Source of the DNA: Bacteroidales bacterium
GTDB lineage: Bacteria > Bacteroidota > Bacteroidia > Bacteroidales > F082
DNA length: 64,000 nt
Direction of reading: 5' to 3'
Assembly (NCBI GenBank): GCA_024400455.1
Contig: JAKSMU010000010.1
Location: 9,209 to 73,208 of the forward strand
Shown: one piece after another, positions 1 through 64,000 of the stretch
How positions within the stretch are numbered: position 1 is the stretch's first letter
Layout of the letters: every line of letters begins with the position of its first letter
Notes under the pieces: generated by a model
What the model was told of the DNA's origin: nothing
Seen by the model: the letters and a program-made list of their open reading frames with translations, nothing else
The model's database searches: none
Translations under genes and position numbers: made by a program

Positions 1-349
1 CGTCATCAGGACGATACAAGACCTTGAACTGACCGAAGCTCCTGTTTTGGAAGGCTTTCAGCAAGCGGCACACTACCGCTGGAGGCGTATTGGTTGACGT
101 CGCGTTTTGCGAGCCTCCCGTCGTGGTTATCCATTGGTCGCCGGCAACGGGTTTCATACCTTCCAGTTCGTAGTAGAACAACGACTTGCAGATAAGGTGT
201 TCCGGGTCGTCCATGTGCAGCGTCATCGAGTCGAGACTGAAATCGATAGCAATATTGTAATTCGCTGTGGCAAAGACCGGAAAACTGTCATTCTGGCCAT
301 AAACACGAGCCACAAGCACCATCATTATTATTACCAAAGTTTTTTTCAT
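1..349 (-). CDS. Secreted protein of unknown function, N-terminal part only (runs off the window start)
   Basis: Not in the ORF track because it has no stop inside the window. The reverse complement from ATG at 349 reads MKKTLVIIMMVLVARVYGQNDSFPVFATANYNIAIDFSLD... It stays open to position 1, has a signal-peptide-like N-terminus, and starts 27 nt after the stop of the 432-aa gene on the same strand. Confidence 0.5.
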   Translation of the reverse strand, partial: MKKTLVIIMMVLVARVYGQNDSFPVFATANYNIAIDFSLDSMTLHMDDPEHLICKSLFYYELEGMKPVAGDQWITTTGGSQNATSTNTPPAVVCRLLKAFQNRSFGQFKVLYRPDD

Positions 350-376
350 ATCGCAGTTAATTTTTCACCATTTTGA

Positions 377-1675
377 TTAATCCAATACATTCCATTGCCA
401 ATGGGCATGCCCGACAAGATAGTTCGCCTCGACATCTAATTTCAAATAGAGGTCAGGCTCTTTGGATTCCCAGCTGTTGTTCGTTGCATAATAGAGAAAG
501 TCCCAGTGGACACCGCCTATACCCTTCACGCCAACTGTGACGAGTCCTTCCAAAGGATCAAGTGAAGCGCCGACATAGAGGCCAAGATCCAAAGACATAG
601 GCGCGAAAACATCATAGTCGCAATTCACTCCGTTCACATTGGAGGTAATATTGGCATCGACCAAGGTCATATCAAGAGCGCCCTGGATGCCGAAATCAAA
701 ATGCAATGGAGGGAAATTTGGACACGGGAAGTGTGCGCCAAGCGTAAATTCCGAACCGAGATGGACGTTGGCATTGAAGAAGAAAACCGGCAAGCCGTTG
801 CAGCAGTCTTTCTTCGTTCCAATATTCGCTGTGAAATACGGATTGATATTGAATTCTACCTTCGCTTTCTTCAGCAGGCTGCTTTTCTGAATCTTATCGG
901 TAACAGATTTGCATCGGTCAGCAATTTTTCCTGCATTCTCGATGGCATCCATCGCTTTCAAGATATTTCTATCGATTTTTGCACCAGCAATATCCAACTG
1001 CCACGAATTTTCGATGACCGTAATGGTGGCATAGTTATCACGAAGCCTTTGGCCACGGAATGTGAAATAGACTTTCTCGTGGCTTTCACCGCCCATTCCT
1101 GCCGAGGCGATGCGGCTGTCTTCGTCGATATCCACATCACTTTCATACCCAGGAGGATCTGTCTTAAAGATAAAGCTATCCTTTTCAACTACCTGGCCAT
1201 CTGCCCAGCATTCCACTCCCGGTTTCAAAGAATAATAAATACGAATACGATTCGTCAGATGGACAGACAGAATCTCACACTGATTTCCATAAGACGACGA
1301 CCTAACCACTGCAATATAAATGTACAAATTTGCCATGGCGTATTGGTCTTCTGGCATGCCTAAAACTTCAATAGAAATATGAGGGCTCGCCTTTGAACGG
1401 TCATCAAACGTGACTTTACACTCTACGACATTAAAATTAGTTGTCGAATAGGCCTGCAACCACCAATCATACTGAGCTTCGCTGTTACCATTGACATCAC
1501 CATCCACATCAAACTCAGCACGGAAGGTAGTGCCACTGGTAAAGCTGTCGAAGTATGACCTTGCAGTTCCAGAAAATCCGTTATACTTCAATTTCTGGGC
1601 AAAAACCGTAGAGCAACTTGCTACCAATAGCAAAATTGCCAACCCAAAGAACCGTTTAAACATATTATTATTCAT
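377..1675 (-). CDS. Lipoprotein or secreted protein of unknown function (432 aa), immediately downstream of the giant gene
   Basis: ATG at 1675. The N-terminus MNNNMFKRFFGLAILLLVASCSTVFAQ has a lipobox-like LVAS-C. The protein is Cys-rich with a beta-strand-like C-terminal half. Only 14 nt separate it from the giant gene stop. I recognise no family motif. Confidence 0.75.
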   Translation of the reverse strand: MNNNMFKRFFGLAILLLVASCSTVFAQKLKYNGFSGTARSYFDSFTSGTTFRAEFDVDGDVNGNSEAQYDWWLQAYSTTNFNVVECKVTFDDRSKASPHISIEVLGMPEDQYAMANLYIYIAVVRSSSYGNQCEILSVHLTNRIRIYYSLKPGVECWADGQVVEKDSFIFKTDPPGYESDVDIDEDSRIASAGMGGESHEKVYFTFRGQRLRDNYATITVIENSWQLDIAGAKIDRNILKAMDAIENAGKIADRCKSVTDKIQKSSLLKKAKVEFNINPYFTANIGTKKDCCNGLPVFFFNANVHLGSEFTLGAHFPCPNFPPLHFDFGIQGALDMTLVDANITSNVNGVNCDYDVFAPMSLDLGLYVGASLDPLEGLVTVGVKGIGGVHWDFLYYATNNSWESKEPDLYLKLDVEANYLVGHAHWQWNVLD

Positions 1676-1689
1676 CTTATATTATCCGT

Positions 1690-4600
1690 TTAATGTAACA
1701 TCAAATTCTTAATATACTCGTGTGCGTCGATTTCATCGTTGACATCGATGCTGAACAGCATCTCTGCGTTGGTGTAGCAGTAGATGGTGATGGTGTGGCG
1801 CACACCCGGACGCAACACGCCGTCAGGCTCATCCTCGAACTGGGTCGGAATCTCCAGTTCGGTGCGGTGGATGTTGAGTTCACCACGGCGCAAGCCGATC
1901 CACGATTCGCCCAAGCTGCGCAGCACGATGCGCGGATTGACGATATCGGTGTTACCGATGTTGCCATATTCGAGCGTCAGGCAGCAGTAGCGGTTGGCGC
2001 GCAAGCCGACCGGAATGATGAGGTTGGTCGACAGGTTCTCAGGCTCGCCTTCCACGACAGTGAAGCCGTTGTGGAGGTAAGCGGCGCCAGCGCAGTAATT
2101 GATGGCACGCACCGTATAAGTGCCCAATGCAGCGCCCTTCAGGTCGAAGGTGACAAACACCTCGTTGAAGTTGACATACTGCAAGGCCTCGGCCTGGATG
2201 GTATCGGTAGCGTTGTAGAGAATCACTTCCATGTCGTGACGGAACTTCGAGCCGATGAGCTTCACGGTCACCTTGCCGGTGTTACCGCCACGGTTCGGGC
2301 TGATGCTGCGAATCTCGAACGGCAGGATGTCGGCCTCGATGGTCATCTGCTGGTTTGGATGTGCAGGACTGTAGCCGAACACGCTCACGCCATAATAGCC
2401 TGGTTCGGTGCGCGGAATGTAAAGCTCGCTGTTCGAGGTCATCTGACCATCGGTGGAGATGTCGTAGTCGAGGTTAGTACCGACACCGTCGTGCAACACA
2501 TAGATGTTGTTGACGGCACCCACCAGCGAATCGGTCGAGGTGACATACACGCGGACGGTCTCGCTGATGTTGCTGCCCACCACAAGTTTGTAGTCCTTGT
2601 ATTGGAAGTTATCCATAGTGAACGGCACCTGCTCATTGAACGGCAATATAGGCAGTTCAACTCTCACTCTACCGAGCGAAGCCGTGCGGTTGTTGTTTTC
2701 TTCGATTTCGTAGAAAGTATTGCGGGCATCGGTATAAACGATGATGTAATACTCGCCTTCCTGTACGCCCGAGATGTTGGCTTCGAGCTGGTGCTGTTCG
2801 CTCACGTTCTCCATCAGAGAGAGGTCGTAGGCAATATTGCCCAGCAAGCGGTCGTCGGCATCAAAGATGGTGTCGGTGGAGAGATAGACCACATCGGAGC
2901 AACCCACACCGGTAAGGGTGTTAGGACCGAGGTTCTTCACCTTCCATGTAATCGTCATGCTGTTGCCAGCCGTGATTTGCGACGGGAAGTCGATGTCGGT
3001 GACGATGAGGTCGCCAGGAGCGTTCAGGTCGACCACCACAGGCAACATGCCAAGGTTGTTGTCGCAATTCATTTCATAGAGTGCCTCGCTGTGGTTGGCG
3101 TTGACATAGAAGGCATAGTTGCCCGTCTCAGGCACCGGAACGATGAAGGTAGCAGTGTCGTAATAATATTCACCCGGATTGAGGACATCCTCACGCGTTT
3201 CAGTGGCAATCACCTGACCATGGTCGTAGGTATTGCGCGAAAGGACGACGCGGTCGGCGTAAGTACCGTAGGTAGGTCCGTCGCCCACATTGGTGACCTT
3301 ATAGCGCACCTCGATTGGCTGGCCGCAGGCTGGGAATTCAGTTAGGAGTTCCAAGTCGCTGACTTCAAGGTCAGGCACCGGAATGCTCGTAATGTTGATA
3401 GCCAATGCCTTCACATTGTTTTCAGCATTCGAATCAGGATTAGCGGCGGCATAGTCGGTGACGACCAAGAGGTACTGGTCACCGAGATAACCGTAAGGTA
3501 TCGTGACGTTGAAGCCATCATTGTACTGGCCTCCACCCGACACGACATCGTTTTTGGTCTTCTTGGCGAGCATCAGGTCGTTGGCATCCAAAGTGGCATC
3601 ATCAGAGAGATAGATTCTATCCTCATAGTTGCTCACTGTGGGCCGTGAACCGAAGTTATGGACCGTATAGGAATACGACACAGTTTCAGACCACTCAACA
3701 TCGGTTGCTCCGGTGAACGAAGTCACGGCAAGGTCGAGGCTGTATTCCTGGACCGGGAACGACACGCTCTGATACGTATTGTTGTATTCGCCGACATACT
3801 CGAACAGGTTGTCGTTCACATCGCTGACGATGTAAATGTAGTAGTTGTCGGTGGCCAAGGTATTAGGCAGCATCACGGTACGGGTGGCGCTGTAGGTATC
3901 GCCGATGGCCAACGGGCCTTGCTTGCTGATGGAGGTGAGACGTTCGGCATTCTCGACACTAAACTGAGGATAGTTCGACACATAGATGGCATCGGTCCAA
4001 GTTTCGTCGGCTGCGATGGCACGAATGCCTTGGTTGGTAGCCGTATAGGAGATGTCCATCGACATGCCAGCCGTTCCACTGCCAGGCTGTGTGGCATCGG
4101 TGATAAGCAGGTCAGGATATGGCGAGAGGGTGACACTCAACAGGTCGGAAACGATGTAGTTGGTGTACACATTGTCGCCTTCGCAGATGCCGTCGCCATC
4201 GTTGACCACAATATAGATGTAGTATGGACCTTGCGCCTCAATAGGCAGCGTCACATTCTGCACGATGGTCTCGGTGCTGTCGGCAGCCAGTGCAATCGGA
4301 TAGGTGATGATGTCGAGCGGCTGAGCCGTGATGAAGTTGAGTTCAGGCGACAAGCCGAGATAAACACCCAGTTCAATATCACCGGTATAACCGATGCTAC
4401 CCTTGTTGGTGATATCATAAACCACATCGAACGAATCGCCAGAATTGAGCGTGGTAGGCGCCAGCAAGTCGTGGGCCATGAAGTCAGGATTCTTCAACAG
4501 ATAGTGTTCATCCAAGCGGTTGTTGTTGGTGAAGTCCTTATCGTTTTGCGGCGTGGCTTGCAGTTTCACCGAGTTCACCTCATAGAAGTTACATGGGATA

Positions 4601-7600
4601 TCGATAGCCAGACTGCCAACGAGGGAGTCACCCGGATTGAGGTTGATTCTGGTGAGAGATGCCCTACCCACCTGGGCGTTGTTGAAGTTGGCCGTAAGCG
4701 CAATGCGCTCGTCGACCATCTTGCCCGAACCGATGTTGCGCAGCACATAGCAGAGCGAGTCGCGGGTATCGTTGATCCAGAAATTCTCGACCGTAAGGTC
4801 AGGCTGCACTACATAGATGGAATCGACGGCGATGTTGTTGTCTTCGTGCTGATATTCGAAGATGGCATCGTTCTTGTCGGTCCACACATAGAAGTAATAC
4901 TTGCCTTCCTGAGTGGTATGAGGCGTGCGTGCCTTACCCGTAACCATATAGGAGTTGATGTAACGGTTGTGAGGAATCGTATCGCCATTCTTATAGAAAT
5001 AGTGCTGTTCATCATAGAAGTCAGCGATGAGACCCGGCACGGCAGCCACGGCTTCATAATATCTGACGCTATCGGCGTGCGAAGCATTTGCGCTCAGCGT
5101 GTCAGGCACGGTGAAATGACATTCGGCCCAACGCATGATCATCGTATCGATGGTCTGGAAGTCGGTTGGCAGATAAAGTATGGTATCGTTCGAAATGCTG
5201 CCGATGCTCGTGGCAAAGGACGTGTTCAATTCAGGTTGATCTGACAGATAGAAGAAATCAGACCACTGCTTGCCGCGCCATGGCGGGACGATACCGCACG
5301 AGTCGCTGATGCCGCCGCCTTGGTTCGGGTCATCCAAAGGCTTGGCCGCCACATAACCGATATTCTTCACCCTATACGAGATTGGGAACTGTTCGTAAGG
5401 CGAAATGGTATCCATGCCCAAAGTCAGGTTAGTGACTGTGAGATCAGGTGGTGGAGCCGGCAAAAGGATGGTGCTATGGACTGAAACCGGCGACATGTTG
5501 TTGCCTTCGAAGAGCGATTCATAGACCGTATTGGTAGCATCGATACGCACGAAGAAGTTGAAGGTATCGATGGCGCGTTCATCGGTGACAAACGACATGG
5601 TGCGGACAATAGTGTCACCAGCAGCCATCAGCGGAATGGTATCCATATAGGTAGCTACCTGAGTGGCTTGTGAAGAATAAACCGTGTCAGTCGTCATGTA
5701 GATAATATCGGTGACAGGCCTGTTCTCGAATCCTGCCCTACCTTGGTTGACAATCATCCAACTGACAGTGATGGTGTCGCCGGCCACGCCTTCGTATGGA
5801 GGAATGACATTGGTGCCAATCAAGTCAGGATAAGGCGGAATATCGACTTCAATCTTCTTGTAGAAGAAGTTATCGCACTCCACGATTTCGCGGAACGACT
5901 CAGCAGCGCAAGTACCCGTCATGTAACCTTCAGGATCGCCTGGGTCGTGCGGGATATACGGAGGCAGATATGGATCAGGGAATACGCCGCCATACGACGA
6001 GTAGTCAAGGTGCATGTCGCTGTAAGGCACCCAGTTGGACAGTACGAAGAGGAACACCGTTCCGTACATGTCGTCAGGCACAAAGATATTGGTCGAATTG
6101 GTGTAAGACTCGCCCGGATTCAAGGCCGTTAGGTTAGGCACCGTGGCCATGAGGAACGACTCTGGGTTCTCTTGCGTGAAGCTTTGGTGCGTCCAGTTGT
6201 GAGGATACGAGAGCACGATATAATCGTTCCAAGTACCTTCAGCACCCGTCGGTGTAGGACCAACGCCGTCGTTCTTCACCGTCCATTCCACAGTCATCAC
6301 TTGACCGGTTTGGGCGTATGAGCAATCCAATGCCGAGACATGGAGGTCAGGCAAAGCCGTAGTAAAGGTCATGGTGTCGCTCTGGATTACGGCGCAGTCT
6401 TGGTGGGCAACGACATACCAAGCGTAGTAAGCCACGCCTGTGGTGTCGTACTGGTGCAGATACAACGGAGGTTCAGGGTCACAACCCCAACCGAAGCAGT
6501 GTTCGTAAGCACCATAGCCTTGGTAGACGGAAGCGCCCAAATCGACGGTAGCATAGTTGTTGCGGATGCCGTATCTGACCGGGAAGTCAGGGATTTCGAG
6601 GCCATTGCCGTAGTCGGTGCGCCACAGGTAAAGGTCGTAGTAATCGGCGCCTTCGATGTAGTCCCAACTGAAGAGCACCTCCTCGTTCGACTGAAGGGCC
6701 TGTTCGCGCACTGGCAGCAGGCCTTCTTCATCCAGGTAGTTGTTCCAAACGATGCTTTCAGGGTCGCAAGCGGTATTGAAATAAACCGGCAAAGTGTAGC
6801 CGCTCATCTCCGTACTGCTGCACATCGAACGCACCTTAACGAAATATTCAAGGTTTGGCTCCAGGCCGTCAAGCACGATGAAGTTGGTATCAGCAACCAA
6901 GATATGAGGCGTGATTTCATCGACTTGCATGTAATAGACCATCCATTCCGATTCTTCGTCGGCAGGCGTCCAATACACATTGGCAGTCGTGAAGGTGATT
7001 TCATTGTCAGGAACAATCAATCCCGTCGGCACATGGCAGTTGACTGGGGTCATTTCGTAGGCACCCATATCGATGATGGCATCCTGGATACGCTCGTTGT
7101 CAGCCAAGTCGAAGTCGCCAGGAGCAGCCGTGGCGTTGTTACCCACATTGATACACATTGACGATTCCTGCAAGCTGAAGTCGCCATTGTCAGGATCGGC
7201 GAAACGCACATAGTTGAAGCTTGGGTTGGTACCGTCGTTGTCGGACTGCAACACGATGTTGCCCGTACCAGCCGGGAAGGTCTCGTCGCTTTCGAAAGCG
7301 GTGTATGAAATGGTTCCCGAAGCAGGAATGATGCCTCTCACATTGCTCACCAAAGCACCGGTGCGGTTGCCCCAAACGATGTTGTTCGACCAATAGTCGT
7401 AAAGGGTTTCACCGAAGACACCGCTCATGCGGCCCAGATACATACCGCCGCCATTGTTTGCACTTCCGTTATAGATATCAGCCGTGTTCTTCACTACGGT
7501 GCTGTTCTTCATCCTCGGAGCGCCATACAAGCCACCACCCTTTTCAGCATGGTTGTAACTGATTTCGGTATTGTAGATTTCAGGCGAACCATTGATACCG

Positions 7601-10600
7601 CCACCGCTCTTGTCGGCGGTGTTGTTCTTGATCAAGCACCAATTGATGACATCGCTGCTGGCCTTGATGGCACCGCCATCGCCATTGGAATAGTTGTTCA
7701 TGAAAGTGCTGTGATAGATATGGCAGTTCGAGCTGTTCAAGGCACCGCCGCCATGACCGGTAGGATAATCGCCTTCCCAAACCATGGTATTATTCAGGAA
7801 CTGGCAATAGTCGATGTCGCAGTTCTTGAGGTAAGCAGCACCACCCTCACGGTTGCTTCGGCCGTTTTGGAAGGTAATGCCATTCAGTATGTCGCGGTTA
7901 TTGGATGTCGTATAGTCGCGGCGCATAATCTGCTGCAAGTTCTGACCGTCGAGACGGGTGATGTTGAGGTCGAAGTCGCGCAGCGAGAGGTCGTAGCTGG
8001 CAGGTTCGTTACCGGCAAAGCCACCATACAGGCTGATGTTGTCAGGCAAGTTGAAGGCCGGATATTGAGGAACGCCGCTGCCCGTGTAGATACCGGCAGC
8101 CATCCAAATCTGCGGACGAGGCGACATCAGCGTGGCGCGCTCCATGGCAAATTGCAGATAAGGAGTTGCATCTTCCCATGAAGAGCCGTTCTTCAAACCC
8201 GCGCCGAACTGAGTGACATAGATGATGTTGTTGGCATCAGGTTCAATCTCATAGTCGAAATCGTATGGCGATTCGTAAGCACCCATATCCGCCTTTTCGC
8301 GTTGGACACGGTTGTTATGGCCGAGGTCGTATGTTCCAGAGACATAACTCAGTTTTCCGTGATTGACGAGGACAGAACCATCTTCGAGCGACCAATCGTC
8401 GTCATCGCTGACATAACCGTTTCCGGCACCAGCCGCGATGGAAGGATTGACGAACATCGGATAGTTGATGTTGATGTCGCTGTTTCCACTGTTGTTGACA
8501 TTCAGGGTAATGTTGCCTTCACCAGCAAAACCGCCTTCGATGGCGCTGTAGAGCACGTCACCATTGCCGAAGGTATTCTGATTGTAGGAAGGATCGCTCG
8601 TACGCAACTGGCATGGCAGATTGTTGCCTATCTTGTTGCCCCAAAGCACACTGTTATAAACCTTGTTATAGATATACAAGCCGCCACCATCAACAGAAGC
8701 ATAGTTGTTGACAATGGTCGAATTGTAATGTGTACCACCCGTACCGGCACCGCCATTACCACTTGCACTATTGTTGGCCAGCAAGCAGTTATGGAAGATA
8801 ATGTGAGTACCATTATAGCCACCACCATTATAGCCACCACCATTATAACCAGAACCGGTATTTGAAGCGGTGGTCTTACAGTTACGGATAATCGTGTTGT
8901 CAACGATGAGGTCATAGTTATTGAAGAACAAACCACCGGCAACGCCGTCTCTGGCTTCACCGTTTTCGATGATGCATCGGTTCAAGTTACCCTTTTGCAT
9001 CATGACCACACCACCATTGTTCTTATAAACGAAACCGTTCTTGAGCGTCAGACCGTCATAAATGGCGCTGTGCAGTTCTTCGATTTGCTTGTATTTGAAG
9101 TAAGTGCTGTGAGCCTGTTGCAAGGTACGCTGGATGTTCTGACCATCGAGGATGGTTGCGTTAGCTTCGAGGTCACGGTCATCAAGGTCGTAATCGTAGG
9201 CTTCGTTACCGGCGAAACCGCCATAGAGGTCGATGCCGTTCAGGGCTACGAAAGCATCAACATACGGCCAGCCGTTACCTGTATAGGTACCGCCAGCAAT
9301 CCAAATCTTCGGACGGTTGTCGTTATCGCCTGCGAAGTTGATGGCCAGCTGCAGGTCAGGAATAGCGTTGGTCCACGAGTCACCGCTGTAGTCACCGCTA
9401 TTGTTATGGGCATCAACATAGATGATGTTGTGTTCGTCAGGACGCACTGCAAAATCGTGAGTATAGTTGCTTTCGTAAGCACCGATATCGATTCTGCTGT
9501 TCTTCACACGGGTCTCGTCGTCGAGGTCCTTGGTGATGGTGTAGGTCAGGCGTTCACCGTGGTTGGCGAGGATGGAGTTGTCTTGGAAACGCCAATCGCC
9601 GCCGCCATAGTTGGCACCCACATTTTCCGATGGGTTGACGAACTTAGGCGAGAAGAGATCATTGGTGTTGTTGCCAGCAGTCAGCTTGATGTTACCGATA
9701 CCGGCAGCGCCGCCTTGGACAGCGCAGTAACGCAGGTAAATCGGGACATTGGAAGCGCTCACCGCAATCTGCTGTGTATTGAGGTCAGTCTTGTTGCCCC
9801 ACAACACGCAGTTGATGAATTCGTTATTCGAACTGCTGTTTTCGCTATACACGCCACCAGCCAGGTCGTAAGAGTAGTTGTTCACCATAGTGCAGTTCAG
9901 CAGCTGCGAAGCCACTTGCGAGTTGGCGATGTACATACCGCCGCCCTTGGCGCCCGTGGTAAGGACGCTGTTGTTGGCAATCAGACAGTTGTTGATGGTT
10001 GCGTTGTTGCCATAGATACCGCCACCGAGTTTGCTGCCGCTTTCGACATTGTCGCAGAGGTTACGGTAGATTTCGCAATAGGTCAAGGTTGAAGACTTCA
10101 CCCAGGCGCCGCCACCATCGTGCAAGGCCGTGTTGCTGAAGATGTCGCAGTCGCTCACTTCGCAACGGTTATCGACATAGATACCGGCACCACTGCCGCC
10201 TTGGTTGTTCTTCACGACGAGGTTGTTCAATGTGATGTAGTTCTTGGCATACACGCCGCCACCTTCCTTGGTGGTGTAACCGTTCTGGATGGTGAAGCCG
10301 TCAACGGTGGCGCGTTTCATTGGGCCGAAGCTCGATTCGTTGCCATAGTTGCCGAGGACACGCTGGCAATGGCTGCCGTCGAGGATGGAAGCATGGTTCA
10401 CGAAGTCGCGGCTATCGAAATCGACATTTTCCAATTCGTTGCCTTCGAAGCCACCGAGAATCTCGATGTTAGGTTTCAGCGTGAAGGCCTGGACCGATGT
10501 GCCGTTGCCTTGATAAAGGCCTTGTGCCACCCAAATCTGCTTGGTACCTACGGTATCGCAGGCCGAGGCTTGGCTGATAGCCCAGTTGAGGTCGCCCGTA

Positions 10601-13600
10601 GCATTCTCCCACGACGAGCCGTTCTGCAAGCCGGCACCGCCTTGTTTCACATACCAGATGCAACGGATTTCAAGTTCGAGGCTGACCAAGCTGTCGCAGT
10701 CAGAGCCAGCCGGAGTCCACTGGTGTTCGTATTTGCCCGATTCGGTAAGGATACGGCCATAGAAGTTGTACTGTCGGTTGGCAATCACATATTTATGTTC
10801 ATAGTTGAGGCAACTCTCTTCGTAAGCGCCCATATCCACGATGTCGTCCTTCACACGAGGCTTGAAGGCGAGGTCTTCGTCGCCAAACACATTCTCGTTG
10901 TCGCCTTGGTTGACGAAAGCGGAGTTTTCGGTTGGACGGTAAATCTCCTCTTCGTCGTCGAGGAAGAAAGGATAATTCAATTCAGGGTTATCGCCCGTAT
11001 TGTCAATTTCAAGGTTGATGATGTTCGAACCGGTGTTTTCGGCAGGAGCACCGCCTTGGATAGCGCAATAGTCGTAGGTGTTGTTGCGGCCTTCGGTCTG
11101 GAAGGCGTAATTACGGCTGTCGTTGCCCCACATCACGCAGTTCACCAAATGGTTGTATTGGTGGCCTGAATTGATGGTATCGAAAGCATAAAGGTCTGTC
11201 GTATTCTTGATGATAGAAGTGCCAATGATAGCTGCTCTCACCGTATGCAAAGCACCGAGACGGTCAGCATTGTTGCCACTGATTTCGCAGTTGGCGATCG
11301 TATCGATTGGACTTTCGCCGCCACCAAAAATACCGCTGCTACGGGTCATAAAGATAGCACCGCCTTCATCAATAGCGTAGTTATGACGCAACTTGCTGTT
11401 GGTGATATAGGTCGGGGCATTATTCTCAGAAACTTGACCACGATAAATACCGCCGCCCTTGAATGCCACATTGTCGTAGATTTCACAATGCGAGAGGTTA
11501 CCACCCTTACGCAGCAGCACACCGCCACCGTTCATATAATCCTTGAAGAAACCTTCCACTGCGCTTTCGCTCAGATACTTGATGTTTCTCACATAGCCTT
11601 CGCGTGCATAACCGCTCTTGATGTGGAAGCCGTCCCAAGTCACCACCTCGTCGCCAGTGAAGTCGCCAAACTGTTCGAGAACACGCTTCACTGAGTTACC
11701 CGTCAAGACGGAGAGGTTGTTGTTGAGATCGCGCTGGCTAAGGTCGTAGTTGGCAGGTTCATCACCATTCAAACCGCCATACACATTCACACCAGGCATC
11801 ATGGCGAGGTTGCTCCAGAATTGTGCGTTATCATCGCCATAAGTACCCTTTTTCACCCAAATCTGAGGTCTTGGATTGTAACAGAGTGCAAAGTTCAAAG
11901 ACATTTGGAAGTGTGAAGTAGCGTTATCCCATGAAGAACCATCGTTGTTTCCACAAGGTGCGCTGCTAACATAAATGATATTGTTGGCATCAGGCTGGAT
12001 GAGTGTGCGGCCCGTGAAGTCCGACTCGTAGGCACCGATGTCGATACGGCCTTGCAGTACGCGGGATTGGCCGTTCATGTCGTATTCAGGAACATCGACA
12101 CCCGAAACCGTACCATTGTTGACGCATGGCGAATTGCCATTCGGTCTGTAGGAGCCATCAAGGTTAGCCTTGAGGTCGGTGTTGTTGAGACCAATGTTGC
12201 CTTCGCCAGGATAACCGCCTTCGATGGCCGAATAGGTGATGTCGGAAGTCTCGATGCTGACCTTGGCAAAGGCACCATCCTCACATTCCACCCAGTCATA
12301 ATAATGGTTGGAGAGTTGGTTGGCCTTGCCCGAAGCCTTGTTGCCCGATAAAATAGTGTTCACAATCTTGTAACCCGTACCATACAAGGCACCGCCGTCG
12401 TCCTTTGCCGTATTGTTGACGAAGGTCGAGCAGGTAATGTCGATTTCGTGTTCGTTGCCGAAGATGGCACCGCCACGGGTGTCCTCACCTGACATTGCGC
12501 TGTTGTTGGCAAAGAGGCAGCTCGTGATGCGGCCTTCACCGTGTCCCTTACAAGTCTTTTCGTAATGGATGCCACCCTTATTGTTAGTGACTTTGGTATT
12601 GGTCATGTCGAGGTAGTCCAACGAATACTTTTCAGTACCCCAGAATGGGTCGGTGAATTTATGTGCAGCAGCCTTCAAGCGGATGGCACGGCCTCCATTA
12701 CCAATGAGCTGGCAGTCTTCGACACGAGTGTAGGTCACCACATAGATGCCGAAGCCGTTGTTGCCCGAAATCTTACAGTTGGTAAAGACGCAGTGGTCGG
12801 AAACAACCACATAGCCGCCTTGGTTGTTGGTCAGTTCGCAGTTGATGAAGTTGTTGTAGATGATGCGCCGGTCGCACGACTCGAAGTCATCGTTGTACAT
12901 ATAGATGGCCTCTACCCCACTGTTGGTATAGTTTTCCGTAATCTTACAGTTGCGGATGGTAGCGTAGCGTTTCAACGAAAGTGCCGTACCGTTGCTGACG
13001 CTGGCTCTCGAGAAACCGTTCTTAATCGTGAAGCCATCGATGATCAACGGGTTGTCGGCTGTGCAATCTTCCACTTGGTAGATGACACGCTGGATATAGT
13101 CACCGTCGAGTATGGTTTCATGGTTTGCAATGTCACGCTGGCTGAGGTCGTAATCAGCCAATTCGGTACCGGTCAAGCCGCCATACATCTGGGTGTTCGG
13201 GAACAAGCGGAAGGCGTTGACTGAAGTTCCATCGCCACGATACAAGCCTTCGGCCACCCAAATCTGATTGAGGTCGCTTGGATGGGTTCCTGCATATTCG
13301 GTAGCATCCTTGAGGCTGCCGAAAGCGTTCTCCCATGAAGTACCGTTGCGCAAGCCGCCGCCTTCTTCTGTAACATAAATGATGTGCTTGAAACTGAGAT
13401 TGAGCACCACCACACTATCGCAGGTTTCGTTGATAGCCCAACGGTGGACATATTGTCCCGACTCGGTGAGCCATTCGCCGTAGAACGGATAATGCGTGTT
13501 CATGGTTACATCGTTGTATTCGCGATAAAGGACACACTTGTATTCGTAAGCACCGATTTCAACGGTTTCGTCCATGATACGGTCGTTGCCGATAAAGTCC

Positions 13601-16600
13601 TTTTCAACGGCAACCACGCTGTTATCACCGGCATCGATGAGGGCTGAGTTTTCAGTCAAGGTGTAATCGCCATTGACAGGAGCCAAGAAGCAAGGATATT
13701 CGTAGGCCTGAGAAGTGCCTGTGTTATCGGCAGCCAAAGCCACCACTTCGTCTTCATAACCTTCAAGGCCATGCTCAACGGCGCAGTTGTTGAAACTGCA
13801 GTTCTCTGCCAAGCGTGAGGCTTCGAAGTGGGCGCAGAGGTCGCTGTAGTTGCGGTTGCCCCAAACAACTGTGTTGTGGAACACACCGCCACTGATTGGA
13901 TAAACGTTACTGCCTCTGTTGTTCGATTTGTTGTTATTGATGTTGCAGTTGATGAACTGGTCGTTGTTGCCAAGGCTGTGACCAACGATAGCCAAAGCAT
14001 TGTTATGGTCAATCTGGCAATCGTGGAAGGTGTTGGCATATTGCGAACCGTTTTTACGCTTGTTGAGTGCTACGGCATTGTTGAATGCCAGACGGCAATG
14101 GCGCATCACGGTAAAGTCGGCATAGAGTTGCGCCTCGCTGAGGTTGTCTTCCTCTGGCAGTTCCACGCGGACCTGGTTATAAGTGAAGTTCGTATGGTTC
14201 ACCGAGCCGCCATAGAGGGCAATCTTACCGATGTTATGGTTGAAGTCGCAAGCCTCCATCGTAGCGTTGACAGCATACAGGTAACTGTTCACCATAGAGG
14301 TATTCGTGCTGACATATTCGGTGGTGTCGTAAGCGATGACGACATGGTCGAGGGTGCCGCCAAACACGCTCAGCGTCGTGCCCTTCATCGCATTGCTGAT
14401 GCCGCTGTTGTGTTCTGGGTCACGGACGATGCGGTTGTTCTCGAAACTGATGTTTCTCAAGGTGGTGTTGGCCAAGATGGCTGCACCAGCACCGTTGAGG
14501 TGGTTCAGGTTGTACGACATGTCGTTGCTCACAGGATGAACGAGAATGGCACCGTTATAGTCGTAGAAGCTGCCTTCGTTCATATAGCCGTTGCGGATGA
14601 CGAAACCATCCCAAACGGCGGCATCCTCTTCGGCAAATGGTTCGTTCTGATAAAGGACGCGCTGAGATGCCATACCATCAAGGAAGGTTGGATGGGCTGC
14701 AGGATCGCGTTGGTCGAGCGAAGTCTCGTTGCCGGCAAAGCCGCCATAGACTTCAACACCAGCCACCACATTGAAGGCGCTGTGATTGCCATTGCCGTCA
14801 CCCGTATAAGACCCTTCCTTCACCCAGACCTGGGCGGCAGGCGTTGTGGTGTTGGCATGTGCAACAGCATATTGCAGATCCGAAGTGGCATTGGCCCATG
14901 ACGAGCCATCGCCTTCGCCGTCTTGTGCCACATAAATCACGCCATCGGTTGGTGTCACGCTGATGTGCGAGGCTTCCGTTGAAGCAATGGCGCCGAGGTC
15001 GTTGCCTTCAGTGCCTTGCTTGTGGCAGATGGAATTGAGGCCTAAGCTCCAATCCACATCGTCGATGCTGATGAGATGACCGACATTTGGAGTCGGATTG
15101 ACAAAATCAGGAACGAAATTGCCTGAGTTCCCAAGCACGATATTGCCCACGCCATTGTACATGGCGTTTTCGATGGCGCAATAATTGATTTCGGATGCCA
15201 AATCCTTGGCGATGAAATCATGAGTATAGATGGCTTGTTCGTTACCCCAGACAATGGAGTTCTGCATGACTGAGTTACGCAACGAAATCAAGGCATGCTT
15301 CGGCTGACGCAAGTGGTTGACATCGTCGTCTTCCATGTTAAGGAAGAGATCGGCATTCACCGTGTAGGTGTAATCGGTGCGGTTGTTCACGAAATCGCAA
15401 TGGTCGATGAGCACATTGTTGATTGCGTTCAGTACGGCACCATAGTTCTTGCCTTCACCGCCGCCGCTATAGTTTCGCGTGCAGGTATTGTTATAGAACA
15501 AGGTGTAACGGACAGTAGCGTCTTCAGCTCTTACGAGGGCATAGTTGCAACTGTTGTTGTGGACCAGGCAAGAATCGAGGATTGCGCCTTCGTTAAGTCG
15601 TACCAGAATCTTGCTGCCGTTGTCGCTGAAGCCAGAGAAATCGCAACGCAACAGACGGCCGTTAGCAATGGTAGGAGTATTTGAAGTGCAGTTTTCCAAA
15701 GTCAGATAGACATCCACAGTCATTTGCTTTCCGCCTTCGAAAGTGATGCCTTCCCAAAGAGTCCTCGAATCTTCAGTGCAAGGATAACTTGACGATTTCG
15801 CCAAGAGCGCACGGTTCGTGCTACCGCTCAAGATGGTCGGATGGGCTTCCGGATCGCGTTCGCTGATGTAGGTTTCATTGCCAGCAAATCCGCCATGGAC
15901 CTCAACGCCGCCAACATAGTAGAAGTCGGCCGTGCCTGAAGTAGCGCCGTGATAAGTACCTCCGGCCACCCAGACTTGCTTTCTGCTGTAACCGCTTTGT
16001 TGCGAGATGTTATTTAATAAGGTGTTCAGATTGTCGGAAGCATTGGCCCATGACGAACCGTCCTTGGTGCCCGCACCCGTTGTGGTGACATACCAAATTG
16101 AAGAATTCATCGTCACATGGGCAACGACCAAACTATCGCAATCGGCAGCATAAGACCATTGGTGTGTGTATGTTCCTGGTTCGGTAATGTATGAGCCGTA
16201 GAAATTGTAAAGAACGCCATACTCTAGATTCAAGTCCTTGATTTCGAGTTGCGTGCAGTATTGTTCGTAAGCGCCAGGCTCGATGGTGCCGTCCATGATA
16301 CGGTCGCGGCCAGCCAAATCCTTTTCAGGCAGACCCGTAACCGAATTGTTGCCCATGCCAACCACGCTCGATTCGTTCTGCAACTGATAGATGCCAGCTT
16401 CAGGAGCCAGGAAACGGACATAGTACTTTGTCACGTCATCGCCATCATTGTCGGCTTCAAGATTGATATTGCCTGTGCCTCCACCCGTATAGCCCTGGAT
16501 AGCGCAATAGGTGAATGTGCCACCCGAATTGTAATACTGGTTCGGCGTTTCGCCCTTCTTGTTACCCCAAATGATGAGGTTGGCCAAGGTGTAACCTGAG

Positions 16601-19600
16601 CCACTGCTATAATTATACAAGCCACCGTAATTATTGGTTGCCGTATTGTTGGCAATCGTAGTATTTATGGCATCAGAATAATAGAGATAGACACCGCCTG
16701 CTTGAGAAGCTCTGTTGCCTGTCAACTCGCAGTTGATGAGTTTAGAATAATTGAGATAGGCACCACCACCATAATTGCCATTCGATATATTGTCCTTAAT
16801 CTTACAATTCGTCAAAGTGAGATATTGGCCACAAACACCAGCGCCGGAACCCGAAGTAGTATTATTGGTGATTTCGCAATTAGTCAAGGTGTTATGAATG
16901 CCGGAAGCACCCGCGACATAAATGCCAGCGCCTTCATAGTAGCCATTAACCACATTATTTGTCACGACACAATTTCTCAAATGCGAATAGCTGCGCATAT
17001 AAACACCTGCGCCATAGCCCTGACAATAACCGTTACGGATGGTGAAGCCGTCCCATGTGGCAGAAGTGCTGCTGGTGAAATTACTATTCTGGCAAAGCAC
17101 ACGGCGAGCTTCATCACCATCGAGGATGGTCATGTTCGTAATGAAATCACGATCATTCAGATTGAAGTCGGCCGATTCGGTTCCAGCAAAGCCGCCATAA
17201 ACGTTCACGCCCGGAACCATAGTGAATGCATCCTGCGACTGTGAGCCGTAATAGGTGCCCTTGGCCACCCAAACTGTTGCCACAGGATTCATAGTAGCGG
17301 CAAAATTGACAGCCATTTGCAAGTCGCCAGTGGCATCGGTCCACGAAGAGCCATTACCCATACCTTCAAGTTTCACATAAATGATATTGTTGGCATCGGC
17401 AACGATATCGAAAGCCGACTCGTAAGGCGATTCGTAAGGACCCATATCGGCAGTACCTTGCTGCACACGGGCATTGCCTGCCAAATCCTTTTCAGGCATG
17501 TTTTCAAAAGCACCACCTTTATTGATCAAGATGGAACTGCTCGTCAAATTCCAATCGCCATCTTCAGGAGCGACGAAACATGGGCTTGCGAAATTGCCAA
17601 GATTTTCTGATGCGAGGGCGACATTGCCGACACCACTATAGCCACCTTCAACAGCACTGTAGCTGACATCGACATGTTCACTTGCATAAATCGAAGAAAC
17701 GCTTTCGCCCTTCACATTGCCCCAAACCACCGAGTTACGCACAACATTTTCGGAAGTATAATTAAAGTAGATGCCGCCACCATTATTATTGGCTGCATTG
17801 TCATAAATGCCGCAATGAATCAATTTCGTATTTGAGCCGACATAAACGCCGCCGCCATAATAGCGGGCCGTATTACCGGCAATCAAGCAGTTGGTCAACG
17901 TTGCGTAATAGTTCGAATAAACGCCACCGCCATGGTAGCCTTCATTATCGATGATCTTACAGTTGGTCAGCTTGGCATCGCCATCTGAAGAGCCATAAAG
18001 ATAAACGCCACCACCGTAATTGTTTCCAGAACTAACGTTGCCACTGATAATGCAATTCCGCAATTCGGCATTTGCTCTGAGATAAGCGCCAGCGCCATAT
18101 AAACTTCCAGCGCCATTGGTGAGAGTAAAGCCGTCCCACAGAGCAGCATTTTGAGCAGTATAATCCGTACGCTGATAAAGAACACGTTGCACATTTTGAC
18201 CATCAAGTATGGAAGCATGGTTCACAAAGTCACGCTGCGAGAGGTCGTAGTTGTAGGCTTCATCACCAACGAAGCTACCATAAACCGCAATGCCCGAAGG
18301 AATGGTGAAAGCATTGCCATTTTCAACGCCATTGCCCTGATAGGTGCCTTGCGCCACCCACACCGTTGCCTTTTGGGCGAAAGTGCCGGCACGATTGGCT
18401 GCCAACTGCAGATAAGGCGTTGCATTAGCCCACGAGGAGCCATCCTGGGCGCCAGCACCATTTGGGGTGACATAAAGGATGTTATGTTCGTCGGGAGACA
18501 AAATCACAGCATTGTAAGGCGACTCAAAAGCACCGACATCAATGGCACCTTGCTGCACACGGACATTGCCAGCCAAATCGGTTTCAGGCAGCGTCAGGCC
18601 CGAAGTCGTGCCTTGGTTGATGCACGCCGAAGCCATGGTCAGACTCCAATCGCCACCAGTAAATTCAGCGCCAACACCTTCCGAGGGGTTCGCGAAACAT
18701 GGGTTAAGGCCGCCGCCTTCGTTTTCATCGTCCAAAGCGATGTTACCCGTTCCGTCATAACCGCCTTGAATAGCGCAGAAAGTAGCCGTTGGCGTTCCCG
18801 AAATATAGTACTGGTCGAACGCCTCGCCTTTCCTATTGCCCCAAACAATGGAGTTGGTCAGATAAGTATAATAAGCACTCACATAAATGCCAGCGCCGGA
18901 ATTTGAGTTCGTTCCCGTAACAAGGTTGTTCACGACATTGGAACTGATCAGTTTGGAATAATTGCCGACATAGGCACCGCCAGCACAATTCGAAGCCGTA
19001 TTGTTGGCCACATTACAGCCTACCAATTCAGAATTGTAATAGGCATAAGCGCCACCGCCCTGATATGCATTGTTGTTCTCAAAGCGGCAGTTCACGAATC
19101 TATGAGGCGAACTGCTGGAATAACCGTATGAATAAAAGCCACCGCCATAACCATTCGTATAGTTACCGGTCACAACGCATCGCTCCATCACAGTCTGATA
19201 GTTGGACGGGCAATAAACACCACCGCCGTATGAATAGGAATACGATCTGCTCTCGGCACCATTATCATGGATGAAACAATCCAACATATTGCCACCCTTG
19301 GCATAGACACCGCCACCGTATGTGTAATAGGAACTCGAGCCTATATGACCGATATAGTTGCCATAAATCTCGCAGTTTTCAAGACGACCTTTTTGCATAA
19401 ACACGCCGGCACCGTATGATGCGGCTTGTGCCAAAATCGTGTCATTTCTGATGATGCAGTTCTTCAAGGCACCGTTGTCCATCAGATAGGCACCTGCACC
19501 ATAGCTGTCGGCGGTCAGATGGCCGTTTTCAATCGTGAAGCCGTTCCAGACCGATGACTTATCATTGGCAAACGAAACAGCTTGCATCAATACGCGCTGG

Positions 19601-22600
19601 ACATTTTGACCGTCAAGAATAGTGACATGCTGGCCATATTGGCGTTGCTGCCAGTTTTCGGTATAAGCTTCCGTTCCTTCAAAGCCGCCATACACATTCA
19701 CGCCTGGCTGCATGATGAAAGCGGAGCCATTCACAGCGCCATCACCAAAGTAACGGCCTTCCTTGACCCAAATCATCGGAATTGGGCTCATGCCCGAAGC
19801 CTCGGAAACAGCATAATTAAGGTTATCGCAAGCATTATCCCACGACGAACCGTCTTTCTGGCCTGCGCCCTCAACCGTGACATAAATGATATTGTGACCA
19901 TCAGGCTGGAGACCGGAACCCTGTGTATATTCCGATTCGTAGCAACCTAAATCAATGATTCCTTGCTGTACACGACTGTTGCCGGCCAAATCAACATCCG
20001 GCAAAGTAACCGACAGATTTTGGGTTGTACCCTTGTTGACCAAGGCAGAACCCGACTGAACCGTCCAATCGCCATCGCTGTAGGCAGCACCCGCACCTTC
20101 GGTAGGCGAGGTGAAATACGGCGAAGTGAAATCACCCGTATTGGCAGCACCCAGCACGACATTGCCCGTGCCACTCCAGCCACCTTGGATAGCCGAATAA
20201 GTAATGGCCGGCAGATAACCACTAGCACAAGTCACATTGCTAATAGCGCCAGAACATTCATTGCCCCAAACCACGCAGTTCTTCAAACTGACATCGCTAC
20301 TTGATACATATAATCCACCGCCAAAGCTGCTGGCATTGGTGACTAAATTATTTACGATATCGCAGTTAGTAAGATAACTGACACTGTTGAAATAGACGCC
20401 GCCACCCGCATGCTTTGAAGTGTTGTTGCTGACAAGGCAGTTGGTCATGTAAGTGTATGAACTTGCAAACACGCCACCACCGCGCTTGCTTGAAGAATTT
20501 GTTCCCGAACCAGCAATATTGTTGCTGATGGTGCAATTGGTCAGCTTGGTATAACACGAAGCATAGACACCGCCGCCATCGTAATCAATGGATTCGTTTC
20601 CAACGATTTCGCAATACGTAATCATGGCCGGATTGCTTTGCGAAGCTCCATAAGCATACACGCCGCCGCCATATTCTTTTGCTGTATTGTTCCGAACCGT
20701 ACTGTTCGATATCGATGAATAATAAAGATACACACCGCCGCCACAGCCATAATACGAATCAACATTATTGTTATCATGGATGTCGCAATATTGGGCTGAA
20801 GCATTATCCAGATAGGCACCTGCGCCATTGCAGGTTACATACCAGGTTCCCGAGCCGCCCCATGTAATGTCATTTTCATAAATCTCGCAATGGCTCAAAC
20901 TTCCTTTTGTGACATACACGCCAGCACCATACGAAGTGCCATTGTTACTTGATATGCCAACAATGTTGTTGTTACGGATAACGCAATTCTGCAATGTGAC
21001 TTTGTTACGGATATAAGCACCCGCACCATAACCTTGATTCAGGCGTCCCCTTTCGATGACCAAACCATCTACGTATGTCACTTGACTGAAATCGCCTTCT
21101 TGATAAAGGACACGTTGGACATCCTGACCATCCAAAACAGTGAGGTTATCGGTCAGATTACGTTGAGAAAGATCATAGTTCCAAGCTTCATTGCCGACGA
21201 AACCGCCATACACACTGACACCATCCTGCAAGATGAAGGCATTACTTCCGCTTACGCCATTGCCGGCATAGGTACCGGCAGCCATCCACACTACTGGACG
21301 TGGCGAAATTCTGCATGCCACCATGAGTGCCGAATTCAAGTCGTTGGTTGCGTTAGCCCATGAGGAGCCGTTGCCCGTTCCCGTTGTCGTGACATAGATG
21401 ATGTTGTGCTCATCAGGAGCAATATTGAACTGTGAGCCGAAAGATGATTCGTAGGCACCCATATCAATGCCATTCTGCTGAACACGGTCGTTGCCTGCCA
21501 AATCGCTTGCCGGTATCGTGACATTCTGAACCGGGTAGATGCCAAAGTCAAGCATTGGCGAATCGGCAGTGAGCGTCCAGTCGCCACCCGAATAGTCAAT
21601 TCCAGCGCCTTCCGTCGGAGAAGCGAAACACGGACTCGTTCCTGTCCCGACATTGCTGGCCGACAGATTGATATTGCCTAAACCAGTAAAGCCTCCTTCA
21701 ATGGCGCTGTACGACACCATAACATTAGATGTATTATAGATATTACTCGGTGTGGTTCCATACCTATTTCCCCAAACAATGCTGTTGGTAACATAGCAAT
21801 TGCTGTTAGTAGGATACACTCCCACGCCATAACTGTTGGCTGCTTTATTGTTAACAATCGTGCTATTGGTAATATAGGTATTGTATCCAGAATAGATAGC
21901 ACTATATGATCTTGAATAGTTGTTGTTCACCAAACAGTTGGTAATATACAGATAGCCATCCGCATCTATTGCAGAACCATATTGTGCTTGGTTGCCCTCG
22001 AAAATGCAATTCGTAACATTCGTATAATAGCTAGTGTTATTTTTGAAGATACCGCCACCATAGTATGAATCATTCCCCTTAAAGACGCAGCCCGTGACTT
22101 CCACCGCGTTGATGGCAAACAAGCCACCACCGTATGAGTAGCCGTTGGTATAGGAAGCTGATTTGTTATCGTGGATATTGCAATTACGTATGGTGCCATA
22201 ATTTGCATATATGCCACCACCTCTGGAATAGGAATAATAGCCCGAGGTGTTGAGCCAAGCATAGTTGCCATACACTTCGCAGCCATCCAAAGTTCCGTAA
22301 TTCATAAAAACGCCAGCACCGTACGTATTACCCGAGTAAACAATCGTATCATGGCGGATAACGCAATTCCTCAAGGTGCCATTCTTACGAATATAGGCAC
22401 CTGCACCATATTCGCTTGAGTTCAAGCGGCCTTTCTCAAGAGTAAAGCCATCCCAAACGGTTGCCATATCTTCAGAATAAGCTTCGCTCTGATAGAGCAC
22501 ACGCTGCACATTCTGACCGTCGAGGATGGTAGCGTTGTTTTCGAAATCACGTTGAGACAGGTCGTAGTTGTAAGCCTCGTTTCCGGCAAAGCCGCCATAC

Positions 22601-25600
22601 ACATTGACACCTTTCACCATGGTAAAGGCGTTGTGGCCGGAAATGCTGTCGCCTACGTAAGTACCCTTAGCCACCCAAATGACGGGCTTAACCGTCATGT
22701 CGGCAGCTTCGGTCAAAACATTAGTAAGTCCGGCAGCGGCATCAGCCCATGAAGAGCCGTTTCTAATACCAGCGCCCGTCGTCGTCACATAAATGATATT
22801 GTGTTCGTCAGGGCCAATTTCCGAACCCATGCAAGGCGATTCGTAGGAACCGACATCAATCTTTCCACGCCGGATACGGTCGTTGCCAGCCAAATCCCTT
22901 TCAGGCAGCGTTCCGTAAATGTCGCTTTCCGTTCCCTTATTAATTAAGGCTGAGAATTCGAGCAAGGTCCAGTCGCCATCAGTGAAATCAGCGCCAGCAC
23001 CTTCCGTCGGATTGGCAAACCTCACATAATTCAGCAGTTCGTTGGAGCCCGCATTCTCCGACTCAAGAGCGATGTTCCTATTGCCCGAATAGCCGCCTTC
23101 CACAGCGCAATAATTGAGCGTCGGGCTATAGCTTCCCAAAATATTCGATGCAGTCGAAATGACCTTGTTGCCCCAAACGACCGTATTACGCAATTGCACT
23201 GTCGAAGTACCCGGATATACGCCTGCACCTGTGTATCCGCCATCCGTAATCAAGTTATTGACGACATCGCAGTTGGTCATATAGGTTGAGCCACTTGCAT
23301 ACAAGCCGCCACCACTTTGCACCGATGTATTGTTATTGATCAAGCAACCGACAAAGTAGTTGTAACCATTAGAATAAACGCCACCAGCTCTTTGACCTGC
23401 CTTATTGTTGGCAATAACGCAATTGGTAAGTCTTGAATAATAGGCATAAACACCGCCACCATAATTTTCTGCTTCATTTGAAGTGAATGAGCAATTCGTG
23501 ATGGTTTTGTATAAATAGCCGCTCGCATTTGCTGAAAAGCCACCACCATATTGCGCACTATTGTCGTGAACGTCACAACAATTCAGCGTTGCTTCTGACT
23601 GCACGAAAATGCCACCGCCATTAGTAGCATAGTTGCCGTAAACCTGACAGCTATCAACAGTGCTGCCGCTATCGCAGAAGATACCACCGCCATAGCCCAT
23701 ATTCGAACCAGAAACCACAGTATCGTTTCGAACAATGCAATGGCGAAGCGTTGCGTAGCTCCCGATACATGCGCCAGCGCCTTTTTCAGCATGCCGACCA
23801 TTCTCAATTACGAAACCATCCCAAAGGGTTGCCGTCGCCTCGCTGAATCCAATTCGCTGATTCAACACACGCTGCACATTCTGACCATCAAGAATAGTCT
23901 GATTGTTTTCAAGGTCACGCAAGCGGAGGTCGTAATCGTATGGTTCATTACCAATGAAACCGCCATACACATTCACTCCCTCAACCATCGTGAAGGCATC
24001 GTTAACTGCATTGCCGTCACCAGTATAGGTACCGGCAGCGACCCACACCATCGGTTTCACCGTCATAAAGCTAGCTTCATCAAGGACTGCATTCAAGTTG
24101 CCCGAAGCATTCTCCCACGAAGAGCCATTACGAGTTCCCGCTCCAGTTACGGTGACATAGAAGATGCCATGCTCGTCAGGAGTCAGGTCGTTCGACTCAT
24201 ACGGTGATTCATAGGCGCCGATATCAATCTTTCCATTTTGCAAACGGTCGTTTCCGGCAAGGTCGGTGGTCGGAAATGTGAAGTTTTCAATCTCATAGAC
24301 ACCTTTGTTAATTAATGCAGAGCCTTCTTGAATAGTCCAATCGCCATTGGCAGGATCAACAAACTTCGGATACAAGGCGTTCTCGTCATCGCCATCGTTC
24401 AGCGAATTCAAATTGACGATTCGAGTCCCTTCATAACCGCCTTCCACAGCGCAGTAGTTGGCCACGAACTTGCAGCCTGCTATGCTGCTAAATTCTCCAT
24501 TAGCCTTGTTGCCCCAAACGACCGTATTATATAAATAATTCCTATTATCCCAATTGCCGCTAATGCCCGCACCATATATTTCTGTTCCCGTCAAAATGTT
24601 ATTGACGATGTTGCAATTGATGACCTTTCCAGCATAGTTATAGACATAGAGACCTCCGCCATAGAGATAGTTTCCATTCCCGATGTTGTCGGCAATCACA
24701 CTATTCACGATGCAGCTAGCTGAGTAATCACTCGAACCCGGATAATAATAAACGCCAGCGCCATACACCGAATAGCCCTCTGCCGTATTATGATGGATAT
24801 TACAGTCGTAAATTGAAACGTTATAGGAGGAATACAAGCCAGCGCCTTTGGCCAATCCGTCAGCGGTATTGATTCTGTTATCATGAATCACACATTGCTT
24901 AATCGAACCGTTGTCGGCGTATACGCCAGCGCCCTCGGCTTCTCCTGCGACACTGATATAGTTGCCATAGACCTCGCAGTTCTCAAGTGTGGCGCCGTAC
25001 ATATACACACCTGCACCAGCACTGAAAGTGATGCTACGGTCTCCCCTATCTCCCTTGGTGTTTGCCATTCTCTCTGCATTGCCGCGGAAAGCAGCCATTT
25101 CCGGTTCCGGATTGACATTGCCTTCAATCACAATGCTATCATTTCTGATAATGCAGTTGCGGAGTCTACCATTATCATTCAGCAAGGCACCAGCACCGTA
25201 TGGATCGGAGGTCAAGCGGCCTCTTTCGATAGTGAATCCGTCCCACACCGTCACAATCCTAAAGTTGTCAGGCTGGCACAACACACGTTGGGCATTCTGA
25301 CCATCAAGCACCGAGGCATGTAGGGCAAAGTCACGTGAAGCCAAATCGTAATCGGCAGATTCATTGCCTGCAAAACCGCCATACACATCCACTTCCTCGA
25401 CCATCACAAAAGCACTGTTGCCTTGGATGCCATCACCATGATAGGTTCCTTGGGCAACCCAAACAGAAGGAACAGAATTCATCTGCGAAGCAGCCATCAC
25501 CACGGCATTTAAGTCGTCGGCTGCATTATCCCACGAAGAACCGTTTTTGCTTCCCGCACCTGTTGGAGTGACATAAATGATGTTGTTTTCGTCAGGGGTA

Positions 25601-28600
25601 ATATCAATAGTGGTTGCGTCGTAAGGCGTCTCGTAGGCGCCCACATCCACCATGCCTTGTTGGAGACGCGCATTTCCTGCAATATCCGTATCGGGCAGCG
25701 TGACGGTTTCCGGCAAATCGGTGGTACCTCTATTGACCAAAGCGGAACCTTCCAAAATGTTCCAATTGCCACCCGAGTATTCAGGTCCGGCACCAGCCGT
25801 CGGAGCGATGAACATCGGACTTGATGCATTCCCAGTGTTTAAGCCTGAGAGCAACAGGTTGTTCATGCCGCTGCAGCCACCTTCAACAGCGCAGCAGTTC
25901 GCCTCACCGTCCGAATTGTACACATTGAGCGAAGCGCCATTCTGGCGGTTACCCCAAATAACACTGTTGGACGCAATGGCATTATAGTCCAAATACAGAC
26001 CTGCGCCACCATATTCATCGCTATTCGAGGAAACATTGTTCACAATATCGCAGTTGATGGCAATGCTATTATATCCCAAATACAAGCCGCTGCCGCTGCC
26101 ATATTGTCCATCAATACCGTTATTAGCGATGATAGTGTTATATAATATCGCATATTCGGAAGTGTAAACGCCACCGCCATAACTAGCCTCATTACCTTCA
26201 ACAAGGCAATTCCTGACAACACAATGGTTGTCGGATTCGGCATCGATATACATGCCACCGCCCCTTCTTTCAGAGCTTCGGCCCGTAATCGAGTTGTTCT
26301 TGATTTGGCAATCGGTGATCTCAGCAACATCGGCACAAACACCTGCTCCATATCCAGAAGCCGAATAACCCTGAAGCTGGATTTCGTTGTCGTGAACCTT
26401 GCATCGAAGCATCGAAGCACCTTCCGACAAAATCACACCGGCTGCTTGAGCCTCGCCATCAGTGATGATGACATTGCCATAAATCTCGCAGTCTTCTAAG
26501 TTACTATTCACGATACCAGCACCAGCACCAACAGCATAATAACTTGAGCGATTACCTCTGTCGCCCTTAGCGGATTGTCTCATGGCCATGCCCAAGGTTT
26601 CCACTTGGTTCTTCGAACCCAGGAGCTCTCGCGAACCTAAATCGAGAGGCTCGTCGCCCGAACCTTCAGGGTCGATGGCTTCCAAAGTATTGTTCCGGAT
26701 AATACAGTTGCGCAATGTAGTGTTACCTATCAAAAACACACCGCCACACATAGTGTTCTCGCCTTGCTCATAACCATTCTGGATGACGAAACCATCCCAC
26801 GAAGCAGACCTGCTTTCCGAAAATTCTCTCAACTGACATAGTACAGGCTGCAAATGCTGACCATCGAGGATGGTGGCATTGTTGACCAAATCACGCTGGC
26901 TCATATCGTAGCCAAACGGCTCATTGCCCGCAAGGCTGCCATACACATTAACCCCTTCCTGGACATAGAACGCATACTGATTTGGGAGACCGTTTCCATA
27001 ATAGGTTCCGCCTTTCACCCAAACCGTCGCAGGCGTGCGCATCCGTGAAGCATAATACACCGCACTGTCAAGCGTCGGGCAAGCATTCTGCCACGAGGAG
27101 CCGTCCATAGTCCCTGCGCCAGTTGGAGTGACATAAAGGATGTTGTTGGCATCAGGCACAATCTCGTTGGTCGTGAATGAACACACAGGGCTACTAGTCA
27201 CACCCGTCGTGTTACGTTCCTTCACCTGCCAATAATAGGTGGTACGAGCGGCCAAGTCCATCGAGAACGAATTGGACAATTCAGAAGTCCAGTCCACGAT
27301 AACATTCGTGGGTGGATTTGTAGTGCCGCAAAGCACCTGATATTCCTTAGTGAAATCACCGAAAGTCCAGTTGAAAGTATAGTTGCCGCCACCAGCGTAT
27401 GTAATCGCGCCATTGACAGGGTTCATGTTTTCAACAGCGTATGGCAAAGGCCAGTCTTCCTTGTCGAAATTCACTGTGAATTCCTGATTCGATGAAGTAG
27501 CCACGACATAATAAGTGCCTGAGGTGAGTCGCAAAGCCTCGTCGCCATTCGAAGGCAACTCGATATCATCCACACGGAAGACATCATCACCAGAAGATGC
27601 GCTGACATCCTTATAATACACCCATTGAAACGAATGAAGGCCAGCTGAAATTGGGCACTCAAATTTTTGCCATGAAGAATAATTTGTTCCCGACACGCTC
27701 AGCATTTGAACCCCGTCCAAATTGAAATACCCTTCGTCATAGTTCGATTCCGAACTGATAAAATACCAAAAACTGAACGTGCCTTCCATTGCAACATTAA
27801 AGTCAAATGAAGCGACAGAAGAACTGTTATGCTGACCAAAATTCGTGGAATGCATAGAGTACGAACCATCATGTGCCGCCGTGTTGTCAACAACCCAAGG
27901 ATAGTATTCCGTTTTCCAGTCGAAGACATCAAGTGTTCCTTCTTCAAAGCCAGTGGCTGATGGCATGACTGACGGCATGGCATTTTCTGTTTTAGGTCCA
28001 CCAAGACCTTCAAAACCATCGTGATAGAAAGTCAATTTGCCATCGCCATGCGTCTCAATGGAAGATTCAAGGAGCACATCGGTAGAAAGATTCAGTTTAA
28101 AGACTGCATCCACGCCAGTTTGCGGAGCATCCTCGATATTGTAGTTCAAATACAGGTTTGAACTTTCGTCATAACTTTGAGTAAAAGGAAAATTCACAAT
28201 CTCTTGAGCAACTTCCCAAACATCAGGGGTGACAGGTGTATAAGCCGTCGCCGACAGCGGAATCGTGGTTTCGCCATCCTCACCATAATGCAACACCAAA
28301 CCGCCTTCTTCGAGGCCGCTGCCCGAACCCGTATTCACCATAAACGGGCGCGATTCCAAATAATCCAAGGCAAACGGAGTTTCAAGGCCTGTCACAGAGA
28401 AGTAACTGTTGGTCAACTCAATAGAATTAACCGTTGTGGCCTCACCCGAATTGCCAAGCAACACCGTCACAGGTTCCATCCAGCAGCCCGACGGGCGATT
28501 ACCCAAATAAGGTGCCTCAGGCATTGCGACAAGCGATGTATTGGGCTTTGTTTCAAACTCAAACACGCTCCAGTCGCTTTCGTTGCCACCTGCATATACT

Positions 28601-29709
28601 GCTTTTGCAGCAACTTCATAATGCTTTCCAGGCATCAAACCCGTCAAGGTGTATGGACTGCTGCCGGTAATTTCAGTCGGTTCATCGTCACCGTCAGCGA
28701 TATACATCACGGTGAAAGTGGCATCGGACGAGCCCGCCCATTCCACTACTGCCTGTGTCGAAGTGATATCATACGCATACACGCAAGGTGCATCATAAGA
28801 ACTTCCTGCATAGCCAAACTTGATGTTGTCTATACTACTTGAAAGGTTTGAAGTATAACCACTTGCACTCTCTGGAGAAAAATTATATGTGTCGTTATAA
28901 TAATACGTTCCCCTATTCAAAGAAACAGCATGCGTATAGAATTTTTTGCTGTTACTCGTATAAGAGCCCGTATTATCATCAACCACAACCACCAGATTAT
29001 CAACACCATTATACGAAAACAAAGTATTAAAATCAATCTTAAACCAATTGCTTTCGCCACTGTTATTGAAAGTCAACGAACCGCCATACACTTTCGTCAG
29101 ACTGGAAGCAGGAACATAATCCGTGCCACTTGAAAAATAGCTCTTTGAAGTATGGCCAAGATAAATGTCAATATTACGCGTTATAGAAGTACTATAGAAA
29201 TACTGAAATGCTATGGAATTGAGCGTTTTAGCGCCACCCATCTCCTCAGCAAGGAGAATCTGCTGTGTGTAGCTGTAATTGTACCAGGTATAGGTTGGGA
29301 AATATTCTCCTGATGTACTGCCCGTGCCGCTTCCAATGACCACTTCATTTGCCGAACTGCTTGTCGTGAAATAGTATGTATCGGAATAAGAGCTGTAGGC
29401 ATTCTCGCCGCACACCGATTTCACACGCACTTTATATTGAGTGGCCATTTGAAGACCGCCAATCATGACATGTTCATCACTCACATTCAGCACATTGCTC
29501 CATCCGCTAGCCGATGTTTGGTCGTATTCAACAACGTACGCGTCAGCCGTTCCTTCCCAGGTTAGCAAAGCACTGCATTGCATCACTTGTTCCGTAACCA
29601 AATTTTCCGGCGCTTCGCAAGTGGTACTCCGTGAGCCTGCTCCAAACATGGATTCAACAGCAAAAAGCGAGAGGGCAATAGTCAATAAATATCTCAATAT
29701 CATCTTCAT
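1690..29709 (-). CDS. Giant secreted multidomain surface protein (9,339 aa). Order of parts: signal peptide, Fn3/jelly-roll head, 15 beta-helix modules, CARDB-like array, PPC-like domain, IPT/TIG-like domain, unassigned C-terminal tail.
   Basis: A single stop-free frame runs 1690..29751. The ATG at 29709 gives MKMILRYLLTIALSLFAVESMFGAGS, a Sec signal peptide; the 14 codons upstream of it look non-native. Recurrent protein motifs run along the whole length, so it is coding throughout. Confidence 0.9.
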   Translation of the reverse strand: MKMILRYLLTIALSLFAVESMFGAGSRSTTCEAPENLVTEQVMQCSALLTWEGTADAYVVEYDQTSASGWSNVLNVSDEHVMIGGLQMATQYKVRVKSVCGENAYSSYSDTYYFTTSSSANEVVIGSGTGSTSGEYFPTYTWYNYSYTQQILLAEEMGGAKTLNSIAFQYFYSTSITRNIDIYLGHTSKSYFSSGTDYVPASSLTKVYGGSLTFNNSGESNWFKIDFNTLFSYNGVDNLVVVVDDNTGSYTSNSKKFYTHAVSLNRGTYYYNDTYNFSPESASGYTSNLSSSIDNIKFGYAGSSYDAPCVYAYDITSTQAVVEWAGSSDATFTVMYIADGDDEPTEITGSSPYTLTGLMPGKHYEVAAKAVYAGGNESDWSVFEFETKPNTSLVAMPEAPYLGNRPSGCWMEPVTVLLGNSGEATTVNSIELTNSYFSVTGLETPFALDYLESRPFMVNTGSGSGLEEGGLVLHYGEDGETTIPLSATAYTPVTPDVWEVAQEIVNFPFTQSYDESSNLYLNYNIEDAPQTGVDAVFKLNLSTDVLLESSIETHGDGKLTFYHDGFEGLGGPKTENAMPSVMPSATGFEEGTLDVFDWKTEYYPWVVDNTAAHDGSYSMHSTNFGQHNSSSVASFDFNVAMEGTFSFWYFISSESNYDEGYFNLDGVQMLSVSGTNYSSWQKFECPISAGLHSFQWVYYKDVSASSGDDVFRVDDIELPSNGDEALRLTSGTYYVVATSSNQEFTVNFDKEDWPLPYAVENMNPVNGAITYAGGGNYTFNWTFGDFTKEYQVLCGTTNPPTNVIVDWTSELSNSFSMDLAARTTYYWQVKERNTTGVTSSPVCSFTTNEIVPDANNILYVTPTGAGTMDGSSWQNACPTLDSAVYYASRMRTPATVWVKGGTYYGNGLPNQYAFYVQEGVNVYGSLAGNEPFGYDMSQRDLVNNATILDGQHLQPVLCQLREFSESRSASWDGFVIQNGYEQGENTMCGGVFLIGNTTLRNCIIRNNTLEAIDPEGSGDEPLDLGSRELLGSKNQVETLGMAMRQSAKGDRGNRSSYYAVGAGAGIVNSNLEDCEIYGNVIITDGEAQAAGVILSEGASMLRCKVHDNEIQLQGYSASGYGAGVCADVAEITDCQIKNNSITGRSSERRGGGMYIDAESDNHCVVRNCLVEGNEASYGGGVYTSEYAILYNTIIANNGIDGQYGSGSGLYLGYNSIAINCDIVNNVSSNSDEYGGAGLYLDYNAIASNSVIWGNRQNGASLNVYNSDGEANCCAVEGGCSGMNNLLLSGLNTGNASSPMFIAPTAGAGPEYSGGNWNILEGSALVNRGTTDLPETVTLPDTDIAGNARLQQGMVDVGAYETPYDATTIDITPDENNIIYVTPTGAGSKNGSSWDNAADDLNAVVMAASQMNSVPSVWVAQGTYHGDGIQGNSAFVMVEEVDVYGGFAGNESADYDLASRDFALHASVLDGQNAQRVLCQPDNFRIVTVWDGFTIERGRLTSDPYGAGALLNDNGRLRNCIIRNDSIVIEGNVNPEPEMAAFRGNAERMANTKGDRGDRSITFSAGAGVYMYGATLENCEVYGNYISVAGEAEGAGVYADNGSIKQCVIHDNRINTADGLAKGAGLYSSYNVSIYDCNIHHNTAEGYSVYGAGVYYYPGSSDYSASCIVNSVIADNIGNGNYLYGGGLYVYNYAGKVINCNIVNNILTGTEIYGAGISGNWDNRNYLYNTVVWGNKANGEFSSIAGCKFVANYCAVEGGYEGTRIVNLNSLNDGDDENALYPKFVDPANGDWTIQEGSALINKGVYEIENFTFPTTDLAGNDRLQNGKIDIGAYESPYESNDLTPDEHGIFYVTVTGAGTRNGSSWENASGNLNAVLDEASFMTVKPMVWVAAGTYTGDGNAVNDAFTMVEGVNVYGGFIGNEPYDYDLRLRDLENNQTILDGQNVQRVLNQRIGFSEATATLWDGFVIENGRHAEKGAGACIGSYATLRHCIVRNDTVVSGSNMGYGGGIFCDSGSTVDSCQVYGNYATNGGGIFVQSEATLNCCDVHDNSAQYGGGFSANASGYLYKTITNCSFTSNEAENYGGGVYAYYSRLTNCVIANNKAGQRAGGVYSNGYNYFVGCLINNNTSVQSGGGLYASGSTYMTNCDVVNNLITDGGYTGAGVYPGTSTVQLRNTVVWGNKVISTASNILGSYSPTLNYCAVEGGYSGNRNIALESENAGSNELLNYVRFANPTEGAGADFTDGDWTLLEFSALINKGTESDIYGTLPERDLAGNDRIRRGKIDVGSYESPCMGSEIGPDEHNIIYVTTTGAGIRNGSSWADAAAGLTNVLTEAADMTVKPVIWVAKGTYVGDSISGHNAFTMVKGVNVYGGFAGNEAYNYDLSQRDFENNATILDGQNVQRVLYQSEAYSEDMATVWDGFTLEKGRLNSSEYGAGAYIRKNGTLRNCVIRHDTIVYSGNTYGAGVFMNYGTLDGCEVYGNYAWLNTSGYYSYSRGGGIYANYGTIRNCNIHDNKSASYTNGYSYGGGLFAINAVEVTGCVFKGNDSYYGGGIFKNNTSYYTNVTNCIFEGNQAQYGSAIDADGYLYITNCLVNNNYSRSYSAIYSGYNTYITNSTIVNNKAANSYGVGVYPTNSNCYVTNSIVWGNRYGTTPSNIYNTSNVMVSYSAIEGGFTGLGNINLSASNVGTGTSPCFASPTEGAGIDYSGGDWTLTADSPMLDFGIYPVQNVTIPASDLAGNDRVQQNGIDMGAYESSFGSQFNIAPDEHNIIYVTTTGTGNGSSWANATNDLNSALMVACRISPRPVVWMAAGTYAGNGVSGSNAFILQDGVSVYGGFVGNEAWNYDLSQRNLTDNLTVLDGQDVQRVLYQEGDFSQVTYVDGLVIERGRLNQGYGAGAYIRNKVTLQNCVIRNNNIVGISSNNGTSYGAGVYVTKGSLSHCEIYENDITWGGSGTWYVTCNGAGAYLDNASAQYCDIHDNNNVDSYYGCGGGVYLYYSSISNSTVRNNTAKEYGGGVYAYGASQSNPAMITYCEIVGNESIDYDGGGVYASCYTKLTNCTISNNIAGSGTNSSSKRGGGVFASSYTYMTNCLVSNNTSKHAGGGVYFNSVSYLTNCDIVNNLVTNASSFGGGLYVSSSDVSLKNCVVWGNECSGAISNVTCASGYLPAITYSAIQGGWSGTGNVVLGAANTGDFTSPYFTSPTEGAGAAYSDGDWTVQSGSALVNKGTTQNLSVTLPDVDLAGNSRVQQGIIDLGCYESEYTQGSGLQPDGHNIIYVTVEGAGQKDGSSWDNACDNLNYAVSEASGMSPIPMIWVKEGRYFGDGAVNGSAFIMQPGVNVYGGFEGTEAYTENWQQRQYGQHVTILDGQNVQRVLMQAVSFANDKSSVWNGFTIENGHLTADSYGAGAYLMDNGALKNCIIRNDTILAQAASYGAGVFMQKGRLENCEIYGNYIGHIGSSSYYTYGGGVYAKGGNMLDCFIHDNGAESRSYSYSYGGGVYCPSNYQTVMERCVVTGNYTNGYGGGFYSYGYSSSSPHRFVNCRFENNNAYQGGGAYAYYNSELVGCNVANNTASNCAGGAYVGNYSKLISSNVVNNLVTGTNSNSGAGIYVSAYYTYLTNSIVWGNRKGEAFDQYYISGTPTATFCAIQGGYDGTGNIALDDENEGGGLNPCFANPSEGVGAEFTGGDWSLTMASACINQGTTSGLTLPETDLAGNVRVQQGAIDVGAFESPYNAVILSPDEHNILYVTPNGAGAQDGSSWANATPYLQLAANRAGTFAQKATVWVAQGTYQGNGVENGNAFTIPSGIAVYGSFVGDEAYNYDLSQRDFVNHASILDGQNVQRVLYQRTDYTAQNAALWDGFTLTNGAGSLYGAGAYLRANAELRNCIISGNVSSGNNYGGGVYLYGSSDGDAKLTNCKIIDNEGYHGGGVYSNYYATLTNCLIAGNTARYYGGGVYVGSNTKLIHCGIYDNAANNNGGGIYFNYTSENVVRNSVVWGNVKGESVSSIYASEHVDVSYSAVEGGYSGVGNVALASENLGNFASPCFVAPEDGDWNLTSSSILINKGGAFENMPEKDLAGNARVQQGTADMGPYESPYESAFDIVADANNIIYVKLEGMGNGSSWTDATGDLQMAVNFAATMNPVATVWVAKGTYYGSQSQDAFTMVPGVNVYGGFAGTESADFNLNDRDFITNMTILDGDEARRVLCQNSNFTSSTSATWDGFTIRNGYCQGYGAGVYMRSYSHLRNCVVTNNVVNGYYEGAGIYVAGASGIHNTLTNCEITNNTTSGSGAGVCGQYLTLTNCKIKDNISNGNYGGGAYLNYSKLINCELTGNRASQAGGVYLYYSDAINTTIANNTATNNYGGLYNYSSGSGYTLANLIIWGNKKGETPNQYYNSGGTFTYCAIQGYTGGGTGNINLEADNDGDDVTKYYVRFLAPEAGIYQLQNESSVVGMGNNSVTGLPEKDLAGRDRIMDGTIEPGAYEQYCTQLEIKDLNLEYGVLYNFYGSYITEPGTYTHQWSYAADCDSLVVAHVTMNSSIWYVTTTGAGTKDGSSWANASDNLNTLLNNISQQSGYSRKQVWVAGGTYHGATSGTADFYYVGGVEVHGGFAGNETYISERDPEAHPTILSGSTNRALLAKSSSYPCTEDSRTLWEGITFEGGKQMTVDVYLTLENCTSNTPTIANGRLLRCDFSGFSDNGSKILVRLNEGAILDSCLVHNNSCNYALVRAEDATVRYTLFYNNTCTRNYSGGGEGKNYGAVLNAINNVLIDHCDFVNNRTDYTYTVNADLFLNMEDDDVNHLRQPKHALISLRNSVMQNSIVWGNEQAIYTHDFIAKDLASEINYCAIENAMYNGVGNIVLGNSGNFVPDFVNPTPNVGHLISIDDVDWSLGLNSICHKQGTEGNDLGAIASTEASHISVTPTDGVIYVAQDGEGDGSSWANATSDLQYAVAHANTTTPAAQVWVKEGSYTGDGNGNHSAFNVVAGVEVYGGFAGNETSLDQRDPAAHPTFLDGMASQRVLYQNEPFAEEDAAVWDGFVIRNGYMNEGSFYDYNGAILVHPVSNDMSYNLNHLNGAGAAILANTTLRNISFENNRIVRDPEHNSGISNAMKGTTLSVFGGTLDHVVIAYDTTEYVSTNTSMVNSYLYAVNATMEACDFNHNIGKIALYGGSVNHTNFTYNQVRVELPEEDNLSEAQLYADFTVMRHCRLAFNNAVALNKRKNGSQYANTFHDCQIDHNNALAIVGHSLGNNDQFINCNINNNKSNNRGSNVYPISGGVFHNTVVWGNRNYSDLCAHFEASRLAENCSFNNCAVEHGLEGYEDEVVALAADNTGTSQAYEYPCFLAPVNGDYTLTENSALIDAGDNSVVAVEKDFIGNDRIMDETVEIGAYEYKCVLYREYNDVTMNTHYPFYGEWLTESGQYVHRWAINETCDSVVVLNLSFKHIIYVTEEGGGLRNGTSWENAFGSLKDATEYAGTHPSDLNQIWVAEGLYRGDGTSVNAFRLFPNTQMYGGLTGTELADYDLSQRDIANHETILDGDYIQRVIYQVEDCTADNPLIIDGFTIKNGFSRASVSNGTALSLKRYATIRNCKITENYTNSGVEAIYMYNDDFESCDRRIIYNNFINCELTNNQGGYVVVSDHCVFTNCKISGNNGFGIYVVTYTRVEDCQLIGNGGRAIRLKAAAHKFTDPFWGTEKYSLDYLDMTNTKVTNNKGGIHYEKTCKGHGEGRITSCLFANNSAMSGEDTRGGAIFGNEHEIDITCSTFVNNTAKDDGGALYGTGYKIVNTILSGNKASGKANQLSNHYYDWVECEDGAFAKVSIETSDITYSAIEGGYPGEGNIGLNNTDLKANLDGSYRPNGNSPCVNNGTVSGVDVPEYDMNGQSRVLQGRIDIGAYESDFTGRTLIQPDANNIIYVSSAPCGNNDGSSWDNATSHFQMSLNFALCYNPRPQIWVKKGTYGDDNAQFWSNLAMMPGVNVYGGLNGDEPANYDLSQRDLNNNLSVLTGNSVKRVLEQFGDFTGDEVVTWDGFHIKSGYAREGYVRNIKYLSESAVEGFFKDYMNGGGVLLRKGGNLSHCEIYDNVAFKGGGIYRGQVSENNAPTYITNSKLRHNYAIDEGGAIFMTRSSGIFGGGESPIDTIANCEISGNNADRLGALHTVRAAIIGTSIIKNTTDLYAFDTINSGHQYNHLVNCVMWGNDSRNYAFQTEGRNNTYDYCAIQGGAPAENTGSNIINLEIDNTGDNPELNYPFFLDDEEEIYRPTENSAFVNQGDNENVFGDEDLAFKPRVKDDIVDMGAYEESCLNYEHKYVIANRQYNFYGRILTESGKYEHQWTPAGSDCDSLVSLELEIRCIWYVKQGGAGLQNGSSWENATGDLNWAISQASACDTVGTKQIWVAQGLYQGNGTSVQAFTLKPNIEILGGFEGNELENVDFDSRDFVNHASILDGSHCQRVLGNYGNESSFGPMKRATVDGFTIQNGYTTKEGGGVYAKNYITLNNLVVKNNQGGSGAGIYVDNRCEVSDCDIFSNTALHDGGGAWVKSSTLTYCEIYRNLCDNVESGSKLGGGIYGNNATINNCLIANNSVLTTGAKGGGMYIANSQVASQLLNCTMVNNYSYDLAGGVYSENSSSNNEFINCVLWGNKTDLNTQQIAVSASNVPIYLRYCAVQGGAAGIGNIKLTAGNNTNDLFSPKFVNPSENVGANYGGGDWRFQDNSILANHGERLTYTITKDLDDETRVKNSRIDIGAYESNYTHDFAVRPDEHNIIYVDAHNNSGDYSGDSWTNAIPDLQLAINFAGDNDNRPKIWIAGGTYTGNGWPYVDAFVALNGIDLYGGFAGNEAYDYDLDDRDLEANATILDGQNIQRTLQQAHSTYFKYKQIEELHSAIYDGLTLKNGFVYKNNGGVVMMQKGNLNRCIIENGEARDGVAGGLFFNNYDLIVDNTIIRNCKTTASNTGSGYNGGGYNGGGYNGTHIIFHNCLLANNSASGNGGAGTGGTHYNSTIVNNYASVDGGGLYIYNKVYNSVLWGNKIGNNLPCQLRTSDPSYNQNTFGNGDVLYSAIEGGFAGEGNITLNVNNSGNSDININYPMFVNPSIAAGAGNGYVSDDDDWSLEDGSVLVNHGKLSYVSGTYDLGHNNRVQREKADMGAYESPYDFDYEIEPDANNIIYVTQFGAGLKNGSSWEDATPYLQFAMERATLMSPRPQIWMAAGIYTGSGVPQYPAFNLPDNISLYGGFAGNEPASYDLSLRDFDLNITRLDGQNLQQIMRRDYTTSNNRDILNGITFQNGRSNREGGAAYLKNCDIDYCQFLNNTMVWEGDYPTGHGGGALNSSNCHIYHSTFMNNYSNGDGGAIKASSDVINWCLIKNNTADKSGGGINGSPEIYNTEISYNHAEKGGGLYGAPRMKNSTVVKNTADIYNGSANNGGGMYLGRMSGVFGETLYDYWSNNIVWGNRTGALVSNVRGIIPASGTISYTAFESDETFPAGTGNIVLQSDNDGTNPSFNYVRFADPDNGDFSLQESSMCINVGNNATAAPGDFDLADNERIQDAIIDMGAYEMTPVNCHVPTGLIVPDNEITFTTANVYWTPADEESEWMVYYMQVDEITPHILVADTNFIVLDGLEPNLEYFVKVRSMCSSTEMSGYTLPVYFNTACDPESIVWNNYLDEEGLLPVREQALQSNEEVLFSWDYIEGADYYDLYLWRTDYGNGLEIPDFPVRYGIRNNYATVDLGASVYQGYGAYEHCFGWGCDPEPPLYLHQYDTTGVAYYAWYVVAHQDCAVIQSDTMTFTTALPDLHVSALDCSYAQTGQVMTVEWTVKNDGVGPTPTGAEGTWNDYIVLSYPHNWTHQSFTQENPESFLMATVPNLTALNPGESYTNSTNIFVPDDMYGTVFLFVLSNWVPYSDMHLDYSSYGGVFPDPYLPPYIPHDPGDPEGYMTGTCAAESFREIVECDNFFYKKIEVDIPPYPDLIGTNVIPPYEGVAGDTITVSWMIVNQGRAGFENRPVTDIIYMTTDTVYSSQATQVATYMDTIPLMAAGDTIVRTMSFVTDERAIDTFNFFVRIDATNTVYESLFEGNNMSPVSVHSTILLPAPPPDLTVTNLTLGMDTISPYEQFPISYRVKNIGYVAAKPLDDPNQGGGISDSCGIVPPWRGKQWSDFFYLSDQPELNTSFATSIGSISNDTILYLPTDFQTIDTMIMRWAECHFTVPDTLSANASHADSVRYYEAVAAVPGLIADFYDEQHYFYKNGDTIPHNRYINSYMVTGKARTPHTTQEGKYYFYVWTDKNDAIFEYQHEDNNIAVDSIYVVQPDLTVENFWINDTRDSLCYVLRNIGSGKMVDERIALTANFNNAQVGRASLTRINLNPGDSLVGSLAIDIPCNFYEVNSVKLQATPQNDKDFTNNNRLDEHYLLKNPDFMAHDLLAPTTLNSGDSFDVVYDITNKGSIGYTGDIELGVYLGLSPELNFITAQPLDIITYPIALAADSTETIVQNVTLPIEAQGPYYIYIVVNDGDGICEGDNVYTNYIVSDLLSVTLSPYPDLLITDATQPGSGTAGMSMDISYTATNQGIRAIAADETWTDAIYVSNYPQFSVENAERLTSISKQGPLAIGDTYSATRTVMLPNTLATDNYYIYIVSDVNDNLFEYVGEYNNTYQSVSFPVQEYSLDLAVTSFTGATDVEWSETVSYSYTVHNFGSRPTVSNYEDRIYLSDDATLDANDLMLAKKTKNDVVSGGGQYNDGFNVTIPYGYLGDQYLLVVTDYAAANPDSNAENNVKALAINITSIPVPDLEVSDLELLTEFPACGQPIEVRYKVTNVGDGPTYGTYADRVVLSRNTYDHGQVIATETREDVLNPGEYYYDTATFIVPVPETGNYAFYVNANHSEALYEMNCDNNLGMLPVVVDLNAPGDLIVTDIDFPSQITAGNSMTITWKVKNLGPNTLTGVGCSDVVYLSTDTIFDADDRLLGNIAYDLSLMENVSEQHQLEANISGVQEGEYYIIVYTDARNTFYEIEENNNRTASLGRVRVELPILPFNEQVPFTMDNFQYKDYKLVVGSNISETVRVYVTSTDSLVGAVNNIYVLHDGVGTNLDYDISTDGQMTSNSELYIPRTEPGYYGVSVFGYSPAHPNQQMTIEADILPFEIRSISPNRGGNTGKVTVKLIGSKFRHDMEVILYNATDTIQAEALQYVNFNEVFVTFDLKGAALGTYTVRAINYCAGAAYLHNGFTVVEGEPENLSTNLIIPVGLRANRYCCLTLEYGNIGNTDIVNPRIVLRSLGESWIGLRRGELNIHRTELEIPTQFEDEPDGVLRPGVRHTITIYCYTNAEMLFSIDVNDEIDAHEYIKNLMLH
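1693..2050 (-). other. C-terminal tail of the giant protein (about 118 aa), no recognisable sorting domain
   Basis: Sequence ENLSTNLIIPVGLRANRYCCLTLEYGNIGNTDIV...TITIYCYTNAEMLFSIDVNDEIDAHEYIKNLMLH. It lacks the (Y/F)PNP...G(I/V)Y...K(I/V) pattern seen in the three T9SS CTDs elsewhere in this window. Confidence 0.5.
2050..2330 (-). other. IPT/TIG-like Ig domain in the giant protein
   Basis: FEIRSISPNRGGNTGKVTVKLIGSKFRHDMEVILYNATDTIQAEALQYVNFNEVFVTFDLKGAALGTYTVRAINYCAGAAYLHNGFTVVE resembles the IPT/TIG pattern (I.SI.P..G...G...VTI.G..F ... V). Judged by eye only. Confidence 0.4.
2330..2650 (-). other. PPC-like (bacterial pre-peptidase C-terminal-like) beta-sandwich in the giant protein
   Basis: FTMDNFQYKDYKLVVGSNISETVRVYVTSTDSLVGAVNNIYVLHDGVGTNLDYDISTDGQMTSNSELYIPRTEPGYYGVSVFGY follows the general PPC pattern (Y.F.v......v.l.......D.DLyl ....... 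G.Y.i.V.gy). Tentative. Confidence 0.3.
2650..6360 (-). repeat. Array of about 9 CARDB-like Ig-fold domains (about 110-130 aa each) in the giant protein
   Basis: Each domain starts with a recurring motif: (P)DL.V......G....V.(Y/W).V.N.G...(T/A). Examples: LPDLHVSALDCSYAQTGQVMTVEWTVKNDGVGPT (about 6357), YPDLIGTNV...VSWMIVNQGRAGF (about 5838), PPDLTVTNL...YRVKNIGYVAA (about 5450), QPDLTVENF...YVLRNIGSGKM (about 4805), NPDFMAHDL...YDITNKGSIGY (about 4490), YPDLLITDA...YTATNQGIRAI (about 4120), SLDLAVTSF...YTVHNFGSRPT (about 3740), VPDLEVSDL...YKVTNVGDGPT (about 3375), PGDLIVTDI...WKVKNLGPNT (about 3015). Many also contain a downstream E.(N/D)E.NN motif. Confidence 0.6.
6360..7050 (-). other. 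Two Fn3-like domains linking the beta-helix array to the CARDB-like array
   Basis: CHVPTGLIVPDNEITFTTANVYWTPADEESEWMVYYMQVD...LEPNLEYFVKVRSMCSS...YFNTAC is a classic Fn3 pattern. It is followed by LFSWDYIEGADYYDLYLWRTD...DTMTFTT. Confidence 0.5.
10660..10815 (-). repeat. Two-Cys mini-domain, copy 3 (precedes beta-helix module 13)
   Basis: CLNYEHKYVIANRQYNFYGRILTESGKYEHQWTPAGSDCDSLVSLELEIRCIWYV. Shared pattern: C...........Y.FYG..(L/I)TE.G.Y.H.W.....CDS(L/V)V.L.(L/V). Confidence 0.6.
13380..13541 (-). repeat. Two-Cys mini-domain, copy 2 (precedes beta-helix module 11)
   Basis: CVLYREYNDVTMNTHYPFYGEWLTESGQYVHRWAINETCDSVVVLNLSFKHIIYV. Confidence 0.6.
16095..16262 (-). repeat. Two-Cys mini-domain, copy 1 (precedes beta-helix module 9)
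   Basis: CTQLEIKDLNLEYGVLYNFYGSYITEPGTYTHQWSYAADCDSLVVAHVTMNSSIWYV. Confidence 0.6.
27160..29619 (-). other. N-terminal head region of the giant protein: Fn3, a ~190-aa unassigned domain, Fn3, an Ig-like segment, a MAM/jelly-roll-like domain, Fn3-like
   Basis: First Fn3 (about 29362-29619): CEAPENLVTEQ...ALLTWEG...YKVRVKSVCG...YYFTT. The unassigned domain contains EYFPTYTWYNYSYTQQILLAEEMGG. Second Fn3 (about 28543-28785): CVYAYDITSTQAVVEWAG...HYEVAAKAVY...FEFETK. The jelly-roll-like block is GFEEGTLDVFDWKTE...GSYSMHS...TFSFWYFISSE..YDEGYFNLDG...FRVDDIELP. Confidence 0.45.
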
Positions 29710-29762
29710 AGTATAATACTTTTCACAAATGCAATTACTAACTGCACACAATTTTGAAGATG

Positions 29763-29770
29763 CAAAAATA
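29763..29770 (-). promoter_or_regulatory. Candidate Bacteroidota -7 promoter box (TATTTTTG) for the giant gene
   Basis: The plus strand reads CAAAAATA, which is TAnnTTTG on the minus strand, 53 nt upstream of the ATG at 29709. Confidence 0.4.
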
Positions 29771-29822
29771 GGGAGTGTGTTTTAAACCATTGTAGGTATT
29801 ATTACCTATATAATGTCATTTT

Positions 29823-29845
29823 TTATCAACAACACCTGTTGATAA
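29823..29845. promoter_or_regulatory. Perfect 9-bp inverted repeat TTATCAACA-N5-TGTTGATAA between the response regulator gene and the giant gene
   Basis: Read directly from the sequence. It sits about 55-80 bp upstream of the candidate -7 box and is not followed by a T-tract in the direction of transcription. It therefore looks more like an operator or activator site than a terminator. Confidence 0.45.
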
Positions 29846-29901
29846 TTGCATTGAGTTACTCGGAAGCAAAATAAGTGATTGTATTATGGTAGATTCAGCC
29901 C

Positions 29902-30561
29902 TCAAGCCGTGATGATGCCATGCGTAAAGGCATAGTTAACCAACTCGCCGATGCTTTCAAAGCCCATCTTGCCATAAATATGATTTTTATGGCCTTCAAC
30001 CGTACGAACGCTAAGCTGAAGTCTTTCAGCAATTTCCTTAGCACTGAAACCTTGGGCGCAAAAACGAAGTATCTCAATTTCACGGGCTGTCAATATCTCG
30101 TTCAGATCCTCGCCTTCTGCCGTCGCCACTTCCTCCATCATGGCATTGATACCCTTGCCATAGTATCCGAAACCCGAAACAACCGCATGTATGGCCTCAA
30201 GCAATTCGTCGGACTGCACTTCCTTACTCACAAAGCCATTGATTCCCATCTCAATCAAGGCGGTGATATGATGCGGATTCAAATCGACCGACAGAACCAG
30301 GATTTTCGTCGCCGGACAATTGATGCCGACGTAACGCACCACTTCCTTTCCATTGCCATCGGGCAGTTGCAAATCAAGAAGAATAAGGTCGATGTCTTTC
30401 CGCGACTCCAAAGTCTCAATAGCTTCCTTCAAAGTGCCCGCTTCTGCCACCACCTCAAGATGTTCATCATCCTGTTTCAACGTCATCGCTATCCCCCTCC
30501 GATACAGAGGATGATCATCAACCAATAACAACCTGACCTTATCAAACTTGTTTTCTTCCAT
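29902..30561 (-). CDS. Response regulator, NarL/LuxR family (REC domain plus LuxR-type HTH)
   Basis: VRLLLVDDHPLYRRG, the phospho-acceptor context DLILLDLQLPDGNG, and the C-terminal LTAREIEILRFCAQGFSAKEIAERLQLSVRTVEGHKNHIYGKMG. Confidence 0.9.
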   Translation of the reverse strand: MEENKFDKVRLLLVDDHPLYRRGIAMTLKQDDEHLEVVAEAGTLKEAIETLESRKDIDLILLDLQLPDGNGKEVVRYVGINCPATKILVLSVDLNPHHITALIEMGINGFVSKEVQSDELLEAIHAVVSGFGYYGKGINAMMEEVATAEGEDLNEILTAREIEILRFCAQGFSAKEIAERLQLSVRTVEGHKNHIYGKMGFESIGELVNYAFTHGIITA

Positions 30562-30620
30562 TTTACATTTATTTGATTATCAATAAAATTATCCAATTAT
30601 TCACCCATCACCATTCCCCA

Positions 30621-32561
30621 TCACAGCAAGTGTATCTTAAATCCGATTTCAGTTCCATTTCCAACCTTGCTTTCCACTTTCATCGAAGAGCCTATCTCTT
30701 CAAGAAGACAGTTACAGACAAACAAGCCGAAACCCATACCCTTCTCGCCTGCCGTACCTGACGACGCTTCTTTCTTTGGCTCAAATATTTCCTTTATGCG
30801 TTGCTCGGAAATTCCAATTCCCTTATCACTAACCGTCAGGAAGCCATCCACAATCGCGACATGGATTTCGCCTTCTCGGAAGGAAAACTTCACCGCATTC
30901 GACAACAAGTTCTGGATCACGGTTTTCACAATATTCAGGTCATCGAACGCAATTGCATCTGGCGCAATATCGTTAAACACCTTCAACGACTTAGCCGAAA
31001 TAAAAGAACTTTGGGCATTGATGCATTGCGTCACAATACGATAAGGGCTGAAACGCACAGGGGTATTTTTGAGTTTGCCATTGCGAAGCGACACCCACTG
31101 CACAAGATTCGTAATCTGGTCATTGAGCGAATGGGCCGATTCCTTAATCAATTCACAGTTTTCCTTGACATCGGCCGCCGGCATCTTGTCGAAATTGCGG
31201 CAGATGTTGTCGAGCATCTGTTTCTGTGCTAGCACCGGCGTACGCAAGTCGTGCGCAACGATAGAGATGAGCCTGTCCTTGTTTTGGCCGCTTTGCGCCA
31301 GTTCCTCATTACGGCGTTTCCTGATATTGGCAAGCCTGAATTCCACAATGGCAAAGGCTATCGACACCACAAGGATGACCGAAAGCAGAATAATGACCAC
31401 CACTTTCCTATGGTTTTTCTCTTTCTCCAACACAATCTCATTATCGCGTTCCAAAGCATCATACTGCATCTCCATTTCGGAGAGTTTCAGTTCCATCTCA
31501 TGCGAAGCGATGCTGTCCTTATCCGACTGATACTGTTTCATACACCGATAGGCACCCTCATAATCGCCCATCTTAACCGCAAGATTGCCAACGCGTTCAA
31601 GCAAATTAGGAAGTGCCGACCTGAAGCCATTATCACGGAAAATCCTTTCCGCCTCCTTATAATGATGCATCGCATTGTCATGCTGATTCATCTTTTCCTC
31701 CACATCGCCCATGCCAACCAATGCGACAGCCATGTAATACAAATCGCCCGACTGTTCAAAATCCTCGTAAGCCGCCTTCAAAATCGGGTACGCCTCATTA
31801 TAGTGATTCTGCAAAAAAAGCACCTTGGCTTTCTGCACTTTCCGGATGTCAGCCTTGCGCACAAGGCCCAAATCCGTTTCCAAAGCGACGGCTTCGTCAA
31901 GGCAAACCAATGCAGAATCGTATTGCTGGAGACATGTCAGCACATCAGCCTCAACGCCAAGACGAACCGCAAGACGGTCACGGCGGTTTAGCTTGCGTTC
32001 AATTTCAACCGCGTTTTTCGAACAGGTCAAAGCCATATCAAAACAATCTAAGCGGGTATTCAGCACTGCAAGGGAATTCAAGGTAATGCTAAGATATTCG
32101 TCGCGATGAAGCTTTTCGTGCACCCTCATTTCTTTTTCGCAGCATGAAAGCGCATTCTCGTAATCGCCTATCAACTGATAATCCATTCCCATCAGCGAAT
32201 AAAACTCAAACTGCCAGAGTAAAGAATCCACAGGAATCAAGGGCAAAGTGGACTGTGCCAAATCAAGCGATTGGAGACATTTCCCGTTGACATACCATTC
32301 CGTTGCGACACAGAAATTCAGCACCATATCCATGTAATCCCTATCCGTTTCCTGAGTGAAAACGACAGGCGCATCCATATAGTTCTTTTGCTGGAAAATG
32401 TCAAGAAGTTCCGTAGCCAAACCGAATCTTTCATGACGTTGCGCCTCGCGGTAATTCCAATACAGCGAATCGATGTCCTGAGCCTTGACGACAGAAAATG
32501 GCAGACCAAGCAACAGAACGGCCACAACTCTTTTTAAATGTCTTTTTACAACCGGATTCAT
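30621..32561 (-). CDS. Sensor histidine kinase with an N-terminal signal/anchor, a long TPR-like extracytoplasmic region, one TM segment, HisKA and HATPase_c
   Basis: H-box ISIVAHDLRTPV, N-box LLSNAVKFS, G1 VSDKGIGI, G2 GMGFGLFV. TM segment VVVIILLSVILVVSIAFAIVEF. The N-terminal 380 aa have TPR-like A/Y/L periodicity. Confidence 0.88.
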   Translation of the reverse strand: MNPVVKRHLKRVVAVLLLGLPFSVVKAQDIDSLYWNYREAQRHERFGLATELLDIFQQKNYMDAPVVFTQETDRDYMDMVLNFCVATEWYVNGKCLQSLDLAQSTLPLIPVDSLLWQFEFYSLMGMDYQLIGDYENALSCCEKEMRVHEKLHRDEYLSITLNSLAVLNTRLDCFDMALTCSKNAVEIERKLNRRDRLAVRLGVEADVLTCLQQYDSALVCLDEAVALETDLGLVRKADIRKVQKAKVLFLQNHYNEAYPILKAAYEDFEQSGDLYYMAVALVGMGDVEEKMNQHDNAMHHYKEAERIFRDNGFRSALPNLLERVGNLAVKMGDYEGAYRCMKQYQSDKDSIASHEMELKLSEMEMQYDALERDNEIVLEKEKNHRKVVVIILLSVILVVSIAFAIVEFRLANIRKRRNEELAQSGQNKDRLISIVAHDLRTPVLAQKQMLDNICRNFDKMPAADVKENCELIKESAHSLNDQITNLVQWVSLRNGKLKNTPVRFSPYRIVTQCINAQSSFISAKSLKVFNDIAPDAIAFDDLNIVKTVIQNLLSNAVKFSFREGEIHVAIVDGFLTVSDKGIGISEQRIKEIFEPKKEASSGTAGEKGMGFGLFVCNCLLEEIGSSMKVESKVGNGTEIGFKIHLL

Positions 32562-34513
32562 TTTTCAATCAATATTTTACAAGTCCAATCCTTATTTCCA
32601 GCAATCACACGAACAACATAAAGCCCTGATTGTTCAAAACCGATTTCAACCGAATCGGAATCACAGTCCTTTTCAAGTATTTTCCTTCCCACGACATCAA
32701 ACGCCTCCACCTTCTCCATGCCTACGCAATGCAAACAGACCTTATCTCTTGCCGGATTCGGATAAACGGATACCATCTCCGCATTATCTTCTACTTCATC
32801 ATAATAGACGAAATGAGCCGTGTAAGTCTTGTCGCCCGTCACATTGAAACTGATTTCAGGTTCCAAACTTACAATCTCACCCGATAAAGACCAATATGTA
32901 AATGAATAGTCTTCAGCTGGTTCAGCCGTCAAAGTACAGACATCGCCATAATAGAACCAGCCGCCGCCATCCACCGTTCCACCCGTTTCGGGGTCGACCA
33001 CGGCAACGATTTCGTAAGGCACCAGGAAGAAATGAGCCGTCAAGTCATGGTCTTCATTGACAGTGAAACTATATGAAGGTGAATTACTTACCGTTACTCC
33101 GTTTTCAGTCCACTTATCAAAACCATAGCCTGGTGCCGAATGCGCTACAAGCTGGCACTGCGTGCCGGCTATATAATTGCCCGCTCCCGTAATGCTTCCG
33201 CCATTGATTGGTTCGGGCGTTGCCGTCACCACATAACAATCTTGGGCAAAAGTCGCCACAAAATGATGGTTGCCATCGACGGCAAAAGTAAAATTCTGAT
33301 TTGTGCTCACCACTTCCCCGTTTTCCTTCCAATTGATGAAATAATAGGTAGGATTGGTCAAAGCCCGAACCGTAACCATATCGCCAAAATAGAATATGCC
33401 GCCACCTTCGACTATGCCGCCCGTTTCAGGCTCAGCCGACAACGTAATTTCGTATGGAACACGGAAAAAACAAGCTTTCAAATCATGGTTTTCGTTGACA
33501 ACAAAACTATAAAAAGACGTTGTACTGACCGTTTCGCCATTTTCCATCCACCTCTCAAAGACATAGCCTGGCTTGGGGAAGGCTTCAAGCTGACATAACG
33601 AACCAACGACATAATTGCCCGCACCCGTAATGTCACCGCCATCCATCGGTTCGGGCGTCACCGTCACCACATAACATTCCTGCTCGAAAACTGCCACCAA
33701 ATGACGGTCACCGCCCACAGTGAAAGTGTAATCCTGAGTGGTGCTCAACACTTCATCGTTTTCCTTCCAACCCGTAAACGAATAGGTAGGATTAGCCGTT
33801 GCGTGAACCGTAACCGTTTCGCCATACGAATAGGTTCCGTCACCTTCAACCGAACCACCTTCAATTGGGTCGACCTCAAGACTGATTTCAAATTCATCAA
33901 GTTGGAAGACAGCTGTCAGTTCCCGGTCACCTTCAACCGTAAAACTGTAAACGCTATCTGCAAAGACGGTCACATCATTCTCTTTCCATGAATCGAAGAC
34001 ATAACCATGATTACTGTTTGCCGTCAAAGTGCATGTCTCGCCCTGCATATAAATGCCTGCGCCAACCACAGTCCCTCCTTCGACGGGCTGGGCTTCAGCC
34101 CCAATGTCACAGGTACTGCCCGTGAACGAAAAGACGTATGGTTCGGAGAGACTTCCAATAATATTATTTGCCACAAACTGTATCGTTGCCGGCGGCGTAA
34201 GGTCGAGCTCCCTTTGCGAGGCATGATCGTATAGACGGAAGTCAAACGTATGTCCGTATTGTCCGTAAAGCGTCAGAAAGACCATGTAACGGTCGAGACC
34301 AACATAATAGGCCAGCATCTCACTGCCACGGCATTCATCGCCACAGAAAGCCCCAATTTCGAGTTGCGTCGATGTTTGCTCAATGCCATTGATTTCAATC
34401 ACGCCAATCACGTTCATGTTGTCGGCAAACTGATACGGGTCAGGTTCCCAATGGTTAGCCCGCATCATTTGAGCGGCTAACGCGAATAGTATAGTCAATA
34501 ATGCTCTTTTCAT
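32558..34513 (-). CDS. T9SS-secreted protein with six InlB-B-repeat (Listeria-Bacteroides repeat)-like domains and a type-A CTD
   Basis: Signal peptide MKRALLTILFALAAQMMRA. Six repeats of about 75 aa follow the pattern GG.V.G.G.Y..G....L.A....GY.F..W.EN...VS....Y.F.V...H.L.A.F. The C-terminus VSVYPNPARDKVCLHCVG...SGLYVVRVIAGNKDWTCKILIEK matches the T9SS CTD pattern. Its stop overlaps the kinase start (ATGA at 32558-32561). Confidence 0.85.
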   Translation of the reverse strand: MKRALLTILFALAAQMMRANHWEPDPYQFADNMNVIGVIEINGIEQTSTQLEIGAFCGDECRGSEMLAYYVGLDRYMVFLTLYGQYGHTFDFRLYDHASQRELDLTPPATIQFVANNIIGSLSEPYVFSFTGSTCDIGAEAQPVEGGTVVGAGIYMQGETCTLTANSNHGYVFDSWKENDVTVFADSVYSFTVEGDRELTAVFQLDEFEISLEVDPIEGGSVEGDGTYSYGETVTVHATANPTYSFTGWKENDEVLSTTQDYTFTVGGDRHLVAVFEQECYVVTVTPEPMDGGDITGAGNYVVGSLCQLEAFPKPGYVFERWMENGETVSTTSFYSFVVNENHDLKACFFRVPYEITLSAEPETGGIVEGGGIFYFGDMVTVRALTNPTYYFINWKENGEVVSTNQNFTFAVDGNHHFVATFAQDCYVVTATPEPINGGSITGAGNYIAGTQCQLVAHSAPGYGFDKWTENGVTVSNSPSYSFTVNEDHDLTAHFFLVPYEIVAVVDPETGGTVDGGGWFYYGDVCTLTAEPAEDYSFTYWSLSGEIVSLEPEISFNVTGDKTYTAHFVYYDEVEDNAEMVSVYPNPARDKVCLHCVGMEKVEAFDVVGRKILEKDCDSDSVEIGFEQSGLYVVRVIAGNKDWTCKILIEK

Positions 34514-34532
34514 ATTTTCATTTGTTCGGGCG

Positions 34533-34540
34533 CAAAAATA
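34533..34540 (-). promoter_or_regulatory. Candidate -7 box (TATTTTTG) for the repeat-protein / two-component operon
   Basis: The plus strand reads CAAAAATA, 20 nt upstream of the ATG at 34513. It overlaps the T-tract of the arcC terminator. Confidence 0.35.
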
Positions 34541-34569
34541 AAAAAAAGAGGCACTGCTTTCGCAATGCC
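34533..34569 (-). terminator. Rho-independent terminator after arcC
   Basis: The minus strand reads GGCATTGC-GAAA-GCAGTGCC (8-bp stem with one mismatch) followed by TCTTTTTTTTATTTTT. It lies 26 nt after the arcC stop. Confidence 0.6.
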
Positions 34570-34594
34570 CCCTGCAAATACCATGAAAAATTTA

Positions 34595-35533
34595 TTATTT
34601 TACGATTCTAGTTCCGCATGATGGATCGCCAAGACGGGTAGCCTCGGTGATAATTGCCTCATGCCCCGTAGCCTCAACAAAGAGGATGGCTGCACGCACT
34701 TTCGGAGCCATACTGCCTTCGGTGAAATGACCTTCTGCAAGATACTGCTTGGCCTGGGCCACCGTGATGGTATCCAAAGCTTGTTCGTTTTCCTTGCGGA
34801 AATTGATGTAGACCTTCGGCACATCGGTTAAGATATAGAATTCATCAGCATGAATGTTGATGGCTGTCATGGCTGATGCCAAATCCTTATCGATGACGGC
34901 TTCCACACCACAGAGGCAGCCGTTTTTCTCAACGACGGGGACGCCACCACCACCAACGGTAATGACGATGTTGCCTTCGTCAGCCAAACGTTTCACAATG
35001 TCGACGTTCTGAATACGAATCGGTTTTGGAGATGCGACGACTTTTCGCCAGCCTCTGCCCTTCGGGTCTTCTTTGTAAACTGCACCCGTTTCTTCAGCAA
35101 AACGGTCAGCCTGCTCCTTCGTATAATAAGGACCGACTGGCTTGGTTGGATTCAGGAACATCGGGTCGTTTTTGTCAACCTCAACTTGGGTCACCAATGT
35201 TACCACATTTCTCTTCATGCCTTCCTTGGCAAACACCTTGTCAAGGCCCATTTCAATCATGAAGCCAATTAAGCCTTGGGTTTCTGCAACACAGAAATCA
35301 ATGGGCATTCCCGGAACGCCAAATTCATGACTACCAGCCTCATGCTGCAACATGACATTGCCAACTTGAGGCCCATTGCCATGACCGATGACCAGATTAT
35401 AATCTCCTTTCAGAAATGGAAGCAGCGACTGGCAAGTCTCTGTCACATTCTGCATTTGTTCCTTGTAAGTACCTTTTTGACCGCCTCTCAAAAGAGCGTT
35501 TCCGCCGAAAGCGATAACAGCCAATTTCTTCAT
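34595..35533 (-). CDS. arcC: Carbamate kinase
   Basis: AFGGNAL, GHGNGPQVGN, GRGWRKVVASPKP, GGGGVPVV, VEAVIDKD and GSMAPKV. These are collinear with characterised carbamate kinases. 312 aa. Confidence 0.93.
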   Translation of the reverse strand: MKKLAVIAFGGNALLRGGQKGTYKEQMQNVTETCQSLLPFLKGDYNLVIGHGNGPQVGNVMLQHEAGSHEFGVPGMPIDFCVAETQGLIGFMIEMGLDKVFAKEGMKRNVVTLVTQVEVDKNDPMFLNPTKPVGPYYTKEQADRFAEETGAVYKEDPKGRGWRKVVASPKPIRIQNVDIVKRLADEGNIVITVGGGGVPVVEKNGCLCGVEAVIDKDLASAMTAINIHADEFYILTDVPKVYINFRKENEQALDTITVAQAKQYLAEGHFTEGSMAPKVRAAILFVEATGHEAIITEATRLGDPSCGTRIVK

Positions 35534-35585
35534 AAATATCTAATTTATAATATTTTAATTAGTTTTACCCTTAAAAAAAGAAATG

Positions 35586-35593
35586 CAAAGATA
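35586..35593 (-). promoter_or_regulatory. Candidate -7 box (TATCTTTG) for arcC
   Basis: The plus strand reads CAAAGATA, 53 nt upstream of the ATG at 35533. Confidence 0.3.
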
Positions 35594-35635
35594 AGAATTA
35601 TTTAAATACCAATGCAATTTATGGGAGAATAATAA

Positions 35636-35670
35636 AATGAAAAAGCGTGCTGTAAATCCGCAGCACGCTT
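35636..35670 (-). terminator. Rho-independent terminator after the 117-aa lipoprotein gene
   Basis: Perfect 10-bp stem AAGCGTGCTG / CAGCACGCTT (35643-35670) with an 8-nt loop. On the minus strand it is followed by TTTTCATTTTATT. Confidence 0.7.
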
Positions 35671-35692
35671 CATTTTTCATTTAATGATTACT

Positions 35693-36046
35693 TTATCTCT
35701 TCTCGTAGGAGATTTCGTAGCCGCCTTGTTCAAGAACGAGGTGTTCATCATTCACTTCAACGATATTCAGCGTATCGTTCACGGCATGAGGATTGGTACC
35801 CATGTATTCGCCACAAAGGATCAGCTGATTGTCTATGACTTCCCAAGTCTTGTATTCGGAATAGCCCATATTGATGCCGATGACACCGCCGTCTTCGAGA
35901 AGCGTGAAACCCTGTTCGTCAACGAAACTCGATTCATCCTTGGGCTGCACCCATGTGCCAATCACATTGGGACCCTTATCTTTACATCCTGTGAAAAGCA
36001 GTCCTGCGAAACAGCAGACCGCAATCAAAACTAAATGTTTCTTCAT
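35693..36046 (-). CDS. Small lipoprotein of unknown function (117 aa)
   Basis: MKKHLVLIAVCCFAGLLFTGCKDKG has a lipobox (LFTG-C). A CAAAAGTA box (TAnnTTTG on the minus strand) sits at 36072-36079. Confidence 0.7.
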   Translation of the reverse strand: MKKHLVLIAVCCFAGLLFTGCKDKGPNVIGTWVQPKDESSFVDEQGFTLLEDGGVIGINMGYSEYKTWEVIDNQLILCGEYMGTNPHAVNDTLNIVEVNDEHLVLEQGGYEISYEKR

Positions 36047-36083
36047 TTTCTATTTCTTTTGATTTAGGCCGCAAAAGTAAGAA

Positions 36084-38849
36084 TTATTTTCTTTTCAAAA
36101 TTCTTTTCAGCAATCTTTCTGTTTCTCCCACCCAAAGGATAAGCGAAGAACACAGTACGATACGCAGCCAGTCGCCGGTTTGCAGCGGCACCACATTGAA
36201 CATTTCGCCACCGAAAGTGACAATCAGAATCTGACCCACAAATATTATCAGCAAGGTGACCAGGAAGCCTTTTGGCATTGCTTTGGAGAAAAAGCCGTGA
36301 AAAGCCGAGTCTTTGGCACGGAAAGCCTTGGCATTGAAGATGTTCCAAAACTGCATAAAGACAAAAATCGTGAAGAATAGCGACAATTCGTAAGGCGAAA
36401 GTCCCGCGTTGACATGATGGAAATTGAAGAAATTGGAGCAATAGTCAGCCATGCTGAACTGGCTAAGCGAAGTAATGTCGCAGTGCTTGAAATACTGCAC
36501 GAAACCGAAAAGCACGGCAACGAAAAACAGGCCCACGCCAAAGATGCGGCGCACCATTGGCCTTGAAATGATATAATCATTGCGCGAACGGGGTTTTTCC
36601 TTCATCACATCTTCCTCGGGCGGAAGCGAAGCCAAGGCCAAGGCCGCAAAGGTATCCATAATCAGGTTGACCCACAGCATCTGCGTCACCGTCAAAGGCG
36701 ATTCGGTGCCCAACAAGGCGCCAATCAGTACAATCAGGCATGCCGCCACATTGATGGTCATTTGGAAAAGGATAAAACGCTGAATGTTGATGTACAGGGA
36801 ACGGCCCCAAGTCACAGCACGGGCAATGCTTTTGAAAGAATTGTCCAAAATCGTGATGTCGCTGGCTTCTTTTGCCACTGAAGTGCCGTCGCCCATCGAG
36901 AGGCCGATTTGGGCAGCATTCAGTGCCGGCGCATCGTTGGTGCCGTCGCCCGTAACCGCCACTACCTGACCTTTTTGCTGCAAGAGTTTCACCAGTCTTT
37001 CCTTATCCATCGGACGAGCGCGCGACATGATTTTGATGTCATCCACCCTATCCAGCAATTCTTCGTCGCTCATAAGGCCAAAGTCCTTTCCCGAAATGTG
37101 ATTGGTTTCTTCGGTGTCGTTTTCGGTCCACAAGCCAATCTGCCTGCCGATTTCCTTGGCCGTGGCCGGGGTGTCGCCCGTCACTATCTTAATGGCTATT
37201 CCGGCGCTGGCGCATTCGTTGATGGATTCAGCCACATCGTCGCGAATCGGGTCGAAAATGGCAGCAACACCCAGAAGAACCAAGTCGTCGACATTCAGTT
37301 TTTCACCGTCAAATACATAATCCGTTTCTTCATCCGTAATGTATTTAAAAGCAAATCCCAAAGTGCGCATAGCTTGGTTTTGGAAATCTAAGAGCTGTTT
37401 CTCAATAGTTTGCCTATGGGTTTCAATCGGTTGGGCATCATCAGAGCATAAAACCGTTCCGCAGTGTTTCATCACGATTTCGGGCGCACCTTTTACATAA
37501 AGGATGTTTTGGCCAGCCACATCAGTCTTAACCACCGTGGCCATGAATTTATATTTCGTTGAGAACGGCTGCTGCCTGACAATCTGCGCATTATCGCGGA
37601 TTTCGATGTAGTCGACGTTATTTTTGAAGAGCCAGAGCAGCAATGCCGCTTCGGTAGGATTGCCAACAGCCTTAGCTTTTTTTCCGTCCGAGAAATCCAG
37701 GAAAGCCGTTGAATTGAGCGCGATGCCATCCTTAATCAGACGCGAGGTCTCAGAGTCATCCAACGCATTGTCTTTCAAGCCGTAGATGAGAAAATCGCCC
37801 ACATTCATCTGGTTTTTCGTCAAAGTGCCGGTTTTGTCGGTACAGATGACCGTGGCGGCGCCCATGGTTTCGCAAGCATGCATCTTGCGCACCAGATTGT
37901 TGGTTTCCAACATGCGTTTCATGCTCAAGGCAAGGCTCAGCGTGACGCTCATCGGCAAGCCTTCGGGCACGGCAACCACAATCACCGTGACGGCTATCAT
38001 CAAGGTATTCAAAGTGAAACGCGCGAAATCCATCCAATCGAATACAGGGTTATCGCCAAAGGCAAAATACTCCACCATACGAAAGGCGATAATCAGCCCT
38101 GCAATGACATAGCTTGCCTTGGTAATCAAGTCGCCCAACCTGTCGAGCTGTTCATTCAAAGGCGTCTTCACCTTGTTATCGATTTGCGCGCCACGATAAA
38201 CCCTTCCCCATTCCGTGGCATCACCCACCTTTTCGACGACAAACATGCCATGTCCTTCAATAACCGTACATCCACGGCAGACATAGTTGGAAGGATAGGT
38301 CGCATCTTCCTTAAATTCAGCGCGATTCGTAGTCTTTCTTGCCACAGGTTCACCCGTCAGGTCCGACTCGTTCACTTGCAAGGAGATGGCTTCCATCAAA
38401 GTGCCGTCGGCAGGAATTTCGTCGCCAGTCTCAATGATGACCGTATCGCCGACAACCACATTTTTGCGTTCAATCTGACAAATCATGCCGTTTCGGATAA
38501 CCGTCACCTTACGGTCATCCTTGGCCAGATTCAGCAAATCGAATTTCTTGTTGGCACTCACTTCAAATGCAAAACCGACACATGTAGCCAACATCACGGC
38601 CAAAAGAATACCCAATGGCTCCAACAAAACCGTCCAGCTTTCCGTTCCCGAAAACAACTGATACAACGACACGACAGCCGACAAGCACAATGCTATCAGC
38701 AAGATACGAATTATCGGATCTTGGAATTTTTCCAAAAACTGCCGCCAAAGCGGTTCTTTTTCAGGTTCCGTCAGCACATTGTTGCCATACTTGCGTCGGC
38801 TCTCCTCCACCTGCTCCTGCCGCAAACCATTCTTATAATTTTTACTCAT
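36084..38849 (-). CDS. Calcium-translocating P-type ATPase (P2 type)
   Basis: ICTDKTGTLT phosphorylation motif, PEGLP in TM4 (VAVPEGLPMSVTL), TGDGTNDAPAL hinge and TGES-like TGEPV. 921 aa. Confidence 0.9.
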   Translation of the reverse strand: MSKNYKNGLRQEQVEESRRKYGNNVLTEPEKEPLWRQFLEKFQDPIIRILLIALCLSAVVSLYQLFSGTESWTVLLEPLGILLAVMLATCVGFAFEVSANKKFDLLNLAKDDRKVTVIRNGMICQIERKNVVVGDTVIIETGDEIPADGTLMEAISLQVNESDLTGEPVARKTTNRAEFKEDATYPSNYVCRGCTVIEGHGMFVVEKVGDATEWGRVYRGAQIDNKVKTPLNEQLDRLGDLITKASYVIAGLIIAFRMVEYFAFGDNPVFDWMDFARFTLNTLMIAVTVIVVAVPEGLPMSVTLSLALSMKRMLETNNLVRKMHACETMGAATVICTDKTGTLTKNQMNVGDFLIYGLKDNALDDSETSRLIKDGIALNSTAFLDFSDGKKAKAVGNPTEAALLLWLFKNNVDYIEIRDNAQIVRQQPFSTKYKFMATVVKTDVAGQNILYVKGAPEIVMKHCGTVLCSDDAQPIETHRQTIEKQLLDFQNQAMRTLGFAFKYITDEETDYVFDGEKLNVDDLVLLGVAAIFDPIRDDVAESINECASAGIAIKIVTGDTPATAKEIGRQIGLWTENDTEETNHISGKDFGLMSDEELLDRVDDIKIMSRARPMDKERLVKLLQQKGQVVAVTGDGTNDAPALNAAQIGLSMGDGTSVAKEASDITILDNSFKSIARAVTWGRSLYINIQRFILFQMTINVAACLIVLIGALLGTESPLTVTQMLWVNLIMDTFAALALASLPPEEDVMKEKPRSRNDYIISRPMVRRIFGVGLFFVAVLFGFVQYFKHCDITSLSQFSMADYCSNFFNFHHVNAGLSPYELSLFFTIFVFMQFWNIFNAKAFRAKDSAFHGFFSKAMPKGFLVTLLIIFVGQILIVTFGGEMFNVVPLQTGDWLRIVLCSSLILWVGETERLLKRILKRK

Positions 38850-38886
38850 TACGATTCAATTTTTCTTTCGTTTTCAATAAAAAATA

Positions 38887-38902
38887 TAATTTTGCAAAAA
38901 TA
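38887..38902. promoter_or_regulatory. Back-to-back divergent -7 boxes: TAATTTTG on the plus strand for the 38958 gene, and CAAAAATA on the plus strand (TATTTTTG on the minus strand) for the ATPase
   Basis: TAATTTTGCAAAAATA is read directly. The two TAnnTTTG matches abut each other on opposite strands within the 108-nt divergent intergenic region. Confidence 0.4.
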
Positions 38903-38957
38903 TAACACTTTTATAACAACCGAGGAGGTTGCAAGGTTGCAACCCAAAATTGAAAAG

Positions 38958-40331
38958 ATGAAATTCAAGGAAATACACAAGACGGCATTGGCCAAAGTGC
39001 TCTCCGATTTAATCCAGAGCGACGGCATCGTCAACCAAGGCGAAATGGATTGCCTCACCCATGTCTTCGAGGTGCTCAACATCACGGCAGCGAGCACGAA
39101 GAAATTGGCAAATCTCTCATTGTCAAATGCTTTGTTCTATCTGAAATCGCTTGGCAATGTGGAGAAAATGGCCATACTGAAAATTCTGCAGCAACTGTCC
39201 ATGTCCGACGACAGCCTCGACCCCAACGAGTCACTACTCATCAGCGCCATGTTGCTCTCCATTCAGATTGACCTGCCAGAAACGCATGACATTCACGCCA
39301 GTCTTGTCTCCATTCCCAACCTTGCTTTCGACACCCAAAACGCCGTGCTTTATGTCGAATCAAATTTCGACACCGAAACCAATACTAAAATTGAAAAGGA
39401 ATACGATAAAATCTGCGACTTGCTGAAAAAAAGCAACCGTGAATTCTTCTATCTCCCTAAAGTGTTGCAGGAAATGAGCAGCAAACGTATCACTTTCCAC
39501 GACACATTGAGTTACCTTGAGCCAACCCTTTCCGACGAGCAGCTTGCTCTCATCAACACCAACATCGACATGATGACCACCGCCGATTTGTCGAAAGAAA
39601 TTTTCCTAAACTACCTCAACATCAACGGCTTCAATTTGGAAAAACCTTGTTTTTTCTTCAAAATAAGCAACAAGATGCCGAGCCGTTTCCAGAATTTCCT
39701 CATCCTCGAAATCGACAACGATCCTTTGCAAACCCTACAGCAGTTTTACCAGCTCAACGACAACATTACGCAATTGAAGCCCAATGGATTGACCGACAAG
39801 GAGAAACGCTCGCTCAACAGACTCAACGCCAAGGCAAACCACGAGCAAAAGGACGAGGTGCAATACACAGGCTTCCACAAGGTCATCATCGACACCTTAT
39901 TAAAATATAACGGCAGCCAAGGCATCAGCCGCATCTTCGTGGCCGAAAGCGGCAACATCTACCTCACCGACCGCAACAACATCGAAGTGAAAATGTCATC
40001 CATCAGCAAGGCGCTTTACATTCTCTTCCTTTTGCACGAAGAAGGCATCAAGCTCAACTATTTGGTTGACCACAAGAAACAGCTTTACAAGATTTACCGC
40101 CACATCTCAACCTATGGCGAAGACGAATTGCTTCGCACTGCCGTCGACAACATCATCGATGTCACGGGAACGACTATGAGCGCCAACATTTCGCGCATCA
40201 AGAAATCCTTTATTTCCGTTTTGGGCGACGATGCCACCTTGTATCTGATTCAAGGTAACAGAAACGAAAAAAAGACCATCAATCTCGACAGGAAACTGGT
40301 GGTCTTTGAGAATCGGAGCTTGTTTGAATAA
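38958..40331 (+). CDS. Hypothetical protein (457 aa), possibly with a TerB-like N-terminal helical domain
   Basis: The ATG at 38958 gives MKFKEIHKTALAKVLSDLIQSDGIVNQGEMDCL... The upstream part of the 817-aa ORF in the track is antisense to the ATPase gene. The TerB-like call rests only on the DG.....E pattern and helical character, so it is weak. Confidence 0.65.
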   Translation: MKFKEIHKTALAKVLSDLIQSDGIVNQGEMDCLTHVFEVLNITAASTKKLANLSLSNALFYLKSLGNVEKMAILKILQQLSMSDDSLDPNESLLISAMLLSIQIDLPETHDIHASLVSIPNLAFDTQNAVLYVESNFDTETNTKIEKEYDKICDLLKKSNREFFYLPKVLQEMSSKRITFHDTLSYLEPTLSDEQLALINTNIDMMTTADLSKEIFLNYLNINGFNLEKPCFFFKISNKMPSRFQNFLILEIDNDPLQTLQQFYQLNDNITQLKPNGLTDKEKRSLNRLNAKANHEQKDEVQYTGFHKVIIDTLLKYNGSQGISRIFVAESGNIYLTDRNNIEVKMSSISKALYILFLLHEEGIKLNYLVDHKKQLYKIYRHISTYGEDELLRTAVDNIIDVTGTTMSANISRIKKSFISVLGDDATLYLIQGNRNEKKTINLDRKLVVFENRSLFE

Positions 40332-40333
40332 AA

Positions 40334-41107
40334 CTAAGCCAACTTGTTATCTAACAAGAAAGTGACGTCGCTGTTCGGATCAATTTCGACAGGTTCCTTG
40401 CCATAACGCATGACAATCATCTTCTTGCCGCCCTTCAGCAGCATCTTTTCGTCAACCACCCAAAGTGCCGTGGCTTCGCGCAGGCCGACCACCGTCATAT
40501 CCTGGTTGACAGCCAGATATTCGTCGATACGCACTTGACGTGTTTCGCCGCCGTGCTTAATCAGCTTGTCGATTTCAGGATTCGGGTCGAGGTAATGCGG
40601 ATTGATTTGGAATGGAACCAAATTCAAGCATTTGAACGAAGCAGGCTGCACGACAGGCATGTCGTTGGTCGTGCAAAGTGTCGGGCAAGCCACATTCGAG
40701 CCAGCGCTCCAACCCATGTAAGGCACGCCGGCCAAAGCACGCTCACGGATGGCCTCCATCAAGCCGTACTTGTGCATTTCGGCCACCAAATGGAAAGTGT
40801 TGCCGCCGCCTACGACGATGCAATCAGCCTCCTTAACCGCCTTGACCTTGTCATCGAAATGATGCACTGATGTGAAATTGGTCAGGCCGAATTTCTCGGC
40901 AAACACGCCCTTCACTTTGGCTTCGTAAGCATCGTAGCTTTCGGGATAAGCCTTGCCGCCGATGTTGATGCCAGCAAACGGCACGAAAACGATTTTACTA
41001 TCCTTATTAATATTGTTCTGCAAGCAGAAAAACTCAATCTGATTGGCAGCCCATGCCAGATAATTTTCACCGAAATTGGTTGAATTGCTTATTAATAAAA
41101 GTCTCAT
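40334..41107 (-). CDS. pepE: Dipeptidase E (peptidase S51, alpha-aspartyl dipeptidase)
   Basis: MRLLLISNST..., VGGGNTFHL, GWSAGSNVACPT, TTNDMPVV, FQINPHY and GETR. These are collinear with E. coli PepE. Confidence 0.9.
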   Translation of the reverse strand: MRLLLISNSTNFGENYLAWAANQIEFFCLQNNINKDSKIVFVPFAGINIGGKAYPESYDAYEAKVKGVFAEKFGLTNFTSVHHFDDKVKAVKEADCIVVGGGNTFHLVAEMHKYGLMEAIRERALAGVPYMGWSAGSNVACPTLCTTNDMPVVQPASFKCLNLVPFQINPHYLDPNPEIDKLIKHGGETRQVRIDEYLAVNQDMTVVGLREATALWVVDEKMLLKGGKKMIVMRYGKEPVEIDPNSDVTFLLDNKLA

Positions 41108-41155
41108 TGCTTTAAAGATTTAAATTTGTGCAAAGATAAGAAATGTTTTCAAAAT

Positions 41156-41485
41156 TTAGAGTTCATTATATTTTTTCGCATTTCCGCGTGCTTTTTCAAC
41201 GGGATATTTCAAGGCATTCTTCTTCAGCTTATCCAAAACGATTTCCTTGACATCCAACCGGTACTTATCTGCCAGTAGGAAAGCATAGCTAAAGACATCC
41301 GCTAACTCCTCCTTGACCTTTTCCACATTCACTTCTTCGGCAGATTTCCATAAAAAAGCCTCCATGAGTTCGTTTGCTTCAATGCTTAGAGCTATGCTCA
41401 AATCCTTTCCATTATGAAACTGGTCCCAGTCTCGTTCGTCAGAAAAATCACGGTTTGCCTTTATCAGTTCTTCTATATCGCTCAT
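41156..41485 (-). CDS. MazG-like nucleotide pyrophosphohydrolase (109 aa)
   Basis: The ATG at 41485 gives MSDIEELIKANRDFSDERDWDQFH. The motifs LSIEANELMEAFLWK and EELADVFSYAFLLA form the EExxE/D helical pair typical of the MazG/YpjD-like family. A CAAAAATA box sits at 41514-41521. Confidence 0.75.
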   Translation of the reverse strand: MSDIEELIKANRDFSDERDWDQFHNGKDLSIALSIEANELMEAFLWKSAEEVNVEKVKEELADVFSYAFLLADKYRLDVKEIVLDKLKKNALKYPVEKARGNAKKYNEL

Positions 41486-41588
41486 TGTATTGCCATTAAA
41501 TGTTAATATGCAGCAAAAATAAGCAAAATGTGCTATCGCCAGGAATAGCGAGGCTTTTATCCTCGTTTCCAATAACAAAAACTTTTCT

Positions 41589-41596
41589 TATCTTTG
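41589..41596 (+). promoter_or_regulatory. Candidate -7 box (TATCTTTG) for the amidohydrolase gene
   Basis: TAnnTTTG match 20 nt upstream of the ATG at 41617. Confidence 0.4.
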
Positions 41597-41616
41597 CACT
41601 TCCAAAACAATCTGAA

Positions 41617-43269
41617 ATGCTAAAGCAAACCATATACGCACTCTTTTCCATCCTAATTCTTGCCGTTTCATGCACTTTCAATAAGGCCGAAGCCGACCTT
41701 ATTCTTTATAACGCCACAATTTACACGGTTAACAGCGTCTTTTCGCAAGCACAGGCCCTAGCTGTAAAAGACGGAGCTTTTGTCAGCATTGGCAGCGACA
41801 AAGAAATCCTAAGTCACTATCATTCAAACAACACCATTGACGCGCAAGGACTATTCGTATATCCCGGTTTTATTGACGGTCACAGCCACTTCACAGGGTA
41901 TGGGGAATGGATATCGCGTTATGCCGACTTAAGCGGAACCCGTTCTTTTGAAGAAGTCATAGAAAGGCTAAAGACTCACGACAGTCTCCACCCCTCCGAA
42001 TGGCTGTTGGGAAAAGGATGGGACCAAAACCTATGGGAAGACAAGAGCTTCCCTGATAACAGCAGACTTGCCGAAGAGTTTCCCAGCCGAAAAGTCTTAC
42101 TCAGCCGCATTGACGGCCACGCCGTGCTGGTCAGCGAGAAGGTGTTGGATATAGCCGGCATAAACGCTGACACAAGAATCGACGGCGGCACTATCAAGGT
42201 TGAGGACAAAGTCTGTACGGGTATTCTACTTGACAAAGCGGCGGAATTCGCCAGAAGTTTCATTCCGACTCCATCAGCCGAAGAGCGGGCAAGATATCTG
42301 TTGAATGCCCAAAGCAACAGCTTCGCCGTCGGCCTCACTAGCGTCACAGATGCAGGATTAGACAAAAGAGAGATTCTTTTCATAGACAGCTTGCAACAAA
42401 ACGGCGACTTGGACATACACGTCAACATCATGATTAATCCCAACGAAGAAAACCTTGATTATTTCATGCCTCAAGGACCAATATGCAAGCAGAAACTCAC
42501 CCTACGCTCCGTCAAGCTATATGCCGATGGCGCATTAGGCTCACGAGGGGCAAAACTCATCGAGCCATATAACGATGCCCCCGACCACACTGGACAAATG
42601 ATCTGCGACCGCAACTTTTACAGTCAGGTATGCCAGAGAGCCATCCAATCCGGATTCCAAGTCTGCACACACGCTATCGGAGATGGTGCCGTTAGAGAAA
42701 TACTACACTTATATTCAGAACATCTAAAAGGATCCAACAACCTCAGGTGGCGCATCGAGCATTCGCAGGTCGTTCAGCCCGCCGATTTAGGCCTTTACAA
42801 GTCCTATTCAATAATTCCATCAATCCAAAGCACACATTGCATTTCCGACATGAACTGGGCCATTGATAGGCTCGGCAAAGAAAGAATCATCAACGCCTAT
42901 GCACAGAAAACCCTCTTAAAGCAAAACGGATGGCTGATTAACGGCACCGACTTCCCCATCGAGGATATCAATCCTATCTTCACTTTTTACGCAGCCATTG
43001 CCCGCAAGGACCATAACGGACATCCAAAGGAAGGATTTCAGCCCGAAGAAGCCCTGAGCCGAGAAGAAGCTTTAAGAAGCATTACCATCTGGGCCGCCAA
43101 AGGATGCTTCATGGAAGTTAGAAAAGGTAGCATTGAAGCCATGAAAAATGCTGATTTTGTCATTCTAGACCAAGACATCATGCATTGTCCAGAGGAAAAC
43201 ATACCAAACACCCAGGTAAGAATGACCTTTTTAGAAGGAAAAAACGTATTCTCAAAACCTATAAGATAA
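41617..43269 (+). CDS. Amidohydrolase-family metallohydrolase (YtcJ-like), exported or lipoprotein
   Basis: The ATG at 41617 gives MLKQTIYALFSILILAVSCTF (lipobox-like). PGFIDGHSHF is the metal-binding HxH motif. Also KLYADGALGSRGA, VCTHAIGD and NGTDFP. 550 aa. Confidence 0.85.
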   Translation: MLKQTIYALFSILILAVSCTFNKAEADLILYNATIYTVNSVFSQAQALAVKDGAFVSIGSDKEILSHYHSNNTIDAQGLFVYPGFIDGHSHFTGYGEWISRYADLSGTRSFEEVIERLKTHDSLHPSEWLLGKGWDQNLWEDKSFPDNSRLAEEFPSRKVLLSRIDGHAVLVSEKVLDIAGINADTRIDGGTIKVEDKVCTGILLDKAAEFARSFIPTPSAEERARYLLNAQSNSFAVGLTSVTDAGLDKREILFIDSLQQNGDLDIHVNIMINPNEENLDYFMPQGPICKQKLTLRSVKLYADGALGSRGAKLIEPYNDAPDHTGQMICDRNFYSQVCQRAIQSGFQVCTHAIGDGAVREILHLYSEHLKGSNNLRWRIEHSQVVQPADLGLYKSYSIIPSIQSTHCISDMNWAIDRLGKERIINAYAQKTLLKQNGWLINGTDFPIEDINPIFTFYAAIARKDHNGHPKEGFQPEEALSREEALRSITIWAAKGCFMEVRKGSIEAMKNADFVILDQDIMHCPEENIPNTQVRMTFLEGKNVFSKPIR

Positions 43270-43340
43270 TATAAATCAACAATTTCAAACAAAAAACAAA
43301 AAAATATACCATTTTTTGCTTGCATTATCGAAAAAAGATG

Positions 43341-43348
43341 TACTTTTG
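43341..43348 (+). promoter_or_regulatory. Candidate promoter for the tRNA genes (TACTTTTG, with an upstream TTTG at 43315-43318)
   Basis: TAnnTTTG match 15 nt upstream of the tRNA-Arg 5' end. A TTTG lies 22 nt further upstream, close to the Bacteroides -33/-7 spacing. Confidence 0.5.
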
Positions 43349-43363
43349 CATCGTCAAAACGAT

Positions 43364-43437
43364 GGACTAGTAGCTCAATTGGATAGAGTCCCTGACTACG
43401 GATCAGGCGGTTGTGGGTTCGACTCCCGCCTAGTTCA
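43364..43437 (+). tRNA. tRNA-Arg (anticodon ACG)
   Basis: Folded by hand. Acceptor GGACTAG/CTAGTTC, anticodon stem CCTGA/TCAGG with loop CTACGGA, T-arm GTGGG-TTCGACT-CCCGC. 74 nt, no encoded CCA. Confidence 0.9.
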
Positions 43438-43439
43438 CG

Positions 43440-43474
43440 AAAAGGTTCCATAAAAAGAACCTTTTTTCATTTTT
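43440..43474 (+). terminator. Terminator-like hairpin plus T-tract between the two tRNA genes
   Basis: AAAAGGTTC-cataaaaa-GAACCTTTT (9-bp stem) followed by TTCATTTTT. It ends exactly at the first base of tRNA-Glu. Confidence 0.45.
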
Positions 43475-43547
43475 GGCCCATTCGACTAGGGGTCTAGGTC
43501 ACCTGCCTCTCACGCAGGCAACAGCGGTTCGAATCCGCTATGGGCTA
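43475..43547 (+). tRNA. tRNA-Glu (anticodon CTC)
   Basis: Acceptor GGCCCAT/ATGGGCT, anticodon stem CCTGC/GCAGG with loop CTCTCAC, T-arm AGCGG-TTCGAAT-CCGCT. 73 nt. Confidence 0.88.
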
Positions 43548-43557
43548 CAAAAAAAAC

Positions 43558-43590
43558 AAACCCTAATTGGCAATCCGTCAGTTAGGGTTT
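43558..43590. terminator. Bidirectional terminator between tRNA-Glu (+) and the 253-aa gene (-)
   Basis: AAACCCTAA-N15-TTAGGGTTT (9-bp stem). It is flanked by an A-run upstream and by TTCTTTTATT downstream, so a T-tract follows the hairpin on both strands. Confidence 0.6.
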
Positions 43591-43595
43591 TTCTT

Positions 43596-44357
43596 TTATT
43601 GTTTTACACCGCCATGTTCCACGCCCATGTCGTACAATTCATCCAAATGACGCTTTAGGCGGCGTGCCATCGGACGAAATGTATAATAGGTGATGGTGGC
43701 CGAGATAGGGGCTCCGACCAAAGGCAACACCTTCCCTACCCCTTTGGCGAAAGTCTCCTTGGTCATGTCCATGCCAATCCATTGCGCAATCTTGATGACA
43801 TAGTGTGCCACTACCGTCTCCGACAACTTGATACCGGCGTTCTTTGAGGCAGCCGTCGCCACTTTTGCCAAAGCCTCGACAGCCAGTTTATTGCCCATCA
43901 TGGCACCCACAAAAAGCGTCATAATGTTCAGTGACTCGTCGTCCAACTGATTGTTGACATTGGTCAAAGCAGGCCAACCATAGAGGTAAATCAGTTTCTG
44001 CATCAAGGCGAGGATATGGCCATAGAACTGCGTGATGTCGGACGGAATGGTACCCGCCATCCACCAGCCGCCAGGCAATCCCATCAAGGCAGATGTGCCA
44101 CAGACCATAGTTAAATGATAACTGATGCATTGGTTGGCAAGCTTGTCGATTTCCTTCTTATTGAGCACTTCAAGCGGAGAATTGTCAAGTGCCGTCATCA
44201 GCTCCATCGGCGTACAGAACTTGCCCAATTCCTTAGTGAGGAACTCTTCACGGTTTACCTTAACGAATGGCAAAGAAAGACTTGCCGACAAGATGCCGTT
44301 CCATAGGCTCACGCCTTTTTCGGTCTTGTTCTCTTCGGTTTCTTTGGACATATACAT
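43596..44357 (-). CDS. Hypothetical protein (253 aa), possibly EcsC-family
   Basis: Clean ORF with ATGs at 44357 and 44351 and a CAAAGATA box at 44371-44378. The Gly-rich segment ALMGLPGGWWMAGTIPSDITQFY and the motif LIYLYGWP recall EcsC-like proteins. This is from weak recollection only. Confidence 0.6.
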   Translation of the reverse strand: MYMSKETEENKTEKGVSLWNGILSASLSLPFVKVNREEFLTKELGKFCTPMELMTALDNSPLEVLNKKEIDKLANQCISYHLTMVCGTSALMGLPGGWWMAGTIPSDITQFYGHILALMQKLIYLYGWPALTNVNNQLDDESLNIMTLFVGAMMGNKLAVEALAKVATAASKNAGIKLSETVVAHYVIKIAQWIGMDMTKETFAKGVGKVLPLVGAPISATITYYTFRPMARRLKRHLDELYDMGVEHGGVKQ

Positions 44358-44381
44358 TTACATTTTGCGGCAAAGATAAAT

Positions 44382-44416
44382 AAAAAAGCCCGAAGCGAGA
44401 AGCCTCGGGCTTTTAA
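44382..44416 (-). terminator. Rho-independent terminator after the 758-aa C10 peptidase gene
   Basis: AGCCCGAAGC-gagaa-GCCTCGGGCT (10-bp stem, one mismatch), with T-runs on both sides when read on either strand. Confidence 0.6.
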
Positions 44417-44434
44417 TGATTATTTTGCAAGACA

Positions 44435-46711
44435 TCAATGCATCACTGTGAAGCGGCGTGAAGCAGTGCCGTTAGCAGTGCTGATAGTGGCATTATAGAT
44501 GCCGGCTTCGAACTGGGTGGTGTTGATAATCACCTGGTTTTCGGAGCAAGCGAAAGTGCCAACAATCTGTCCCATCATATTGCTGATGACGACTTCGGTC
44601 ATGCCTTCGGCCTTAATGGTCAGGTTGCCGTTGACAGGGTTCGGGAAGAGAGTCATTTCGGCTTCGTTCTCGCAAACCGATGTAACAGTAGCGGTAACGT
44701 AGTCGTTGCCATCGTTAGCCCAAGCCGGAGTTGATTCGCAATAGTTACGGTAAGCAGTCACCTTATAATAATAGGTGCCGGCATCAACGATGTCGAAGTA
44801 TTCGCGAGCGGCCTTATCGGCTTCGCCGACTTCTTCGTAGTTAACATTGTCAACCGAACGGTAAATCTTGAAGTTCTTAGGTTCGTCGGCATATTCCCAA
44901 GTCAAAAGGGTACCGAAATCACCAGCTTCGTAGACATATTCGGCAGCCAGATTGTCAGGAGGCAAGCAACCGCTGCAATCGTTTTCTTCGGTGGTCAGCA
45001 CGCTCGGAATGTTGGCTGATGAACCTGAGTAGGAATAAACCGATTCATTTGATGAGTTTTTGATATTGATGGTAATGCTCTGCACAGTGCTTGACGGAGC
45101 AATCCACTTGAAGGTAACATTGCCTTCCGGAACGCGCATCTGATAGCTGATAGGTGTTGCTGAAGTCATGGTCAATTCTTCAACGACATTGCCAAAAGAG
45201 TTGACCAACTGAATCTTACCATCATTCCAGCCTTGGAAATTGGTGGTCTGACCGACGATTTTCCAATAACAAGTTGGACCATACTGGTATCTGTATTCAG
45301 CCATACGGCCTTTCACGTTGTTGGTGATATAATAAACCTTGTAAACATAACTATCGAATTCAGGCACTTCATCGGTGAAAGACATGGTTGCACCGGCAGC
45401 AACATTTTCCTGTGCAAACACCTGAACGCCATTGCGTTCAATGACAATCTTTTCGATGGTTTCAATGGTTTCGCCACCATAATTCACCGTAGGATTTTCC
45501 CAAGTGATGACACCTTGCTTTGAATTGGCATTAATGGCATTGATGTTCAGTTCAGGAGCAGCGACAAAACCGTCATAGATATAGTCAGGAACAAAGTTGA
45601 AGACTGCAGCATTGTACTCATTGAAATGAGAACCTACAGGATTCACAGCATCGATAGCGTAATAAGAATCGCCATAGCCGCTCCATCCGAAATTGAAGTG
45701 GAAATAACGGTCGTCGCGATAGCCGTCGCAAACATAAGCATGGCCTTCGTTGCCATCAACACCTGAATAATAGAAAGGTATTCCACGATCCAGACTTTCG
45801 ATGAGTTTGTCTTCCCACTGCGTTCTGGTGTAGGAATCACGGTAGAGAAGTTCAGCAGCGGAAGCGTATCTGAAATAAGTCGAAATAGCACCTGGGACAT
45901 CACCCGACTGGGCACCGCTACCGTTGTAGCCGTATTGCATGTCGATTGAAACGCCGCAGTGCCACATCAGACGTGCAACGGCATCGATCTGAACAGCCTG
46001 TGAGCCATTGGAGATTTGGATTGGCATGTTGTTCCAATCGTAATAGGTGTTTTCGAAATCAGCGGTCTGCATTGGGAAACCCTGAGGCGTGTAGGAATAT
46101 GTTCCTGCACCATGATCAGGCCAGTTCCAGTATTTCATCACCATAGCCATGGCATCAGCAGCGCATCCGGCATAAACGTGGCCGCCAGGACCATAGTTGT
46201 GAGCCGGGCAAAGACGGTTGTAAGGGTTGTCTTGGTTCCATTTCAGGTTAATCAGCGGATTGACGCCTTTTTCGCCTGACTTTTCGGAGATGCAACCATC
46301 TTTGGCGAGACGCATCCACTGTTCGGCGATTTGAGCTTCCTGTTCCATGCCAGTTTCAACGGCATAACTGATTTCTTTGGTGTAAAGACTCAGAAAATCG
46401 CGCATACCGTCAGGCATGTTAGCGGCATCGAAACTGCCTTCTTCAGAGAAAGCAAGGATAGGCTGTGCCACGTCATCGGCGGAGACAACCACAAAACCGC
46501 CTTCAAAGTTGAAGACATAAAAGGCTGCATTGCCATTTGATTGAGTGGCAGTGTATGCCAAATCAACACTTGAAATCTGTTTTGCAACGCTAAGGTTGCG
46601 CTTTGCGAACTGCAAGCCATACTTTTGGGCTTGATTCACATCGACTGGTGATGCCATGACTTGTGCAAAAGAAAGCACCATGGCCATCACGAAGAATAAT
46701 GTTTTTTTCAT
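44435..46711 (-). CDS. C10-family cysteine peptidase (streptopain/interpain-like) with N-terminal Spi-type propeptide, Fn3-like domains and a T9SS type-A CTD
   Basis: Propeptide FYVFNFEGGFVVVSADDVAQPILAFSEEG. Catalytic Cys context WNQDNPYNRLCP...GCAADAMAMVMKYWNWP. Catalytic His context GHAYVCDGY...FHFNFGWSG. CTD TLFPNPVNGNLTIKAEG...AGIYNATISTANGTASRRFTVMH. Confidence 0.88.
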   Translation of the reverse strand: MKKTLFFVMAMVLSFAQVMASPVDVNQAQKYGLQFAKRNLSVAKQISSVDLAYTATQSNGNAAFYVFNFEGGFVVVSADDVAQPILAFSEEGSFDAANMPDGMRDFLSLYTKEISYAVETGMEQEAQIAEQWMRLAKDGCISEKSGEKGVNPLINLKWNQDNPYNRLCPAHNYGPGGHVYAGCAADAMAMVMKYWNWPDHGAGTYSYTPQGFPMQTADFENTYYDWNNMPIQISNGSQAVQIDAVARLMWHCGVSIDMQYGYNGSGAQSGDVPGAISTYFRYASAAELLYRDSYTRTQWEDKLIESLDRGIPFYYSGVDGNEGHAYVCDGYRDDRYFHFNFGWSGYGDSYYAIDAVNPVGSHFNEYNAAVFNFVPDYIYDGFVAAPELNINAINANSKQGVITWENPTVNYGGETIETIEKIVIERNGVQVFAQENVAAGATMSFTDEVPEFDSYVYKVYYITNNVKGRMAEYRYQYGPTCYWKIVGQTTNFQGWNDGKIQLVNSFGNVVEELTMTSATPISYQMRVPEGNVTFKWIAPSSTVQSITINIKNSSNESVYSYSGSSANIPSVLTTEENDCSGCLPPDNLAAEYVYEAGDFGTLLTWEYADEPKNFKIYRSVDNVNYEEVGEADKAAREYFDIVDAGTYYYKVTAYRNYCESTPAWANDGNDYVTATVTSVCENEAEMTLFPNPVNGNLTIKAEGMTEVVISNMMGQIVGTFACSENQVIINTTQFEAGIYNATISTANGTASRRFTVMH

Positions 46712-46750
46712 TTTGTATTAAGTTTAATATTGATTCAAAGACATGAATTG

Positions 46751-49700
46751 TTATTTCATCACAGAAACGCGACGTGTGGTTTCGCCATTGGCGGTAACGA
46801 CCTTCACGAAATAGATGCCAGCCTGCTGTTGACTCAAGTCGAGATTCATCTCATCGCCTTCGCATGAAATGACATATACCTGCTGACCGACGAGGTTGGT
46901 TACCGTCACCGACTTCAAGTTTTCAGCCTCAATTCTAACCATGCCGCTGGTCGGATTAGGATAAATCTCGCATGAAAGCGACAGATCTTCGACCCCAGCA
47001 TTGCTGAAACGGATGAAATCTTCGCCTGATGCAGTCAGTGCGAATTCCGATTCACATTCGGCATAGACAGCCTTCACCTGGAACTTGTAATCAACTATCT
47101 CAGCGACAGGTCCGAAATCGAAACTTGTTTCAGTAACGTTTTCAGATGCCACAATCACGCCGCTTGCATTATCGGTGATTGTCAAGGCATAGCTGTCAGG
47201 TGTTCTGTCGGCAGGTGCCGTCCACTCAACATGAATAAGGCCATTCTGCATGTTGCCGCTCAAACCGGTTGGAGCCGAGCAAGGCAAAACTGGTTCGCTT
47301 GCCACCATCACACACACCTCATTGGTAGGATCAGTCTCCGTGCCGGCCAAAACTGCCGTCACTTTATAGCAATAGGTTGCGCCGACCGAAACATTTTCAT
47401 CAAGATAAGTGTTTTCAGTAAGATTATCAGCCAGCAACACGCCATCGCGATACAACTTGTATGACTCAGCCTGATAGAGATAATTCCAAGCCAATTGCAC
47501 CTTAGCAACATTATCAATCACCAACAGACCGTCAGGAGTTGTCGTCTTATTGAACTCTACAAAGAACTCATCATGATTATACAAGGCAGCCGAATAAGCC
47601 GAAGCGCACTGAATGTCGGTATAGTTTGCCGTCACAGCATAGAAATATTTCTTTCCTTCTTCGAGGCTTGAATTATCCTTATACTCACACGCAGTGGTAG
47701 GTTTAATCAATCTGTAAGCTTCGTCCTCTGCCCTACGGTAGATGAGATAGCCGTTTGGCACGCTGCTTTCAGGAGCTTCCCAATGGATGAAAGGTTTGCC
47801 ATTGTTTTGGATGGTAAGATAAAGGTTCCTTGGCGGTTCGCAACCCGAACCGGAATTGGCGCAATAATCGTTTGAAAGCTCCGTTTCGCCGCCATTGCAC
47901 ATGGCCGAAACCTGATAGCAATGACCGCCGATAGAAGTGTTTTCATCAAGGAACGAAGGTTCTGATGACATCTGGAAAATGAATCCGTCACGATAAATGC
48001 AGTAACCGAATTCCGGAACATTGTCCGATTCCCAAGTCAGCAAAATGTTCGTATTGTTGTCCTCTTGCGTCACAGCCTTCAGGTTGTAAGGCACAGAACC
48101 GGTGTTATCGTTGCCACATCCGTTGTTGATATTGACGATTTCGCCTGGTTCAAGCAATGAAGAAGAACCATTGTAATTGAACACCACATTGCCGTCGACA
48201 TCCTTAATGGAGAATGCGACCTTGCTGACTGGCGATTCAGGTTCAACCCAAACGAAAGAATTGCGACCTAAAGCAATCTGGATGTTCTGAACGGCAACCG
48301 ATGCCGAAACCATGGTAACGAAAGCCGTTTCAGTGCCGGCACCATTTCTCACGGAAATGCCGCCACCATTCCAGCCTTGGAAGTCGCCGCCCGAAAGCAC
48401 GATTTTCCACTGACAGTAAGGGCCAAACGAAGCGGAATTGTAAACCACACGACCATCCATGCCGTCATTGACCAAACACACGGAATATTCAAACTTATCG
48501 AAATAAGGCACCTTGTCGGTATAGCTCATGGCAGCGCCGGCAGCCACATTTTCCTCTTCATGGATTACGAAACCATTGCGTCTGACAATCACTTTGTCGA
48601 AAGCGGACACCGTTGCACCATTGACAGTTGTAGTCGGGTTGACCCACGAAAGCGTTCCGAACAGGGATTCATCGTTTTCAACACTGACAACCAATGTATC
48701 AGGTGCCATAGGCATGGCCGAATACAAATCATTTGGGACCATGTCGACGATAATGCCTTGACCTGAACTATATTCAAAATCATCGCCATCGATAACATAA
48801 TATCCGTTTCCTGAACCGCCCCAGCCCCAGTTGAAGTGGAAGAGGTTATCGACATCATAGCCGTCGCAAATGAAAGCATGGCCGCCATCGGCACCCGCAA
48901 AGCCCGAATAATAAATCGGCATTTTCTGGTCGAGGTTTACGCGAAGCAAATCCTCCCATACTCTTGTCGCAGTGCCACCCTTTTCAATATAGCGGGCCTC
49001 TGGAGCATAGTTGAAATACTCCGCCATGTCGCCTGGCACCTCAGGAGAATGGGCACCGCTGCCGTCGGTAGCATAATCCATGTCGACAGCCACACCGCAA
49101 TGATAAGACAAAATCGCCACGGCATCAATTTCTTCATCCGTCGACTGGTTGCCCAGTGATATTGGCATGATGTCCCAATTGTAGGTAGTTGCGCCAAAAT
49201 CAGCCGATTGCTCGCCATAGACAGGATGCATATAACTGTGTGAACCCGTGCCTTGTGCAGGATAATTCCAATATTTCATGATTTGGGCCATAGCCGTTGC
49301 CACACAACCAGTAGGTGTCCCTGGAGGGCAATATCTGTTGTACAATGGCGATTGATTCCATTTGGTCTGAATCAACGGTCCAACCACAGGGACATTGCTG
49401 CCACGCGAAGTGACGCCATAATTTTCAAGCTGTTTCCATTGTGCCGCAATGTCGGCAGAAGCATGACTGCCTGCCTGAACGGCTTGAGCAATGCCTTCGG
49501 AAATTTCGCCGAGGAACCACTTCATGTTTTCCGGACCATTTTCGTAATCGAAAGCGCTTTCATCGGAATAAGCCAAGATCGGACGTGCACAATCGTCAGC
49601 GGAAACGATGACAAAACCTTTGCCAACATTGAAGGCATACATGGTTGCCATGCCGTTATTGCCACGAAGCGTGTATGACAGAACTGCTTCATCAGCCGAT

Positions 49701-49831
49701 TTTGCAAGGCTCGGTTGATGTTGTGCAAAACTCAATGCAAGTTGCTGAGCCTTAGCAACATCTACAGGATTTGCTTGGACCATACTCACACCGAAAAGTG
49801 CAAGGACAAGAATAAGTAAATGTCTTTTCAT
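46751..49831 (-). CDS. C10-family cysteine peptidase paralogue (1,026 aa) with extra Fn3-like domains and a T9SS type-A CTD
   Basis: MYAFNVGKGFVIVSADDCARPILAYSDES; WNQSPLYNRYCP...GCVATAMAQIMKYWNYP; GHAFICDGY...FHFNWGWGG. CTD EIYPNPTSGMVRIEAENL...AGIYFVKVVTANGETTRRVSVMK. Confidence 0.88.
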   Translation of the reverse strand: MKRHLLILVLALFGVSMVQANPVDVAKAQQLALSFAQHQPSLAKSADEAVLSYTLRGNNGMATMYAFNVGKGFVIVSADDCARPILAYSDESAFDYENGPENMKWFLGEISEGIAQAVQAGSHASADIAAQWKQLENYGVTSRGSNVPVVGPLIQTKWNQSPLYNRYCPPGTPTGCVATAMAQIMKYWNYPAQGTGSHSYMHPVYGEQSADFGATTYNWDIMPISLGNQSTDEEIDAVAILSYHCGVAVDMDYATDGSGAHSPEVPGDMAEYFNYAPEARYIEKGGTATRVWEDLLRVNLDQKMPIYYSGFAGADGGHAFICDGYDVDNLFHFNWGWGGSGNGYYVIDGDDFEYSSGQGIIVDMVPNDLYSAMPMAPDTLVVSVENDESLFGTLSWVNPTTTVNGATVSAFDKVIVRRNGFVIHEEENVAAGAAMSYTDKVPYFDKFEYSVCLVNDGMDGRVVYNSASFGPYCQWKIVLSGGDFQGWNGGGISVRNGAGTETAFVTMVSASVAVQNIQIALGRNSFVWVEPESPVSKVAFSIKDVDGNVVFNYNGSSSLLEPGEIVNINNGCGNDNTGSVPYNLKAVTQEDNNTNILLTWESDNVPEFGYCIYRDGFIFQMSSEPSFLDENTSIGGHCYQVSAMCNGGETELSNDYCANSGSGCEPPRNLYLTIQNNGKPFIHWEAPESSVPNGYLIYRRAEDEAYRLIKPTTACEYKDNSSLEEGKKYFYAVTANYTDIQCASAYSAALYNHDEFFVEFNKTTTPDGLLVIDNVAKVQLAWNYLYQAESYKLYRDGVLLADNLTENTYLDENVSVGATYCYKVTAVLAGTETDPTNEVCVMVASEPVLPCSAPTGLSGNMQNGLIHVEWTAPADRTPDSYALTITDNASGVIVASENVTETSFDFGPVAEIVDYKFQVKAVYAECESEFALTASGEDFIRFSNAGVEDLSLSCEIYPNPTSGMVRIEAENLKSVTVTNLVGQQVYVISCEGDEMNLDLSQQQAGIYFVKVVTANGETTRRVSVMK

Positions 49832-49867
49832 AGGTTATAAGTTTGATTATTATCGATTTTAAGGGGT

Positions 49868-49875
49868 CAAAAATA
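49868..49875 (-). promoter_or_regulatory. Candidate -7 box (TATTTTTG) for the C10 peptidase pair
   Basis: The plus strand reads CAAAAATA, 36 nt upstream of the ATG at 49831. No comparable box lies in the 39-nt gap between the two peptidase genes. Confidence 0.4.
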
Positions 49876-49882
49876 GGAAATT

Positions 49883-51148
49883 TTAAGTTTTCTGCTCCTT
49901 TTTTTTCGCTGCTGGGAACAAAATATTGTTCAAAATCAACCTGAAGCCCGGTGAATTAGGGTGCATTTCCAGTTCGGTGGGCGGGTCACCGACAATGTGA
50001 CGGTAGTCCTCTGGGTCATGCCCACCAAAGAAAGTCCAGAATCCGTTGCCGAAATTACCGTGAATGTATCGGTCTTCGTTCAGCGCGGCATTGTCACCCA
50101 ATACAACGACCGATGGCTTGACGTATGCCTTGTTGAAAGCCGTGGTCTGTCCCATGAAGCCTTTTATCAGCCTTTCGTGGCATTGCGTGAGCATGGTTGG
50201 CACAGGGTCCCATTTTGCAGAGAAATCAAAAAGCAGAAAATAGTCGTTCTGCTCCTGCACCATCCGGCTACGGCCTTCGGTGACATCGATGTTGGAGATT
50301 TCGTATTCCTGAGGATTTGTCGAGACCGTGAAATCAGTAAAAGCCAAGCAGTTGTCATAATTCAAGCGTTTGGTATCACCGGCATTTATCGGGTCGCCGT
50401 CGAACATGTAATCGCAAATATCAAGGCCATCGGCCGCCAAAGCGACATCGAAACTATCGGGGGCCGAGCACATGGCAAACATATAGCCGCCACCTGCCAC
50501 AAACTCACGGATTTTCTTCGCCACAGCAAGTTTCAGCTGCGACACTTTCTGAAAACCCCAGCGTTGCGCCGTGGCCTCCTGCAACTGCACATCTTCCTTG
50601 TACCAAGGATAATTGCGGTAACGCGACCAGAACTTGCCATATTGTCCCGTGAAATCCTCGTGATGCAAGTGCAGCCAGTCGTAAGTGGGCAGCACACCTT
50701 GCAGCACTTCGTCGTCATAGACAACATCGTATGGAATTTCTGCATAAGTCAGCACCATGGTCACGGCATCGTCCCAAGGCAGATTGTTTTTGGGCGCATA
50801 GACCGCAATGCGCGGCACTTTCTGCAACTTCATCTCGTCCATATTCACGCCAGGGTCAGCGATTTCAGCCAAAATGGCATCGGCCTGCGCATCGGCAATG
50901 ACCTGATAGCTGACATTGCGCATCTTACATTCGCGCTCAAACATTTCGTGGTATGGAATCAAATAACTTCCACCTTTATAATTCAACAACCAGCTGATTT
51001 CGACCTCGCGCTGCAAGACCCAATAGGCCACGCCATACGCCTTCAAGTGATTGGTCTGGGTGTTGTCCATCGGGATAAGTATGTAGGCGGCTTTTGCAGG
51101 AAACACAATAGAAATCAGCAATATAAATACAATCAAAAAACGTTTCAT
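49883..51148 (-). CDS. Conserved secreted protein of unknown function (421 aa)
   Basis: Signal peptide MKRFLIVFILLISIVFPAKA. Natural amino-acid composition, unlike the 400-aa antisense ORF. 11 nt after the upstream gene. Confidence 0.75.
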   Translation of the reverse strand: MKRFLIVFILLISIVFPAKAAYILIPMDNTQTNHLKAYGVAYWVLQREVEISWLLNYKGGSYLIPYHEMFERECKMRNVSYQVIADAQADAILAEIADPGVNMDEMKLQKVPRIAVYAPKNNLPWDDAVTMVLTYAEIPYDVVYDDEVLQGVLPTYDWLHLHHEDFTGQYGKFWSRYRNYPWYKEDVQLQEATAQRWGFQKVSQLKLAVAKKIREFVAGGGYMFAMCSAPDSFDVALAADGLDICDYMFDGDPINAGDTKRLNYDNCLAFTDFTVSTNPQEYEISNIDVTEGRSRMVQEQNDYFLLFDFSAKWDPVPTMLTQCHERLIKGFMGQTTAFNKAYVKPSVVVLGDNAALNEDRYIHGNFGNGFWTFFGGHDPEDYRHIVGDPPTELEMHPNSPGFRLILNNILFPAAKKKEQKT

Positions 51149-51159
51149 TTCACAAAAAA

Positions 51160-52083
51160 CTAAAACTTCACATACGATTCTAACATTGGATTCAGTTCGC
51201 CGGCATTTTTCGTCACTGTCAGCAATTGCGACCAGTTTTTAATCATTCCCTTTGAGTCACGCTGTTTGAAGATGGCCTTCACCATATCGTAATTCAGATA
51301 AGGATGGTTGACCAAAGTCTTGAAATCGTCGCGGTTGATGTCAATCTTCTTTGCTTCAACGGATTGAAATTGCAGATATGGCAAAATCACCTGATAATGC
51401 GTTGAATCCATGCCTTTCACTTCCAACAATTGTTCCAAATTGAGGAATCCGCCCAGCTTATTGCGGTAAGTGACAATTCGGGAAGCCAAATATGGACTCA
51501 CCTTTGGCAACTGCACGAACAAAGCCGAATCAGCAGAATTGATTTCGACCATCTCAATCGGTTTTGCTTCGGGCTGATTATACTCTTTCTTTTCCTTGGA
51601 ATTGCCATAATCGGGACGATTCGAGTGATCGTAAATGCTTCTGTTCAAAGGTGGAATGACGATGAAAGGCTCCAATTGTGCAAATTCTTCATCGCTAATC
51701 GAATAAAGTTTTTTGACATCGTTTTTCGAGTAGAACTTGCCGCCTTTCGCCTCATAATTCTTAATTGTACGGATTTGCCGGTCCGACAGTCCCATTTTGC
51801 GCCATTCCTCTTCGGGCAAGCCATTGGGATTGAATGGGAAAGGTGTCAGATGAGGCTCATCGGCTGGCAAGGATGAAACTTGTTTTTCCGCTTGCTCATC
51901 CAATGCATTCTGGCGCGCCACAATCAACGAATCGAGGGCATGAAAACCATATCGTTTTGTCTCCTGACGAAACGGTTTCCAAATGCCAAGCACAATCAGG
52001 ACGACAATTGCAACAGCCAACGAAATGACGGCTATGCGCTCGCCTCTGCCAAACTTCAGGAAACCATCGTTAAACTCGTCCAT
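51160..52083 (-). CDS. Membrane-anchored helix-hairpin-helix (ComEA-like) domain protein
   Basis: One N-terminal TM segment (IAVISLAVAIVVLIVLGIW). Three HhH-like segments, for example INSADSALFVQLPKVSPYLASRIVTYRNKLGGFLNLEQLLEVKGM and NPNGLPEEEWRKMGLSDRQIRTIKNY. Confidence 0.7.
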   Translation of the reverse strand: MDEFNDGFLKFGRGERIAVISLAVAIVVLIVLGIWKPFRQETKRYGFHALDSLIVARQNALDEQAEKQVSSLPADEPHLTPFPFNPNGLPEEEWRKMGLSDRQIRTIKNYEAKGGKFYSKNDVKKLYSISDEEFAQLEPFIVIPPLNRSIYDHSNRPDYGNSKEKKEYNQPEAKPIEMVEINSADSALFVQLPKVSPYLASRIVTYRNKLGGFLNLEQLLEVKGMDSTHYQVILPYLQFQSVEAKKIDINRDDFKTLVNHPYLNYDMVKAIFKQRDSKGMIKNWSQLLTVTKNAGELNPMLESYVKF

Positions 52084-52090
52084 AACGAAA

Positions 52091-53443
52091 TCAATTGAAC
52101 AGACCTAAACCCCTAATGAAGATAATGGCAATAGCTAAAGGAGCCACGAACTTGATAATGAATAAAATCAAGGTCTTGATTCGAATTTTCAGCTGGCCAC
52201 CGTTAGTGATTTCTTCATAGAATTTCTTTTTGCCAAGATACCAGCCCACAAAAATGACAATCAGCATACCGCCAACCGGCAGCAAGATATTGGACGACAA
52301 GAAGTCGAGTCCATCAAAAACAGTTTTACCACCAATCACGAACGGCGTGTTGTCCATAAGGCTCAACGAGGCGAAAACGCCCAAACACATGGTTGCCGCG
52401 CATGCAAACACCGTGGCCCATTTGCGCTTGATGTGAATTTCCTCAACCAAATAGGCTACCATCACCTCAAGCAAAGAAATCGTCGAAGTCAAGGCGGCAA
52501 CGGCCAAAAGGACAAAGAATATCAAGCAGAAGACATAGCCGCCTGTCATTTGATTGAAAATCAATGGCAAGGTATTGAACACAAGACCCATACCAGCTTC
52601 CGGCTGAACGCCGAAAGAAAAGGCGGCCGGAAAAATGACGATGCCCGCCAAGACCGCAACCAAAGTATCAGACAAAGTAACCGAAAGCGCAGTGGTAGCA
52701 AGATTATCATTCTTTTGGATATAAGAGCCATAGGTTATCAAGGCACCCATGCCCACACTCAACGAGAAAAAAACCTGTCCGAGCGCACTGATGAGCACCT
52801 CGCCATTTAGCTTTGAAAAATCAGGATGGAACAGGAAAGCAAGACCTTCTTTTGCGCCAGGCAAAGTGGCTGAACGGACAGCCAACACCATCAGAATAAC
52901 CAAAAGCATGGGCATCAGAATCTTCGAATACTTTTCAATTCCTTTCTGAACGCCTTTAAAGACCACAAAGCCCGTCATGAAAATGAAAAACGCCTGCCAC
53001 ATCACGTTTTTCCAACCCATATTGTGAAAATCGGAAAATTCCTGTTCTAAAATAGCCAAATCCTTTCCATGGAAACCATTCATCAACGATTTGCAGATAT
53101 ACTCCAAAGTCCATCCCGAAACCGTAGAATAGAATGCCAGAATGACAAAACCGCAAAACACGCCCATGAAACCGACTATAGGCCAAAACGTTTTTGGAGC
53201 CAGTTTCTTAAACGAGCCAACCGCATTGGCTTGCGAACGACGCCCTATGATGAATTCAGAAAGCATCACGGGGACACCTAAGACCAGCACGATAGCCAGA
53301 TAAACCAAGAGAAATGCAGCACCACCATTATTGCCCAATTCGCACGGGAAACGGTAGATGTTGCCCAAACCCACTGCCGAACCTGCAGCTGCAGCAATGA
53401 TGCCTATTTTCGAACCAAAAGCGTCGCGTTTTGTTTTTGCCAT
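52091..53443 (-). CDS. Sodium-dependent transporter, neurotransmitter:sodium symporter (SNF/NSS) family
   Basis: AAAGSAVGLGNIYRFPCELGNNGGAAFLLVYL is the NSS TM1 signature. About 11-12 hydrophobic segments. 450 aa. Confidence 0.9.
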   Translation of the reverse strand: MAKTKRDAFGSKIGIIAAAAGSAVGLGNIYRFPCELGNNGGAAFLLVYLAIVLVLGVPVMLSEFIIGRRSQANAVGSFKKLAPKTFWPIVGFMGVFCGFVILAFYSTVSGWTLEYICKSLMNGFHGKDLAILEQEFSDFHNMGWKNVMWQAFFIFMTGFVVFKGVQKGIEKYSKILMPMLLVILMVLAVRSATLPGAKEGLAFLFHPDFSKLNGEVLISALGQVFFSLSVGMGALITYGSYIQKNDNLATTALSVTLSDTLVAVLAGIVIFPAAFSFGVQPEAGMGLVFNTLPLIFNQMTGGYVFCLIFFVLLAVAALTSTISLLEVMVAYLVEEIHIKRKWATVFACAATMCLGVFASLSLMDNTPFVIGGKTVFDGLDFLSSNILLPVGGMLIVIFVGWYLGKKKFYEEITNGGQLKIRIKTLILFIIKFVAPLAIAIIFIRGLGLFN

Positions 53444-53493
53444 GAACGGGGAAAGAGATTTAAAGATTTAAGAATTAAAATCAGCTTATTCGA

Positions 53494-54153
53494 TTACATT
53501 TTTTCGCCGAAAGCGAGGTCACCTGCATCGCCGAGACCAGGAACAATGTAGGCATGAGCCGTAAGTTCCTCATCGACAGCACCGACCCAAATCGTAACCG
53601 GCATACGCGACAGCGAACGCTTCACAAATTCTAAACCCTCAGCGCTTGCAATTGCAACCACAATATGAATGTGCTTAGGATTCATCTCGTCGTTTAGCAA
53701 GCCATGCAAGGTTTTTACCAGCGATTCGCCCGTTGCCAGCATCGGATCACACAAAATCAAGGTACGGCCATCGACATCGGGAGAGGAATAATACTCGACC
53801 TTGATTTCAAAATCCTCGTTTTTGTCATATTTTCGATAAGCTGCAATGAATGCATTGTCAGCCTTGTCAAACATACTTAAAATGCCATTATGGAATGGCA
53901 ATCCTGCACGAAGAATCGTCGCAATGACAGGTTGTTCCTTCACCACGCGCATTTCCTTAACGCCCAATTGCGTCTCAACTTCAATTCGTTCGTAGTCCAA
54001 TGTCTTACTGATTTCGTAAGCCATTATCTCGCCCAAGCGTTCCAGATTGCGGCGGAAACGCATACGGTCTTTTTGAATTTCAACATCACGGATTTCCGAC
54101 AGGAACTGATTGAACACGCTGTCCTGTTCGCCAAGATTTATTACCTTCACCAT
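53494..54153 (-). CDS. upp: Uracil phosphoribosyltransferase
   Basis: The ATG at 54153 gives MVKVINLGEQ... Also ILRAGLPF and the PRPP-binding loop LILCDPMLATGESL, with IVPGLGDAGD at the C-terminus. 219 aa. The longer 262-aa ORF in the track starts with hydrophobic junk. Confidence 0.9.
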   Translation of the reverse strand: MVKVINLGEQDSVFNQFLSEIRDVEIQKDRMRFRRNLERLGEIMAYEISKTLDYERIEVETQLGVKEMRVVKEQPVIATILRAGLPFHNGILSMFDKADNAFIAAYRKYDKNEDFEIKVEYYSSPDVDGRTLILCDPMLATGESLVKTLHGLLNDEMNPKHIHIVVAIASAEGLEFVKRSLSRMPVTIWVGAVDEELTAHAYIVPGLGDAGDLAFGEKM

Positions 54154-54171
54154 TATTTTTGTATTTGGCAC

Positions 54172-54179
54172 CAAAAATA
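54172..54179 (-). promoter_or_regulatory. Candidate -7 box (TATTTTTG) for upp
   Basis: The plus strand reads CAAAAATA, 18 nt upstream of the ATG at 54153. Confidence 0.4.
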
Positions 54180-54220
54180 ATAAATAAAGGGAAACGGAAG
54201 AAAAAATCAGATGAAAAAAC

Positions 54221-55150
54221 TCAAATTTTCTTCCAGCAAGACAACAAAAACCGTCCGAAAAACGACATATTATTTGCAGCATAACTCGGATAAGCGAAGT
54301 TTACGCTACCAAAGCCCTCGTAAAAACGGGCCAGATTGGCATTATCGGAACCCTCGAAATCGAGCACACATTGCTGATTGCAGAACTCACGGACGACGCA
54401 ATCCAAAAGGAAAGTCATGGCTTGCAACGATTTGCCTTTTTCGCCACAACCCGAGAAAAGAAAAGTGATACGCCCATTGTTTTTCATGAAAAGCGCACCA
54501 CACACAATTTCATCAGACTCAGGAGCAGCGACACCATAAACGAAGGCGTGATTTCGACGCACCGCCTCATCCGAGAGTCGTTGCAGACGCGCATATTCGG
54601 CATCGCCCCAATGCGAAACCGTCGCACCGCGATTAGCGCGAAACAAGCCAATAACCATTTCAATGTCAACATCTTTCACCAAACGGAGACGATTGTTTTC
54701 CGCCTTGACTAAATTGCGTTTCGTATTGGCGTGATAACGGTTCCTAAGGAATTCATAAGGCGCATCCATGAAAAGCAGGAAATCGGCATGGTTTTCAACG
54801 CCTTTTGCCGTTGACGGAAAAGCATTCAAAACATTCAGCCTGATTTCGACAAAACGGAATTTTGCAGGAATGGCATCGATGAATTCATTCTCTTTCAGTT
54901 TCATGCAATCAGGCGAAAACACGCCCAGCTGTTGTGCAAAGAAAGGTTGAAACAGGTAATTGACACCGAATTTCCGACCACCCGTCAGCGGCATGACCGC
55001 CACATAATCATCCTTCACCATAGCCTCCCAACCGGGATGAATGATGTCCAAATACCACGAATAAGCATAAACCAAACTGTTCTCAGACAAACGGATGCAG
55101 GCATCCCATTTCCCCTTATCGATTTCGTTATGACGCAAATAGCTTACCAT
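54221..55150 (-). CDS. Probable GNAT/FemAB-like acyltransferase-fold protein (309 aa)
   Basis: Clean ORF whose start lies 1 nt after the stop of the upstream deacetylase-like gene. The assignment comes from overall resemblance to Bacteroidota GNAT-family proteins of this size, not from a strict motif. Confidence 0.5.
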   Translation of the reverse strand: MVSYLRHNEIDKGKWDACIRLSENSLVYAYSWYLDIIHPGWEAMVKDDYVAVMPLTGGRKFGVNYLFQPFFAQQLGVFSPDCMKLKENEFIDAIPAKFRFVEIRLNVLNAFPSTAKGVENHADFLLFMDAPYEFLRNRYHANTKRNLVKAENNRLRLVKDVDIEMVIGLFRANRGATVSHWGDAEYARLQRLSDEAVRRNHAFVYGVAAPESDEIVCGALFMKNNGRITFLFSGCGEKGKSLQAMTFLLDCVVREFCNQQCVLDFEGSDNANLARFYEGFGSVNFAYPSYAANNMSFFGRFLLSCWKKI

Positions 55151-55151
55151 C

Positions 55152-56462
55152 TCAATCCAAGCAATATTGAATCAGTTTTTCATACATTTCGGGCCAACCA
55201 ACCCAACGCTTTTCACCGCCAAGCGTCTCATTATGCGTCAGATAGATGAATGTTCCATTGACCGACTTCACCTCGTCGACCAATCGGCAAGCCAACTCAA
55301 ACGACTCGTCGACATCCAGGTTCAGGTAGTCGCGCATGGTGCCGTCCATCAAGGCGAAAGGATGCACCACAAGCGGTGTGACGACATCGTTTTCCAAATC
55401 GAAGAACGGAAAAGCATCGGCAATGCCAGCACGGAAACCGGCTTGCGATGCAAAGCCCATCGTGTAATCCTCTTTCACATCCAACTCAATAAGTTTCTGA
55501 TAACTGCGCGGCAGATTCATTCTCAGGAAATGTTGTCGGCTCTTGGTGACATCGCGGTTCAGCACCGATGAAAGTCGCTCCAATTCCACACGCAATTTCT
55601 CCGAATCGAGATAGGATGCAAACGATGGATGGATGCCTACATCAGCATAATCGCCAATGCGCTTAATCAGCGCCTGAAAAGCATCGTTGCGAATAGAAAT
55701 GCTTTTGTCGTTGGTGTCGTAATCGCCACACAATATGAAGAATATGGGGTGCAAACTGTATTTTTTCTGCAAATCGAAAAGCATGTCAAACGAATCGAAA
55801 GGATCGCGACGATGACGGAAAAGCACCTGATGACGTTCCTTGATCAAGCCGAAATCACGAGCGGCCAAATTCTTCAGAAAAGATGCCGAAGTGCGTAAAA
55901 AACCTTTGCGCTTATAGGCCCAAGCCGCATCAATATCGTATGTCGGGAGAAAACGGAATATGCGTTTTTTAAGCTGTAATTCAGGATATTGTGATTGCAG
56001 TCTTTCGCCTAATTTCATCGTCCAAATGTTCACCAAAGGCTTTTGCAACATGCCATTTTCGAACATCCAGGTCGACTCAGCCTTGAAACGGCCAAACTTA
56101 TCGCACACATGAGGCAGATATTCCTCGTAGCGCGAGACCAAATAAAACGAAGCCGCAAAAACATCGAATGGGAACAATGTCTCCTTGCCGTAAACAGGAA
56201 ATAAGGCTTTGGTGTCTTCAAAATCTATGGTTTTAACGTCCTGCTCCACAATATTGCGTTCAAAAAGCAGATTGACAGCCTTTTGCAGAGGCTCCTGTCC
56301 TACTCTATCGCAACCATAGTTCAGTTTCGGACCTTCGGCCGAAACAAAACTTTCAGCATCCGTAAATAATTCATACTCAAGGCCTAGCAAATCACCAAGC
56401 ATCAAGTCGAAAATGTAATGCAACCTATCGGTCTGCTTCGGGACTAAAACGGAGAGTTTCAT
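55152..56462 (-). CDS. Polysaccharide deacetylase-like protein
   Basis: The ATG at 56462 gives MKLSVLVPKQTDRLHYIFD; position 56480 in the track is a TTG. The motifs VGIHPSFASY and TYDIDAAWAY resemble NodB-type deacetylase motifs. Moderate confidence. Confidence 0.55.
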   Translation of the reverse strand: MKLSVLVPKQTDRLHYIFDLMLGDLLGLEYELFTDAESFVSAEGPKLNYGCDRVGQEPLQKAVNLLFERNIVEQDVKTIDFEDTKALFPVYGKETLFPFDVFAASFYLVSRYEEYLPHVCDKFGRFKAESTWMFENGMLQKPLVNIWTMKLGERLQSQYPELQLKKRIFRFLPTYDIDAAWAYKRKGFLRTSASFLKNLAARDFGLIKERHQVLFRHRRDPFDSFDMLFDLQKKYSLHPIFFILCGDYDTNDKSISIRNDAFQALIKRIGDYADVGIHPSFASYLDSEKLRVELERLSSVLNRDVTKSRQHFLRMNLPRSYQKLIELDVKEDYTMGFASQAGFRAGIADAFPFFDLENDVVTPLVVHPFALMDGTMRDYLNLDVDESFELACRLVDEVKSVNGTFIYLTHNETLGGEKRWVGWPEMYEKLIQYCLD

Positions 56463-56496
56463 AAGACAATCATTCCCCAAAACGTTTTTTAACGTG

Positions 56497-56504
56497 CAAA
56501 AATA
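56497..56504 (-). promoter_or_regulatory. Candidate -7 box (TATTTTTG) for the deacetylase/GNAT operon
   Basis: The plus strand reads CAAAAATA, 34 nt upstream of the ATG at 56462. Confidence 0.35.
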
Positions 56505-56590
56505 ATGATTTTACCGATATGGAAGCAAACTGTTTTTTCCTTTTTTATCAAGTTTTTCCTCATTAACCCGAAAATTATCCCGAAAATTTG

Positions 56591-56598
56591 TACTTTTG
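56591..56598 (+). promoter_or_regulatory. Candidate -7 box (TACTTTTG) for dnaX
   Basis: TAnnTTTG match 20 nt upstream of the ATG at 56619. Confidence 0.45.
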
Positions 56599-56618
56599 TC
56601 AACTTTAAAAAGAATGAA

Positions 56619-58436
56619 ATGGAGAATTTTGTCGTATCTGCAAGAAAGTATAGACCAGCGACTTTTGACACCGTCGTGGGGCAAGAGTCCATCACATCGA
56701 CCTTGAAAAACGCCATCCGCAACAACACTTTGGCACAGGCTTTCCTGTTTTGCGGTCCGCGCGGCGTGGGCAAAACCACCTGCGCCCGTATCATGGCCAA
56801 GACCATCAACTGCCTCCACCCGACCGAAACGCTTGAGGCCTGCAACGAATGTGAATCGTGCAAAGCCTTCAACAACAACGCTTCGTTCAACATCTACGAA
56901 CTCGATGCCGCATCAAACAACTCGGTGGAAGACATCAGAAGCCTTGTCGAGCAGGTGCGCATCCCCCCGCAAATCGGTCAGTATAAGGTCTATATCATCG
57001 ATGAGGTTCACATGCTTTCATCGGCAGCTTTCAACGCTTTCCTGAAGACCTTGGAAGAGCCGCCCGCGTATGCCAAATTCATTTTGGCCACGACCGAAAA
57101 ACACAAAATCATTCCTACCATTCTTTCCCGTTGCCAGATTTTCGACTTCAAGCGCATCACCGTTGAGGACATCGCGAAACATCTCGCTTTCGTCGCCTCG
57201 AGCGAAGGCATCACCGCCGAACCCGAAGCACTCAACATCATCGCCCAAAAAGCCGATGGCGCCTTGCGCGACGCACTCTCCATTTTCGACCAAATGGTCA
57301 GTTTCTCGGGCAAAAACATCACCTACAAGGATGTCATCGAGAACCTCAACGTGCTGGATTACGACTATTATTTCAAAATCGTCGACGACATTCTGCAAGG
57401 CAACACGACCGACATTCTGCTCCTGCTCAACGACATCATCAGCAAAGGCTTTGAGCCGCAGCATTTCATCGGCGGATTGGGCAACCATTTGAGAAGCCTC
57501 TTGGTGAGCAAGGATGTCGCCACCGTGCAACTGTTGGAAATCAGCGAACAATTGCGGCAGCGCTACATTCAGCAAGCCGCCGTTTGCCAGATGCCATTCC
57601 TGCTGAGAGCTTTGGACATCAACAACCAATGCGACATCAATTACCGCAGCGCCAACAACAAGCGCCTGCATTTGGAAATCGCACTGCTGAAGATGTGTTC
57701 GCTCTGCTCGCAAGCCTTGAACATGCCCGAACCGACGAACAATGCGAAGCCTGCGATGAATCCATCACAACCGCAAGCAAGACCCGCTGCTCAACCACAA
57801 GCACAACCATCGGTTCAGCCACAACCGGTCCAGCAACCCATTCAACAAAGACAATATACACAACAGCCTACTGCGACACAGCAACCCGTCCAACAGGCAC
57901 AGCCCGCTCCACAGCCAACCGCTACACCACAGCCAACTGCTGCACCACAAACGCAAAACCAGCAGCCCACTCCAACGGCAACCCGTCCGAGAGGCGTAAG
58001 GAGTTCCATTTCAATTTTGGGCGCCATGGAACATGCCGCCCAAAAAGAGGAAGGTCCTGAAGAGACTTGGGACAATCCTTTCACGCAAGCACAATTGGAA
58101 ACGGTTTGGGTTGATTTTGTGGAAAAACACAGAAACGTTTCTCCGAGTTTTGCCGCCAGTATTGGTAAATACAAACCCACCCTGGGAGCAAATTTCGAGA
58201 TTCATTTCCCAGTCGACAACCTGCTGTTCGAACGCGAAACCGAAAGCATGGCCGCCCTTAAAACGCATTTAAAGAACACATTACATAATAATCAATACAA
58301 ACTCATTCCCGAAGTTCAAGAAAAGCCCGCCGAGATTGATGCCTATACCGACAAGGACAAATTCGAGAAAATGGCGCAAGCCAACCCGATGCTGCGCATG
58401 ATGCAGGCGGAACTCAAACTTGAAGGAGATTTATGA
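56619..58436 (+). CDS. dnaX: DNA polymerase III subunit gamma/tau
   Basis: ARKYRPATFDTVVGQE, the Walker A motif GPRGVGKTTCARI, the zinc module CNECESC, YIIDEVHMLS and SRCQIFDF. 605 aa with a P/Q-rich linker. Confidence 0.93.
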   Translation: MENFVVSARKYRPATFDTVVGQESITSTLKNAIRNNTLAQAFLFCGPRGVGKTTCARIMAKTINCLHPTETLEACNECESCKAFNNNASFNIYELDAASNNSVEDIRSLVEQVRIPPQIGQYKVYIIDEVHMLSSAAFNAFLKTLEEPPAYAKFILATTEKHKIIPTILSRCQIFDFKRITVEDIAKHLAFVASSEGITAEPEALNIIAQKADGALRDALSIFDQMVSFSGKNITYKDVIENLNVLDYDYYFKIVDDILQGNTTDILLLLNDIISKGFEPQHFIGGLGNHLRSLLVSKDVATVQLLEISEQLRQRYIQQAAVCQMPFLLRALDINNQCDINYRSANNKRLHLEIALLKMCSLCSQALNMPEPTNNAKPAMNPSQPQARPAAQPQAQPSVQPQPVQQPIQQRQYTQQPTATQQPVQQAQPAPQPTATPQPTAAPQTQNQQPTPTATRPRGVRSSISILGAMEHAAQKEEGPEETWDNPFTQAQLETVWVDFVEKHRNVSPSFAASIGKYKPTLGANFEIHFPVDNLLFERETESMAALKTHLKNTLHNNQYKLIPEVQEKPAEIDAYTDKDKFEKMAQANPMLRMMQAELKLEGDL

Positions 58437-58461
58437 TTTCAATCAATTAAATATCAATATA

Positions 58462-60495
58462 ATGAAGAAAACATTAGCAGCCATGATGATTTTATGCACA
58501 GTGGCAACAGGTTGCTCGCAGAAGGGCAACGAACCGGCAGAGACCAAAGTCCCCGCCATCGACACAGCCAACATGGATTTGAGCATCAAGCCGGGAGACG
58601 ACTTCTTCCGCTATGCCAACAACAAGTGGTTACAAAACAACCCGATTCCTGAAGAATACACCACCTACGGTGCCTTCACCGAACTCGACCAGCGCAACGA
58701 GCTGCAGATTCAGGAAATCATCAACGAAGTCAGCAACGACAGCACCGCCACCGAAGGCAGCGTGGCGCAGAAAATCCGCGACTTCTACAACGCAGGTATG
58801 GACACCGTGGCCATCGAAGCACGCGGTTACAGCGAACTGCTCCCTTACTTTGAAAAAGTCGATGCCATCACCGACAAAGCCGACTTGGCCGAACTCATCG
58901 GTTACATGCACGCACAAGGTTTCGGCGGTTTCTTCGGTGCAGGAACCGGCAGCGACCCGAAACAAGCCGACATGGTCATCATGCACGCTATGCAAGGCGG
59001 TCTCAGCCTGCCTGACCGCGACGATTACTTTGATGAAAGCTCAAAGGAAATGCGTGAGAAGTATGTCGAACACGTCGCCAACATGTTCAAGCTCATTGGC
59101 ACCGATGCCGAAACAGCAGCAAACATGGCCAACAACATTCTCGCTTTTGAGACCCGTCTCGCCGAAAAATCACTGACCCGCGTTGAACGCCGCGACCCTG
59201 ACCGCACCTATAATAAGATGACGCTCGCCGAATTCCAAGCTTCAACGCCAGTATTCAATTGGGGTAATTATTTCAATGCCGTCGGCGCTCCTGCTTTCGA
59301 CAGCCTCAATGTCGGCATGCCTGAATTTTTCGTTGGTCTCAACAGCAACATCCTCAACAGCGACCTTCAGGTCATTAAGGATTATCTGAAATGGAAGCTC
59401 CTGCACAGCAGCGCAAGCCAGCTCAGTTCCGACCTCGACAAAGAGACCTTCAATTTCTACAGCAACTACCTTTACGGCCAAGAAGTGCAGCAGCCACGCT
59501 GGCGCCGCATCCTCAATGCCACATCAGATTGCTTGGGCGAAGCAGTCGGTCAAATCTATGTTGAGAAATATTTCCCGGCAGCCGCCAAGGAAAGAATGGA
59601 AAACCTCGTCGCCAACCTGAAGACTGCCCTCGGCGAACGCATCAAAGTCCTCGACTGGATGTGCGACGACACCAAGGCCCTTGCCCTTCACAAGCTGGAC
59701 TGCATGAACGTGAAAGTCGGCTATCCAAACAAATGGGAAGATTACAGTGATTACACCGTAACAAGTGAATCATACTTCCAGAACATCTGCAATGCCTGTG
59801 TCTTCAACAACAAGAAAGACATGGCCAAACTCGGCAAACCTGTCGACAAGGAAGAATGGTTCATGCCTCCGCAAACCGTCAATGCATATTACAGCCCTGA
59901 CAGGAACGAAATCGTTTTCCCAGCTGGCATTCTGCAAGCACCTTTCTTCAGCCAGGATGCTGACGATGCCGTCAACTACGGTGGCATCGGTGTGGTCATC
60001 GGCCACGAAATGACTCACGGTTTCGACGACCAAGGCCGCAAATACGATGAAAAAGGCAACCTCAACGACTGGTGGACAGAAGAAGACGCTGCCAATTTCA
60101 AGGATCGCACACAGCGCCTCGTCGAACTCTTCAACGAATTCGAACTCCGCGGCAACCACATCAATGGCGAACTCACCCTGGGTGAAAACATCGCTGACCT
60201 CGGCGGTTTGAACATCGCTTGGGACGCCTATCAGATAACCGAAGAAGCACAACGCAGCGAAAGCATCGACAACTTCACCCCTGCTCAGCGTTTCTTCATC
60301 AGCTACGCCACCATCTGGCGTAACAACATCCGCGACAAGGCCCTCGAACGCCGCATCAAGGAAGATGTACACTCACCGGCGGAAGCCCGCGTCAACCGCG
60401 CACTCGGCAGCATGCCTCACTTCTACGAAGCATTTGAATGCACAGAAGGTGACAAGATGTATATTGCTCCTGAAAACCGCGCAAAGATCTGGTAA
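58462..60495 (+). CDS. pepO: M13-family zinc metallopeptidase (PepO / endothelin-converting-enzyme-like) lipoprotein
   Basis: The ATG at 58462 gives MKKTLAAMMILCTVATGCSQ (lipobox). HExxH motif VIGHEMTHGFD, plus GENIADLGG and NAYY. 677 aa. Confidence 0.9.
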   Translation: MKKTLAAMMILCTVATGCSQKGNEPAETKVPAIDTANMDLSIKPGDDFFRYANNKWLQNNPIPEEYTTYGAFTELDQRNELQIQEIINEVSNDSTATEGSVAQKIRDFYNAGMDTVAIEARGYSELLPYFEKVDAITDKADLAELIGYMHAQGFGGFFGAGTGSDPKQADMVIMHAMQGGLSLPDRDDYFDESSKEMREKYVEHVANMFKLIGTDAETAANMANNILAFETRLAEKSLTRVERRDPDRTYNKMTLAEFQASTPVFNWGNYFNAVGAPAFDSLNVGMPEFFVGLNSNILNSDLQVIKDYLKWKLLHSSASQLSSDLDKETFNFYSNYLYGQEVQQPRWRRILNATSDCLGEAVGQIYVEKYFPAAAKERMENLVANLKTALGERIKVLDWMCDDTKALALHKLDCMNVKVGYPNKWEDYSDYTVTSESYFQNICNACVFNNKKDMAKLGKPVDKEEWFMPPQTVNAYYSPDRNEIVFPAGILQAPFFSQDADDAVNYGGIGVVIGHEMTHGFDDQGRKYDEKGNLNDWWTEEDAANFKDRTQRLVELFNEFELRGNHINGELTLGENIADLGGLNIAWDAYQITEEAQRSESIDNFTPAQRFFISYATIWRNNIRDKALERRIKEDVHSPAEARVNRALGSMPHFYEAFECTEGDKMYIAPENRAKIW

Positions 60496-61064
60496 TGAGT
60501 ATCAGAAGAGCAATAGGAAAATTTGGATTATGGGTTGGCGGCTGGAAAGCCGTCAACTCCATACCCAATGACATCCGCAAATGCGTTTGCATAGTTGCGC
60601 CACACACTTCAATGGAAGACTTTTTTGTCGGATGGGCATTCTTCTGGTCGCAAGACCTACACTTTAAAATGATGATGAAGGCTGAATTCTTCAAATACCC
60701 GATTCTCAGAGGCATTTTGCTGAAACTCGGCGGAATCCCAGTCAATCGTGGCCATCGCAACAACCTCGTCGAGCAAATGGTCGACATGTTCAGCAAGAAC
60801 GATGAAGTGTTCCTTGTCATTTGCCCTGAAGCCACGCGCAAGAAAGTCAACCAATGGAAACGCGGTTTCTATTACATTGCCGAAGGCGCTCAGATGCCAA
60901 TCGTCTTAGGATTTGAAGATTTCCAAAAGAAAAGATGCGGCTTCGATAAAGTGATAATTCCATCGGGAGATTACGAAAAAGACTTAGCTGAAATCTGGGA
61001 TTACTACAAGGACGTGAAGGCTAAGTTCCCTGAAAAGTTTAATCTGGATGAACAATATCGATAA
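60495..61064 (+). CDS. PlsC-like acyltransferase (1-acyl-sn-glycerol-3-phosphate acyltransferase family)
   Basis: HX4D motif in VAPHTSMEDFF, plus ICPEATR. Its ATG overlaps the pepO stop (TAATG). Confidence 0.75.
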   Translation: MSIRRAIGKFGLWVGGWKAVNSIPNDIRKCVCIVAPHTSMEDFFVGWAFFWSQDLHFKMMMKAEFFKYPILRGILLKLGGIPVNRGHRNNLVEQMVDMFSKNDEVFLVICPEATRKKVNQWKRGFYYIAEGAQMPIVLGFEDFQKKRCGFDKVIIPSGDYEKDLAEIWDYYKDVKAKFPEKFNLDEQYR

Positions 61065-61098
61065 TTTAGCTGTTAGTCATTAACACTTCACAAAATAA

Positions 61099-62556
61099 AT
61101 GATTGATTTACAGACCAAAATACACGACAAATTCACCTTGGAATTCAAGGTAGGGTTCATTGCGAAGGAAAACCAGAACTTTTTGAAGGTCAATGACTTT
61201 GTGATGAACACTTGGATTTTCGTGCCTAACAGTCTCGACATCAACAAAAGCAAGTATTCGAAAGAGAACTTCTACCGCGACATCAAGTCCGGCGTGAGGC
61301 TCATCACACCGAGCTATCTGCTGCACGACCTGGCCAACGACGACACTTTACTACCCTACCAATTGCTTGAGACAAACGTCAAGGCAATTCAAGACGATGC
61401 CGAAAGCCATGACACATTGCTTCACGCCATCAAAATGTATTGCGCCATTTCGAAAAGCTCAACACGCGAAGCCTACAATGCCATCACGAAAAGCAAAGGC
61501 TCAAATCTACATTCGCAAGCAATTGACTTTCTGAATGATGCGCCAAAAGTGCTTTCAAAATTCCGTAAGCTAAAAGACCAGCTTGATGAAAAAACAGACC
61601 AACAGATTCAGCAAGCATTTCGATATGGCGATGAGTTTCTGAGCAATATTCTGGAGCAATATGGCTATCGGTTGCGTGAATTTGTCAGAATTAATCATGC
61701 AGCAGAATACCAACAGCTTGAACCGATTTTCAAGAAGACACTTATCGCTGAAAAAGAATACAAAAGCGCACAAAACTACCTACGCATACATCGCGAAAGC
61801 GACGACGGCAACAGCCGTTTCGTCTACCACGCCAGTCTGCTGAAGAAATTCGCTGAAAGCGACCTTTTCCTTCAGGCCAACAAGAGCCACAATACTTTCC
61901 TCATCGAGCAGATTTTCTACAGTGCAGCCGCTGGCGTCGCCATGATTTTCGCCACGGTAGCATCGTTCTTTTTCCAGCAGAAATACGGTAACTTTACTTT
62001 CCCATTTTTAGTCGCCTTGGTCATCAGCTACATGTTTAAGGACAGACTAAAAGACTGGTTGAGATTGATTTTCGCCAAGCGTCTCAGTTCAAAAATCTAC
62101 GACACAAAGACAGTTTTCCGCATCAACAAGCAGAAAATCGGCTGGACCAAAGACAGTTTCGATTTCGTTGAGGGCGACAAAGTGCCCCAAGAAGTGTTCG
62201 CCGCTCGACAACGCACCCAACTTTTCAACATGGTAAGCGGCAACGACGAAAAAATCATTCTCTATAGGAAAAAAGTACAACTTAACCGCGACCAACTCGC
62301 CAAAGCAAGTCCCTACCCGCTCAACGGCATCAACGACAACATCCGTCTCAACATCACGGAATTCCTGCGCAAGATGGACAATCCCGACATTCCGCTGCAA
62401 GCATCGTGGGAAGACACCAACTATTCCGTCATCGTCGGAAAGAAAGTGTATTACATCCATTTTGTGATTCAATGCTCCTTTGAAGGACAGACCGAATACA
62501 AGCACATTACATTGGCCTGCAACCGCGACGGCATTGTAGAAGTGAAGGAAATATAA
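61099..62556 (+). CDS. Membrane protein of unknown function (485 aa)
   Basis: Clean ORF. Two adjacent hydrophobic helices (IFYSAAAGVAMIFATVASFFF and FTFPFLVALVISYMF) are flanked by large soluble regions. I recognise no motif. Confidence 0.7.
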   Translation: MIDLQTKIHDKFTLEFKVGFIAKENQNFLKVNDFVMNTWIFVPNSLDINKSKYSKENFYRDIKSGVRLITPSYLLHDLANDDTLLPYQLLETNVKAIQDDAESHDTLLHAIKMYCAISKSSTREAYNAITKSKGSNLHSQAIDFLNDAPKVLSKFRKLKDQLDEKTDQQIQQAFRYGDEFLSNILEQYGYRLREFVRINHAAEYQQLEPIFKKTLIAEKEYKSAQNYLRIHRESDDGNSRFVYHASLLKKFAESDLFLQANKSHNTFLIEQIFYSAAAGVAMIFATVASFFFQQKYGNFTFPFLVALVISYMFKDRLKDWLRLIFAKRLSSKIYDTKTVFRINKQKIGWTKDSFDFVEGDKVPQEVFAARQRTQLFNMVSGNDEKIILYRKKVQLNRDQLAKASPYPLNGINDNIRLNITEFLRKMDNPDIPLQASWEDTNYSVIVGKKVYYIHFVIQCSFEGQTEYKHITLACNRDGIVEVKEI

Positions 62557-62571
62557 ACCGAAACACCAACC

Positions 62572-64000
62572 TTACCGTTTTTCCTCTAATCTAATGTCGT
62601 CCGACGATGTTCCCACCATAAAGGTGAATTCGCCAGACTCGAAATGCCAACCCTTTTCGGTGGAATAAACGGACAAATCACTTTCGGAAAGCGTGAAGGA
62701 CACCAAGACAGTTTCACCTTTATTAATATGCACCCTTTGGAATCCCTTCAGCAATTTTGAAGGCGGCGTAAGAGAAGCCACCTCATCACGGACATAAAGT
62801 TGAACCACCTCATCACCGTCGCAGTTTCCTATGTTCTTTACTGAACACGAGACGACGAACAGCGAATCAGTATTATCGAGGTTCTCAACAATCTGCAAGT
62901 CACCATATTCAAATTCAATGTAACTCAAGCCATAGCCAAACGGATAAAGTGGCTTTGAGCTTCCTTCCACATAATCGGAACAAGCTGGTTGGGAATAATA
63001 CACAGGGAGTTGTCCCACATTACGCGGCACAGAAATCGGCAAGCGTCCTGAAGGATTGTATTCGCCCCAAAGGATGTCGGCCAAAGCCGAGCCACCTTCC
63101 ATTCCGGGATACCAAAGCGTCAGCAAGGCATTGGCTTTCTCGGCAGCGAGGTTCATGTTCAGCGGACGACCTTCGATATAGACCACTACAATAGGTTTCC
63201 CCGTTGCCAAGATGCGCTCCATCAGCTCGGTTTGTCGTCCAAGCAAATCCAAAGTGCAGCGGTCGTAGCCTTCGCCACATTCCATATCGGAGATATGGTC
63301 ATCGACGATGGCTGCACCAGTGTCTTCGTAACTTGTCTTGAAATCGCGTGCCGACGATCCGCCAACCACAAGTACTACTGCATCAGCCGATTGGGCTGCC
63401 TTAACGGCCAATTCAATGTCGGCATCCGATTCATCACGCACTGAACAGCCTTTGGCATAAACCACCTCTGCCCTGCCCTTTTCGCGTATGCCTTCCAACA
63501 TCGTGACGATTCTGTCAGGGTCTTGCGGAGCTGTATAGTCGCCCAACTGATTGTACATGTTATCGGCATTCGGGCCGATGACAGCGACTTTTCTGATGTC
63601 TTCACCAAAAGGCAAAACGCCATCGTTTTTGAGCAACACAGCCGATTCAAGTGCAACCTGCTTTGCCAATTGCGCATTTTCAGCCGAACCGACATTTTGT
63701 TCTGCAAGATACTCGTCAACATACGGATTATCGAACAGACCCAAGTCGTATTTCAATTGCAAGACATGACGCACCGCACGGTCAATGTCAGCTTCAGAAA
63801 TCAATCCACGATGCAAAGCCTCTTTCAGAAAACCGCCGTAACTATATGCACCAAGATCAATATCGACACCGGCTTTCAATGCCAATGCAGCAGCCTCAAC
63901 CGGGTCGGCCGCCACATGATGCGTAGCATACATGGCATTGATGGCATTCAAATCAGCGAAAACAACGCCCTTAAACTGCCACGACTCGCGCAATATCTCT
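62572..64000 (-). CDS. Glycoside hydrolase family 3 (beta-glucosidase/beta-xylosidase-like), C-terminal part only; the N-terminus lies beyond the window end
   Basis: GH3 C-terminal domain features: VAVIGPNAD, VLVVGGSS, CGEGYDRCTLDL, GRQTELM, PIVVVYIEGRP, WYPGMEGG and GRLPISVPR. A C-terminal Fn3-like domain follows (FGYGLSY...VQLYV). The frame stays open to position 64000. Confidence 0.88.
   Translation of the reverse strand, partial: EILRESWQFKGVVFADLNAINAMYATHHVAADPVEAAALALKAGVDIDLGAYSYGGFLKEALHRGLISEADIDRAVRHVLQLKYDLGLFDNPYVDEYLAEQNVGSAENAQLAKQVALESAVLLKNDGVLPFGEDIRKVAVIGPNADNMYNQLGDYTAPQDPDRIVTMLEGIREKGRAEVVYAKGCSVRDESDADIELAVKAAQSADAVVLVVGGSSARDFKTSYEDTGAAIVDDHISDMECGEGYDRCTLDLLGRQTELMERILATGKPIVVVYIEGRPLNMNLAAEKANALLTLWYPGMEGGSALADILWGEYNPSGRLPISVPRNVGQLPVYYSQPACSDYVEGSSKPLYPFGYGLSYIEFEYGDLQIVENLDNTDSLFVVSCSVKNIGNCDGDEVVQLYVRDEVASLTPPSKLLKGFQRVHINKGETVLVSFTLSESDLSVYSTEKGWHFESGEFTFMVGTSSDDIRLEEKR

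Follow-up and report, generated by a model that had tools for sequence, protein, structure and literature searches.

The window analysed here, a stretch of 64,000 nt from an uncultured Bacteroidales related to Candidatus Limimorpha of herbivore guts, contains most of a ~46-kb locus built around one giant gene (Table 1). The ORF list confirms that every gene from position 34513 down to position 1 is on the minus strand, and the tight junctions described in an earlier note on this DNA all hold when taken from the coordinates. The 651-aa gene overlaps the kinase gene by 4 nt (ATGA, 32558-32561), and the spacings are 59 nt from kinase to regulator, 192 nt from regulator to giant (with the giant start set at its ATG), 14 nt from giant to the ~430-aa gene and 27 nt from there to the TSP_3 gene, which is truncated by the window start. 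The block had been described as self-contained, but it continues for ~9 kb beyond the window start, and in related contigs three more co-directional genes complete it, with a TSP_3-repeat product and products of ~1,700 and ~750 aa. In L001 the spacings further downstream are 19 and 19 nt, and a convergent gene follows the 754-aa gene in L016, L017 and L019. At the other end, a terminator-like hairpin does follow arcC, and together with a TATTTTTG box (34533..34573) it marks the upstream boundary of the block.

Table 1. Features of the locus in the window, in order of position
Feature	Position	Strand	Details
TSP_3 protein	1..349	-	ATG 349; codons 1-116 for a secreted protein of ~429 aa, truncated at window start
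~430-aa protein (LIPOfam; earlier "lipoprotein")	377..1675	-	432 aa; directly 3' of giant
Giant gene	1690..29709	-	28,020 nt, 9,339 aa; ATG 29709, stop 1690-1692; ORF 1690-29751
Giant, residues 8991-9339	1693..2739	-	conserved C-terminal tail; beta-sandwich-like domains
Giant, residues 7548-8990	2740..7068	-	FN3 and linker region, then ~10 CARDB-type Ig-like domains
Giant, residues 857-7547	7069..27141	-	15 tandem modules, each ~365-520 aa
Giant, residues 1-856	27142..29709	-	signal peptide and "head": FN3, X domain, MAM/cleaved-adhesin-like beta-sandwich
Regulator-giant intergenic region	29710..29901	-	candidate promoter/operator (putative function); IR1, IR2, -7 box
Bacteroidetes-type -7 box	29763-29770		TATTTTTG; before giant
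IR2	29793-29808		TAGGT-N6-ACCTA; perfect inverted repeat
IR1	29826-29842		TCAACA-N5-TGTTGA; perfect inverted repeat
NarL/LuxR-type response regulator	29902..30561	-	219 aa; PF00072 77.6 bits, PF00196 62.5 bits
Sensor histidine kinase	30621..32561	-	646 aa; TPR_12 70 bits, HATPase_c 70 bits, HisKA E=9e-5
Secreted repeat protein	32558..34513	-	651 aa; overlaps kinase start
TATTTTTG box	34533-34540	-	20 nt upstream of the ATG of the 651-aa gene
Terminator-like hairpin after arcC	34573-34546	-	12 pairs, 6 G-C, then T run
arcC	34595-35533	-	TIGR00746 match, 375 bits

The 192-nt gap between regulator and giant was said to carry a TAnnTTTG box and two palindromes, and it does. The arms of both inverted repeats and the TATTTTTG box are invariant among strains with giant alleles A, B and C; the spacer of IR2 varies. 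IR1 is unique in the window, where 0.31 matches with at most one mismatch would be expected. With 41 matches against 38.8 expected, the window shows no enrichment of TAnnTTTG; only the placement of the box is suggestive. A sliding-identity profile shows that identity between strains with different giant alleles collapses just downstream of the -7 box.

Proteins encoded at the locus

The products other than the two-component pair had been thought to have no assignable function. Domain-level assignments are possible, among others for the giant and the kinase. The giant ORF is real, since independent assemblies contain intact orthologues, 8,506-9,623 aa long, and the domain matches are strong. 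Its N-terminus (MKMILRYLL...) is a signal peptide, and in the head Pfam finds fn3 (55 bits) and MAM (E=0.0023). The X domain of the head, of ~200 aa and with the motif YNYSYTQQI, is 43-53% identical in other giant alleles and in the second arrangement described below; homologues of the head bear a Cleaved_Adhesin or a Peptidase_C25 domain, or go by the name choice-of-anchor J in their sources. The modules that follow consist of an N-terminal cap (IIYV..G.G.GSSW.NA), a right-handed beta-helix and a choice-of-anchor Q end (DLAGN.R...G.ID.GAYE), with 15 caps and 14 ends counted by motif and an identity of ~42% from module to module. This region matches PF13229 Beta_helix (175.6 bits) and NF041518 choice_anch_Q (179 and 113 bits, where the cutoff is 25). 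It is conceivable that the beta-helix modules are enzymatic (lyase- or hydrolase-like) instead of structural. PF07705 CARDB scores 127 bits on the giant and 85 bits on the last 700 aa, the number of ~10 domains being an estimate from array length and not a direct count. The last ~125 aa of the tail are the best-conserved stretch of the locus, and tail identity across loci is 57-99%.

The predicted layout of the ~430-aa protein is a signal peptide, two Ig-like beta-sandwiches, a long helix and 7-8 long amphipathic beta-strands. Its family comprises 40 representative clusters (HMMER, 1.84 billion representatives). An AF2 model built on an alignment of 22 sequences has a pLDDT of 77, and Foldseek returned for it only generic Ig/cadherin matches (TM ~0.15) and no barrel match. 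The C-terminal strands show a strict alternation of hydrophobic and polar residues, which is consistent with a membrane barrel; the beta-strand domain could be an 8-stranded one in the outer membrane. The name lipoprotein, given to this protein earlier, is doubtful: the lipobox Cys is not conserved, even in a 75%-identical orthologue, which makes signal peptidase I the probable processing enzyme. The residue Q27, which follows the signal peptide, is invariant.

The TSP_3 fragment in the window and the 429-aa protein of L001 share 100% identity over residues 1-116; in the L001 protein, a signal peptide (ending ...VYG/QN) and a variable N-terminal domain precede 7 thrombospondin type 3 calcium-binding repeats (PF02412 TSP_3, 144 bits, 7 stretches). 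The 1,689-aa and 754-aa proteins have type A T9SS sorting domains above the TIGR04183 cutoff. T9SS cargo genes also occur elsewhere in the window, beside those in the operon.

Upstream of the giant, the 651-aa protein consists of a ~120-aa N-terminal domain, six InlB-B-type (Flg_new_2) repeats (PF18998, 255 bits over 6 stretches) and a C-terminal candidate that lies just under the cutoffs (PF18962, 26.6 bits against 27; TIGR04183, 19.1 bits against 23) and is a probable type A T9SS CTD. Its N-terminal domain is shared with both downstream T9SS proteins, that of 1,689 aa (34% identity, E=7e-21) and that of 754 aa (29% identity, E=1e-11). The length of the 651-aa protein ranges from 578 to 675 aa between strains. 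The regulator is composed of REC and a GerE helix-turn-helix; its matches to NCBIfam equivalogs (MctR, FimZ, NarL and others) were all below cutoff. An identical regulator is recorded for 36 blocks of the collection, with one context common to the contigs listed. The kinase begins with a TM/signal segment, continues with a periplasmic TPR domain of ~350 aa and, after another TM segment (~386-407), carries HisKA and HATPase_c. Its best NCBIfam match is Porphyromonas FimS (NF053520, 233 bits over residues 130-642, vs a cutoff of 600), and by comparison with the FimS architecture (PMC11053733) it is FimS-like.

Gene order and allelic variation

A conserved order of two-component system, giant gene and lipoprotein had been proposed as a check, which we ran; the giant tail is always followed by the ~430-aa gene, but the sensor/regulator pair is not universal. 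A giant-type C-terminal tail followed directly by a member of the ~430-aa family was found in 13/13 loci, down to 22% identity, a count that takes in every giant-type tail visible, including relatives of 4.2-5.0k aa; the 3' ends of second-arrangement giants lie outside the contigs seen. In the 12 loci where the sequence continued, the TSP_3 protein comes next and then a long relative of the 1,689-aa T9SS protein, and the ~750-aa T9SS protein closes the run in L001 and L015-L019, where the contig extends that far. Loci with this core order (L001-L005, L015-L019, L051, L053 and L054) were drawn from metagenomes and four GTDB MAGs. The core is also present in L063, where the giant relative has 4,635 aa and the next ORF matches the family HMM (E=4e-37). 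Gene order and spacing suggest that the conserved core is a five-gene operon encoding the giant, the ~430-aa protein, the TSP_3 protein of ~430 aa, the ~1,700-aa T9SS protein and the ~750-aa T9SS protein.

The TPR histidine kinase and LuxR-type regulator adjoin the giant in this species in 7 contigs (the window and L006-L011), which cover three very different giant alleles. In a second arrangement, with the order kinase, regulator, 754-like gene and giant, the pair is found in 8/10 loci (L013, L014, L024-L028 and L031), with an optional AAA_14 gene after the regulator, and in at least 7 other species. The kinases there are 26-29% identical to that of the window; for kinases and regulators together, identity between the two arrangements is 26-37%, a similarity at the level of paralogues. 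The pair is absent upstream of L055 (whose giant is 51% identical), L063, L064, L068 and L030. A similar pair stands beside an unrelated T9SS cargo array in L023, so that the adjacency may reflect a general habit of the lineage. The 651-aa gene, previously counted as part of the locus, is not conserved outside this species.

The extreme allelic mosaicism of the locus is a new observation of this study. Between otherwise near-identical strains the locus differs drastically. In L006-L009, the flanks from position ~39.5 kb to the -7 box are 93-100% identical, and the giant N-terminus is 35-40% identical at the protein level. A cassette that starts at the stop codon of the giant is 22-35% identical beside tails that are 96-99% identical. 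At the nucleotide level, the giant of L051 is 98.3% identical across a stretch of 10,003 nt whose end falls at window position 1689; past that point nucleotide similarity is lost altogether, and the ~430-aa proteins share 28% identity. L001 is the opposite, with a giant that is 60-74% identical and a cassette that is 98-100% identical; L016 and L018 compared with L001 have tails of 96-98% and ~430-aa proteins of 22-26% identity. An additional breakpoint lies inside the ~430-aa gene. Its product is the fastest-evolving protein of the locus, and in a variability profile no other segment of the locus varies as much as residues ~28-170 of this protein. The giant, the cassette and the N-terminus of the long T9SS protein would appear to assort near-independently between conserved anchors. 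Exposure to phage, host or competitors may impose strong diversifying selection, with recombination shuffling the parts; such drastic variability between strains would be expected of an exposed surface structure.

Possible function of the locus

We favour the idea that the product of the locus is a cell-surface fibre or adhesin of very large size that varies between strains, made from an operon often under two-component control, and hold it with about equal measures of confidence and doubt. The secreted and surface-type domains and the T9SS sorting domains of the products fit a surface structure. The genes present, their domains, the conserved order and the mosaicism of the alleles are shown here directly; from sequence we infer the function and export route of the giant, and likewise the descriptions "signal-regulated" and "surface structure". 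The earlier interpretation is supported in its core synteny, but self-containment, a universal pair and membership of the 651-aa gene have to be given up, and the lipoprotein is doubtful.

A sharper version of the surface-fibre reading is that the giant is a SprB-type T9SS adhesin, with the tail as an undescribed sorting domain, the ~430-aa protein as a dedicated outer-membrane partner and the rest of the cluster as co-secreted accessory adhesins. In F. johnsoniae, SprB and other proteins with type B CTDs depend on a PorP/SprF-like gene next to their own, and there are T9SS substrates whose CTDs neither TIGRFAM model covers. T9SS cargo genes both within the operon and at other places in the window, a ~430-aa gene next to the most conserved part of the locus in all 13 loci, and the amphipathic, barrel-like C-terminal strands of its product are in line with this version. 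Against it, no T9SS sorting domain was found in the tail: Por_Secre_tail and CHU_C were absent at E<=1 in Pfam, NCBIfam gave no match, nor did TIGR04183, PF18962 or the type B models, profile comparison (hhalign) with the type A CTDs of the neighbours gave a probability of 0.2%, and matches in the PDB were insignificant and FN3-like only. The ~430-aa protein matched no Pfam or NCBIfam family, PF11751 and TIGR03519 included, and no PorP/SprF or other outer-membrane protein family. Moreover, a docking partner should co-evolve with the conserved tail, whereas the ~430-aa protein evolves fastest. We consider a SprB-type adhesin unlikely, if still worth serious thought.

Another explanation is a polymorphic system of cell-cell recognition or antagonism, in which the hypervariable cassette (the ~430-aa protein, the N-terminal domain of the TSP protein and the N-terminus of the long protein) determines specificity and is not an anchor. 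It would serve TraA/B-type kin recognition, or consist of an effector that is delivered and the partner of that effector, and the giant stalk would display it. The divergent cassette alleles kept beside near-identical tails and shuffled by recombination would suit it, as would the several giant alleles between identical flanks and the best NCBIfam match of the TSP_3 protein, the Myxococcus cell-cell cohesion protein MtsC (199 bits vs a cutoff of 350), which is via the repeats only. However, CDI, Rhs and MAF systems have their variable part at the C-terminus of a large protein, and in the giant the C-terminus is the most conserved part. Pfam and NCBIfam searches of the locus proteins did not find toxin, nuclease or immunity-type domains, all variable proteins have signal peptides, and there is no conserved cytoplasmic immunity-like small ORF. 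These observations make such a system improbable.

That the genes merely share a direction, and that neither the sensor/regulator pair nor the 651-aa gene has a functional link to the giant, is suggested by the five loci lacking the pair, the restriction of the 651-aa gene to this species, the pairs common beside other cargo arrays and the unenriched TAnnTTTG. The pair nevertheless stays adjacent though the giant is replaced by 35-40%-identical alleles, it recurs in the second arrangement in other species, and conservation extends to the inverted repeats upstream of the giant promoter; we give fortuitous grouping little credence. For the downstream genes it is already refuted, with four genes syntenic in every locus seen at 22-99% identity. 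A cellulosome-type scaffold, whose giant modules would dock T9SS cargo through the ~120-aa domain that the 651-aa, 754-aa and 1,689-aa proteins have in common with dozens more large T9SS proteins of these genomes, is highly improbable: the shared-domain matches are significant, tandem arrays of large T9SS proteins with this domain are numerous in the lineage, the giant supplies 15 and ~10 repeated modules and MAG titles point to fibre-degrading gut communities, but cohesin, dockerin, CAZyme and CBM domains were found in no locus protein and the shared domain is equally common in loci without a nearby giant gene.

If the locus does make a strain-variable surface fibre or adhesin, the giant would present an adhesin-like head on a stalk of 15 beta-helix modules and ~10 CARDB domains that ends in the conserved tail. 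The TPR kinase would sense a periplasmic ligand and phosphorylate the LuxR-type regulator, which could bind both inverted repeats upstream of the -7 box and drive the giant operon. All products would cross the inner membrane by Sec, and the two CTD proteins would exit via the T9SS and be fixed to the surface. Lacking a recognisable CTD, the giant would probably be held or exported via its tail by accessory proteins encoded directly downstream. The locus matches no named system, and the earlier note had recognised none; in architecture its kinase resembles Porphyromonas FimS, and the giant with its downstream accessory proteins may be likened to SprB, which needs SprF.

The five-gene operon and its relatives

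The earlier note described the DNA from position 34513 down to position 1 as an unbroken run of minus-strand genes with tight junctions, and both points are confirmed by the ORF map, by sequence reads and by the coordinates collected in the table. The giant gene was taken to begin at an ATG that opens with MKMILRYLL... and a signal peptide, which is the sensible start. On the upstream side, arcC was identified by TIGR00746 (375 bits), and the terminator reported behind it is present as a hairpin and T run followed by a TATTTTTG box. The locus gave no RNA element in Rfam and tRNA scans. Elsewhere, the window holds housekeeping genes and two tandem C10 proteases with T9SS CTDs, the 1,026-aa one additionally carrying an RGI_lyase-like beta-sheet domain.

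Features of the window, with positions and junctions
Feature	Position	Strand	Remarks
tandem C10-family (streptopain/PrtT-like) cysteine protease genes, 758 and 1,026 aa	44435-49831	-	I69 inhibitor-like propeptide and type A T9SS CTD on each
tRNA-Arg(ACG) and tRNA-Glu(CTC), adjoining	43364-43548	+	sole RNA genes in the window
terminator after arcC	34573-34546		12-bp hairpin and T run
651-aa gene	32558-34513	-	from ORF map
~120-aa domain of the 651-aa protein	34120-34460		residues ~17-137
kinase gene, 646 aa	30621-32561	-	overlaps 651-aa gene by ATGA
regulator gene, 219 aa	29902-30561	-	59-nt gap after kinase
inverted repeat IR1	29826-29842		in regulator-giant gap
inverted repeat IR2	29793-29808		in regulator-giant gap
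TATTTTTG box	29763-29770		in regulator-giant gap
giant gene, 28,020 nt, 9,339 aa	ATG 29709, stop 1690-1692	-	192-nt gap after regulator
X domain of the giant	28720-29322		residues ~130-330
432-aa gene	377-1675	-	14 nt past giant
truncated gene leaving the window	starts 349	-	27-nt gap after 432-aa gene

That the block is self-contained, as the note also held, is contradicted by contigs with close and with distant homologues of the 432-aa protein, in which the same gene order continues past the window start. The 432-aa gene is followed there by genes for a ~429-aa TSP_3 protein, a 1,689-aa protein and a 754-aa protein, with gaps of 27, 19 and 19 nt. The ~429-aa protein has seven TSP_3 repeats, and its first 116 residues are encoded by window 1-349 with 100% identity. 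The 1,689-aa protein carries DUF7619 and a type A CTD, and the 754-aa protein carries a type A CTD as well (TIGR04183 24.5 and 27.4 bits, respectively, in the related contig L001; cutoff 23). Because a convergent gene comes next in three contigs (L016, L017, L019), the operon ends at the 754-aa gene. The giant secreted repeat protein is encoded in a conserved five-gene operon, two members of which are T9SS cargo.

The note further proposed scoring whether the order of two-component pair, giant gene and lipoprotein gene is conserved. The downstream linkage is universal in our sample. Of the members of the ~430-aa family (to which the 432-aa protein belongs) that were looked up, the genes for P0001, P0002, P0003, P0050 (22% identical), P0036 (28%), P0053 and P0043 all lie directly after a giant-type ORF. 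Where the sequence reaches far enough, a TSP_3 protein and then a long relative of the 1,689-aa protein follow the ~430-aa gene. In contig L063, a relative of 4,635 aa that shares the tail likewise has a member of the ~430-aa family as its next gene (E=4e-37). In a genome scan anchored on the 754-aa family, the whole module is found in four GTDB MAGs, including Candidatus Limimorpha equi and a Bacteroidales MAG from horse faeces. Related loci all come from Bacteroidales MAGs of herbivore gut or rumen, assigned to Limimorpha (placed in Bacteroidales incertae sedis), labelled Lentimicrobiaceae, or F082.

Linkage to the sensor and regulator is frequent but not universal. An identical regulator is found in many contigs, and the six listed (L006-L011) run arcC, repeat protein, kinase, regulator and giant. 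In a second arrangement (L013, L014, L024-L028, L031), the giant comes after a TPR kinase of 610 aa, a regulator, in some loci an AAA_14 gene, and a 754-like protein; these kinases and regulators are only 26-37% identical to those of the window. The AAA_14/DUF4143 ATPase gene lies between regulator and 754-like gene at L014:5143-6399 and L026:7521-8777, and L013 keeps merely a 71-aa remnant of it. The pair is divergent in L039 and absent from L030. No kinase/regulator pair precedes the giant relatives in L055, which has aroC upstream, or in L063, L064 and L068, which have a RecQ-like gene there. That a FimS-like two-component pair often adjoins the giant operon is established by these loci, and an alternative to a regulatory tie is that the pair is a mere neighbour of the operon.

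The sensor pair and the upstream repeat protein

The regulator combines an N-terminal REC domain (PF00072, 77.6 bits) with a C-terminal GerE/LuxR HTH domain (PF00196, 62.5 bits) and is of the NarL/LuxR type. By domain scan, and with transmembrane segments read from the sequence, the kinase starts with a hydrophobic segment at its N-terminus and continues through a TPR region and a second TM segment to HisKA and HATPase_c. Porphyromonas FimS is built as TM, periplasmic TPR, TM and kinase (PMC11053733), and the architecture of the window kinase fits this layout of TM-periplasmic TPR-TM-HisKA-HATPase. The kinase does not reach the FimS equivalog level, as its best NCBIfam match, NF053520, scores 233 bits against a cutoff of 600, and Pfam and NCBIfam scans found no Fim/Mfa pilin families among the neighbouring genes.

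The box and the two palindromes that had been described in the regulator-giant gap are there, the palindromes being perfect inverted repeats. Both repeats and the -7 box are invariant among all three giant alleles, and the spacer of IR2 varies. IR1, a candidate operator, is absent from the loci of the second arrangement, and TAnnTTTG is not enriched across the window (41 matches vs 38.8 expected). The regulator probably acts at the conserved inverted repeats.

The 651-aa protein has six InlB-B-type repeats. Its CTD is borderline (PF18962 26.6 bits, cutoff 27; TIGR04183 19.1 bits, cutoff 23); its orthologues have precomputed PF18962 matches, and its own C-terminus reads ...GLYVVRV...KILIEK. Among strains with 99-100% identical flanks (L006-L011), the length of the InlB-B-repeat protein is 578, 602, 651 or 675 aa, and local nucleotide identity drops to 56% at window 33562-34062, inside the gene. 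The sequences point to a putative polymorphism in repeat number.

A domain of ~120 aa is common to the 651-aa, 1,689-aa and 754-aa proteins (E=7e-21 and 1e-11). It is without a Pfam or NCBIfam model and follows the motif W.P....F..NM...I..G......LE.GAF.GD.CRG...FRLYD. It is found at the N-terminus or internally in dozens of T9SS proteins of 0.5-2.8k aa (L020-L050), whose tandem arrays occur in MAGs of Limimorpha, labelled Lentimicrobiaceae, and F082. Since it is widespread in the large T9SS protein arrays of this lineage, the domain is not specific to the locus. At L023:726-11506, a kinase/regulator pair 36-37% identical to that of the window lies upstream of a different T9SS array, of 1,585-, 512- and 516-aa proteins, that lacks a giant gene. 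Pairs of the FimS-like kind may thus regulate surface-protein arrays generally in the lineage.

The giant protein and its ~430-aa neighbour

Few gene products of gut bacteria are understood as poorly as giant surface proteins, notably as regards the route by which those that lack a recognised sorting signal reach the surface. The giant opens with a signal peptide and a head (residues 1-856) of FN3 domains, the ~200-aa X domain and a MAM/cleaved-adhesin-like domain. Next come 15 beta-helix modules (residues 857-7547), each closing with a choice-of-anchor Q motif; an FN3 and linker stretch then leads on to about ten CARDB domains and a 349-aa tail. The protein is of the choice-of-anchor Q/beta-helix class, with NF041518 matches of 179 and 113 bits (cutoff 25) and a PF13229 match of 175.6 bits (cutoff 25.9).

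The X domain is present in many other proteins of 1.3-5k aa from JGI metagenomes, often internally (L055-L091), and a metagenome scan with it returned mostly unrelated large proteins that share this domain alone. In one subgroup, of 4.2-5.0k aa, the X domain shares its polypeptide with beta-helix and CARDB domains and with the C-terminal tail known from the giant (46-48% identity). A word-indexed protein search with the N-terminus of the giant gave domain-level matches only, up to 1,450 aa. The missing giant matches are uninformative, because very long proteins seem to be absent from that index, though giants of 8.5-9.6k aa sit on contigs with exact flanks.

How the giant is sorted bears on several readings. 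No CTD (TIGR04183/PF18962) was found in its last 700 aa at E<=1 or in its last 436 aa with NCBIfam, and a profile comparison between its tail and the CTDs of its neighbours gave next to no probability of relationship (0.2% by the program's score). A type B CTD (TIGR04131/PF13585) was not found on the tail with Pfam and NCBIfam, nor does the adjacent ~430-aa protein match the PorP/SprF family (PF11751/TIGR03519) in the same collections. The giant has no autotransporter family match, and its tail consists of beta-sandwich-like domains with no C-terminal barrel translocator. By analogy with SprB/SprF, the accessory proteins probably use the conserved tail of the CTD-less giant to export or hold it. 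An alternative to such accessory proteins is that the giant bears a T9SS sorting signal of an undescribed kind, with a dedicated partner.

Two other alternatives concern function. The locus could be a system of recognition or antagonism; the variable neighbours are secreted ~430-aa proteins, in which no toxin or immunity domains were found. The giant could also be a scaffold, and no protein of the locus has a cohesin or dockerin match. A polymorphic toxin of the CDI-Rhs type was rejected, as no part of the locus is better conserved than the C-terminus of the giant, and a prophage or tailspike reading was rejected for lack of phage genes.

The 432-aa protein matches no curated family in Pfam or NCBIfam. 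Its family is rare, with three clusters by word-indexed search and 40 representative clusters by exhaustive HMMER search of 1.84 billion representative proteins. It had been called a lipoprotein, and this label is doubtful: the window protein has LVASC, but the cysteine is missing in P0002 (75% identical) and in most of the 22 aligned members. The family's invariant feature is A-Q, where the signal peptide ends. Bacteroidetes follow a Q-rule for cleavage by signal peptidase I. Given that the lipobox cysteine is not conserved and that A-Q is, we read the ~430-aa protein under this rule as a putative signal peptidase I substrate, which fits the sequences of the family.

A homologue search with a profile of 22 family sequences gave just 4 proteins. 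The AF2 model reached pLDDT 77 with 22 sequences, against an unusable 38 with 4. It has two beta-sandwiches and, at 236-263, a long helix; there are also 7-8 strands, at most ~20 residues long, which show strict hydrophobic/polar alternation throughout the family. This pattern is compatible with a putative small outer-membrane barrel. Foldseek against the PDB returned generic multi-Ig and cadherin matches only (TM ~0.15), which gave no functional lead. PDB sequence and profile searches yielded nothing significant for the ~430-aa family, the giant tail, or the 1,689-aa and 754-aa proteins. A match of the 754-aa protein to CfaB (CFA/I pilin) was rejected as chance: its per-domain i-E is 0.06-0.18, and a trimeric fusion entry inflates the whole-sequence E-value.

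Allelic mosaicism and comparison with known systems

The mosaic structure of the locus goes beyond what the earlier note had observed. The giant gene of L051 has 98.3% nucleotide identity with that of the window over 10,003 nt, ending at window 1689, one base beyond the stop codon. Past this point there is no nucleotide similarity; at the protein level the 432-aa homologues are 28% identical, the N-domains of the TSP protein 39% and the long proteins 47%. L001 is the mirror case: its giant is 60-74% identical to about window 2400, and identity is then 98-100% through the cassette of variable genes downstream of the giant. In L006-L009, the flank is 93-100% identical to the window from about position 39.5 kb down to the -7 box, the regulator included, and over their first 3,260 residues the giants are only ~35% (8,506 aa) or ~40% (9,623 aa) identical to the window's; L010 and L011 are 97.5% identical.

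Across 12 loci, the tails are 57-99% identical, and the 432-aa proteins sort into at least 8 types, with 22-35% identity from one type to another. L018 and L001 have tails that are 98% identical, with just 26% identity between their 432-aa proteins. At the nucleotide level, one variable segment (~2 kb) reaches from the stop codon to where the TSP_3 repeats begin, and another takes up the first 1.2-2 kb of the long gene. In a single cassette type, identity in the 432-aa protein is 38-47% over residues 37-144 and 89-97% over residues 217-432.

The beta-helix modules of the giant are ~42% identical to one another. In giants otherwise 99-100% identical (the window vs L002, L010 and L011), there are patches of 87-93% nucleotide identity at 20100-26500, 6300-6900 and 9900-11400, a pattern that suggests possible gene conversion between modules, or imports from other alleles. 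At L009:1-4800, the P-type ATPase, lipocalin and other genes of the flank conserved upstream of arcC give way to a 2,133-aa T9SS protein, which marks the arcC edge as another recombination boundary.

The locus is exceptionally polymorphic and recombining. Since alleles of 25-29 kb that are 35-40% identical have been exchanged between near-identical flanks, and since the cassette boundary lies exactly at the stop codon, our results suggest that an exposed structure is under strong diversifying selection, and the variability would reflect such selection on its exposed parts. The product of the giant locus is probably a surface fibre or adhesin.

A more far-reaching proposal, to which we give rather little credence, is that the conserved tail makes up, with three hypervariable segments encoded beside it, an undescribed Bacteroidales apparatus that exports and/or anchors CTD-less giants on the cell surface. 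These segments are the Ig-plus-barrel-like ~430-aa protein, the TSP_3 protein's N-domain and the N-terminal part of the long T9SS protein, the allele-specific surface of the apparatus being also a determinant of strain recognition or phage evasion. If true, this would be a new system of anchoring and recognition, and not a variant of SprB/SprF.

The conserved five-gene module includes four families that are uncharacterised, of which one numbers about 40 clusters among 1.8 billion representative proteins, and it is a concrete candidate for a dedicated export or anchoring route. It also offers a natural experiment in allele exchange in herbivore-gut Bacteroidales of the Limimorpha group. The results could have consequences for how strains are typed, for phage-host interaction and for adhesion to plant fibre or host. 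Should the locus prove ordinary, it would still be a well-delimited case of a FimS-like pair tied to a non-pilus surface structure.

The view that the locus matches no named system is upheld, and we found no description of the five-gene module in the literature on giant/T9SS/beta-helix/CARDB systems and on choice-of-anchor proteins. In P. gingivalis, fimA/mfa/kgp are subject to allelic exchange (PMC5266723). Such hypervariable surface-antigen islands, to which capsule and O-antigen also belong, share with the giant locus conserved flanks, deeply divergent alleles, homologous recombination and surface-exposed products; the giant locus differs in that the swapped unit is a single gene of 25-29 kb plus a separate ~2-kb cassette bounded at the giant stop codon, and in that its accessory families are all uncharacterised.

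Giant repetitive T1SS adhesins such as LapA, SiiE and MpIBP likewise have a distal ligand-binding head, a very long Ig-like or repeat stalk and a cell-proximal anchor run by dedicated neighbouring genes. Calcium-binding repeats are common to both systems, and the giant locus puts these TSP_3 repeats in a separate protein. They have no N-terminal Sec signal but an RTX/T1SS C-terminal signal and ABC, MFP and TolC genes, whereas the giant has a Sec signal peptide and its locus is without T1SS genes.

With choice-of-anchor Q domain proteins (NF041518) and chlamydial Pmp-like proteins, the giant shares a right-handed parallel beta-helix with GGxxY/FxxN-type turns and a choice-of-anchor Q end, modules that are typical of secreted or surface proteins with varied anchors. 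It differs in stringing 15 modules in one polypeptide together with a CARDB array, and in having no autotransporter barrel, LPXTG, PEP-CTERM or T9SS anchor.

FimS/FimR of P. gingivalis, which control the fim (type V pilus) cluster, are alike in kinase architecture and in the pairing of kinase and response regulator beside surface-appendage genes. They differ in that the window kinase scores far under the FimS cutoff and the giant locus is without FimA/Mfa-type pilin genes.

The comparison with sprCDBF of F. johnsoniae, which encodes the giant T9SS adhesin SprB and its dedicated partner SprF, is drawn from general knowledge and not from sequence comparison. A type B CTD is recognisable in SprB, and SprF is a PorP/SprF family member; in the giant locus neither is detectable; SprB has repeats of its own in place of beta-helix and CARDB modules, and gliding genes are absent from the giant locus. 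Both are Bacteroidota loci in which a repetitive surface protein of several thousand residues, with a Sec signal peptide, is encoded in an operon with accessory genes, followed directly by a small gene that may serve export or anchoring and surrounded by T9SS cargo genes.

What the first reader, a model, noticed from the sequence alone, without database searches (positions are those of the whole stretch)
1690..29709. Uninterrupted 28,020-nt ORF encoding a 9,339-aa protein
One reading frame has no stop codon over 28 kb, and recognisable protein motifs recur along its entire length, so it is not a chance open frame. At 9.3k residues it is in the extreme tail of bacterial protein sizes. The gene takes up about 44 percent of this window. 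The domain order is: signal peptide, Fn3/jelly-roll head, 15 beta-helix modules, about 9 Ig-like CARDB-type domains, PPC-like, IPT/TIG-like. This suggests a long stalk-plus-array surface fibre, adhesin or glycan-binding/processing scaffold, but I cannot assign a function.
Basis: seen in the sequence. Interest (0 to 1): 0.8.

Follow-up and report, generated by a model that had tools for sequence, protein, structure and literature searches.

The report
Giant hypervariable Bacteroidales surface-fibre gene
The 28-kb open frame is a real, selected gene for a 1-megadalton secreted fibre protein of an uncultured gut-type Bacteroidales bacterium. It sits in a conserved gene cassette and occurs in the same species as at least three deeply different versions.

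Summary
On the minus strand, ATG 29709 to stop 1690-1692 gives 9,339 codons (1,013 kDa).

It is not an assembly artefact. The 15 beta-helix modules are only 25-50% identical to each other. Independent assemblies from other samples carry the same gene at 9,332-9,337 aa, with dN/dS of 0.08-0.21. Orthologues of 6,746 and 6,363+ aa are collinear with it over about 5,900-6,700 aligned positions.

- signal peptide
- fn3/jelly-roll/MAM-like head
- 15 right-handed beta-helix 'choice-of-anchor Q' modules
- fn3 plus an unknown domain
- 9 CARDB domains
- a three-domain tail that includes an IPT/TIG fold

New findings:
1. The gene sits in a conserved cassette: TPR histidine kinase, LuxR regulator, giant, ~430-aa protein, TSP3-repeat protein, DUF7619 stalk protein.
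2. The giant has no T9SS sorting domain, but the DUF7619 protein does. In distant relatives the CARDB array, tail, DUF7619 and sorting domain are fused in one protein.
3. Within one species the flanks are 96-100% identical, yet the giant has three allele classes (8.5, 9.3 and 9.6 kaa) with only 34-40% identity in the first 3,260 residues.

The most likely function is a non-catalytic, T9SS-associated adhesive surface fibre with a variable tip. The function is inferred, not shown.

The parts
1690..29709 (-). Complete giant CDS: 9,339 codons plus TAA, 1,012.8 kDa, pI 4.39
   Evidence: dN/dS 0.08-0.21 against independent alleles
29641..29709 (-). N-terminal Sec-type signal peptide (aa 1-23), with no lipobox cysteine
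   Evidence: Read from the sequence. The other allele classes also start with signal-peptide-like sequences. No predictor was run.
27169..29640 (-). Head, the presumed distal tip (aa 24-847): fn3 33-104; jelly-roll-like 110-305; fn3 313-382; Ig-like 395-490; conserved tip domain 494-585; MAM-like 587-720; fn3-like 740-847
   Evidence: Pfam. The relatives of the head are Bacteroidales fn3, Cleaved_Adhesin or MAM surface proteins. Only aa 494-847 is shared with orthologue P0078.
7054..27168 (-). Fifteen right-handed parallel beta-helix modules (aa 848-7552), each 363-521 aa. Each has a conserved ~130-aa N-cap (NIIYVTxxGAGxxNGSSWxNA ... GNE ... QRD ... LDGQ), a variable number of GGG(V/I)Y/NCxIxxN coils, and a C-terminal choice-of-anchor Q motif (WGN ... 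DxGAYE).
   Evidence: Modules 5-15 are 1:1 orthologous to those of P0078 at 46-68% identity.
16105..16260 (-). ~50-aa two-cysteine insert after module 8 (aa 4484-4535). Similar inserts follow module 10 (window 13390-13539) and module 12 (window 10666-10815).
   Evidence: Alignment columns 690-731; sequences shown
6805..7029 (-). fn3 domain after the last module (aa 7561-7635)
   Evidence: Pfam fn3, E 4.9e-5, 23.9 bits, just below the 25-bit curated cut-off
6355..6762 (-). Unassigned domain (aa 7650-7785), among the most conserved parts between orthologues (61-70%)
   Evidence: No family hit; conservation
2683..6348 (-). Array of 9 CARDB-type Ig-like domains (aa 7788-9009). The third has a ~100-aa insert and the fourth is divergent.
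   Evidence: Pfam CARDB, 7.2e-40; self-HMM boundaries
1693..2682 (-). C-terminal tail (aa 9010-9339): D1 jelly-roll/MAM-like sandwich, D2 IPT/TIG (aa ~9132-9219), D3 beta-sandwich. There is no T9SS sorting domain. This is the region best conserved between allele classes A and C (86-98%).
   Evidence: The tail lies at the extreme C-terminus of most family members.
29763..29770 (-). TATTTTTG, which fits the Bacteroidota -7 promoter motif TAnnTTTG, 54 nt upstream of the ATG. It is conserved in all three allele classes.
   Evidence: Sequence and alignment. The motif consensus is from my own knowledge. No transcription start was tested.
29825..29843 (-). Perfect inverted repeat ATCAACA-N5-TGTTGAT upstream of the promoter, invariant across allele classes. 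It is a candidate binding site for the adjacent LuxR-type regulator.
   Evidence: Alignment. The function is inferred.
29902..30561 (-). LuxR/NarL-type response regulator, syntenic with the one upstream of orthologue P0078. An identical protein is found on at least 23 contigs.
30621..32561 (-). TPR-containing sensor histidine kinase. It resembles FimS but scores below that model's cut-off. Syntenic in L087.
377..1675 (-). 432-aa cassette partner of unknown fold, with signal peptide and lipobox-like VASC. It is a fast-evolving family found directly downstream of every chassis protein examined.
1..349 (-). N-terminus of the TSP_3-repeat cassette partner, cut off by the window edge
   Evidence: 38.6-40% identity to the N-termini of L001_488 and L087_477

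Best explanation
The ORF is an intact, expressed-type gene of an uncultured Bacteroidales bacterium. It encodes a 1-MDa acidic protein that is exported and forms a long, non-catalytic cell-surface fibre.

Proposed layout, from the far end inwards:
- a variable N-terminal head (fn3, jelly-roll and MAM-like domains), which binds ligands
- a rigid stalk of 15 stacked beta-helix modules
- a more flexible extender of fn3 and nine CARDB Ig-like domains
- a conserved three-domain C-terminal tail, which holds the fibre to the cell

By my arithmetic the fibre would be roughly 150-200 nm long if fully extended.

The giant has a Sec signal peptide but no T9SS sorting domain. I propose that its tail docks onto the products of the three conserved downstream genes: the ~430-aa protein, the Ca-binding TSP3-repeat protein, and a DUF7619 isopeptide-type stalk protein. 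The last of these carries a T9SS type A sorting domain, so export and anchoring would depend on the T9SS through a partner. The adjacent TPR histidine kinase and LuxR regulator probably control expression.

Shown: the gene is real and under purifying selection; the architecture; the cassette and its synteny; the fusion of the two halves in relatives; the three allele classes between near-identical flanks.

Inferred: surface location, orientation, docking, adhesion, regulation, and the cause of the hypervariability. The cause would be diversifying or frequency-dependent selection on an exposed structure, for example by phages, host immunity or ligand range.
For: A real gene under selection.

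Fibre-type architecture.

No sign of a catalytic role:
- The only Pfam hits to the modules are the generic Beta_helix and NosD models.
- The columns invariant across the 15 modules are mostly G, N, W, Y, A, L and S, plus E83 and R92 in the N-cap.
- Fold matches are generic, with TM 0.4-0.5 to GH136, PL9, PL6, tailspikes and Rhombotarget A.

Conserved cassette: in five independent contexts (L001, L082/083, L084/085, L086, L087) and in the same species (L088/089).

Sorting domain on the partners only: DUF7619 partner TIGR04183 24.5 bits against a cut-off of 23; the next gene 27.4 bits; the giant's tail has no hit at E<=0.05; C-terminal sequences.

Rosetta-stone fusion: in P0022, P0028, P0052, P0054, P0058, P0060, P0063, P0066, P0068, P0072, P0073, P0045, P0032 and P0116 the CARDB array and tail are followed, in the same chain, by the ~290-aa core of the DUF7619 partner (32-47% identity, E down to 1e-147). 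According to the precomputed Pfam list, many of these also have Por_Secre_tail.

DUF7619 is a predicted intramolecular-isopeptide stalk domain of fibrillar adhesins (PMC12617251).

The tail is the part conserved between alleles, and the head is the most variable: 98% at aa 9240-9339, 53-74% further upstream, and 34-40% with a different domain make-up in the first 3,260 aa.

The organism has a T9SS: several neighbouring genes carry Por_Secre_tail.
Against: - There is no experimental datum of any kind. Expression, location and binding are all untested.
- No published precedent that I know of shows T9SS cargo exported or anchored through a sorting domain supplied in trans.
- The DUF7619 partner itself lies outside the window, which ends inside the TSP3 gene. 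Its presence here rests on near-identical contigs (L088/L089).
- The beta-helix fold is also the fold of many polysaccharide lyases and hydrolases. Each module keeps its own identity between orthologues (46-68%), which could reflect individual activities or specificities.
- I could not map conserved residues onto the model, because no coordinates were returned.
- The signal peptide was judged by eye.
Confidence: 0.55

Rival explanations
1. The giant is a multi-catalytic polysaccharide-degrading scaffold. Some or all of the 15 beta-helix modules would be lyases, hydrolases or esterases acting on plant or host glycans, and the CARDB array would serve as a spacer.
For: The best fold matches of module 3 include lacto-N-biosidase GH136, pectate lyase PL9, PL6 chondroitinase/alginate lyases and phage depolymerase tailspikes. 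Related MAGs come from herbivore guts. Each module is individually conserved between orthologues.
Against: TM-scores are only 0.3-0.5, which is generic fold similarity. No catalytic Pfam or NCBIfam family is matched, only Beta_helix, NosD and choice_anch_Q. The module profile finds no enzyme in the PDB by sequence. No acidic or basic residue in the coil region is conserved across the modules. There is no SusC/SusD or other glycan-utilisation gene nearby. The partners are stalk- or adhesin-type proteins.
Confidence: 0.15
2. The giant is itself a direct T9SS substrate. Its last tail domain (aa 9226-9323) would be an unrecognised kind of C-terminal sorting domain, and the downstream genes would be accessory or unrelated.
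For: The tail sits at the extreme C-terminus of nearly all family members. D3 is a small beta-sandwich, as T9SS sorting domains are. It is the part most conserved between alleles.
Against: There is no hit to the type A model at E<=0.05 in NCBIfam or E<=1 in Pfam, and no type B model appeared either. No T9SS sorting-domain structure is among the top 50 fold matches. In the fused relatives the tail is internal and a canonical type A domain follows further downstream, so the tail is not the terminal signal there.
Confidence: 0.15
3. The ORF is an assembly artefact or a decaying pseudogene. It would be a chimera or a repeat expansion/collapse, and its true state would be shorter or interrupted.
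For: The gene is highly repetitive at the domain level. GC3 steps sharply at the module 8/9 boundary. In some public assemblies relatives are split or truncated (L001, L086, MBR6848179/80).
Against: Paralogous modules are 25-50% identical, and DNA repeats are at most 164 nt at no more than 85% identity. Three other assemblies give 9,332-9,337 aa. Collinear orthologues span the GC3 step, and the orthologue's gene has a step at the homologous place. dN/dS is 0.08-0.21.
Confidence: 0.03
4. The giant is a SprB-like gliding-motility adhesin, propelled along the cell surface by the T9SS/gliding machinery.
For: The protein is giant and repetitive, from Bacteroidota, and has a T9SS link. The DUF7619 partner in one relative carries SprB repeats (L084).
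Against: The giant has no SprB repeat hit, no type B sorting domain, and no SprF/PorP-like neighbour. No gliding genes are in the window. Whether the organism is motile is unknown.
Confidence: 0.07

Closest known systems
Uncharacterised giant proteins of Bacteroidales MAGs, annotated 'right-handed parallel beta-helix repeat-containing protein' (e.g. MBQ2906448.1 = P0077, 6,363 aa; MBR6848179.1/MBR6848180.1; JGI P0078, 6,746 aa)
   Same: True orthologues. They are collinear at 48-53% identity over about 5,900-6,700 aligned positions. Modules correspond 1:1, and the CARDB array and tail are the same. For P0078 (L087) the flanking HK, regulator, ~440-aa, TSP3 and DUF7619 genes are also the same.
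   Different: The window's protein has four extra modules and about 490 extra head residues. No member of this family has been studied experimentally, as far as the held literature shows.
~2,000-aa Bacteroidota 'CARDB chassis' proteins (P0004-P0010 and others)
   Same: They share the fn3/domain X, CARDB array and tail (30-37% identity over 60-92% of the C-terminal 1,790 aa) and the same downstream cassette.
   Different: Their N-terminal payloads are unrelated (Flg_new_2, cohesin-like and others) and short. They do not have 15 beta-helix modules.
SprB of Flavobacterium johnsoniae (giant T9SS-secreted surface filament; from my own knowledge)
   Same: It is a giant repetitive Bacteroidota cell-surface filament that depends on the T9SS and on an adjacent accessory gene.
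   Different: SprB carries its own type B sorting domain and SprB repeats, and it serves gliding. Here there is no sorting domain on the giant and no SprB repeats, and the sorting domain is on a separate partner protein.
Giant fibrillar adhesins with a repetitive stalk and a ligand-binding tip (RTX adhesins such as MpIBP, LapA and SiiE; isopeptide-stalk adhesins; PMC12617251)
   Same: The logic is the same: anchor, long repetitive extender, binding tip. The protein is acidic, and the cassette contains Ca-binding repeats and an isopeptide-type stalk domain.
   Different: The secretion route differs (T1SS or sortase there), the polarity differs, and the stalk unit differs (beta-helix modules instead of only Ig-like repeats). 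No RTX or LPXTG features were hit.
Beta-helical passenger adhesins (type V autotransporters, chlamydial Pmp proteins, Ag43; from my own knowledge and papers listed)
   Same: They have a right-handed beta-helix with GGA/GGG-type coil motifs that is used as an adhesive rod.
   Different: The giant has no C-terminal beta-barrel translocator. It has fifteen separate capped helices rather than one, in a different phylum with a different secretion system.
Giant proteins of Omnitrophota and other phyla (West-Roberts et al., bioRxiv 10.1101/2023.11.21.568195)
   Same: These are very large secreted multi-domain proteins with long beta-helical regions, found through metagenomes.
   Different: Those are 30-85 kaa, with antiparallel beta-helices, SecA-like and peptidoglycan-degrading domains, and they are linked to predation. 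None of these features is present here.

Membership tests
Choice-of-anchor Q / parallel beta-helix module family (NF041518, PF13229) | Score above the curated cut-off for the family models | tested here: met
   choice_anch_Q scores 40.9-112 bits against a cut-off of 25 in all four chunks. Beta_helix scores 50-144 bits against 25.9.
Choice-of-anchor Q / parallel beta-helix module family (NF041518, PF13229) | Right-handed parallel beta-helix fold | tested here: met
   AlphaFold model of module 3: pLDDT 88.5, pTM 0.89. All top Foldseek hits are right-handed beta-helices.
CARDB (PF07705) | Score above the gathering threshold, in tandem copies | tested here: met
   135.7 bits against 22.7, with 5 stretches. 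A self-HMM finds 8 domains and there is one more divergent copy.
Orthologous giant family (P0077/P0078 clusters) | Collinear full-length similarity and shared gene neighbourhood | tested here: met
   52.6% identity over 6,658 columns and 47.6% over 5,927 columns. The HK, RR, giant, ~440-aa, TSP3 and DUF7619 genes are syntenic.
T9SS cargo, type A | C-terminal sorting domain (TIGR04183 / PF18962) | tested here: not met
   The giant has no hit, while neighbouring genes and the DUF7619 partner do pass.
T9SS cargo, type B (SprB type) | Type B sorting domain and an adjacent PorP/SprF-like gene; SprB repeats for the SprB family | tested here: not met
   No such model appears among the Pfam or NCBIfam hits of the giant or of the 432-aa neighbour.
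Beta-helix polysaccharide lyases and hydrolases (PL1/3/6/9, GH28, GH136, CE8) | Match to a catalytic family model | tested here: not met
   Only generic Beta_helix and NosD hits. The profile search of the PDB finds no enzyme. No CAZy-specific library was available.
Beta-helix polysaccharide lyases and hydrolases (PL1/3/6/9, GH28, GH136, CE8) | Conserved catalytic Asp/Glu/Lys/Arg and Ca-binding residues in the groove | tested here: inconclusive
   No charged residue is invariant in the coil region across the 15 modules. E83 and R92 are invariant in the N-cap. Residues could not be mapped onto coordinates.
Type V autotransporter / Pmp adhesins | C-terminal beta-barrel translocator domain | tested here: not met
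   No such hit. The C-terminus is three soluble beta-sandwiches.
RTX / T1SS giant adhesins | RTX nonapeptide repeats and a C-terminal T1SS signal, with adjacent ABC/MFP genes | tested here: not met
   No RTX hit in the giant, and no transporter genes in the window.
Fibrillar adhesin (functional class) | Demonstrated surface exposure and ligand binding | not testable with these tools
   Only the architecture and the context could be assessed.

The most novel reading that the evidence does not exclude
The locus could be a split T9SS fibre system. A 1-MDa fibre protein without a sorting domain would be exported and/or anchored through a sorting domain supplied in trans by a conserved DUF7619 stalk partner, with the ~430-aa and TSP3 proteins as adaptors. 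The fibre gene itself would be a swappable 25-29-kb single-gene cassette, exchanged between strains by recombination in the invariant promoter and in the invariant last ~100-350 codons. This would give one species several antigenically and functionally distinct fibres on a common base.
Probability: 0.3. Interest if true: 0.75.

Novelty: new variant of a known kind. Interest (0 to 1): 0.55.

Why it matters
Giant surface proteins are usually lost or fragmented in metagenome assemblies. Here a 9.3-kaa gene is verified as intact and under selection in several samples.

It matters for three reasons:
1. It defines a widespread but unstudied Bacteroidota 'chassis': a CARDB array plus tail, with three conserved partner genes. 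Very different payloads are mounted on it, up to 15 beta-helix modules.
2. The gene-fusion evidence makes a concrete idea testable. That idea is that a T9SS sorting domain may act for a separate, much larger protein.
3. Three alleles at 34-40% identity, lying between flanks that are 96-100% identical, make this one of the largest single-gene hypervariable loci one could study. It is a natural system for asking how phages, hosts or substrates shape the exposed surface of gut Bacteroidales.

If it proves to be just another large adhesin, the practical value is still a corrected annotation and a warning. The protein libraries searched here did not return the >8,000-aa relatives.

Tried and rejected
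- Homologue searches with the full protein and with 5,000 aa failed: length limit and time-out. I then used sub-regions.
- A scan of the GTDB representative genomes with the head found no relative. A scan with dnaX gave at best 75% identity over the N-terminal part, to a roe-deer colon Bacteroidales MAG. The species is therefore not among those representatives and could not be named.
- Sequence searches of the PDB gave only designed fn3 scaffolds for the head. They gave nothing significant for the tail, for the 432-aa partner, or for the tail and module profiles.
- Assembly chimera at the GC3 / GC-skew step near window position 16,200: rejected. P0078 and P0077 align collinearly across it, and the P0078 gene shows a step at the homologous place.
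- Invertible (phase-variable) promoter: a 15-nt, 87% inverted repeat flanks the promoter (29728-29742 / 29838-29852). Its downstream arm is not conserved in allele classes B and C. All six assemblies have the same orientation, and no recombinase gene is adjacent. I regard it as a chance match.
- Lipoprotein anchoring through the 432-aa partner: its lipobox cysteine is absent in the L087 homologue, so this is not a conserved feature.
- A search of the paper library for the sample accessions found nothing, so the habitat is unverified.
- 'Longest in its family' cannot be claimed. Allele class B is 9,623 aa. The two protein libraries did not return the near-identical 9,332-aa protein. They may lack very long proteins.
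Full report
OBSERVATION

The ORF list shows a single open frame of 9,353 codons on the minus strand, 1690..29751. The first ATG, at 29709, is followed by MKMILRYLLTIALSLFAVESMFG, a typical Sec signal sequence. The product is 1,012.8 kDa with pI 4.39, and is rich in G, N, S, T and Y. With the gene's own base composition, the chance of such a stop-free run is about 1e-199.

IS IT REAL AND CONTIGUOUS?

Four results argue against it.
- The 15 modules are old duplicates, 25-50% identical in protein.
- The longest internal DNA repeats are no more than 164 nt at 60-85% identity, and the only tandem repeat is 43 nt.
- The 432-aa downstream protein and the upstream response regulator occur, 98% identical and identical respectively, on many contigs from other sequencing runs. 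On three of these the neighbouring gene is called at 9,332, 9,332 and 9,337 aa. Their outer 10 kb are 93-100% (5' end) and 97.3% (3' end) identical to the window in DNA, and the frame stays open.
- dN/dS between the window and these alleles is 0.21, 0.16 and 0.08, which indicates purifying selection on this frame.

In more distant organisms, P0078 (6,746 aa; 13 cluster members of 6,743-6,755 aa or split) aligns in one collinear block with residues 2763-9322, at 52.6% identity over 6,658 columns. P0077 (6,363 aa, N-terminally cut; cluster members up to 7,173 aa) aligns with 3540-9339 at 47.6%.

The middle ~8 kb of the near-identical alleles could not be read. The matching gene lengths and the collinear orthologues cover it.

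ANATOMY (aa; window coordinates are in 'parts')

- Signal peptide: 1-23.
- Head, 24-847: fn3 (33-104), a jelly-roll-like domain (110-305), fn3 (313-382), an Ig-like stretch, a conserved tip domain (494-585), a MAM-like domain (587-720, E 1.3e-4) and an fn3-like domain.
- Head relatives: the jelly-roll-like domain is shared with the N-termini of ~1,300-aa Bacteroidales fn3/Cleaved_Adhesin/MAM surface proteins. The MAM-like domain is shared with a gingipain-family protein.
- Fifteen modules, 848-7552. Each has a strongly conserved ~130-aa N-cap, a variable number of coils and a C-terminal choice-of-anchor Q motif (NF041518).
- Module fold: AlphaFold of module 3 gives a right-handed parallel beta-helix (pLDDT 88.5, pTM 0.89). 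Foldseek finds only generic pectate-lyase-fold similarity, with TM 0.3-0.5 to GH136, PL9, Rhombotarget A, PL6 and tailspikes. A profile of the modules finds no solved relative by sequence.
- Three ~50-aa two-cysteine inserts follow modules 8, 10 and 12.
- After module 15: an fn3 (7561-7635), an unassigned and well-conserved domain (7650-7785), and nine CARDB-type domains (7788-9009).
- Tail, 9010-9339: predicted with pLDDT 82 as three beta-sandwiches. The middle one is an IPT/TIG fold, matching EBF3 at rmsd 3.2-3.9 A.

'PPC-like' remains unconfirmed. An fn3, an unknown domain and a last tail domain were missed.

NOT A T9SS CARGO BY ITSELF

Several neighbouring genes carry Por_Secre_tail, so the organism has a T9SS. 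These are 32558-34513, 44435-46711 and 46751-49831. The giant has no hit to any sorting-domain model. No sorting-domain structure appears among the top fold matches of its tail.

A CONSERVED CASSETTE

The C-terminal 1,790 aa define a family of ~2,000-aa Bacteroidota proteins with varied N-terminal payloads. In every context examined (L001, L082/083, L084/085, L086, L087, and L088/089, which are the same species as the window) the chassis gene is followed by the same genes:
- a ~390-444-aa protein of unknown fold
- a ~430-490-aa protein with 6-9 thrombospondin type 3 repeats
- a DUF7619 protein of 878-1,977 aa

In the window, the 432-aa gene (377-1675) is the first partner; it is 24% identical over its full length to L001_421 (E 7e-22). 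The truncated ORF 349->1 is the N-terminus of the TSP3 partner, at 38.6-40% identity. The window ends before the DUF7619 gene.

In the near-identical contigs, the DUF7619 protein (1,689 aa) and the next protein (754 aa) pass the T9SS type A model, at 24.5 and 27.4 bits against a cut-off of 23. Their homologues end in typical ...GTYMVKITMGTGEVLTGKIIVK tails. DUF7619 is a predicted intramolecular-isopeptide domain of fibrillar-adhesin stalks (PMC12617251).

Upstream, the TPR histidine kinase and the LuxR-type regulator are syntenic with those next to P0078.

ROSETTA-STONE LINK

In at least 14 more distant relatives the CARDB array and the tail are not C-terminal. The same polypeptide continues with the ~290-aa core of the DUF7619 partner (32-47% identity, E from 1e-26 to 1e-147). 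According to the precomputed Pfam list, many continue further with Por_Secre_tail. One of them, P0116 (6,120 aa), also has beta-helix modules. The two genes of this locus are thus one protein elsewhere. This is the best available evidence that they act together and that the assembly depends on the T9SS.

HYPERVARIABILITY

This was not part of the original finding.
- Six contigs carry the identical regulator. All are 96-100% identical to the window over the upstream flank they share with it: the full 10 kb in five contigs, about 5 kb in L093.
- In the giant's first 10 kb they fall into two groups, 93-100% (L094, L095) or 52-59% (L090-L093). The break lies at the start codon.
- At protein level there are three classes:
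  - A: the window, 9,332-9,339 aa
  - B: L092/L093/P0076, 9,623 aa, about 40% identical to A
  - C: L090/L091, 8,506-8,507 aa, about 34% identical to A
- The classes have different head domains.
- At the 3' end, L088 (8,513 aa, probably class C) and L089 (class A) are ~100% identical in DNA through the three partner genes, but only 64-73% identical inside the giant. Identity to the window rises from 53-74% to 86% (aa 8990-9239) and 98% (aa 9240-9339).
- The promoter region is conserved across all classes. It includes TATTTTTG and a perfect ATCAACA-N5-TGTTGAT inverted repeat.

The locus therefore behaves as a single-gene replaceable cassette, bounded by an invariant promoter and an invariant C-terminal tail. 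This pattern supports the polarity I propose: the tail is the cell-proximal, partner-binding end, and the head is the exposed, variable end.

MECHANISM

I commit to a non-catalytic, T9SS-associated surface fibre, with confidence 0.55. The steps would be:
- Sec export
- folding into a rod of beta-helix modules, plus an Ig-like extender
- docking of the tail to the cassette partners, whose DUF7619 stalk protein carries the sorting signal
- adhesion through the variable head, and possibly along the modules
- control by the adjacent two-component system

Rivals: an enzyme scaffold (0.15), a cryptic sorting domain in tail D3 (0.15), a SprB-like motility adhesin (0.07) and an artefact or pseudogene (0.03).

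Orthologous modules are 46-68% identical, against 25-50% for paralogous ones. Each module therefore keeps its own identity. This fits either position-specific structural roles or individual binding specificities, and it is the main reason I do not dismiss the enzyme or lectin readings.

NOVELTY

Proteins of this family are already in public databases under a generic name, and module arrays of 4-7.8 kaa are common among the 174,630 profile hits. The giant ORF as such is therefore a member of an existing but unstudied family, not a new kind. What seems new is the combination of three things:
- a fibre protein without a sorting domain, next to a partner that has one, with fusion evidence linking them
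- a conserved four-gene chassis cassette with a two-component system
- three deeply divergent alleles within one species

I found no paper on any of these.

I rate it 'new variant of a known kind', with interest 0.55.

Noticed in passing
window ~16,200 (aa ~4500 of the giant; module 8/9 boundary): GC3 of the giant steps from ~0.50 (C3 0.32, T3 0.37) in the N-terminal half to 0.63-0.75 in the C-terminal half. This also shows as a change in GC and GC skew near 16,000. The P0078 gene has a milder step at the homologous place. It is not a chimera. It may mark a younger or imported N-terminal half, or a codon-usage gradient.
   Followed up: partly
window 29825-29843 (minus strand), upstream of the giant's promoter: A perfect inverted repeat, ATCAACA-N5-TGTTGAT, is invariant in all three allele classes although the coding sequence right after it diverges to 52-59%. 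It is a candidate operator for the adjacent LuxR-type regulator.
   Followed up: partly
window 29728-29742 and 29838-29852: A 15-nt, 87% inverted repeat brackets the promoter, like a small invertible switch. The downstream arm is not conserved in allele classes B and C, all assemblies have one orientation, and no recombinase is nearby. It is probably a chance match.
   Followed up: yes
window 32558-34513 (minus strand): This T9SS-sorted protein with six Flg_new_2 (Listeria-Bacteroides) repeats overlaps the histidine kinase start by 4 nt. Its length differs between strains of the same species (578, 602, 651 and 675 aa), which suggests variation in repeat copy number.
   Followed up: no
window 44435-49831 (minus strand): Two further T9SS cargo genes lie side by side: a C10 (streptopain-like) cysteine peptidase with its Spi inhibitor prodomain, and a 1,026-aa protein of unknown function. 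The region is rich in secreted surface proteins.
   Followed up: no
window 8809-8851 (aa ~6953-6967, module 14): This is the only near-perfect tandem repeat in the gene: 2.9 copies of 15 nt encoding GYNGG-GYNGG-GYNG. It is a possible slippage hot spot inside a coil.
   Followed up: no
window 16105-16260, 13390-13539, 10666-10815; also L001 8796-14729 and L087 33067-38325 (C-terminal parts): The ~50-aa two-cysteine inserts after modules 8, 10 and 12 have the motif ...YxFYGxxxTExGxYxHxW....CDSxVxLxL. A similar G(T)Y...CDS..(L/W).(L/V)TV motif occurs just before the sorting domain of the DUF7619 partners. This may be a shared small domain.
   Followed up: no
L086 4741-17500 (GCA_017577265.1): A relative is annotated as two overlapping ORFs of 1,760 and 2,499 aa. 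They are probably one ~4,250-aa gene broken by a frameshift, with only a few beta-helix modules. Module number varies widely in the family.
   Followed up: partly
L088 versus L089, locus positions ~9,000-10,000: Two samples share partner genes that are 100% identical, but their giant alleles are 64-73% identical. The identity switches within the last few hundred codons of the giant, which is a sharp recombination break-point.
   Followed up: yes
protein libraries used: Neither search returned the near-identical 9,332-aa protein that exists on Logan contigs, and no listed hit exceeded 7,792 aa. Very long proteins may be missing from these libraries, so length rankings drawn from them are unsafe.
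   Followed up: no

Follow-up and report, generated by a model that had tools for sequence, protein, structure and literature searches.

The C-terminal tail of a 1-MDa protein from a Bacteroidales bacterium is a real, distinct and uncatalogued domain family of beta-sandwich fold. Its universal partner is a protein with a DUF7619 core and a type-A T9SS C-terminal domain (CTD) of its own (here called g4), rather than the product of the gene next to it (g2), and this linkage is what is new here. An earlier note on the same DNA had described an export paradox, i.e., a giant protein with a Sec signal peptide and no T9SS CTD, lipobox or other recognisable anchor, encoded near genes whose products carry such CTDs. 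From the sequence comparisons and loci described below, we put at about 0.5 the probability that the tail serves as the junction, or as a docking module, of an adhesin that has been split and has its T9SS signal on g4; the paradox would then probably be resolved by a CTD acting in trans, rather than by a new stand-alone sorting signal.

The giant protein and its CTD-bearing neighbours

The window, i.e., the whole stretch of 64,000 nucleotides that was analysed, carries the giant gene on its reverse strand (1690..29709, (-), with the stop codon TAA at 1690-1692; the open reading frame reads as 1690..29751, (-)). Translation from the likely ATG at 29707-29709 gives a product of 9,339 aa, 1,013 kDa and pI 4.4, which begins with MKMILRYLLTIALSLFAVESMFG and ends with TITIYCYTNAEMLFSIDVNDEIDAHEYIKNLMLH*, the latter identical to the letters quoted in the earlier note. 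The open reading frame with a Sec-type leader and no lipobox was likewise confirmed by translation, the leader being judged by eye: the putative Sec (SPase I) signal peptide (29638..29709, (-)) combines a basic n-region with a hydrophobic core that no Cys follows, and is predicted to be of the Sec/SPase-I type, without a lipobox Cys. The leader is followed by fn3, many right-handed beta-helix regions, a CARDB repeat array (2683..6348, (-), aa 7788-9009, with eight matches to a locally iterated CARDB profile), a PPC-like region, an IPT/TIG-like Ig domain directly ahead of the tail (2047..2322, (-), about aa 9130-9221) and finally the tail itself. The Pfam TIG match of the TIG-like domain is weak; its AF2 model is a beta-sandwich with structural matches to the IPT/TIG domain of EBF3. 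An architecture of fn3, beta-helix, CARDB and TIG is typical of surface fibres.

Cargo of the T9SS is currently predicted from a type-A or type-B CTD. Three neighbours had been credited with textbook type-A CTDs, and for two of them, both C10 peptidases, this was borne out by HMM matches to TIGR04183 above the curated cut-off of 23 bits: the 758-aa protein (CTD at 44447..44650, (-)) scored 35.5 bits and the 1,026-aa protein (46763..46966, (-)) 45.9 bits. The CTD of the 651-aa protein (32567..32767, (-)) is marginal, falling slightly below both curated cut-offs (NCBIfam 19.1 bits; Pfam 26.6 versus 27, E=7e-6), but a locally made type-A CTD profile still detected it.

An uncatalogued domain at the C-terminus

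The tail domain proper (1738..2046, (-), aa 9222-9324) was modelled by AF2 as a complete seven-strand sandwich with a pLDDT of 90.8 and a pTM of 0.78, and its conserved motifs read P..R..NR / LE(F/Y)GN.GN.DI / S..G / LRPG. It is followed by an amphipathic helix extension, NDEIDAHEYIKNLM (1696..1737, (-)), which is confined to the sub-clade of the window; most proteins of the family end 1-5 aa past the last strand, whereas 17 aa separate the domain end from the stop in the giant itself. A profile of nine tails found 381 cluster representatives at E<=1e-3, a number that falls to 113 at E<=1e-10, most of them 1,000-6,800 aa long with Sec leaders, belonging mainly to Bacteroidota and abundant in herbivore-gut Bacteroidales; the names given to these proteins at NCBI are just “CARDB domain-containing” or “beta-helix repeat”. 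Among the top 150 representatives, 148 have the domain end 0-19 aa from the C-terminus. The size of the family, together with this terminal placement, shows that the tail is not chance sequence. The pattern is equally what would be expected of a true sorting signal.

Comparison with relatives showed the tail to be the best-conserved block within the last 3,400 aa of the giant, with 96% in the tail versus 66% overall for one related locus (L003), and 83 versus 64, 81 versus 62 and 79 versus 64 for other species. Exactly one copy is found per locus. Searches within the giant by blastp (word size 2) and phmmer (--max) gave no match beyond the tail itself, and the tail is therefore not recognisably copied from a repeat elsewhere in the protein. 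No Pfam or NCBIfam model matched the last 118 aa at E<=10: the last 150 aa of the giant had no Pfam match at that threshold, and neither the last 200 nor the last 500 aa had an NCBIfam match at the same threshold. Foldseek comparison of the tail model with the PDB yielded Ig-like, macroglobulin and transglutaminase-barrel matches of a generic kind (TM<=0.54, best E 0.008), a 300-aa three-domain model gave generic and uninformative multi-Ig matches, and the tail profile found nothing among PDB sequences other than sub-threshold matches to FN3/monobody F-strands. A homologue search with a 70-sequence tail profile returned short fragments alone, and the genome scan for tail loci was run with the close 9-sequence alignment, the reach of which is limited to Bacteroidales relatives.

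The absence of a T9SS CTD from the giant, as claimed in the earlier note, held up when its C-terminus was searched with the profiles that the note had named (TIGR04183 and TIGR04131). By hmmscan, neither these nor NF033708 matched the last 200 or 500 aa at E<=10, and the type-A, type-B and type-C models (TIGR04183, TIGR04131, NF033708, PF18962 and PF13585) matched none of 70 diverse members of the family at E<=1, so the statement that the type-B pattern is missing also stands. The type-C model was active, as weak NF033708 matches were obtained for the 1,026-aa and 651-aa neighbours. A local profile of 38 type-A CTDs from the same genomes found no tail even with --max at E<=1000, hhalign gave a probability of 0.3% for the tail against type-A CTDs, and the top 50 Foldseek PDB matches contained no T9SS CTD structure. 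The type-B comparison was made with library HMMs, the profile-profile comparison with type A and CARDB. HMM searching thus supports the view that a diverged CTD, be it of type A, B or C, does not account for the tail. The CARDB-type start that had been noticed is real and weak: the first two strands, with an N-x-G motif, resemble CARDB, and hhalign gave a probability of 16.6% (E 0.0015) that spans the first 32 columns alone. PF07705 matched two of the 70 family members weakly (E about 0.025) and the tail of the giant not at all at E<=10, and the locally iterated CARDB profile stopped short of the last 50 aa in every representative.

The genes downstream of the tail

Directly beyond the giant lies g2, which encodes a 432-aa protein (377..1675, (-)) and starts 14 nt past the stop of the giant. 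An SPase-I leader opens its product; a PKD-like N-terminal domain comes next, then another Ig-like domain, a helical linker and, last, a C-terminal domain rich in Cys. Apart from a weak DUF6583 match, the protein has none in NCBIfam and Pfam. The earlier note had proposed that the tail might be read by this protein, which it took for a lipoprotein; the homologues speak against the latter. The leader reads LVAS-C in the window, and the Cys in question (Cys21) is absent from 28 aligned homologues, all of which keep an ...A-Q signal-peptidase-I site with an invariant Q27, so g2 is probably not a lipoprotein. It is moreover hypervariable (mean pairwise identity 0.24). The tail was found together with g2 in most loci: the 31 Bacteroidales species loci without exception, the window itself, L040 and L041. 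Three others (L035, L039 and L042) lack g2. The idea of g2 as a PorP/SprF or PorV-like barrel was rejected as unsupported, since it matches none of these families and its profile against the PDB recovers the PKD-like N-terminal domain alone; the PorP_SprF family was also missing from every neighbour list of the tail loci. The next gene, g3, enters the window with its N-terminal 116 aa (1..349, (-)) and continues past the edge; it is orthologous to a conserved protein of 430-490 aa whose Ca-binding repeats are of thrombospondin type 3. Neither g2 nor g3 carries a CTD.

The constant element is g4. A DUF7619-core protein is encoded downstream of the tail in 41 of 41 fetched loci, which include the 31 Bacteroidales species, Haliscomenobacter hydrossis and other Bacteroidota MAGs, and in L039 it starts only 2 nt past the stop of the tail gene. 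In the culturable H. hydrossis (DSM 1100), the tail protein is WP_013763582.1, and a 607-aa gene lies downstream of it. The core comprises about 290 aa (DUF7619 and an FN3-like part) and is conserved to much the same degree as the tail (mean pairwise identities of 0.57 and 0.53, versus 0.24 for g2). The type-A CTD profile matches 24 of the 26 complete g4 genes, the other two being broken by a run of N or a frameshift. Two paralogous tail loci in a single MAG, UBA1176 (L030 and L032), have each kept their own partner. In the source genome, g4 is expected to lie past position 1 of the window, as judged from the 31 related species; the window itself shows g2 and the start of g3.

In three proteins the tail is internal, with hundreds to more than 1,000 residues after it, and in each of them the g4 core follows downstream within the same chain. 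P0038 and P0159 are the only two of the 150 representatives with the g4 core in cis, and they are the very two with an internal tail; a 4,531-aa ORF at L034 is the third fused case. P0038, a singleton cluster known from one contig, stands alone as a gene of 6,120 aa; it ends in a type-A CTD, and neither g2 nor g3 is nearby. Two of the three are not of the Bacteroidota type, one being an RTX/DUF4114 protein and the other coming from a Pseudomonadota-labelled MAG. That the tail becomes internal where g4 is fused in cis speaks against a signal dependent on a free C-terminus, and in favour of a role at a junction or in docking. The suggestion that the tail is an undescribed sorting or anchoring module thus survives in part: the tail is conserved, uncatalogued and linked to downstream genes, but its internal forms favour junction or docking over sorting.

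The correlation of distance matrices with the tail was considered as a way of picking its binding partner and was discarded as non-discriminating (fibre body 0.84, g4 core 0.79, g3 0.79, g2 0.50); the value for the g4 core does not exceed that for the fibre body, and therefore gives no signal of specific co-evolution. A further candidate, in which the tail and DUF7619 would form a split isopeptide domain (PMC12617251), was set aside since the tail is modelled as a complete sandwich and lacks an invariant Lys. As read from the sequence of g4, its DUF7619 region also appears complete.

A proposed split adhesin and its alternatives

The split adhesin would consist of a fibre part, i.e., a huge beta-helix/CARDB protein ending in the tail, and a base part, g4, built on the DUF7619 and FN3-like core and ending in Bacteroidota with the type-A T9SS CTD. 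A single polypeptide holds fibre and base in a few lineages, while in the source organism and most of its Bacteroidota relatives the chain would be split directly after the tail, with g2 and g3 (the TSP3-repeat protein) as small secreted accessory proteins usually encoded between the two. After export by Sec, the tail would dock non-covalently on g4, possibly helped by g2 and g3; the CTD of g4 would then be recognised by the T9SS, and g4 would be moved over the outer membrane and fixed to the surface, the CTD-less giant being either co-exported with it or held at the surface by it. We infer both the docking and the export or anchoring in trans from gene order, fusions and conservation. The stronger claim, that the T9SS exports or anchors a CTD-less 1-MDa protein docked on a type-A-CTD cargo, as hitchhiker secretion that arose when a single-chain adhesin was split, is put forward tentatively as the less probable part of the proposal; a literature search found no described precedent for T9SS piggybacking or for CTD-less cargo.

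Three other readings of the tail have to be weighed. A type-A or type-B CTD so diverged that current models miss it would fit the length class, terminal position and beta-sandwich fold of the tail, and is nevertheless very improbable given the failure of hmmscan on the window tail and the 70 members, the silence of the 38-CTD profile and the hhalign value; for type A this reading is largely refuted, and for type B the comparison consists of the library models alone. It also seems unlikely that the tail adds a new, fourth class to the T9SS sorting domains, read by the translocon or a dedicated shuttle (possibly g2), with g4 as a merely co-expressed cargo. Its extreme C-terminal position in 148 of 150 members, its CTD-like size and Ig-like sandwich fold, its occurrence mainly on Bacteroidota proteins with Sec leaders, its high conservation and the presence of a dedicated neighbour gene, as in the pairs of type-B CTD and PorP-like protein (PMC9143113), would all suit such a signal; yet the sequence of the tail shows no relation to any of the types A, B and C, no T9SS CTD structure is among its top 50 Foldseek PDB matches, and the tail is internal in P0038, P0159 and L034, and as a T9SS signal would make no sense in an RTX/DUF4114 protein or in a protein from a Pseudomonadota-labelled MAG, while the supposed shuttle g2 is hypervariable and missing from some loci.

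The tail might instead be a structural end-cap with no role in sorting or docking, the giant being periplasmic, released by lysis or in vesicles, or exported by another route, and its linkage to g4 reflecting shared function or regulation. NCBIfam and Pfam recognise no export signal of any kind at the C-terminus of the giant, the fold is generic Ig-like and its first strands are weakly CARDB-like; moreover, with g2 and g3 also lacking CTDs, the whole ensemble could be periplasmic. One would not, however, expect a mere cap to be conserved better than every other block of the protein, or to keep a fixed place directly upstream of the g4 core, in fused and split forms and across phyla. The CTD on the fused P0038 places a homologous fibre outside the cell, and the general architecture of the giant is typical of surface fibres. 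We consider this reading improbable too.

If the tail does couple fibres to a CTD-bearing partner, as the split adhesin supposes, the T9SS secretome would exceed the counts based on CTDs, hetero-complexes would be manageable by the T9SS, and surface display could make use of the tail and g4 as a natural docking pair. Prediction of T9SS cargo from CTDs would miss the tail family, with its hundreds of very large proteins from Bacteroidota. The family is a clean new domain for Pfam or NCBIfam to define, with a genomic signature of a tail gene, optionally g2 and g3, and then a DUF7619-CTD gene.

The closest known arrangement is that of SprB and SprF in Flavobacterium johnsoniae, where a cargo with a type-B CTD lies adjacent to a PorP/SprF-like partner; for type-B cargo, a cognate partner encoded next to it is needed for export or anchoring (PMC9143113, PMC12618676). 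The giant is likewise a very large Bacteroidota protein with a special C-terminal domain and a partner gene nearby, down to the paralogous loci with partners of their own, but the tail has no TIGR04131 or PF13585 match and, unlike a type-B CTD, also occurs internally, and g4 is no PorP/SprF beta-barrel but soluble and multi-domain, and is type-A CTD cargo in its own right. Like the type-A CTD (TIGR04183/PF18962, about 70-100 aa), the tail stands at the very end of Sec-exported proteins of Bacteroidota and is modelled as a beta-sandwich; it has no detectable homology to that CTD, and carries N.GN.D and LRPG in place of PNP, GxY and K-x-hydrophobic. CARDB (PF07705) is akin in the first two strands, and eight true CARDB repeats stand upstream in the same chain.

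In Tat hitchhiking, partners without a signal are co-translocated, as in PaoABC of E. coli (PMC4273604). The proposal is similar in that a folded, signal-less protein would cross a membrane bound to a signal-bearing partner, and the T9SS, like Tat, moves folded cargo; the machine and the membrane differ, and the T9SS version is a proposal for which the literature search found no counterpart. The proposed docking also recalls dockerin and cohesin, since a large secreted protein would be attached, through a small module at its C-terminus, to a partner that is encoded separately and anchored at the surface, although the tail is an Ig-like sandwich and not an EF-hand pair, and has no relation to dockerin in sequence or fold. 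Several of the wider members of the tail family have weak N-terminal Cohesin matches.

The C-terminus of the giant protein and its neighbours

The giant protein is encoded on the minus strand by a single ORF of 9,353 codons (1690..29751), in which the first ATG with a credible leader (MKMILRYLLTIALSLFAVESMFG) lies at 29707-29709 and gives a chain of 9,339 aa (1,013 kDa, pI 4.4); signal peptides were called by eye. Pfam places an fn3 domain at its N-terminus, numerous right-handed beta-helix regions after it and a CARDB array towards the C-terminus, with eight repeats at aa 7788-9009 by a locally iterated CARDB profile. Between the last CARDB repeat and the tail, i.e., the last 118 aa (1693-2046, minus strand), lie a PPC-like segment and then an IPT/TIG-like domain, both weak. 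The base composition of the ORF shifts near 16,000, from a GC content of 0.51-0.53 with positive GC skew (2-16 kb) to 0.47-0.49 with negative skew (16-30 kb), which could reflect a differing repeat or domain make-up or a mosaic origin of the two halves. Opposite the giant gene, between 1.7 and 29 kb, the plus strand has long ORFs (1720-3345, 3658-5244 and others, 180-541 aa); these are almost certainly not genes but arise from the biased codon and amino-acid usage of the giant gene.

The earlier note had described an export paradox, in which the giant has no recognisable T9SS sorting domain (CTD) and three neighbours carry one. For the giant this holds, as its last 118 aa gave no match in NCBIfam or Pfam at E<=10. 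In the same searches, the 758-aa and 1,026-aa C10 peptidases exceeded the curated cut-offs for type-A sorting domains, whereas the third neighbour, a 651-aa InlB-repeat protein, scored just below them. The organism thus uses the T9SS, and the giant is without every catalogued CTD. The two peptidases form a tandem pair of streptopain-like cysteine peptidases (44435-49831, minus strand), each with an N-terminal Spi/I69 inhibitor pro-domain besides its type-A CTD.

The tail as a domain family

The tail is a real domain family and not a random end of the chain. The giant's last 300 aa found only nine homologues in a word-indexed database, all contig-end fragments that share their C-terminal end point with the window protein. 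A profile made from the nine tails was run exhaustively against 1.84 billion cluster representatives and retrieved 381 proteins at E<=1e-3 (113 at E<=1e-10). Among the best 150 of the 381, which were inspected, lengths of 1,000-6,800 aa predominate and Sec leaders typical of Bacteroidota are common; the tail domain ends 0-19 residues from the C-terminus in 148, and within 8 residues in 140. Database names of family members are only "CARDB domain-containing" or "right-handed parallel beta-helix repeat-containing". The carriers include Bacteroidales, Paludibacter, Lentimicrobiaceae and the cultured Haliscomenobacter hydrossis (WP_013763582.1), and a MAG with the label Cloacimonadota contributes one partial protein.

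In the AlphaFold2 model of the window tail (70-sequence alignment; pLDDT 90.8, pTM 0.78), seven strands form a beta-sandwich and a 14-residue helix comes after them; the helix is missing from most of the wider family, where the chain stops 1-5 aa past the last strand. Near-invariant positions are P12, R16, N29, G31, D34, S44 and L78-R79-P80-G81. When the giant was compared with its orthologues from seven other species, no 100-aa block of its last 3,400 aa, or hardly any, was better conserved than the tail; identity with the protein of one such species (locus L003) is 96% in the tail and 66% overall.

None of 70 diverse tails matched TIGR04183, TIGR04131, NF033708, PF18962 or PF13585 at E<=1, their recurrent weak matches being to Ig-like families only (UpsA, DUF11 repeat, CARDB). 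From the C-termini of every ORF in the fetched loci, an iterated type-A profile gathered 38 CTDs; with filters off, it matched no tail at E<=1000, and hhalign aligned the tail to the type-A CTD with a probability of 0.3%. Foldseek matched the model to generic Ig-like, macroglobulin and transglutaminase-barrel domains of the PDB (best E 0.008, TM<=0.54), with no T9SS CTD among the best 50 matches. A diverged type-A or type-B CTD, the outcome that the earlier note had set against its own proposal, was thus not found, type B being covered by the library HMMs only. Judged by its sequence, the tail appears not to be a type-A, type-B or type-C CTD. Its CARDB-like start (LTLEYGNIGNTDIV), noticed in the earlier note, does show a resemblance to CARDB in hhalign, but at 16.6% (E 0.0015) and in the first 32 columns alone, and the tail is at best a very distant CARDB relative.

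Genes downstream of the tail

A scan of one genome per GTDB species, with patterns from close relatives, found 31 tail loci, all in uncultured Bacteroidales MAGs from horse, ruminant or other herbivore guts, including Candidatus Limimorpha; a further weak match (L034) is in a Pseudomonadota-labelled MAG. In 31/31 loci the genes g2, g3 and g4 come next after the tail gene and on its strand, a figure that holds for the Bacteroidales clade since the patterns were drawn from close relatives only. In these loci g2, of the family of the window's 432-aa protein, begins 0-94 nt past the tail gene and encodes 393-520 aa, g3 encodes 427-489 aa with thrombospondin type-3 repeats, and g4 encodes 950 to more than 2,400 aa. 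In the window, g2 (377-1675, minus strand) starts 14 nt past the giant's stop, and g3 (start 349, minus strand) continues beyond the window edge, so that g4 is not visible.

The g2 profile matches all 31 loci, the window and the more distant loci L040 and L041, which bears out a co-occurrence of the tail with homologues of the 432-aa gene; some loci of the wider family are without g2. The protein is hypervariable, with a mean pairwise identity of 0.24 as against 0.49-0.57 for g3 and the g4 core, and the window and L003 proteins are 22% identical although the adjoining tails are 96% identical. This suggests diversifying selection or cassette exchange, as expected of an exposed protein. A PKD-like domain lies at its N-terminus (PDB 6nz0, E 1.4e-7). 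The earlier note had taken this neighbour for a lipoprotein, a view that is probably wrong, as no lipobox Cys is conserved and an A-Q signal-peptidase-I site is kept instead.

Across the fetched loci, the universal partner of the tail is g4. The wider family was sampled by five distant loci, looked up for gene order, and three fused proteins. In L035 (Haliscomenobacter) the tail gene is followed by an inserted RHS gene and a 607-aa DUF7619 and Por_Secre_tail protein; in L037 by genes of 943 and 649 aa and an 850-aa SprB/DUF7619/Por_Secre_tail protein; in L039 by a 1,662-aa gene of the latter type, beginning 2 nt past the stop; in L040 by g2, g3 and g4; and in L041 by g2, g3 and a gene cut by the contig end that bears the g4 core. 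The inserted gene of L035 (18512-22579, CP002691.1) encodes a 1,355-aa RHS/YD-repeat protein with an Rhs-associated core, at the position of the Bacteroidales g2 and g3. Immediately upstream of the tail gene in L037 (1-9955), L039 (1-9944) and L040 (1307-9994) lies a second giant (2,900 to more than 5,200 aa) with Ig_7/HYDIN-like Ig/ASH domains and its own type-A CTD, which makes these multi-fibre clusters.

The g4 core of ~290 aa (~50-345 of the 607-aa Haliscomenobacter query), composed of a DPN-x-x-GP-x-GY motif, DUF7619 and an FN3-like domain, was found downstream in 41/41 fetched loci (E 1e-49 to 1e-110). The fetched DNA contains 26 g4 genes in full; the type-A profile matched 24 of them, the other two being broken by an N-run or frameshift, and TIGR04183 and PF18962 confirmed the CTD for L003, L028 and Haliscomenobacter. 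The literature describes DUF7619 as CnaA-like, predicted to form an intramolecular isopeptide bond and characteristic of the stalks of fibrillar adhesins (PMC12617251).

Only two of the best 150 of the 381 representatives, P0038 and P0159, have an internal tail, and these two alone hold the g4 core in cis. P0038, a database singleton, is a 6,120-aa Bacteroidales-type protein in which the tail (4957-5073) is followed after ~25 residues by a g4 part, its signal peptide lost and a canonical type-A CTD at its end; the gene is a solitary one between housekeeping genes, with neither g2 nor g3. By its sequence the whole chain would be an ordinary type-A T9SS cargo, fibre N-terminal and anchor C-terminal. 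P0159, found on two contigs (gene at 1824-9605 of L043), is a non-Bacteroidota-type RTX/Calx-beta/lipase/cadherin/DUF4114 protein with a tail-like domain at 1216-1323 and the g4 core at 1873-2256. In the 4,531-aa ORF of L034, the tail-like domain (3003-3096) is weaker, and four CarboxypepD_reg domains occur besides the g4 core (3825-4108). The order from tail to g4 core is thus kept fused or split, inside and outside Bacteroidota, and P0159 implies that the tail/core pair predates its association with the T9SS.

Probable coupling of the tail to the g4 base

On this evidence, the unit has two parts, a fibre, of which the tail appears to be the last domain, and a base, which bears the CTD; the split form is the rule in Bacteroidota and the one seen in the window. 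A functional coupling between tail and g4 base is put at a probability of about 0.8. The most economical reading of the split form is that the tail would dock onto g4, which might then keep the giant at the surface or take it along through the T9SS. The domain family with its position and conservation, the linkage, the g4 CTD and the fusions are observations, whereas this specific mechanism, with docking and export in trans, is an inference and tentative, with at most an even chance. Docking would explain why the tail is so highly conserved, is always linked to g4 and tolerates an internal position, and, if true, would solve the export paradox without a new signal.

A stand-alone T9SS signal of a new kind, as the earlier note had envisaged, would fit the very strict terminal position of the tail, but the tail also occurs internally and outside Bacteroidota, and g2, the only candidate reader, is hypervariable; we consider it improbable. 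Hardly better are the prospects of a solely structural role, in which the tail would cap a protein that is periplasmic or released in another way; the equal lack of CTDs on g2 and g3 would be congenial to it, but it leaves the conservation peak and the fixed tail-to-core order unexplained. The odds are far longer against a diverged CTD, type A being essentially excluded and type B unlikely.

Compared with known systems, the arrangement of tail and g4 is closest in logic to type-B CTD cargo with its dedicated PorP/SprF-like partners (PMC9143113, PMC12618676), but differs from that class in having neither the HMM match nor a barrel-type partner. The proposed docking would resemble Tat hitchhiking or dockerin-cohesin attachment in mechanism, of which a literature search found no report for the T9SS. 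We class the window system with surface adhesins that would depend on the T9SS; new are its terminal domain family and its split architecture.

The gene pair immediately preceding the giant gene on the same strand (29902-32561, minus strand) encodes a LuxR-type response regulator of 219 aa and a TPR-containing histidine kinase of 646 aa; the two may regulate the fibre operon. Elsewhere in the window, an 817-aa ORF (37878-40331, plus strand) overlaps on the opposite strand by ~1 kb with the gene of a 921-aa P-type cation ATPase (36084-38849, minus strand).
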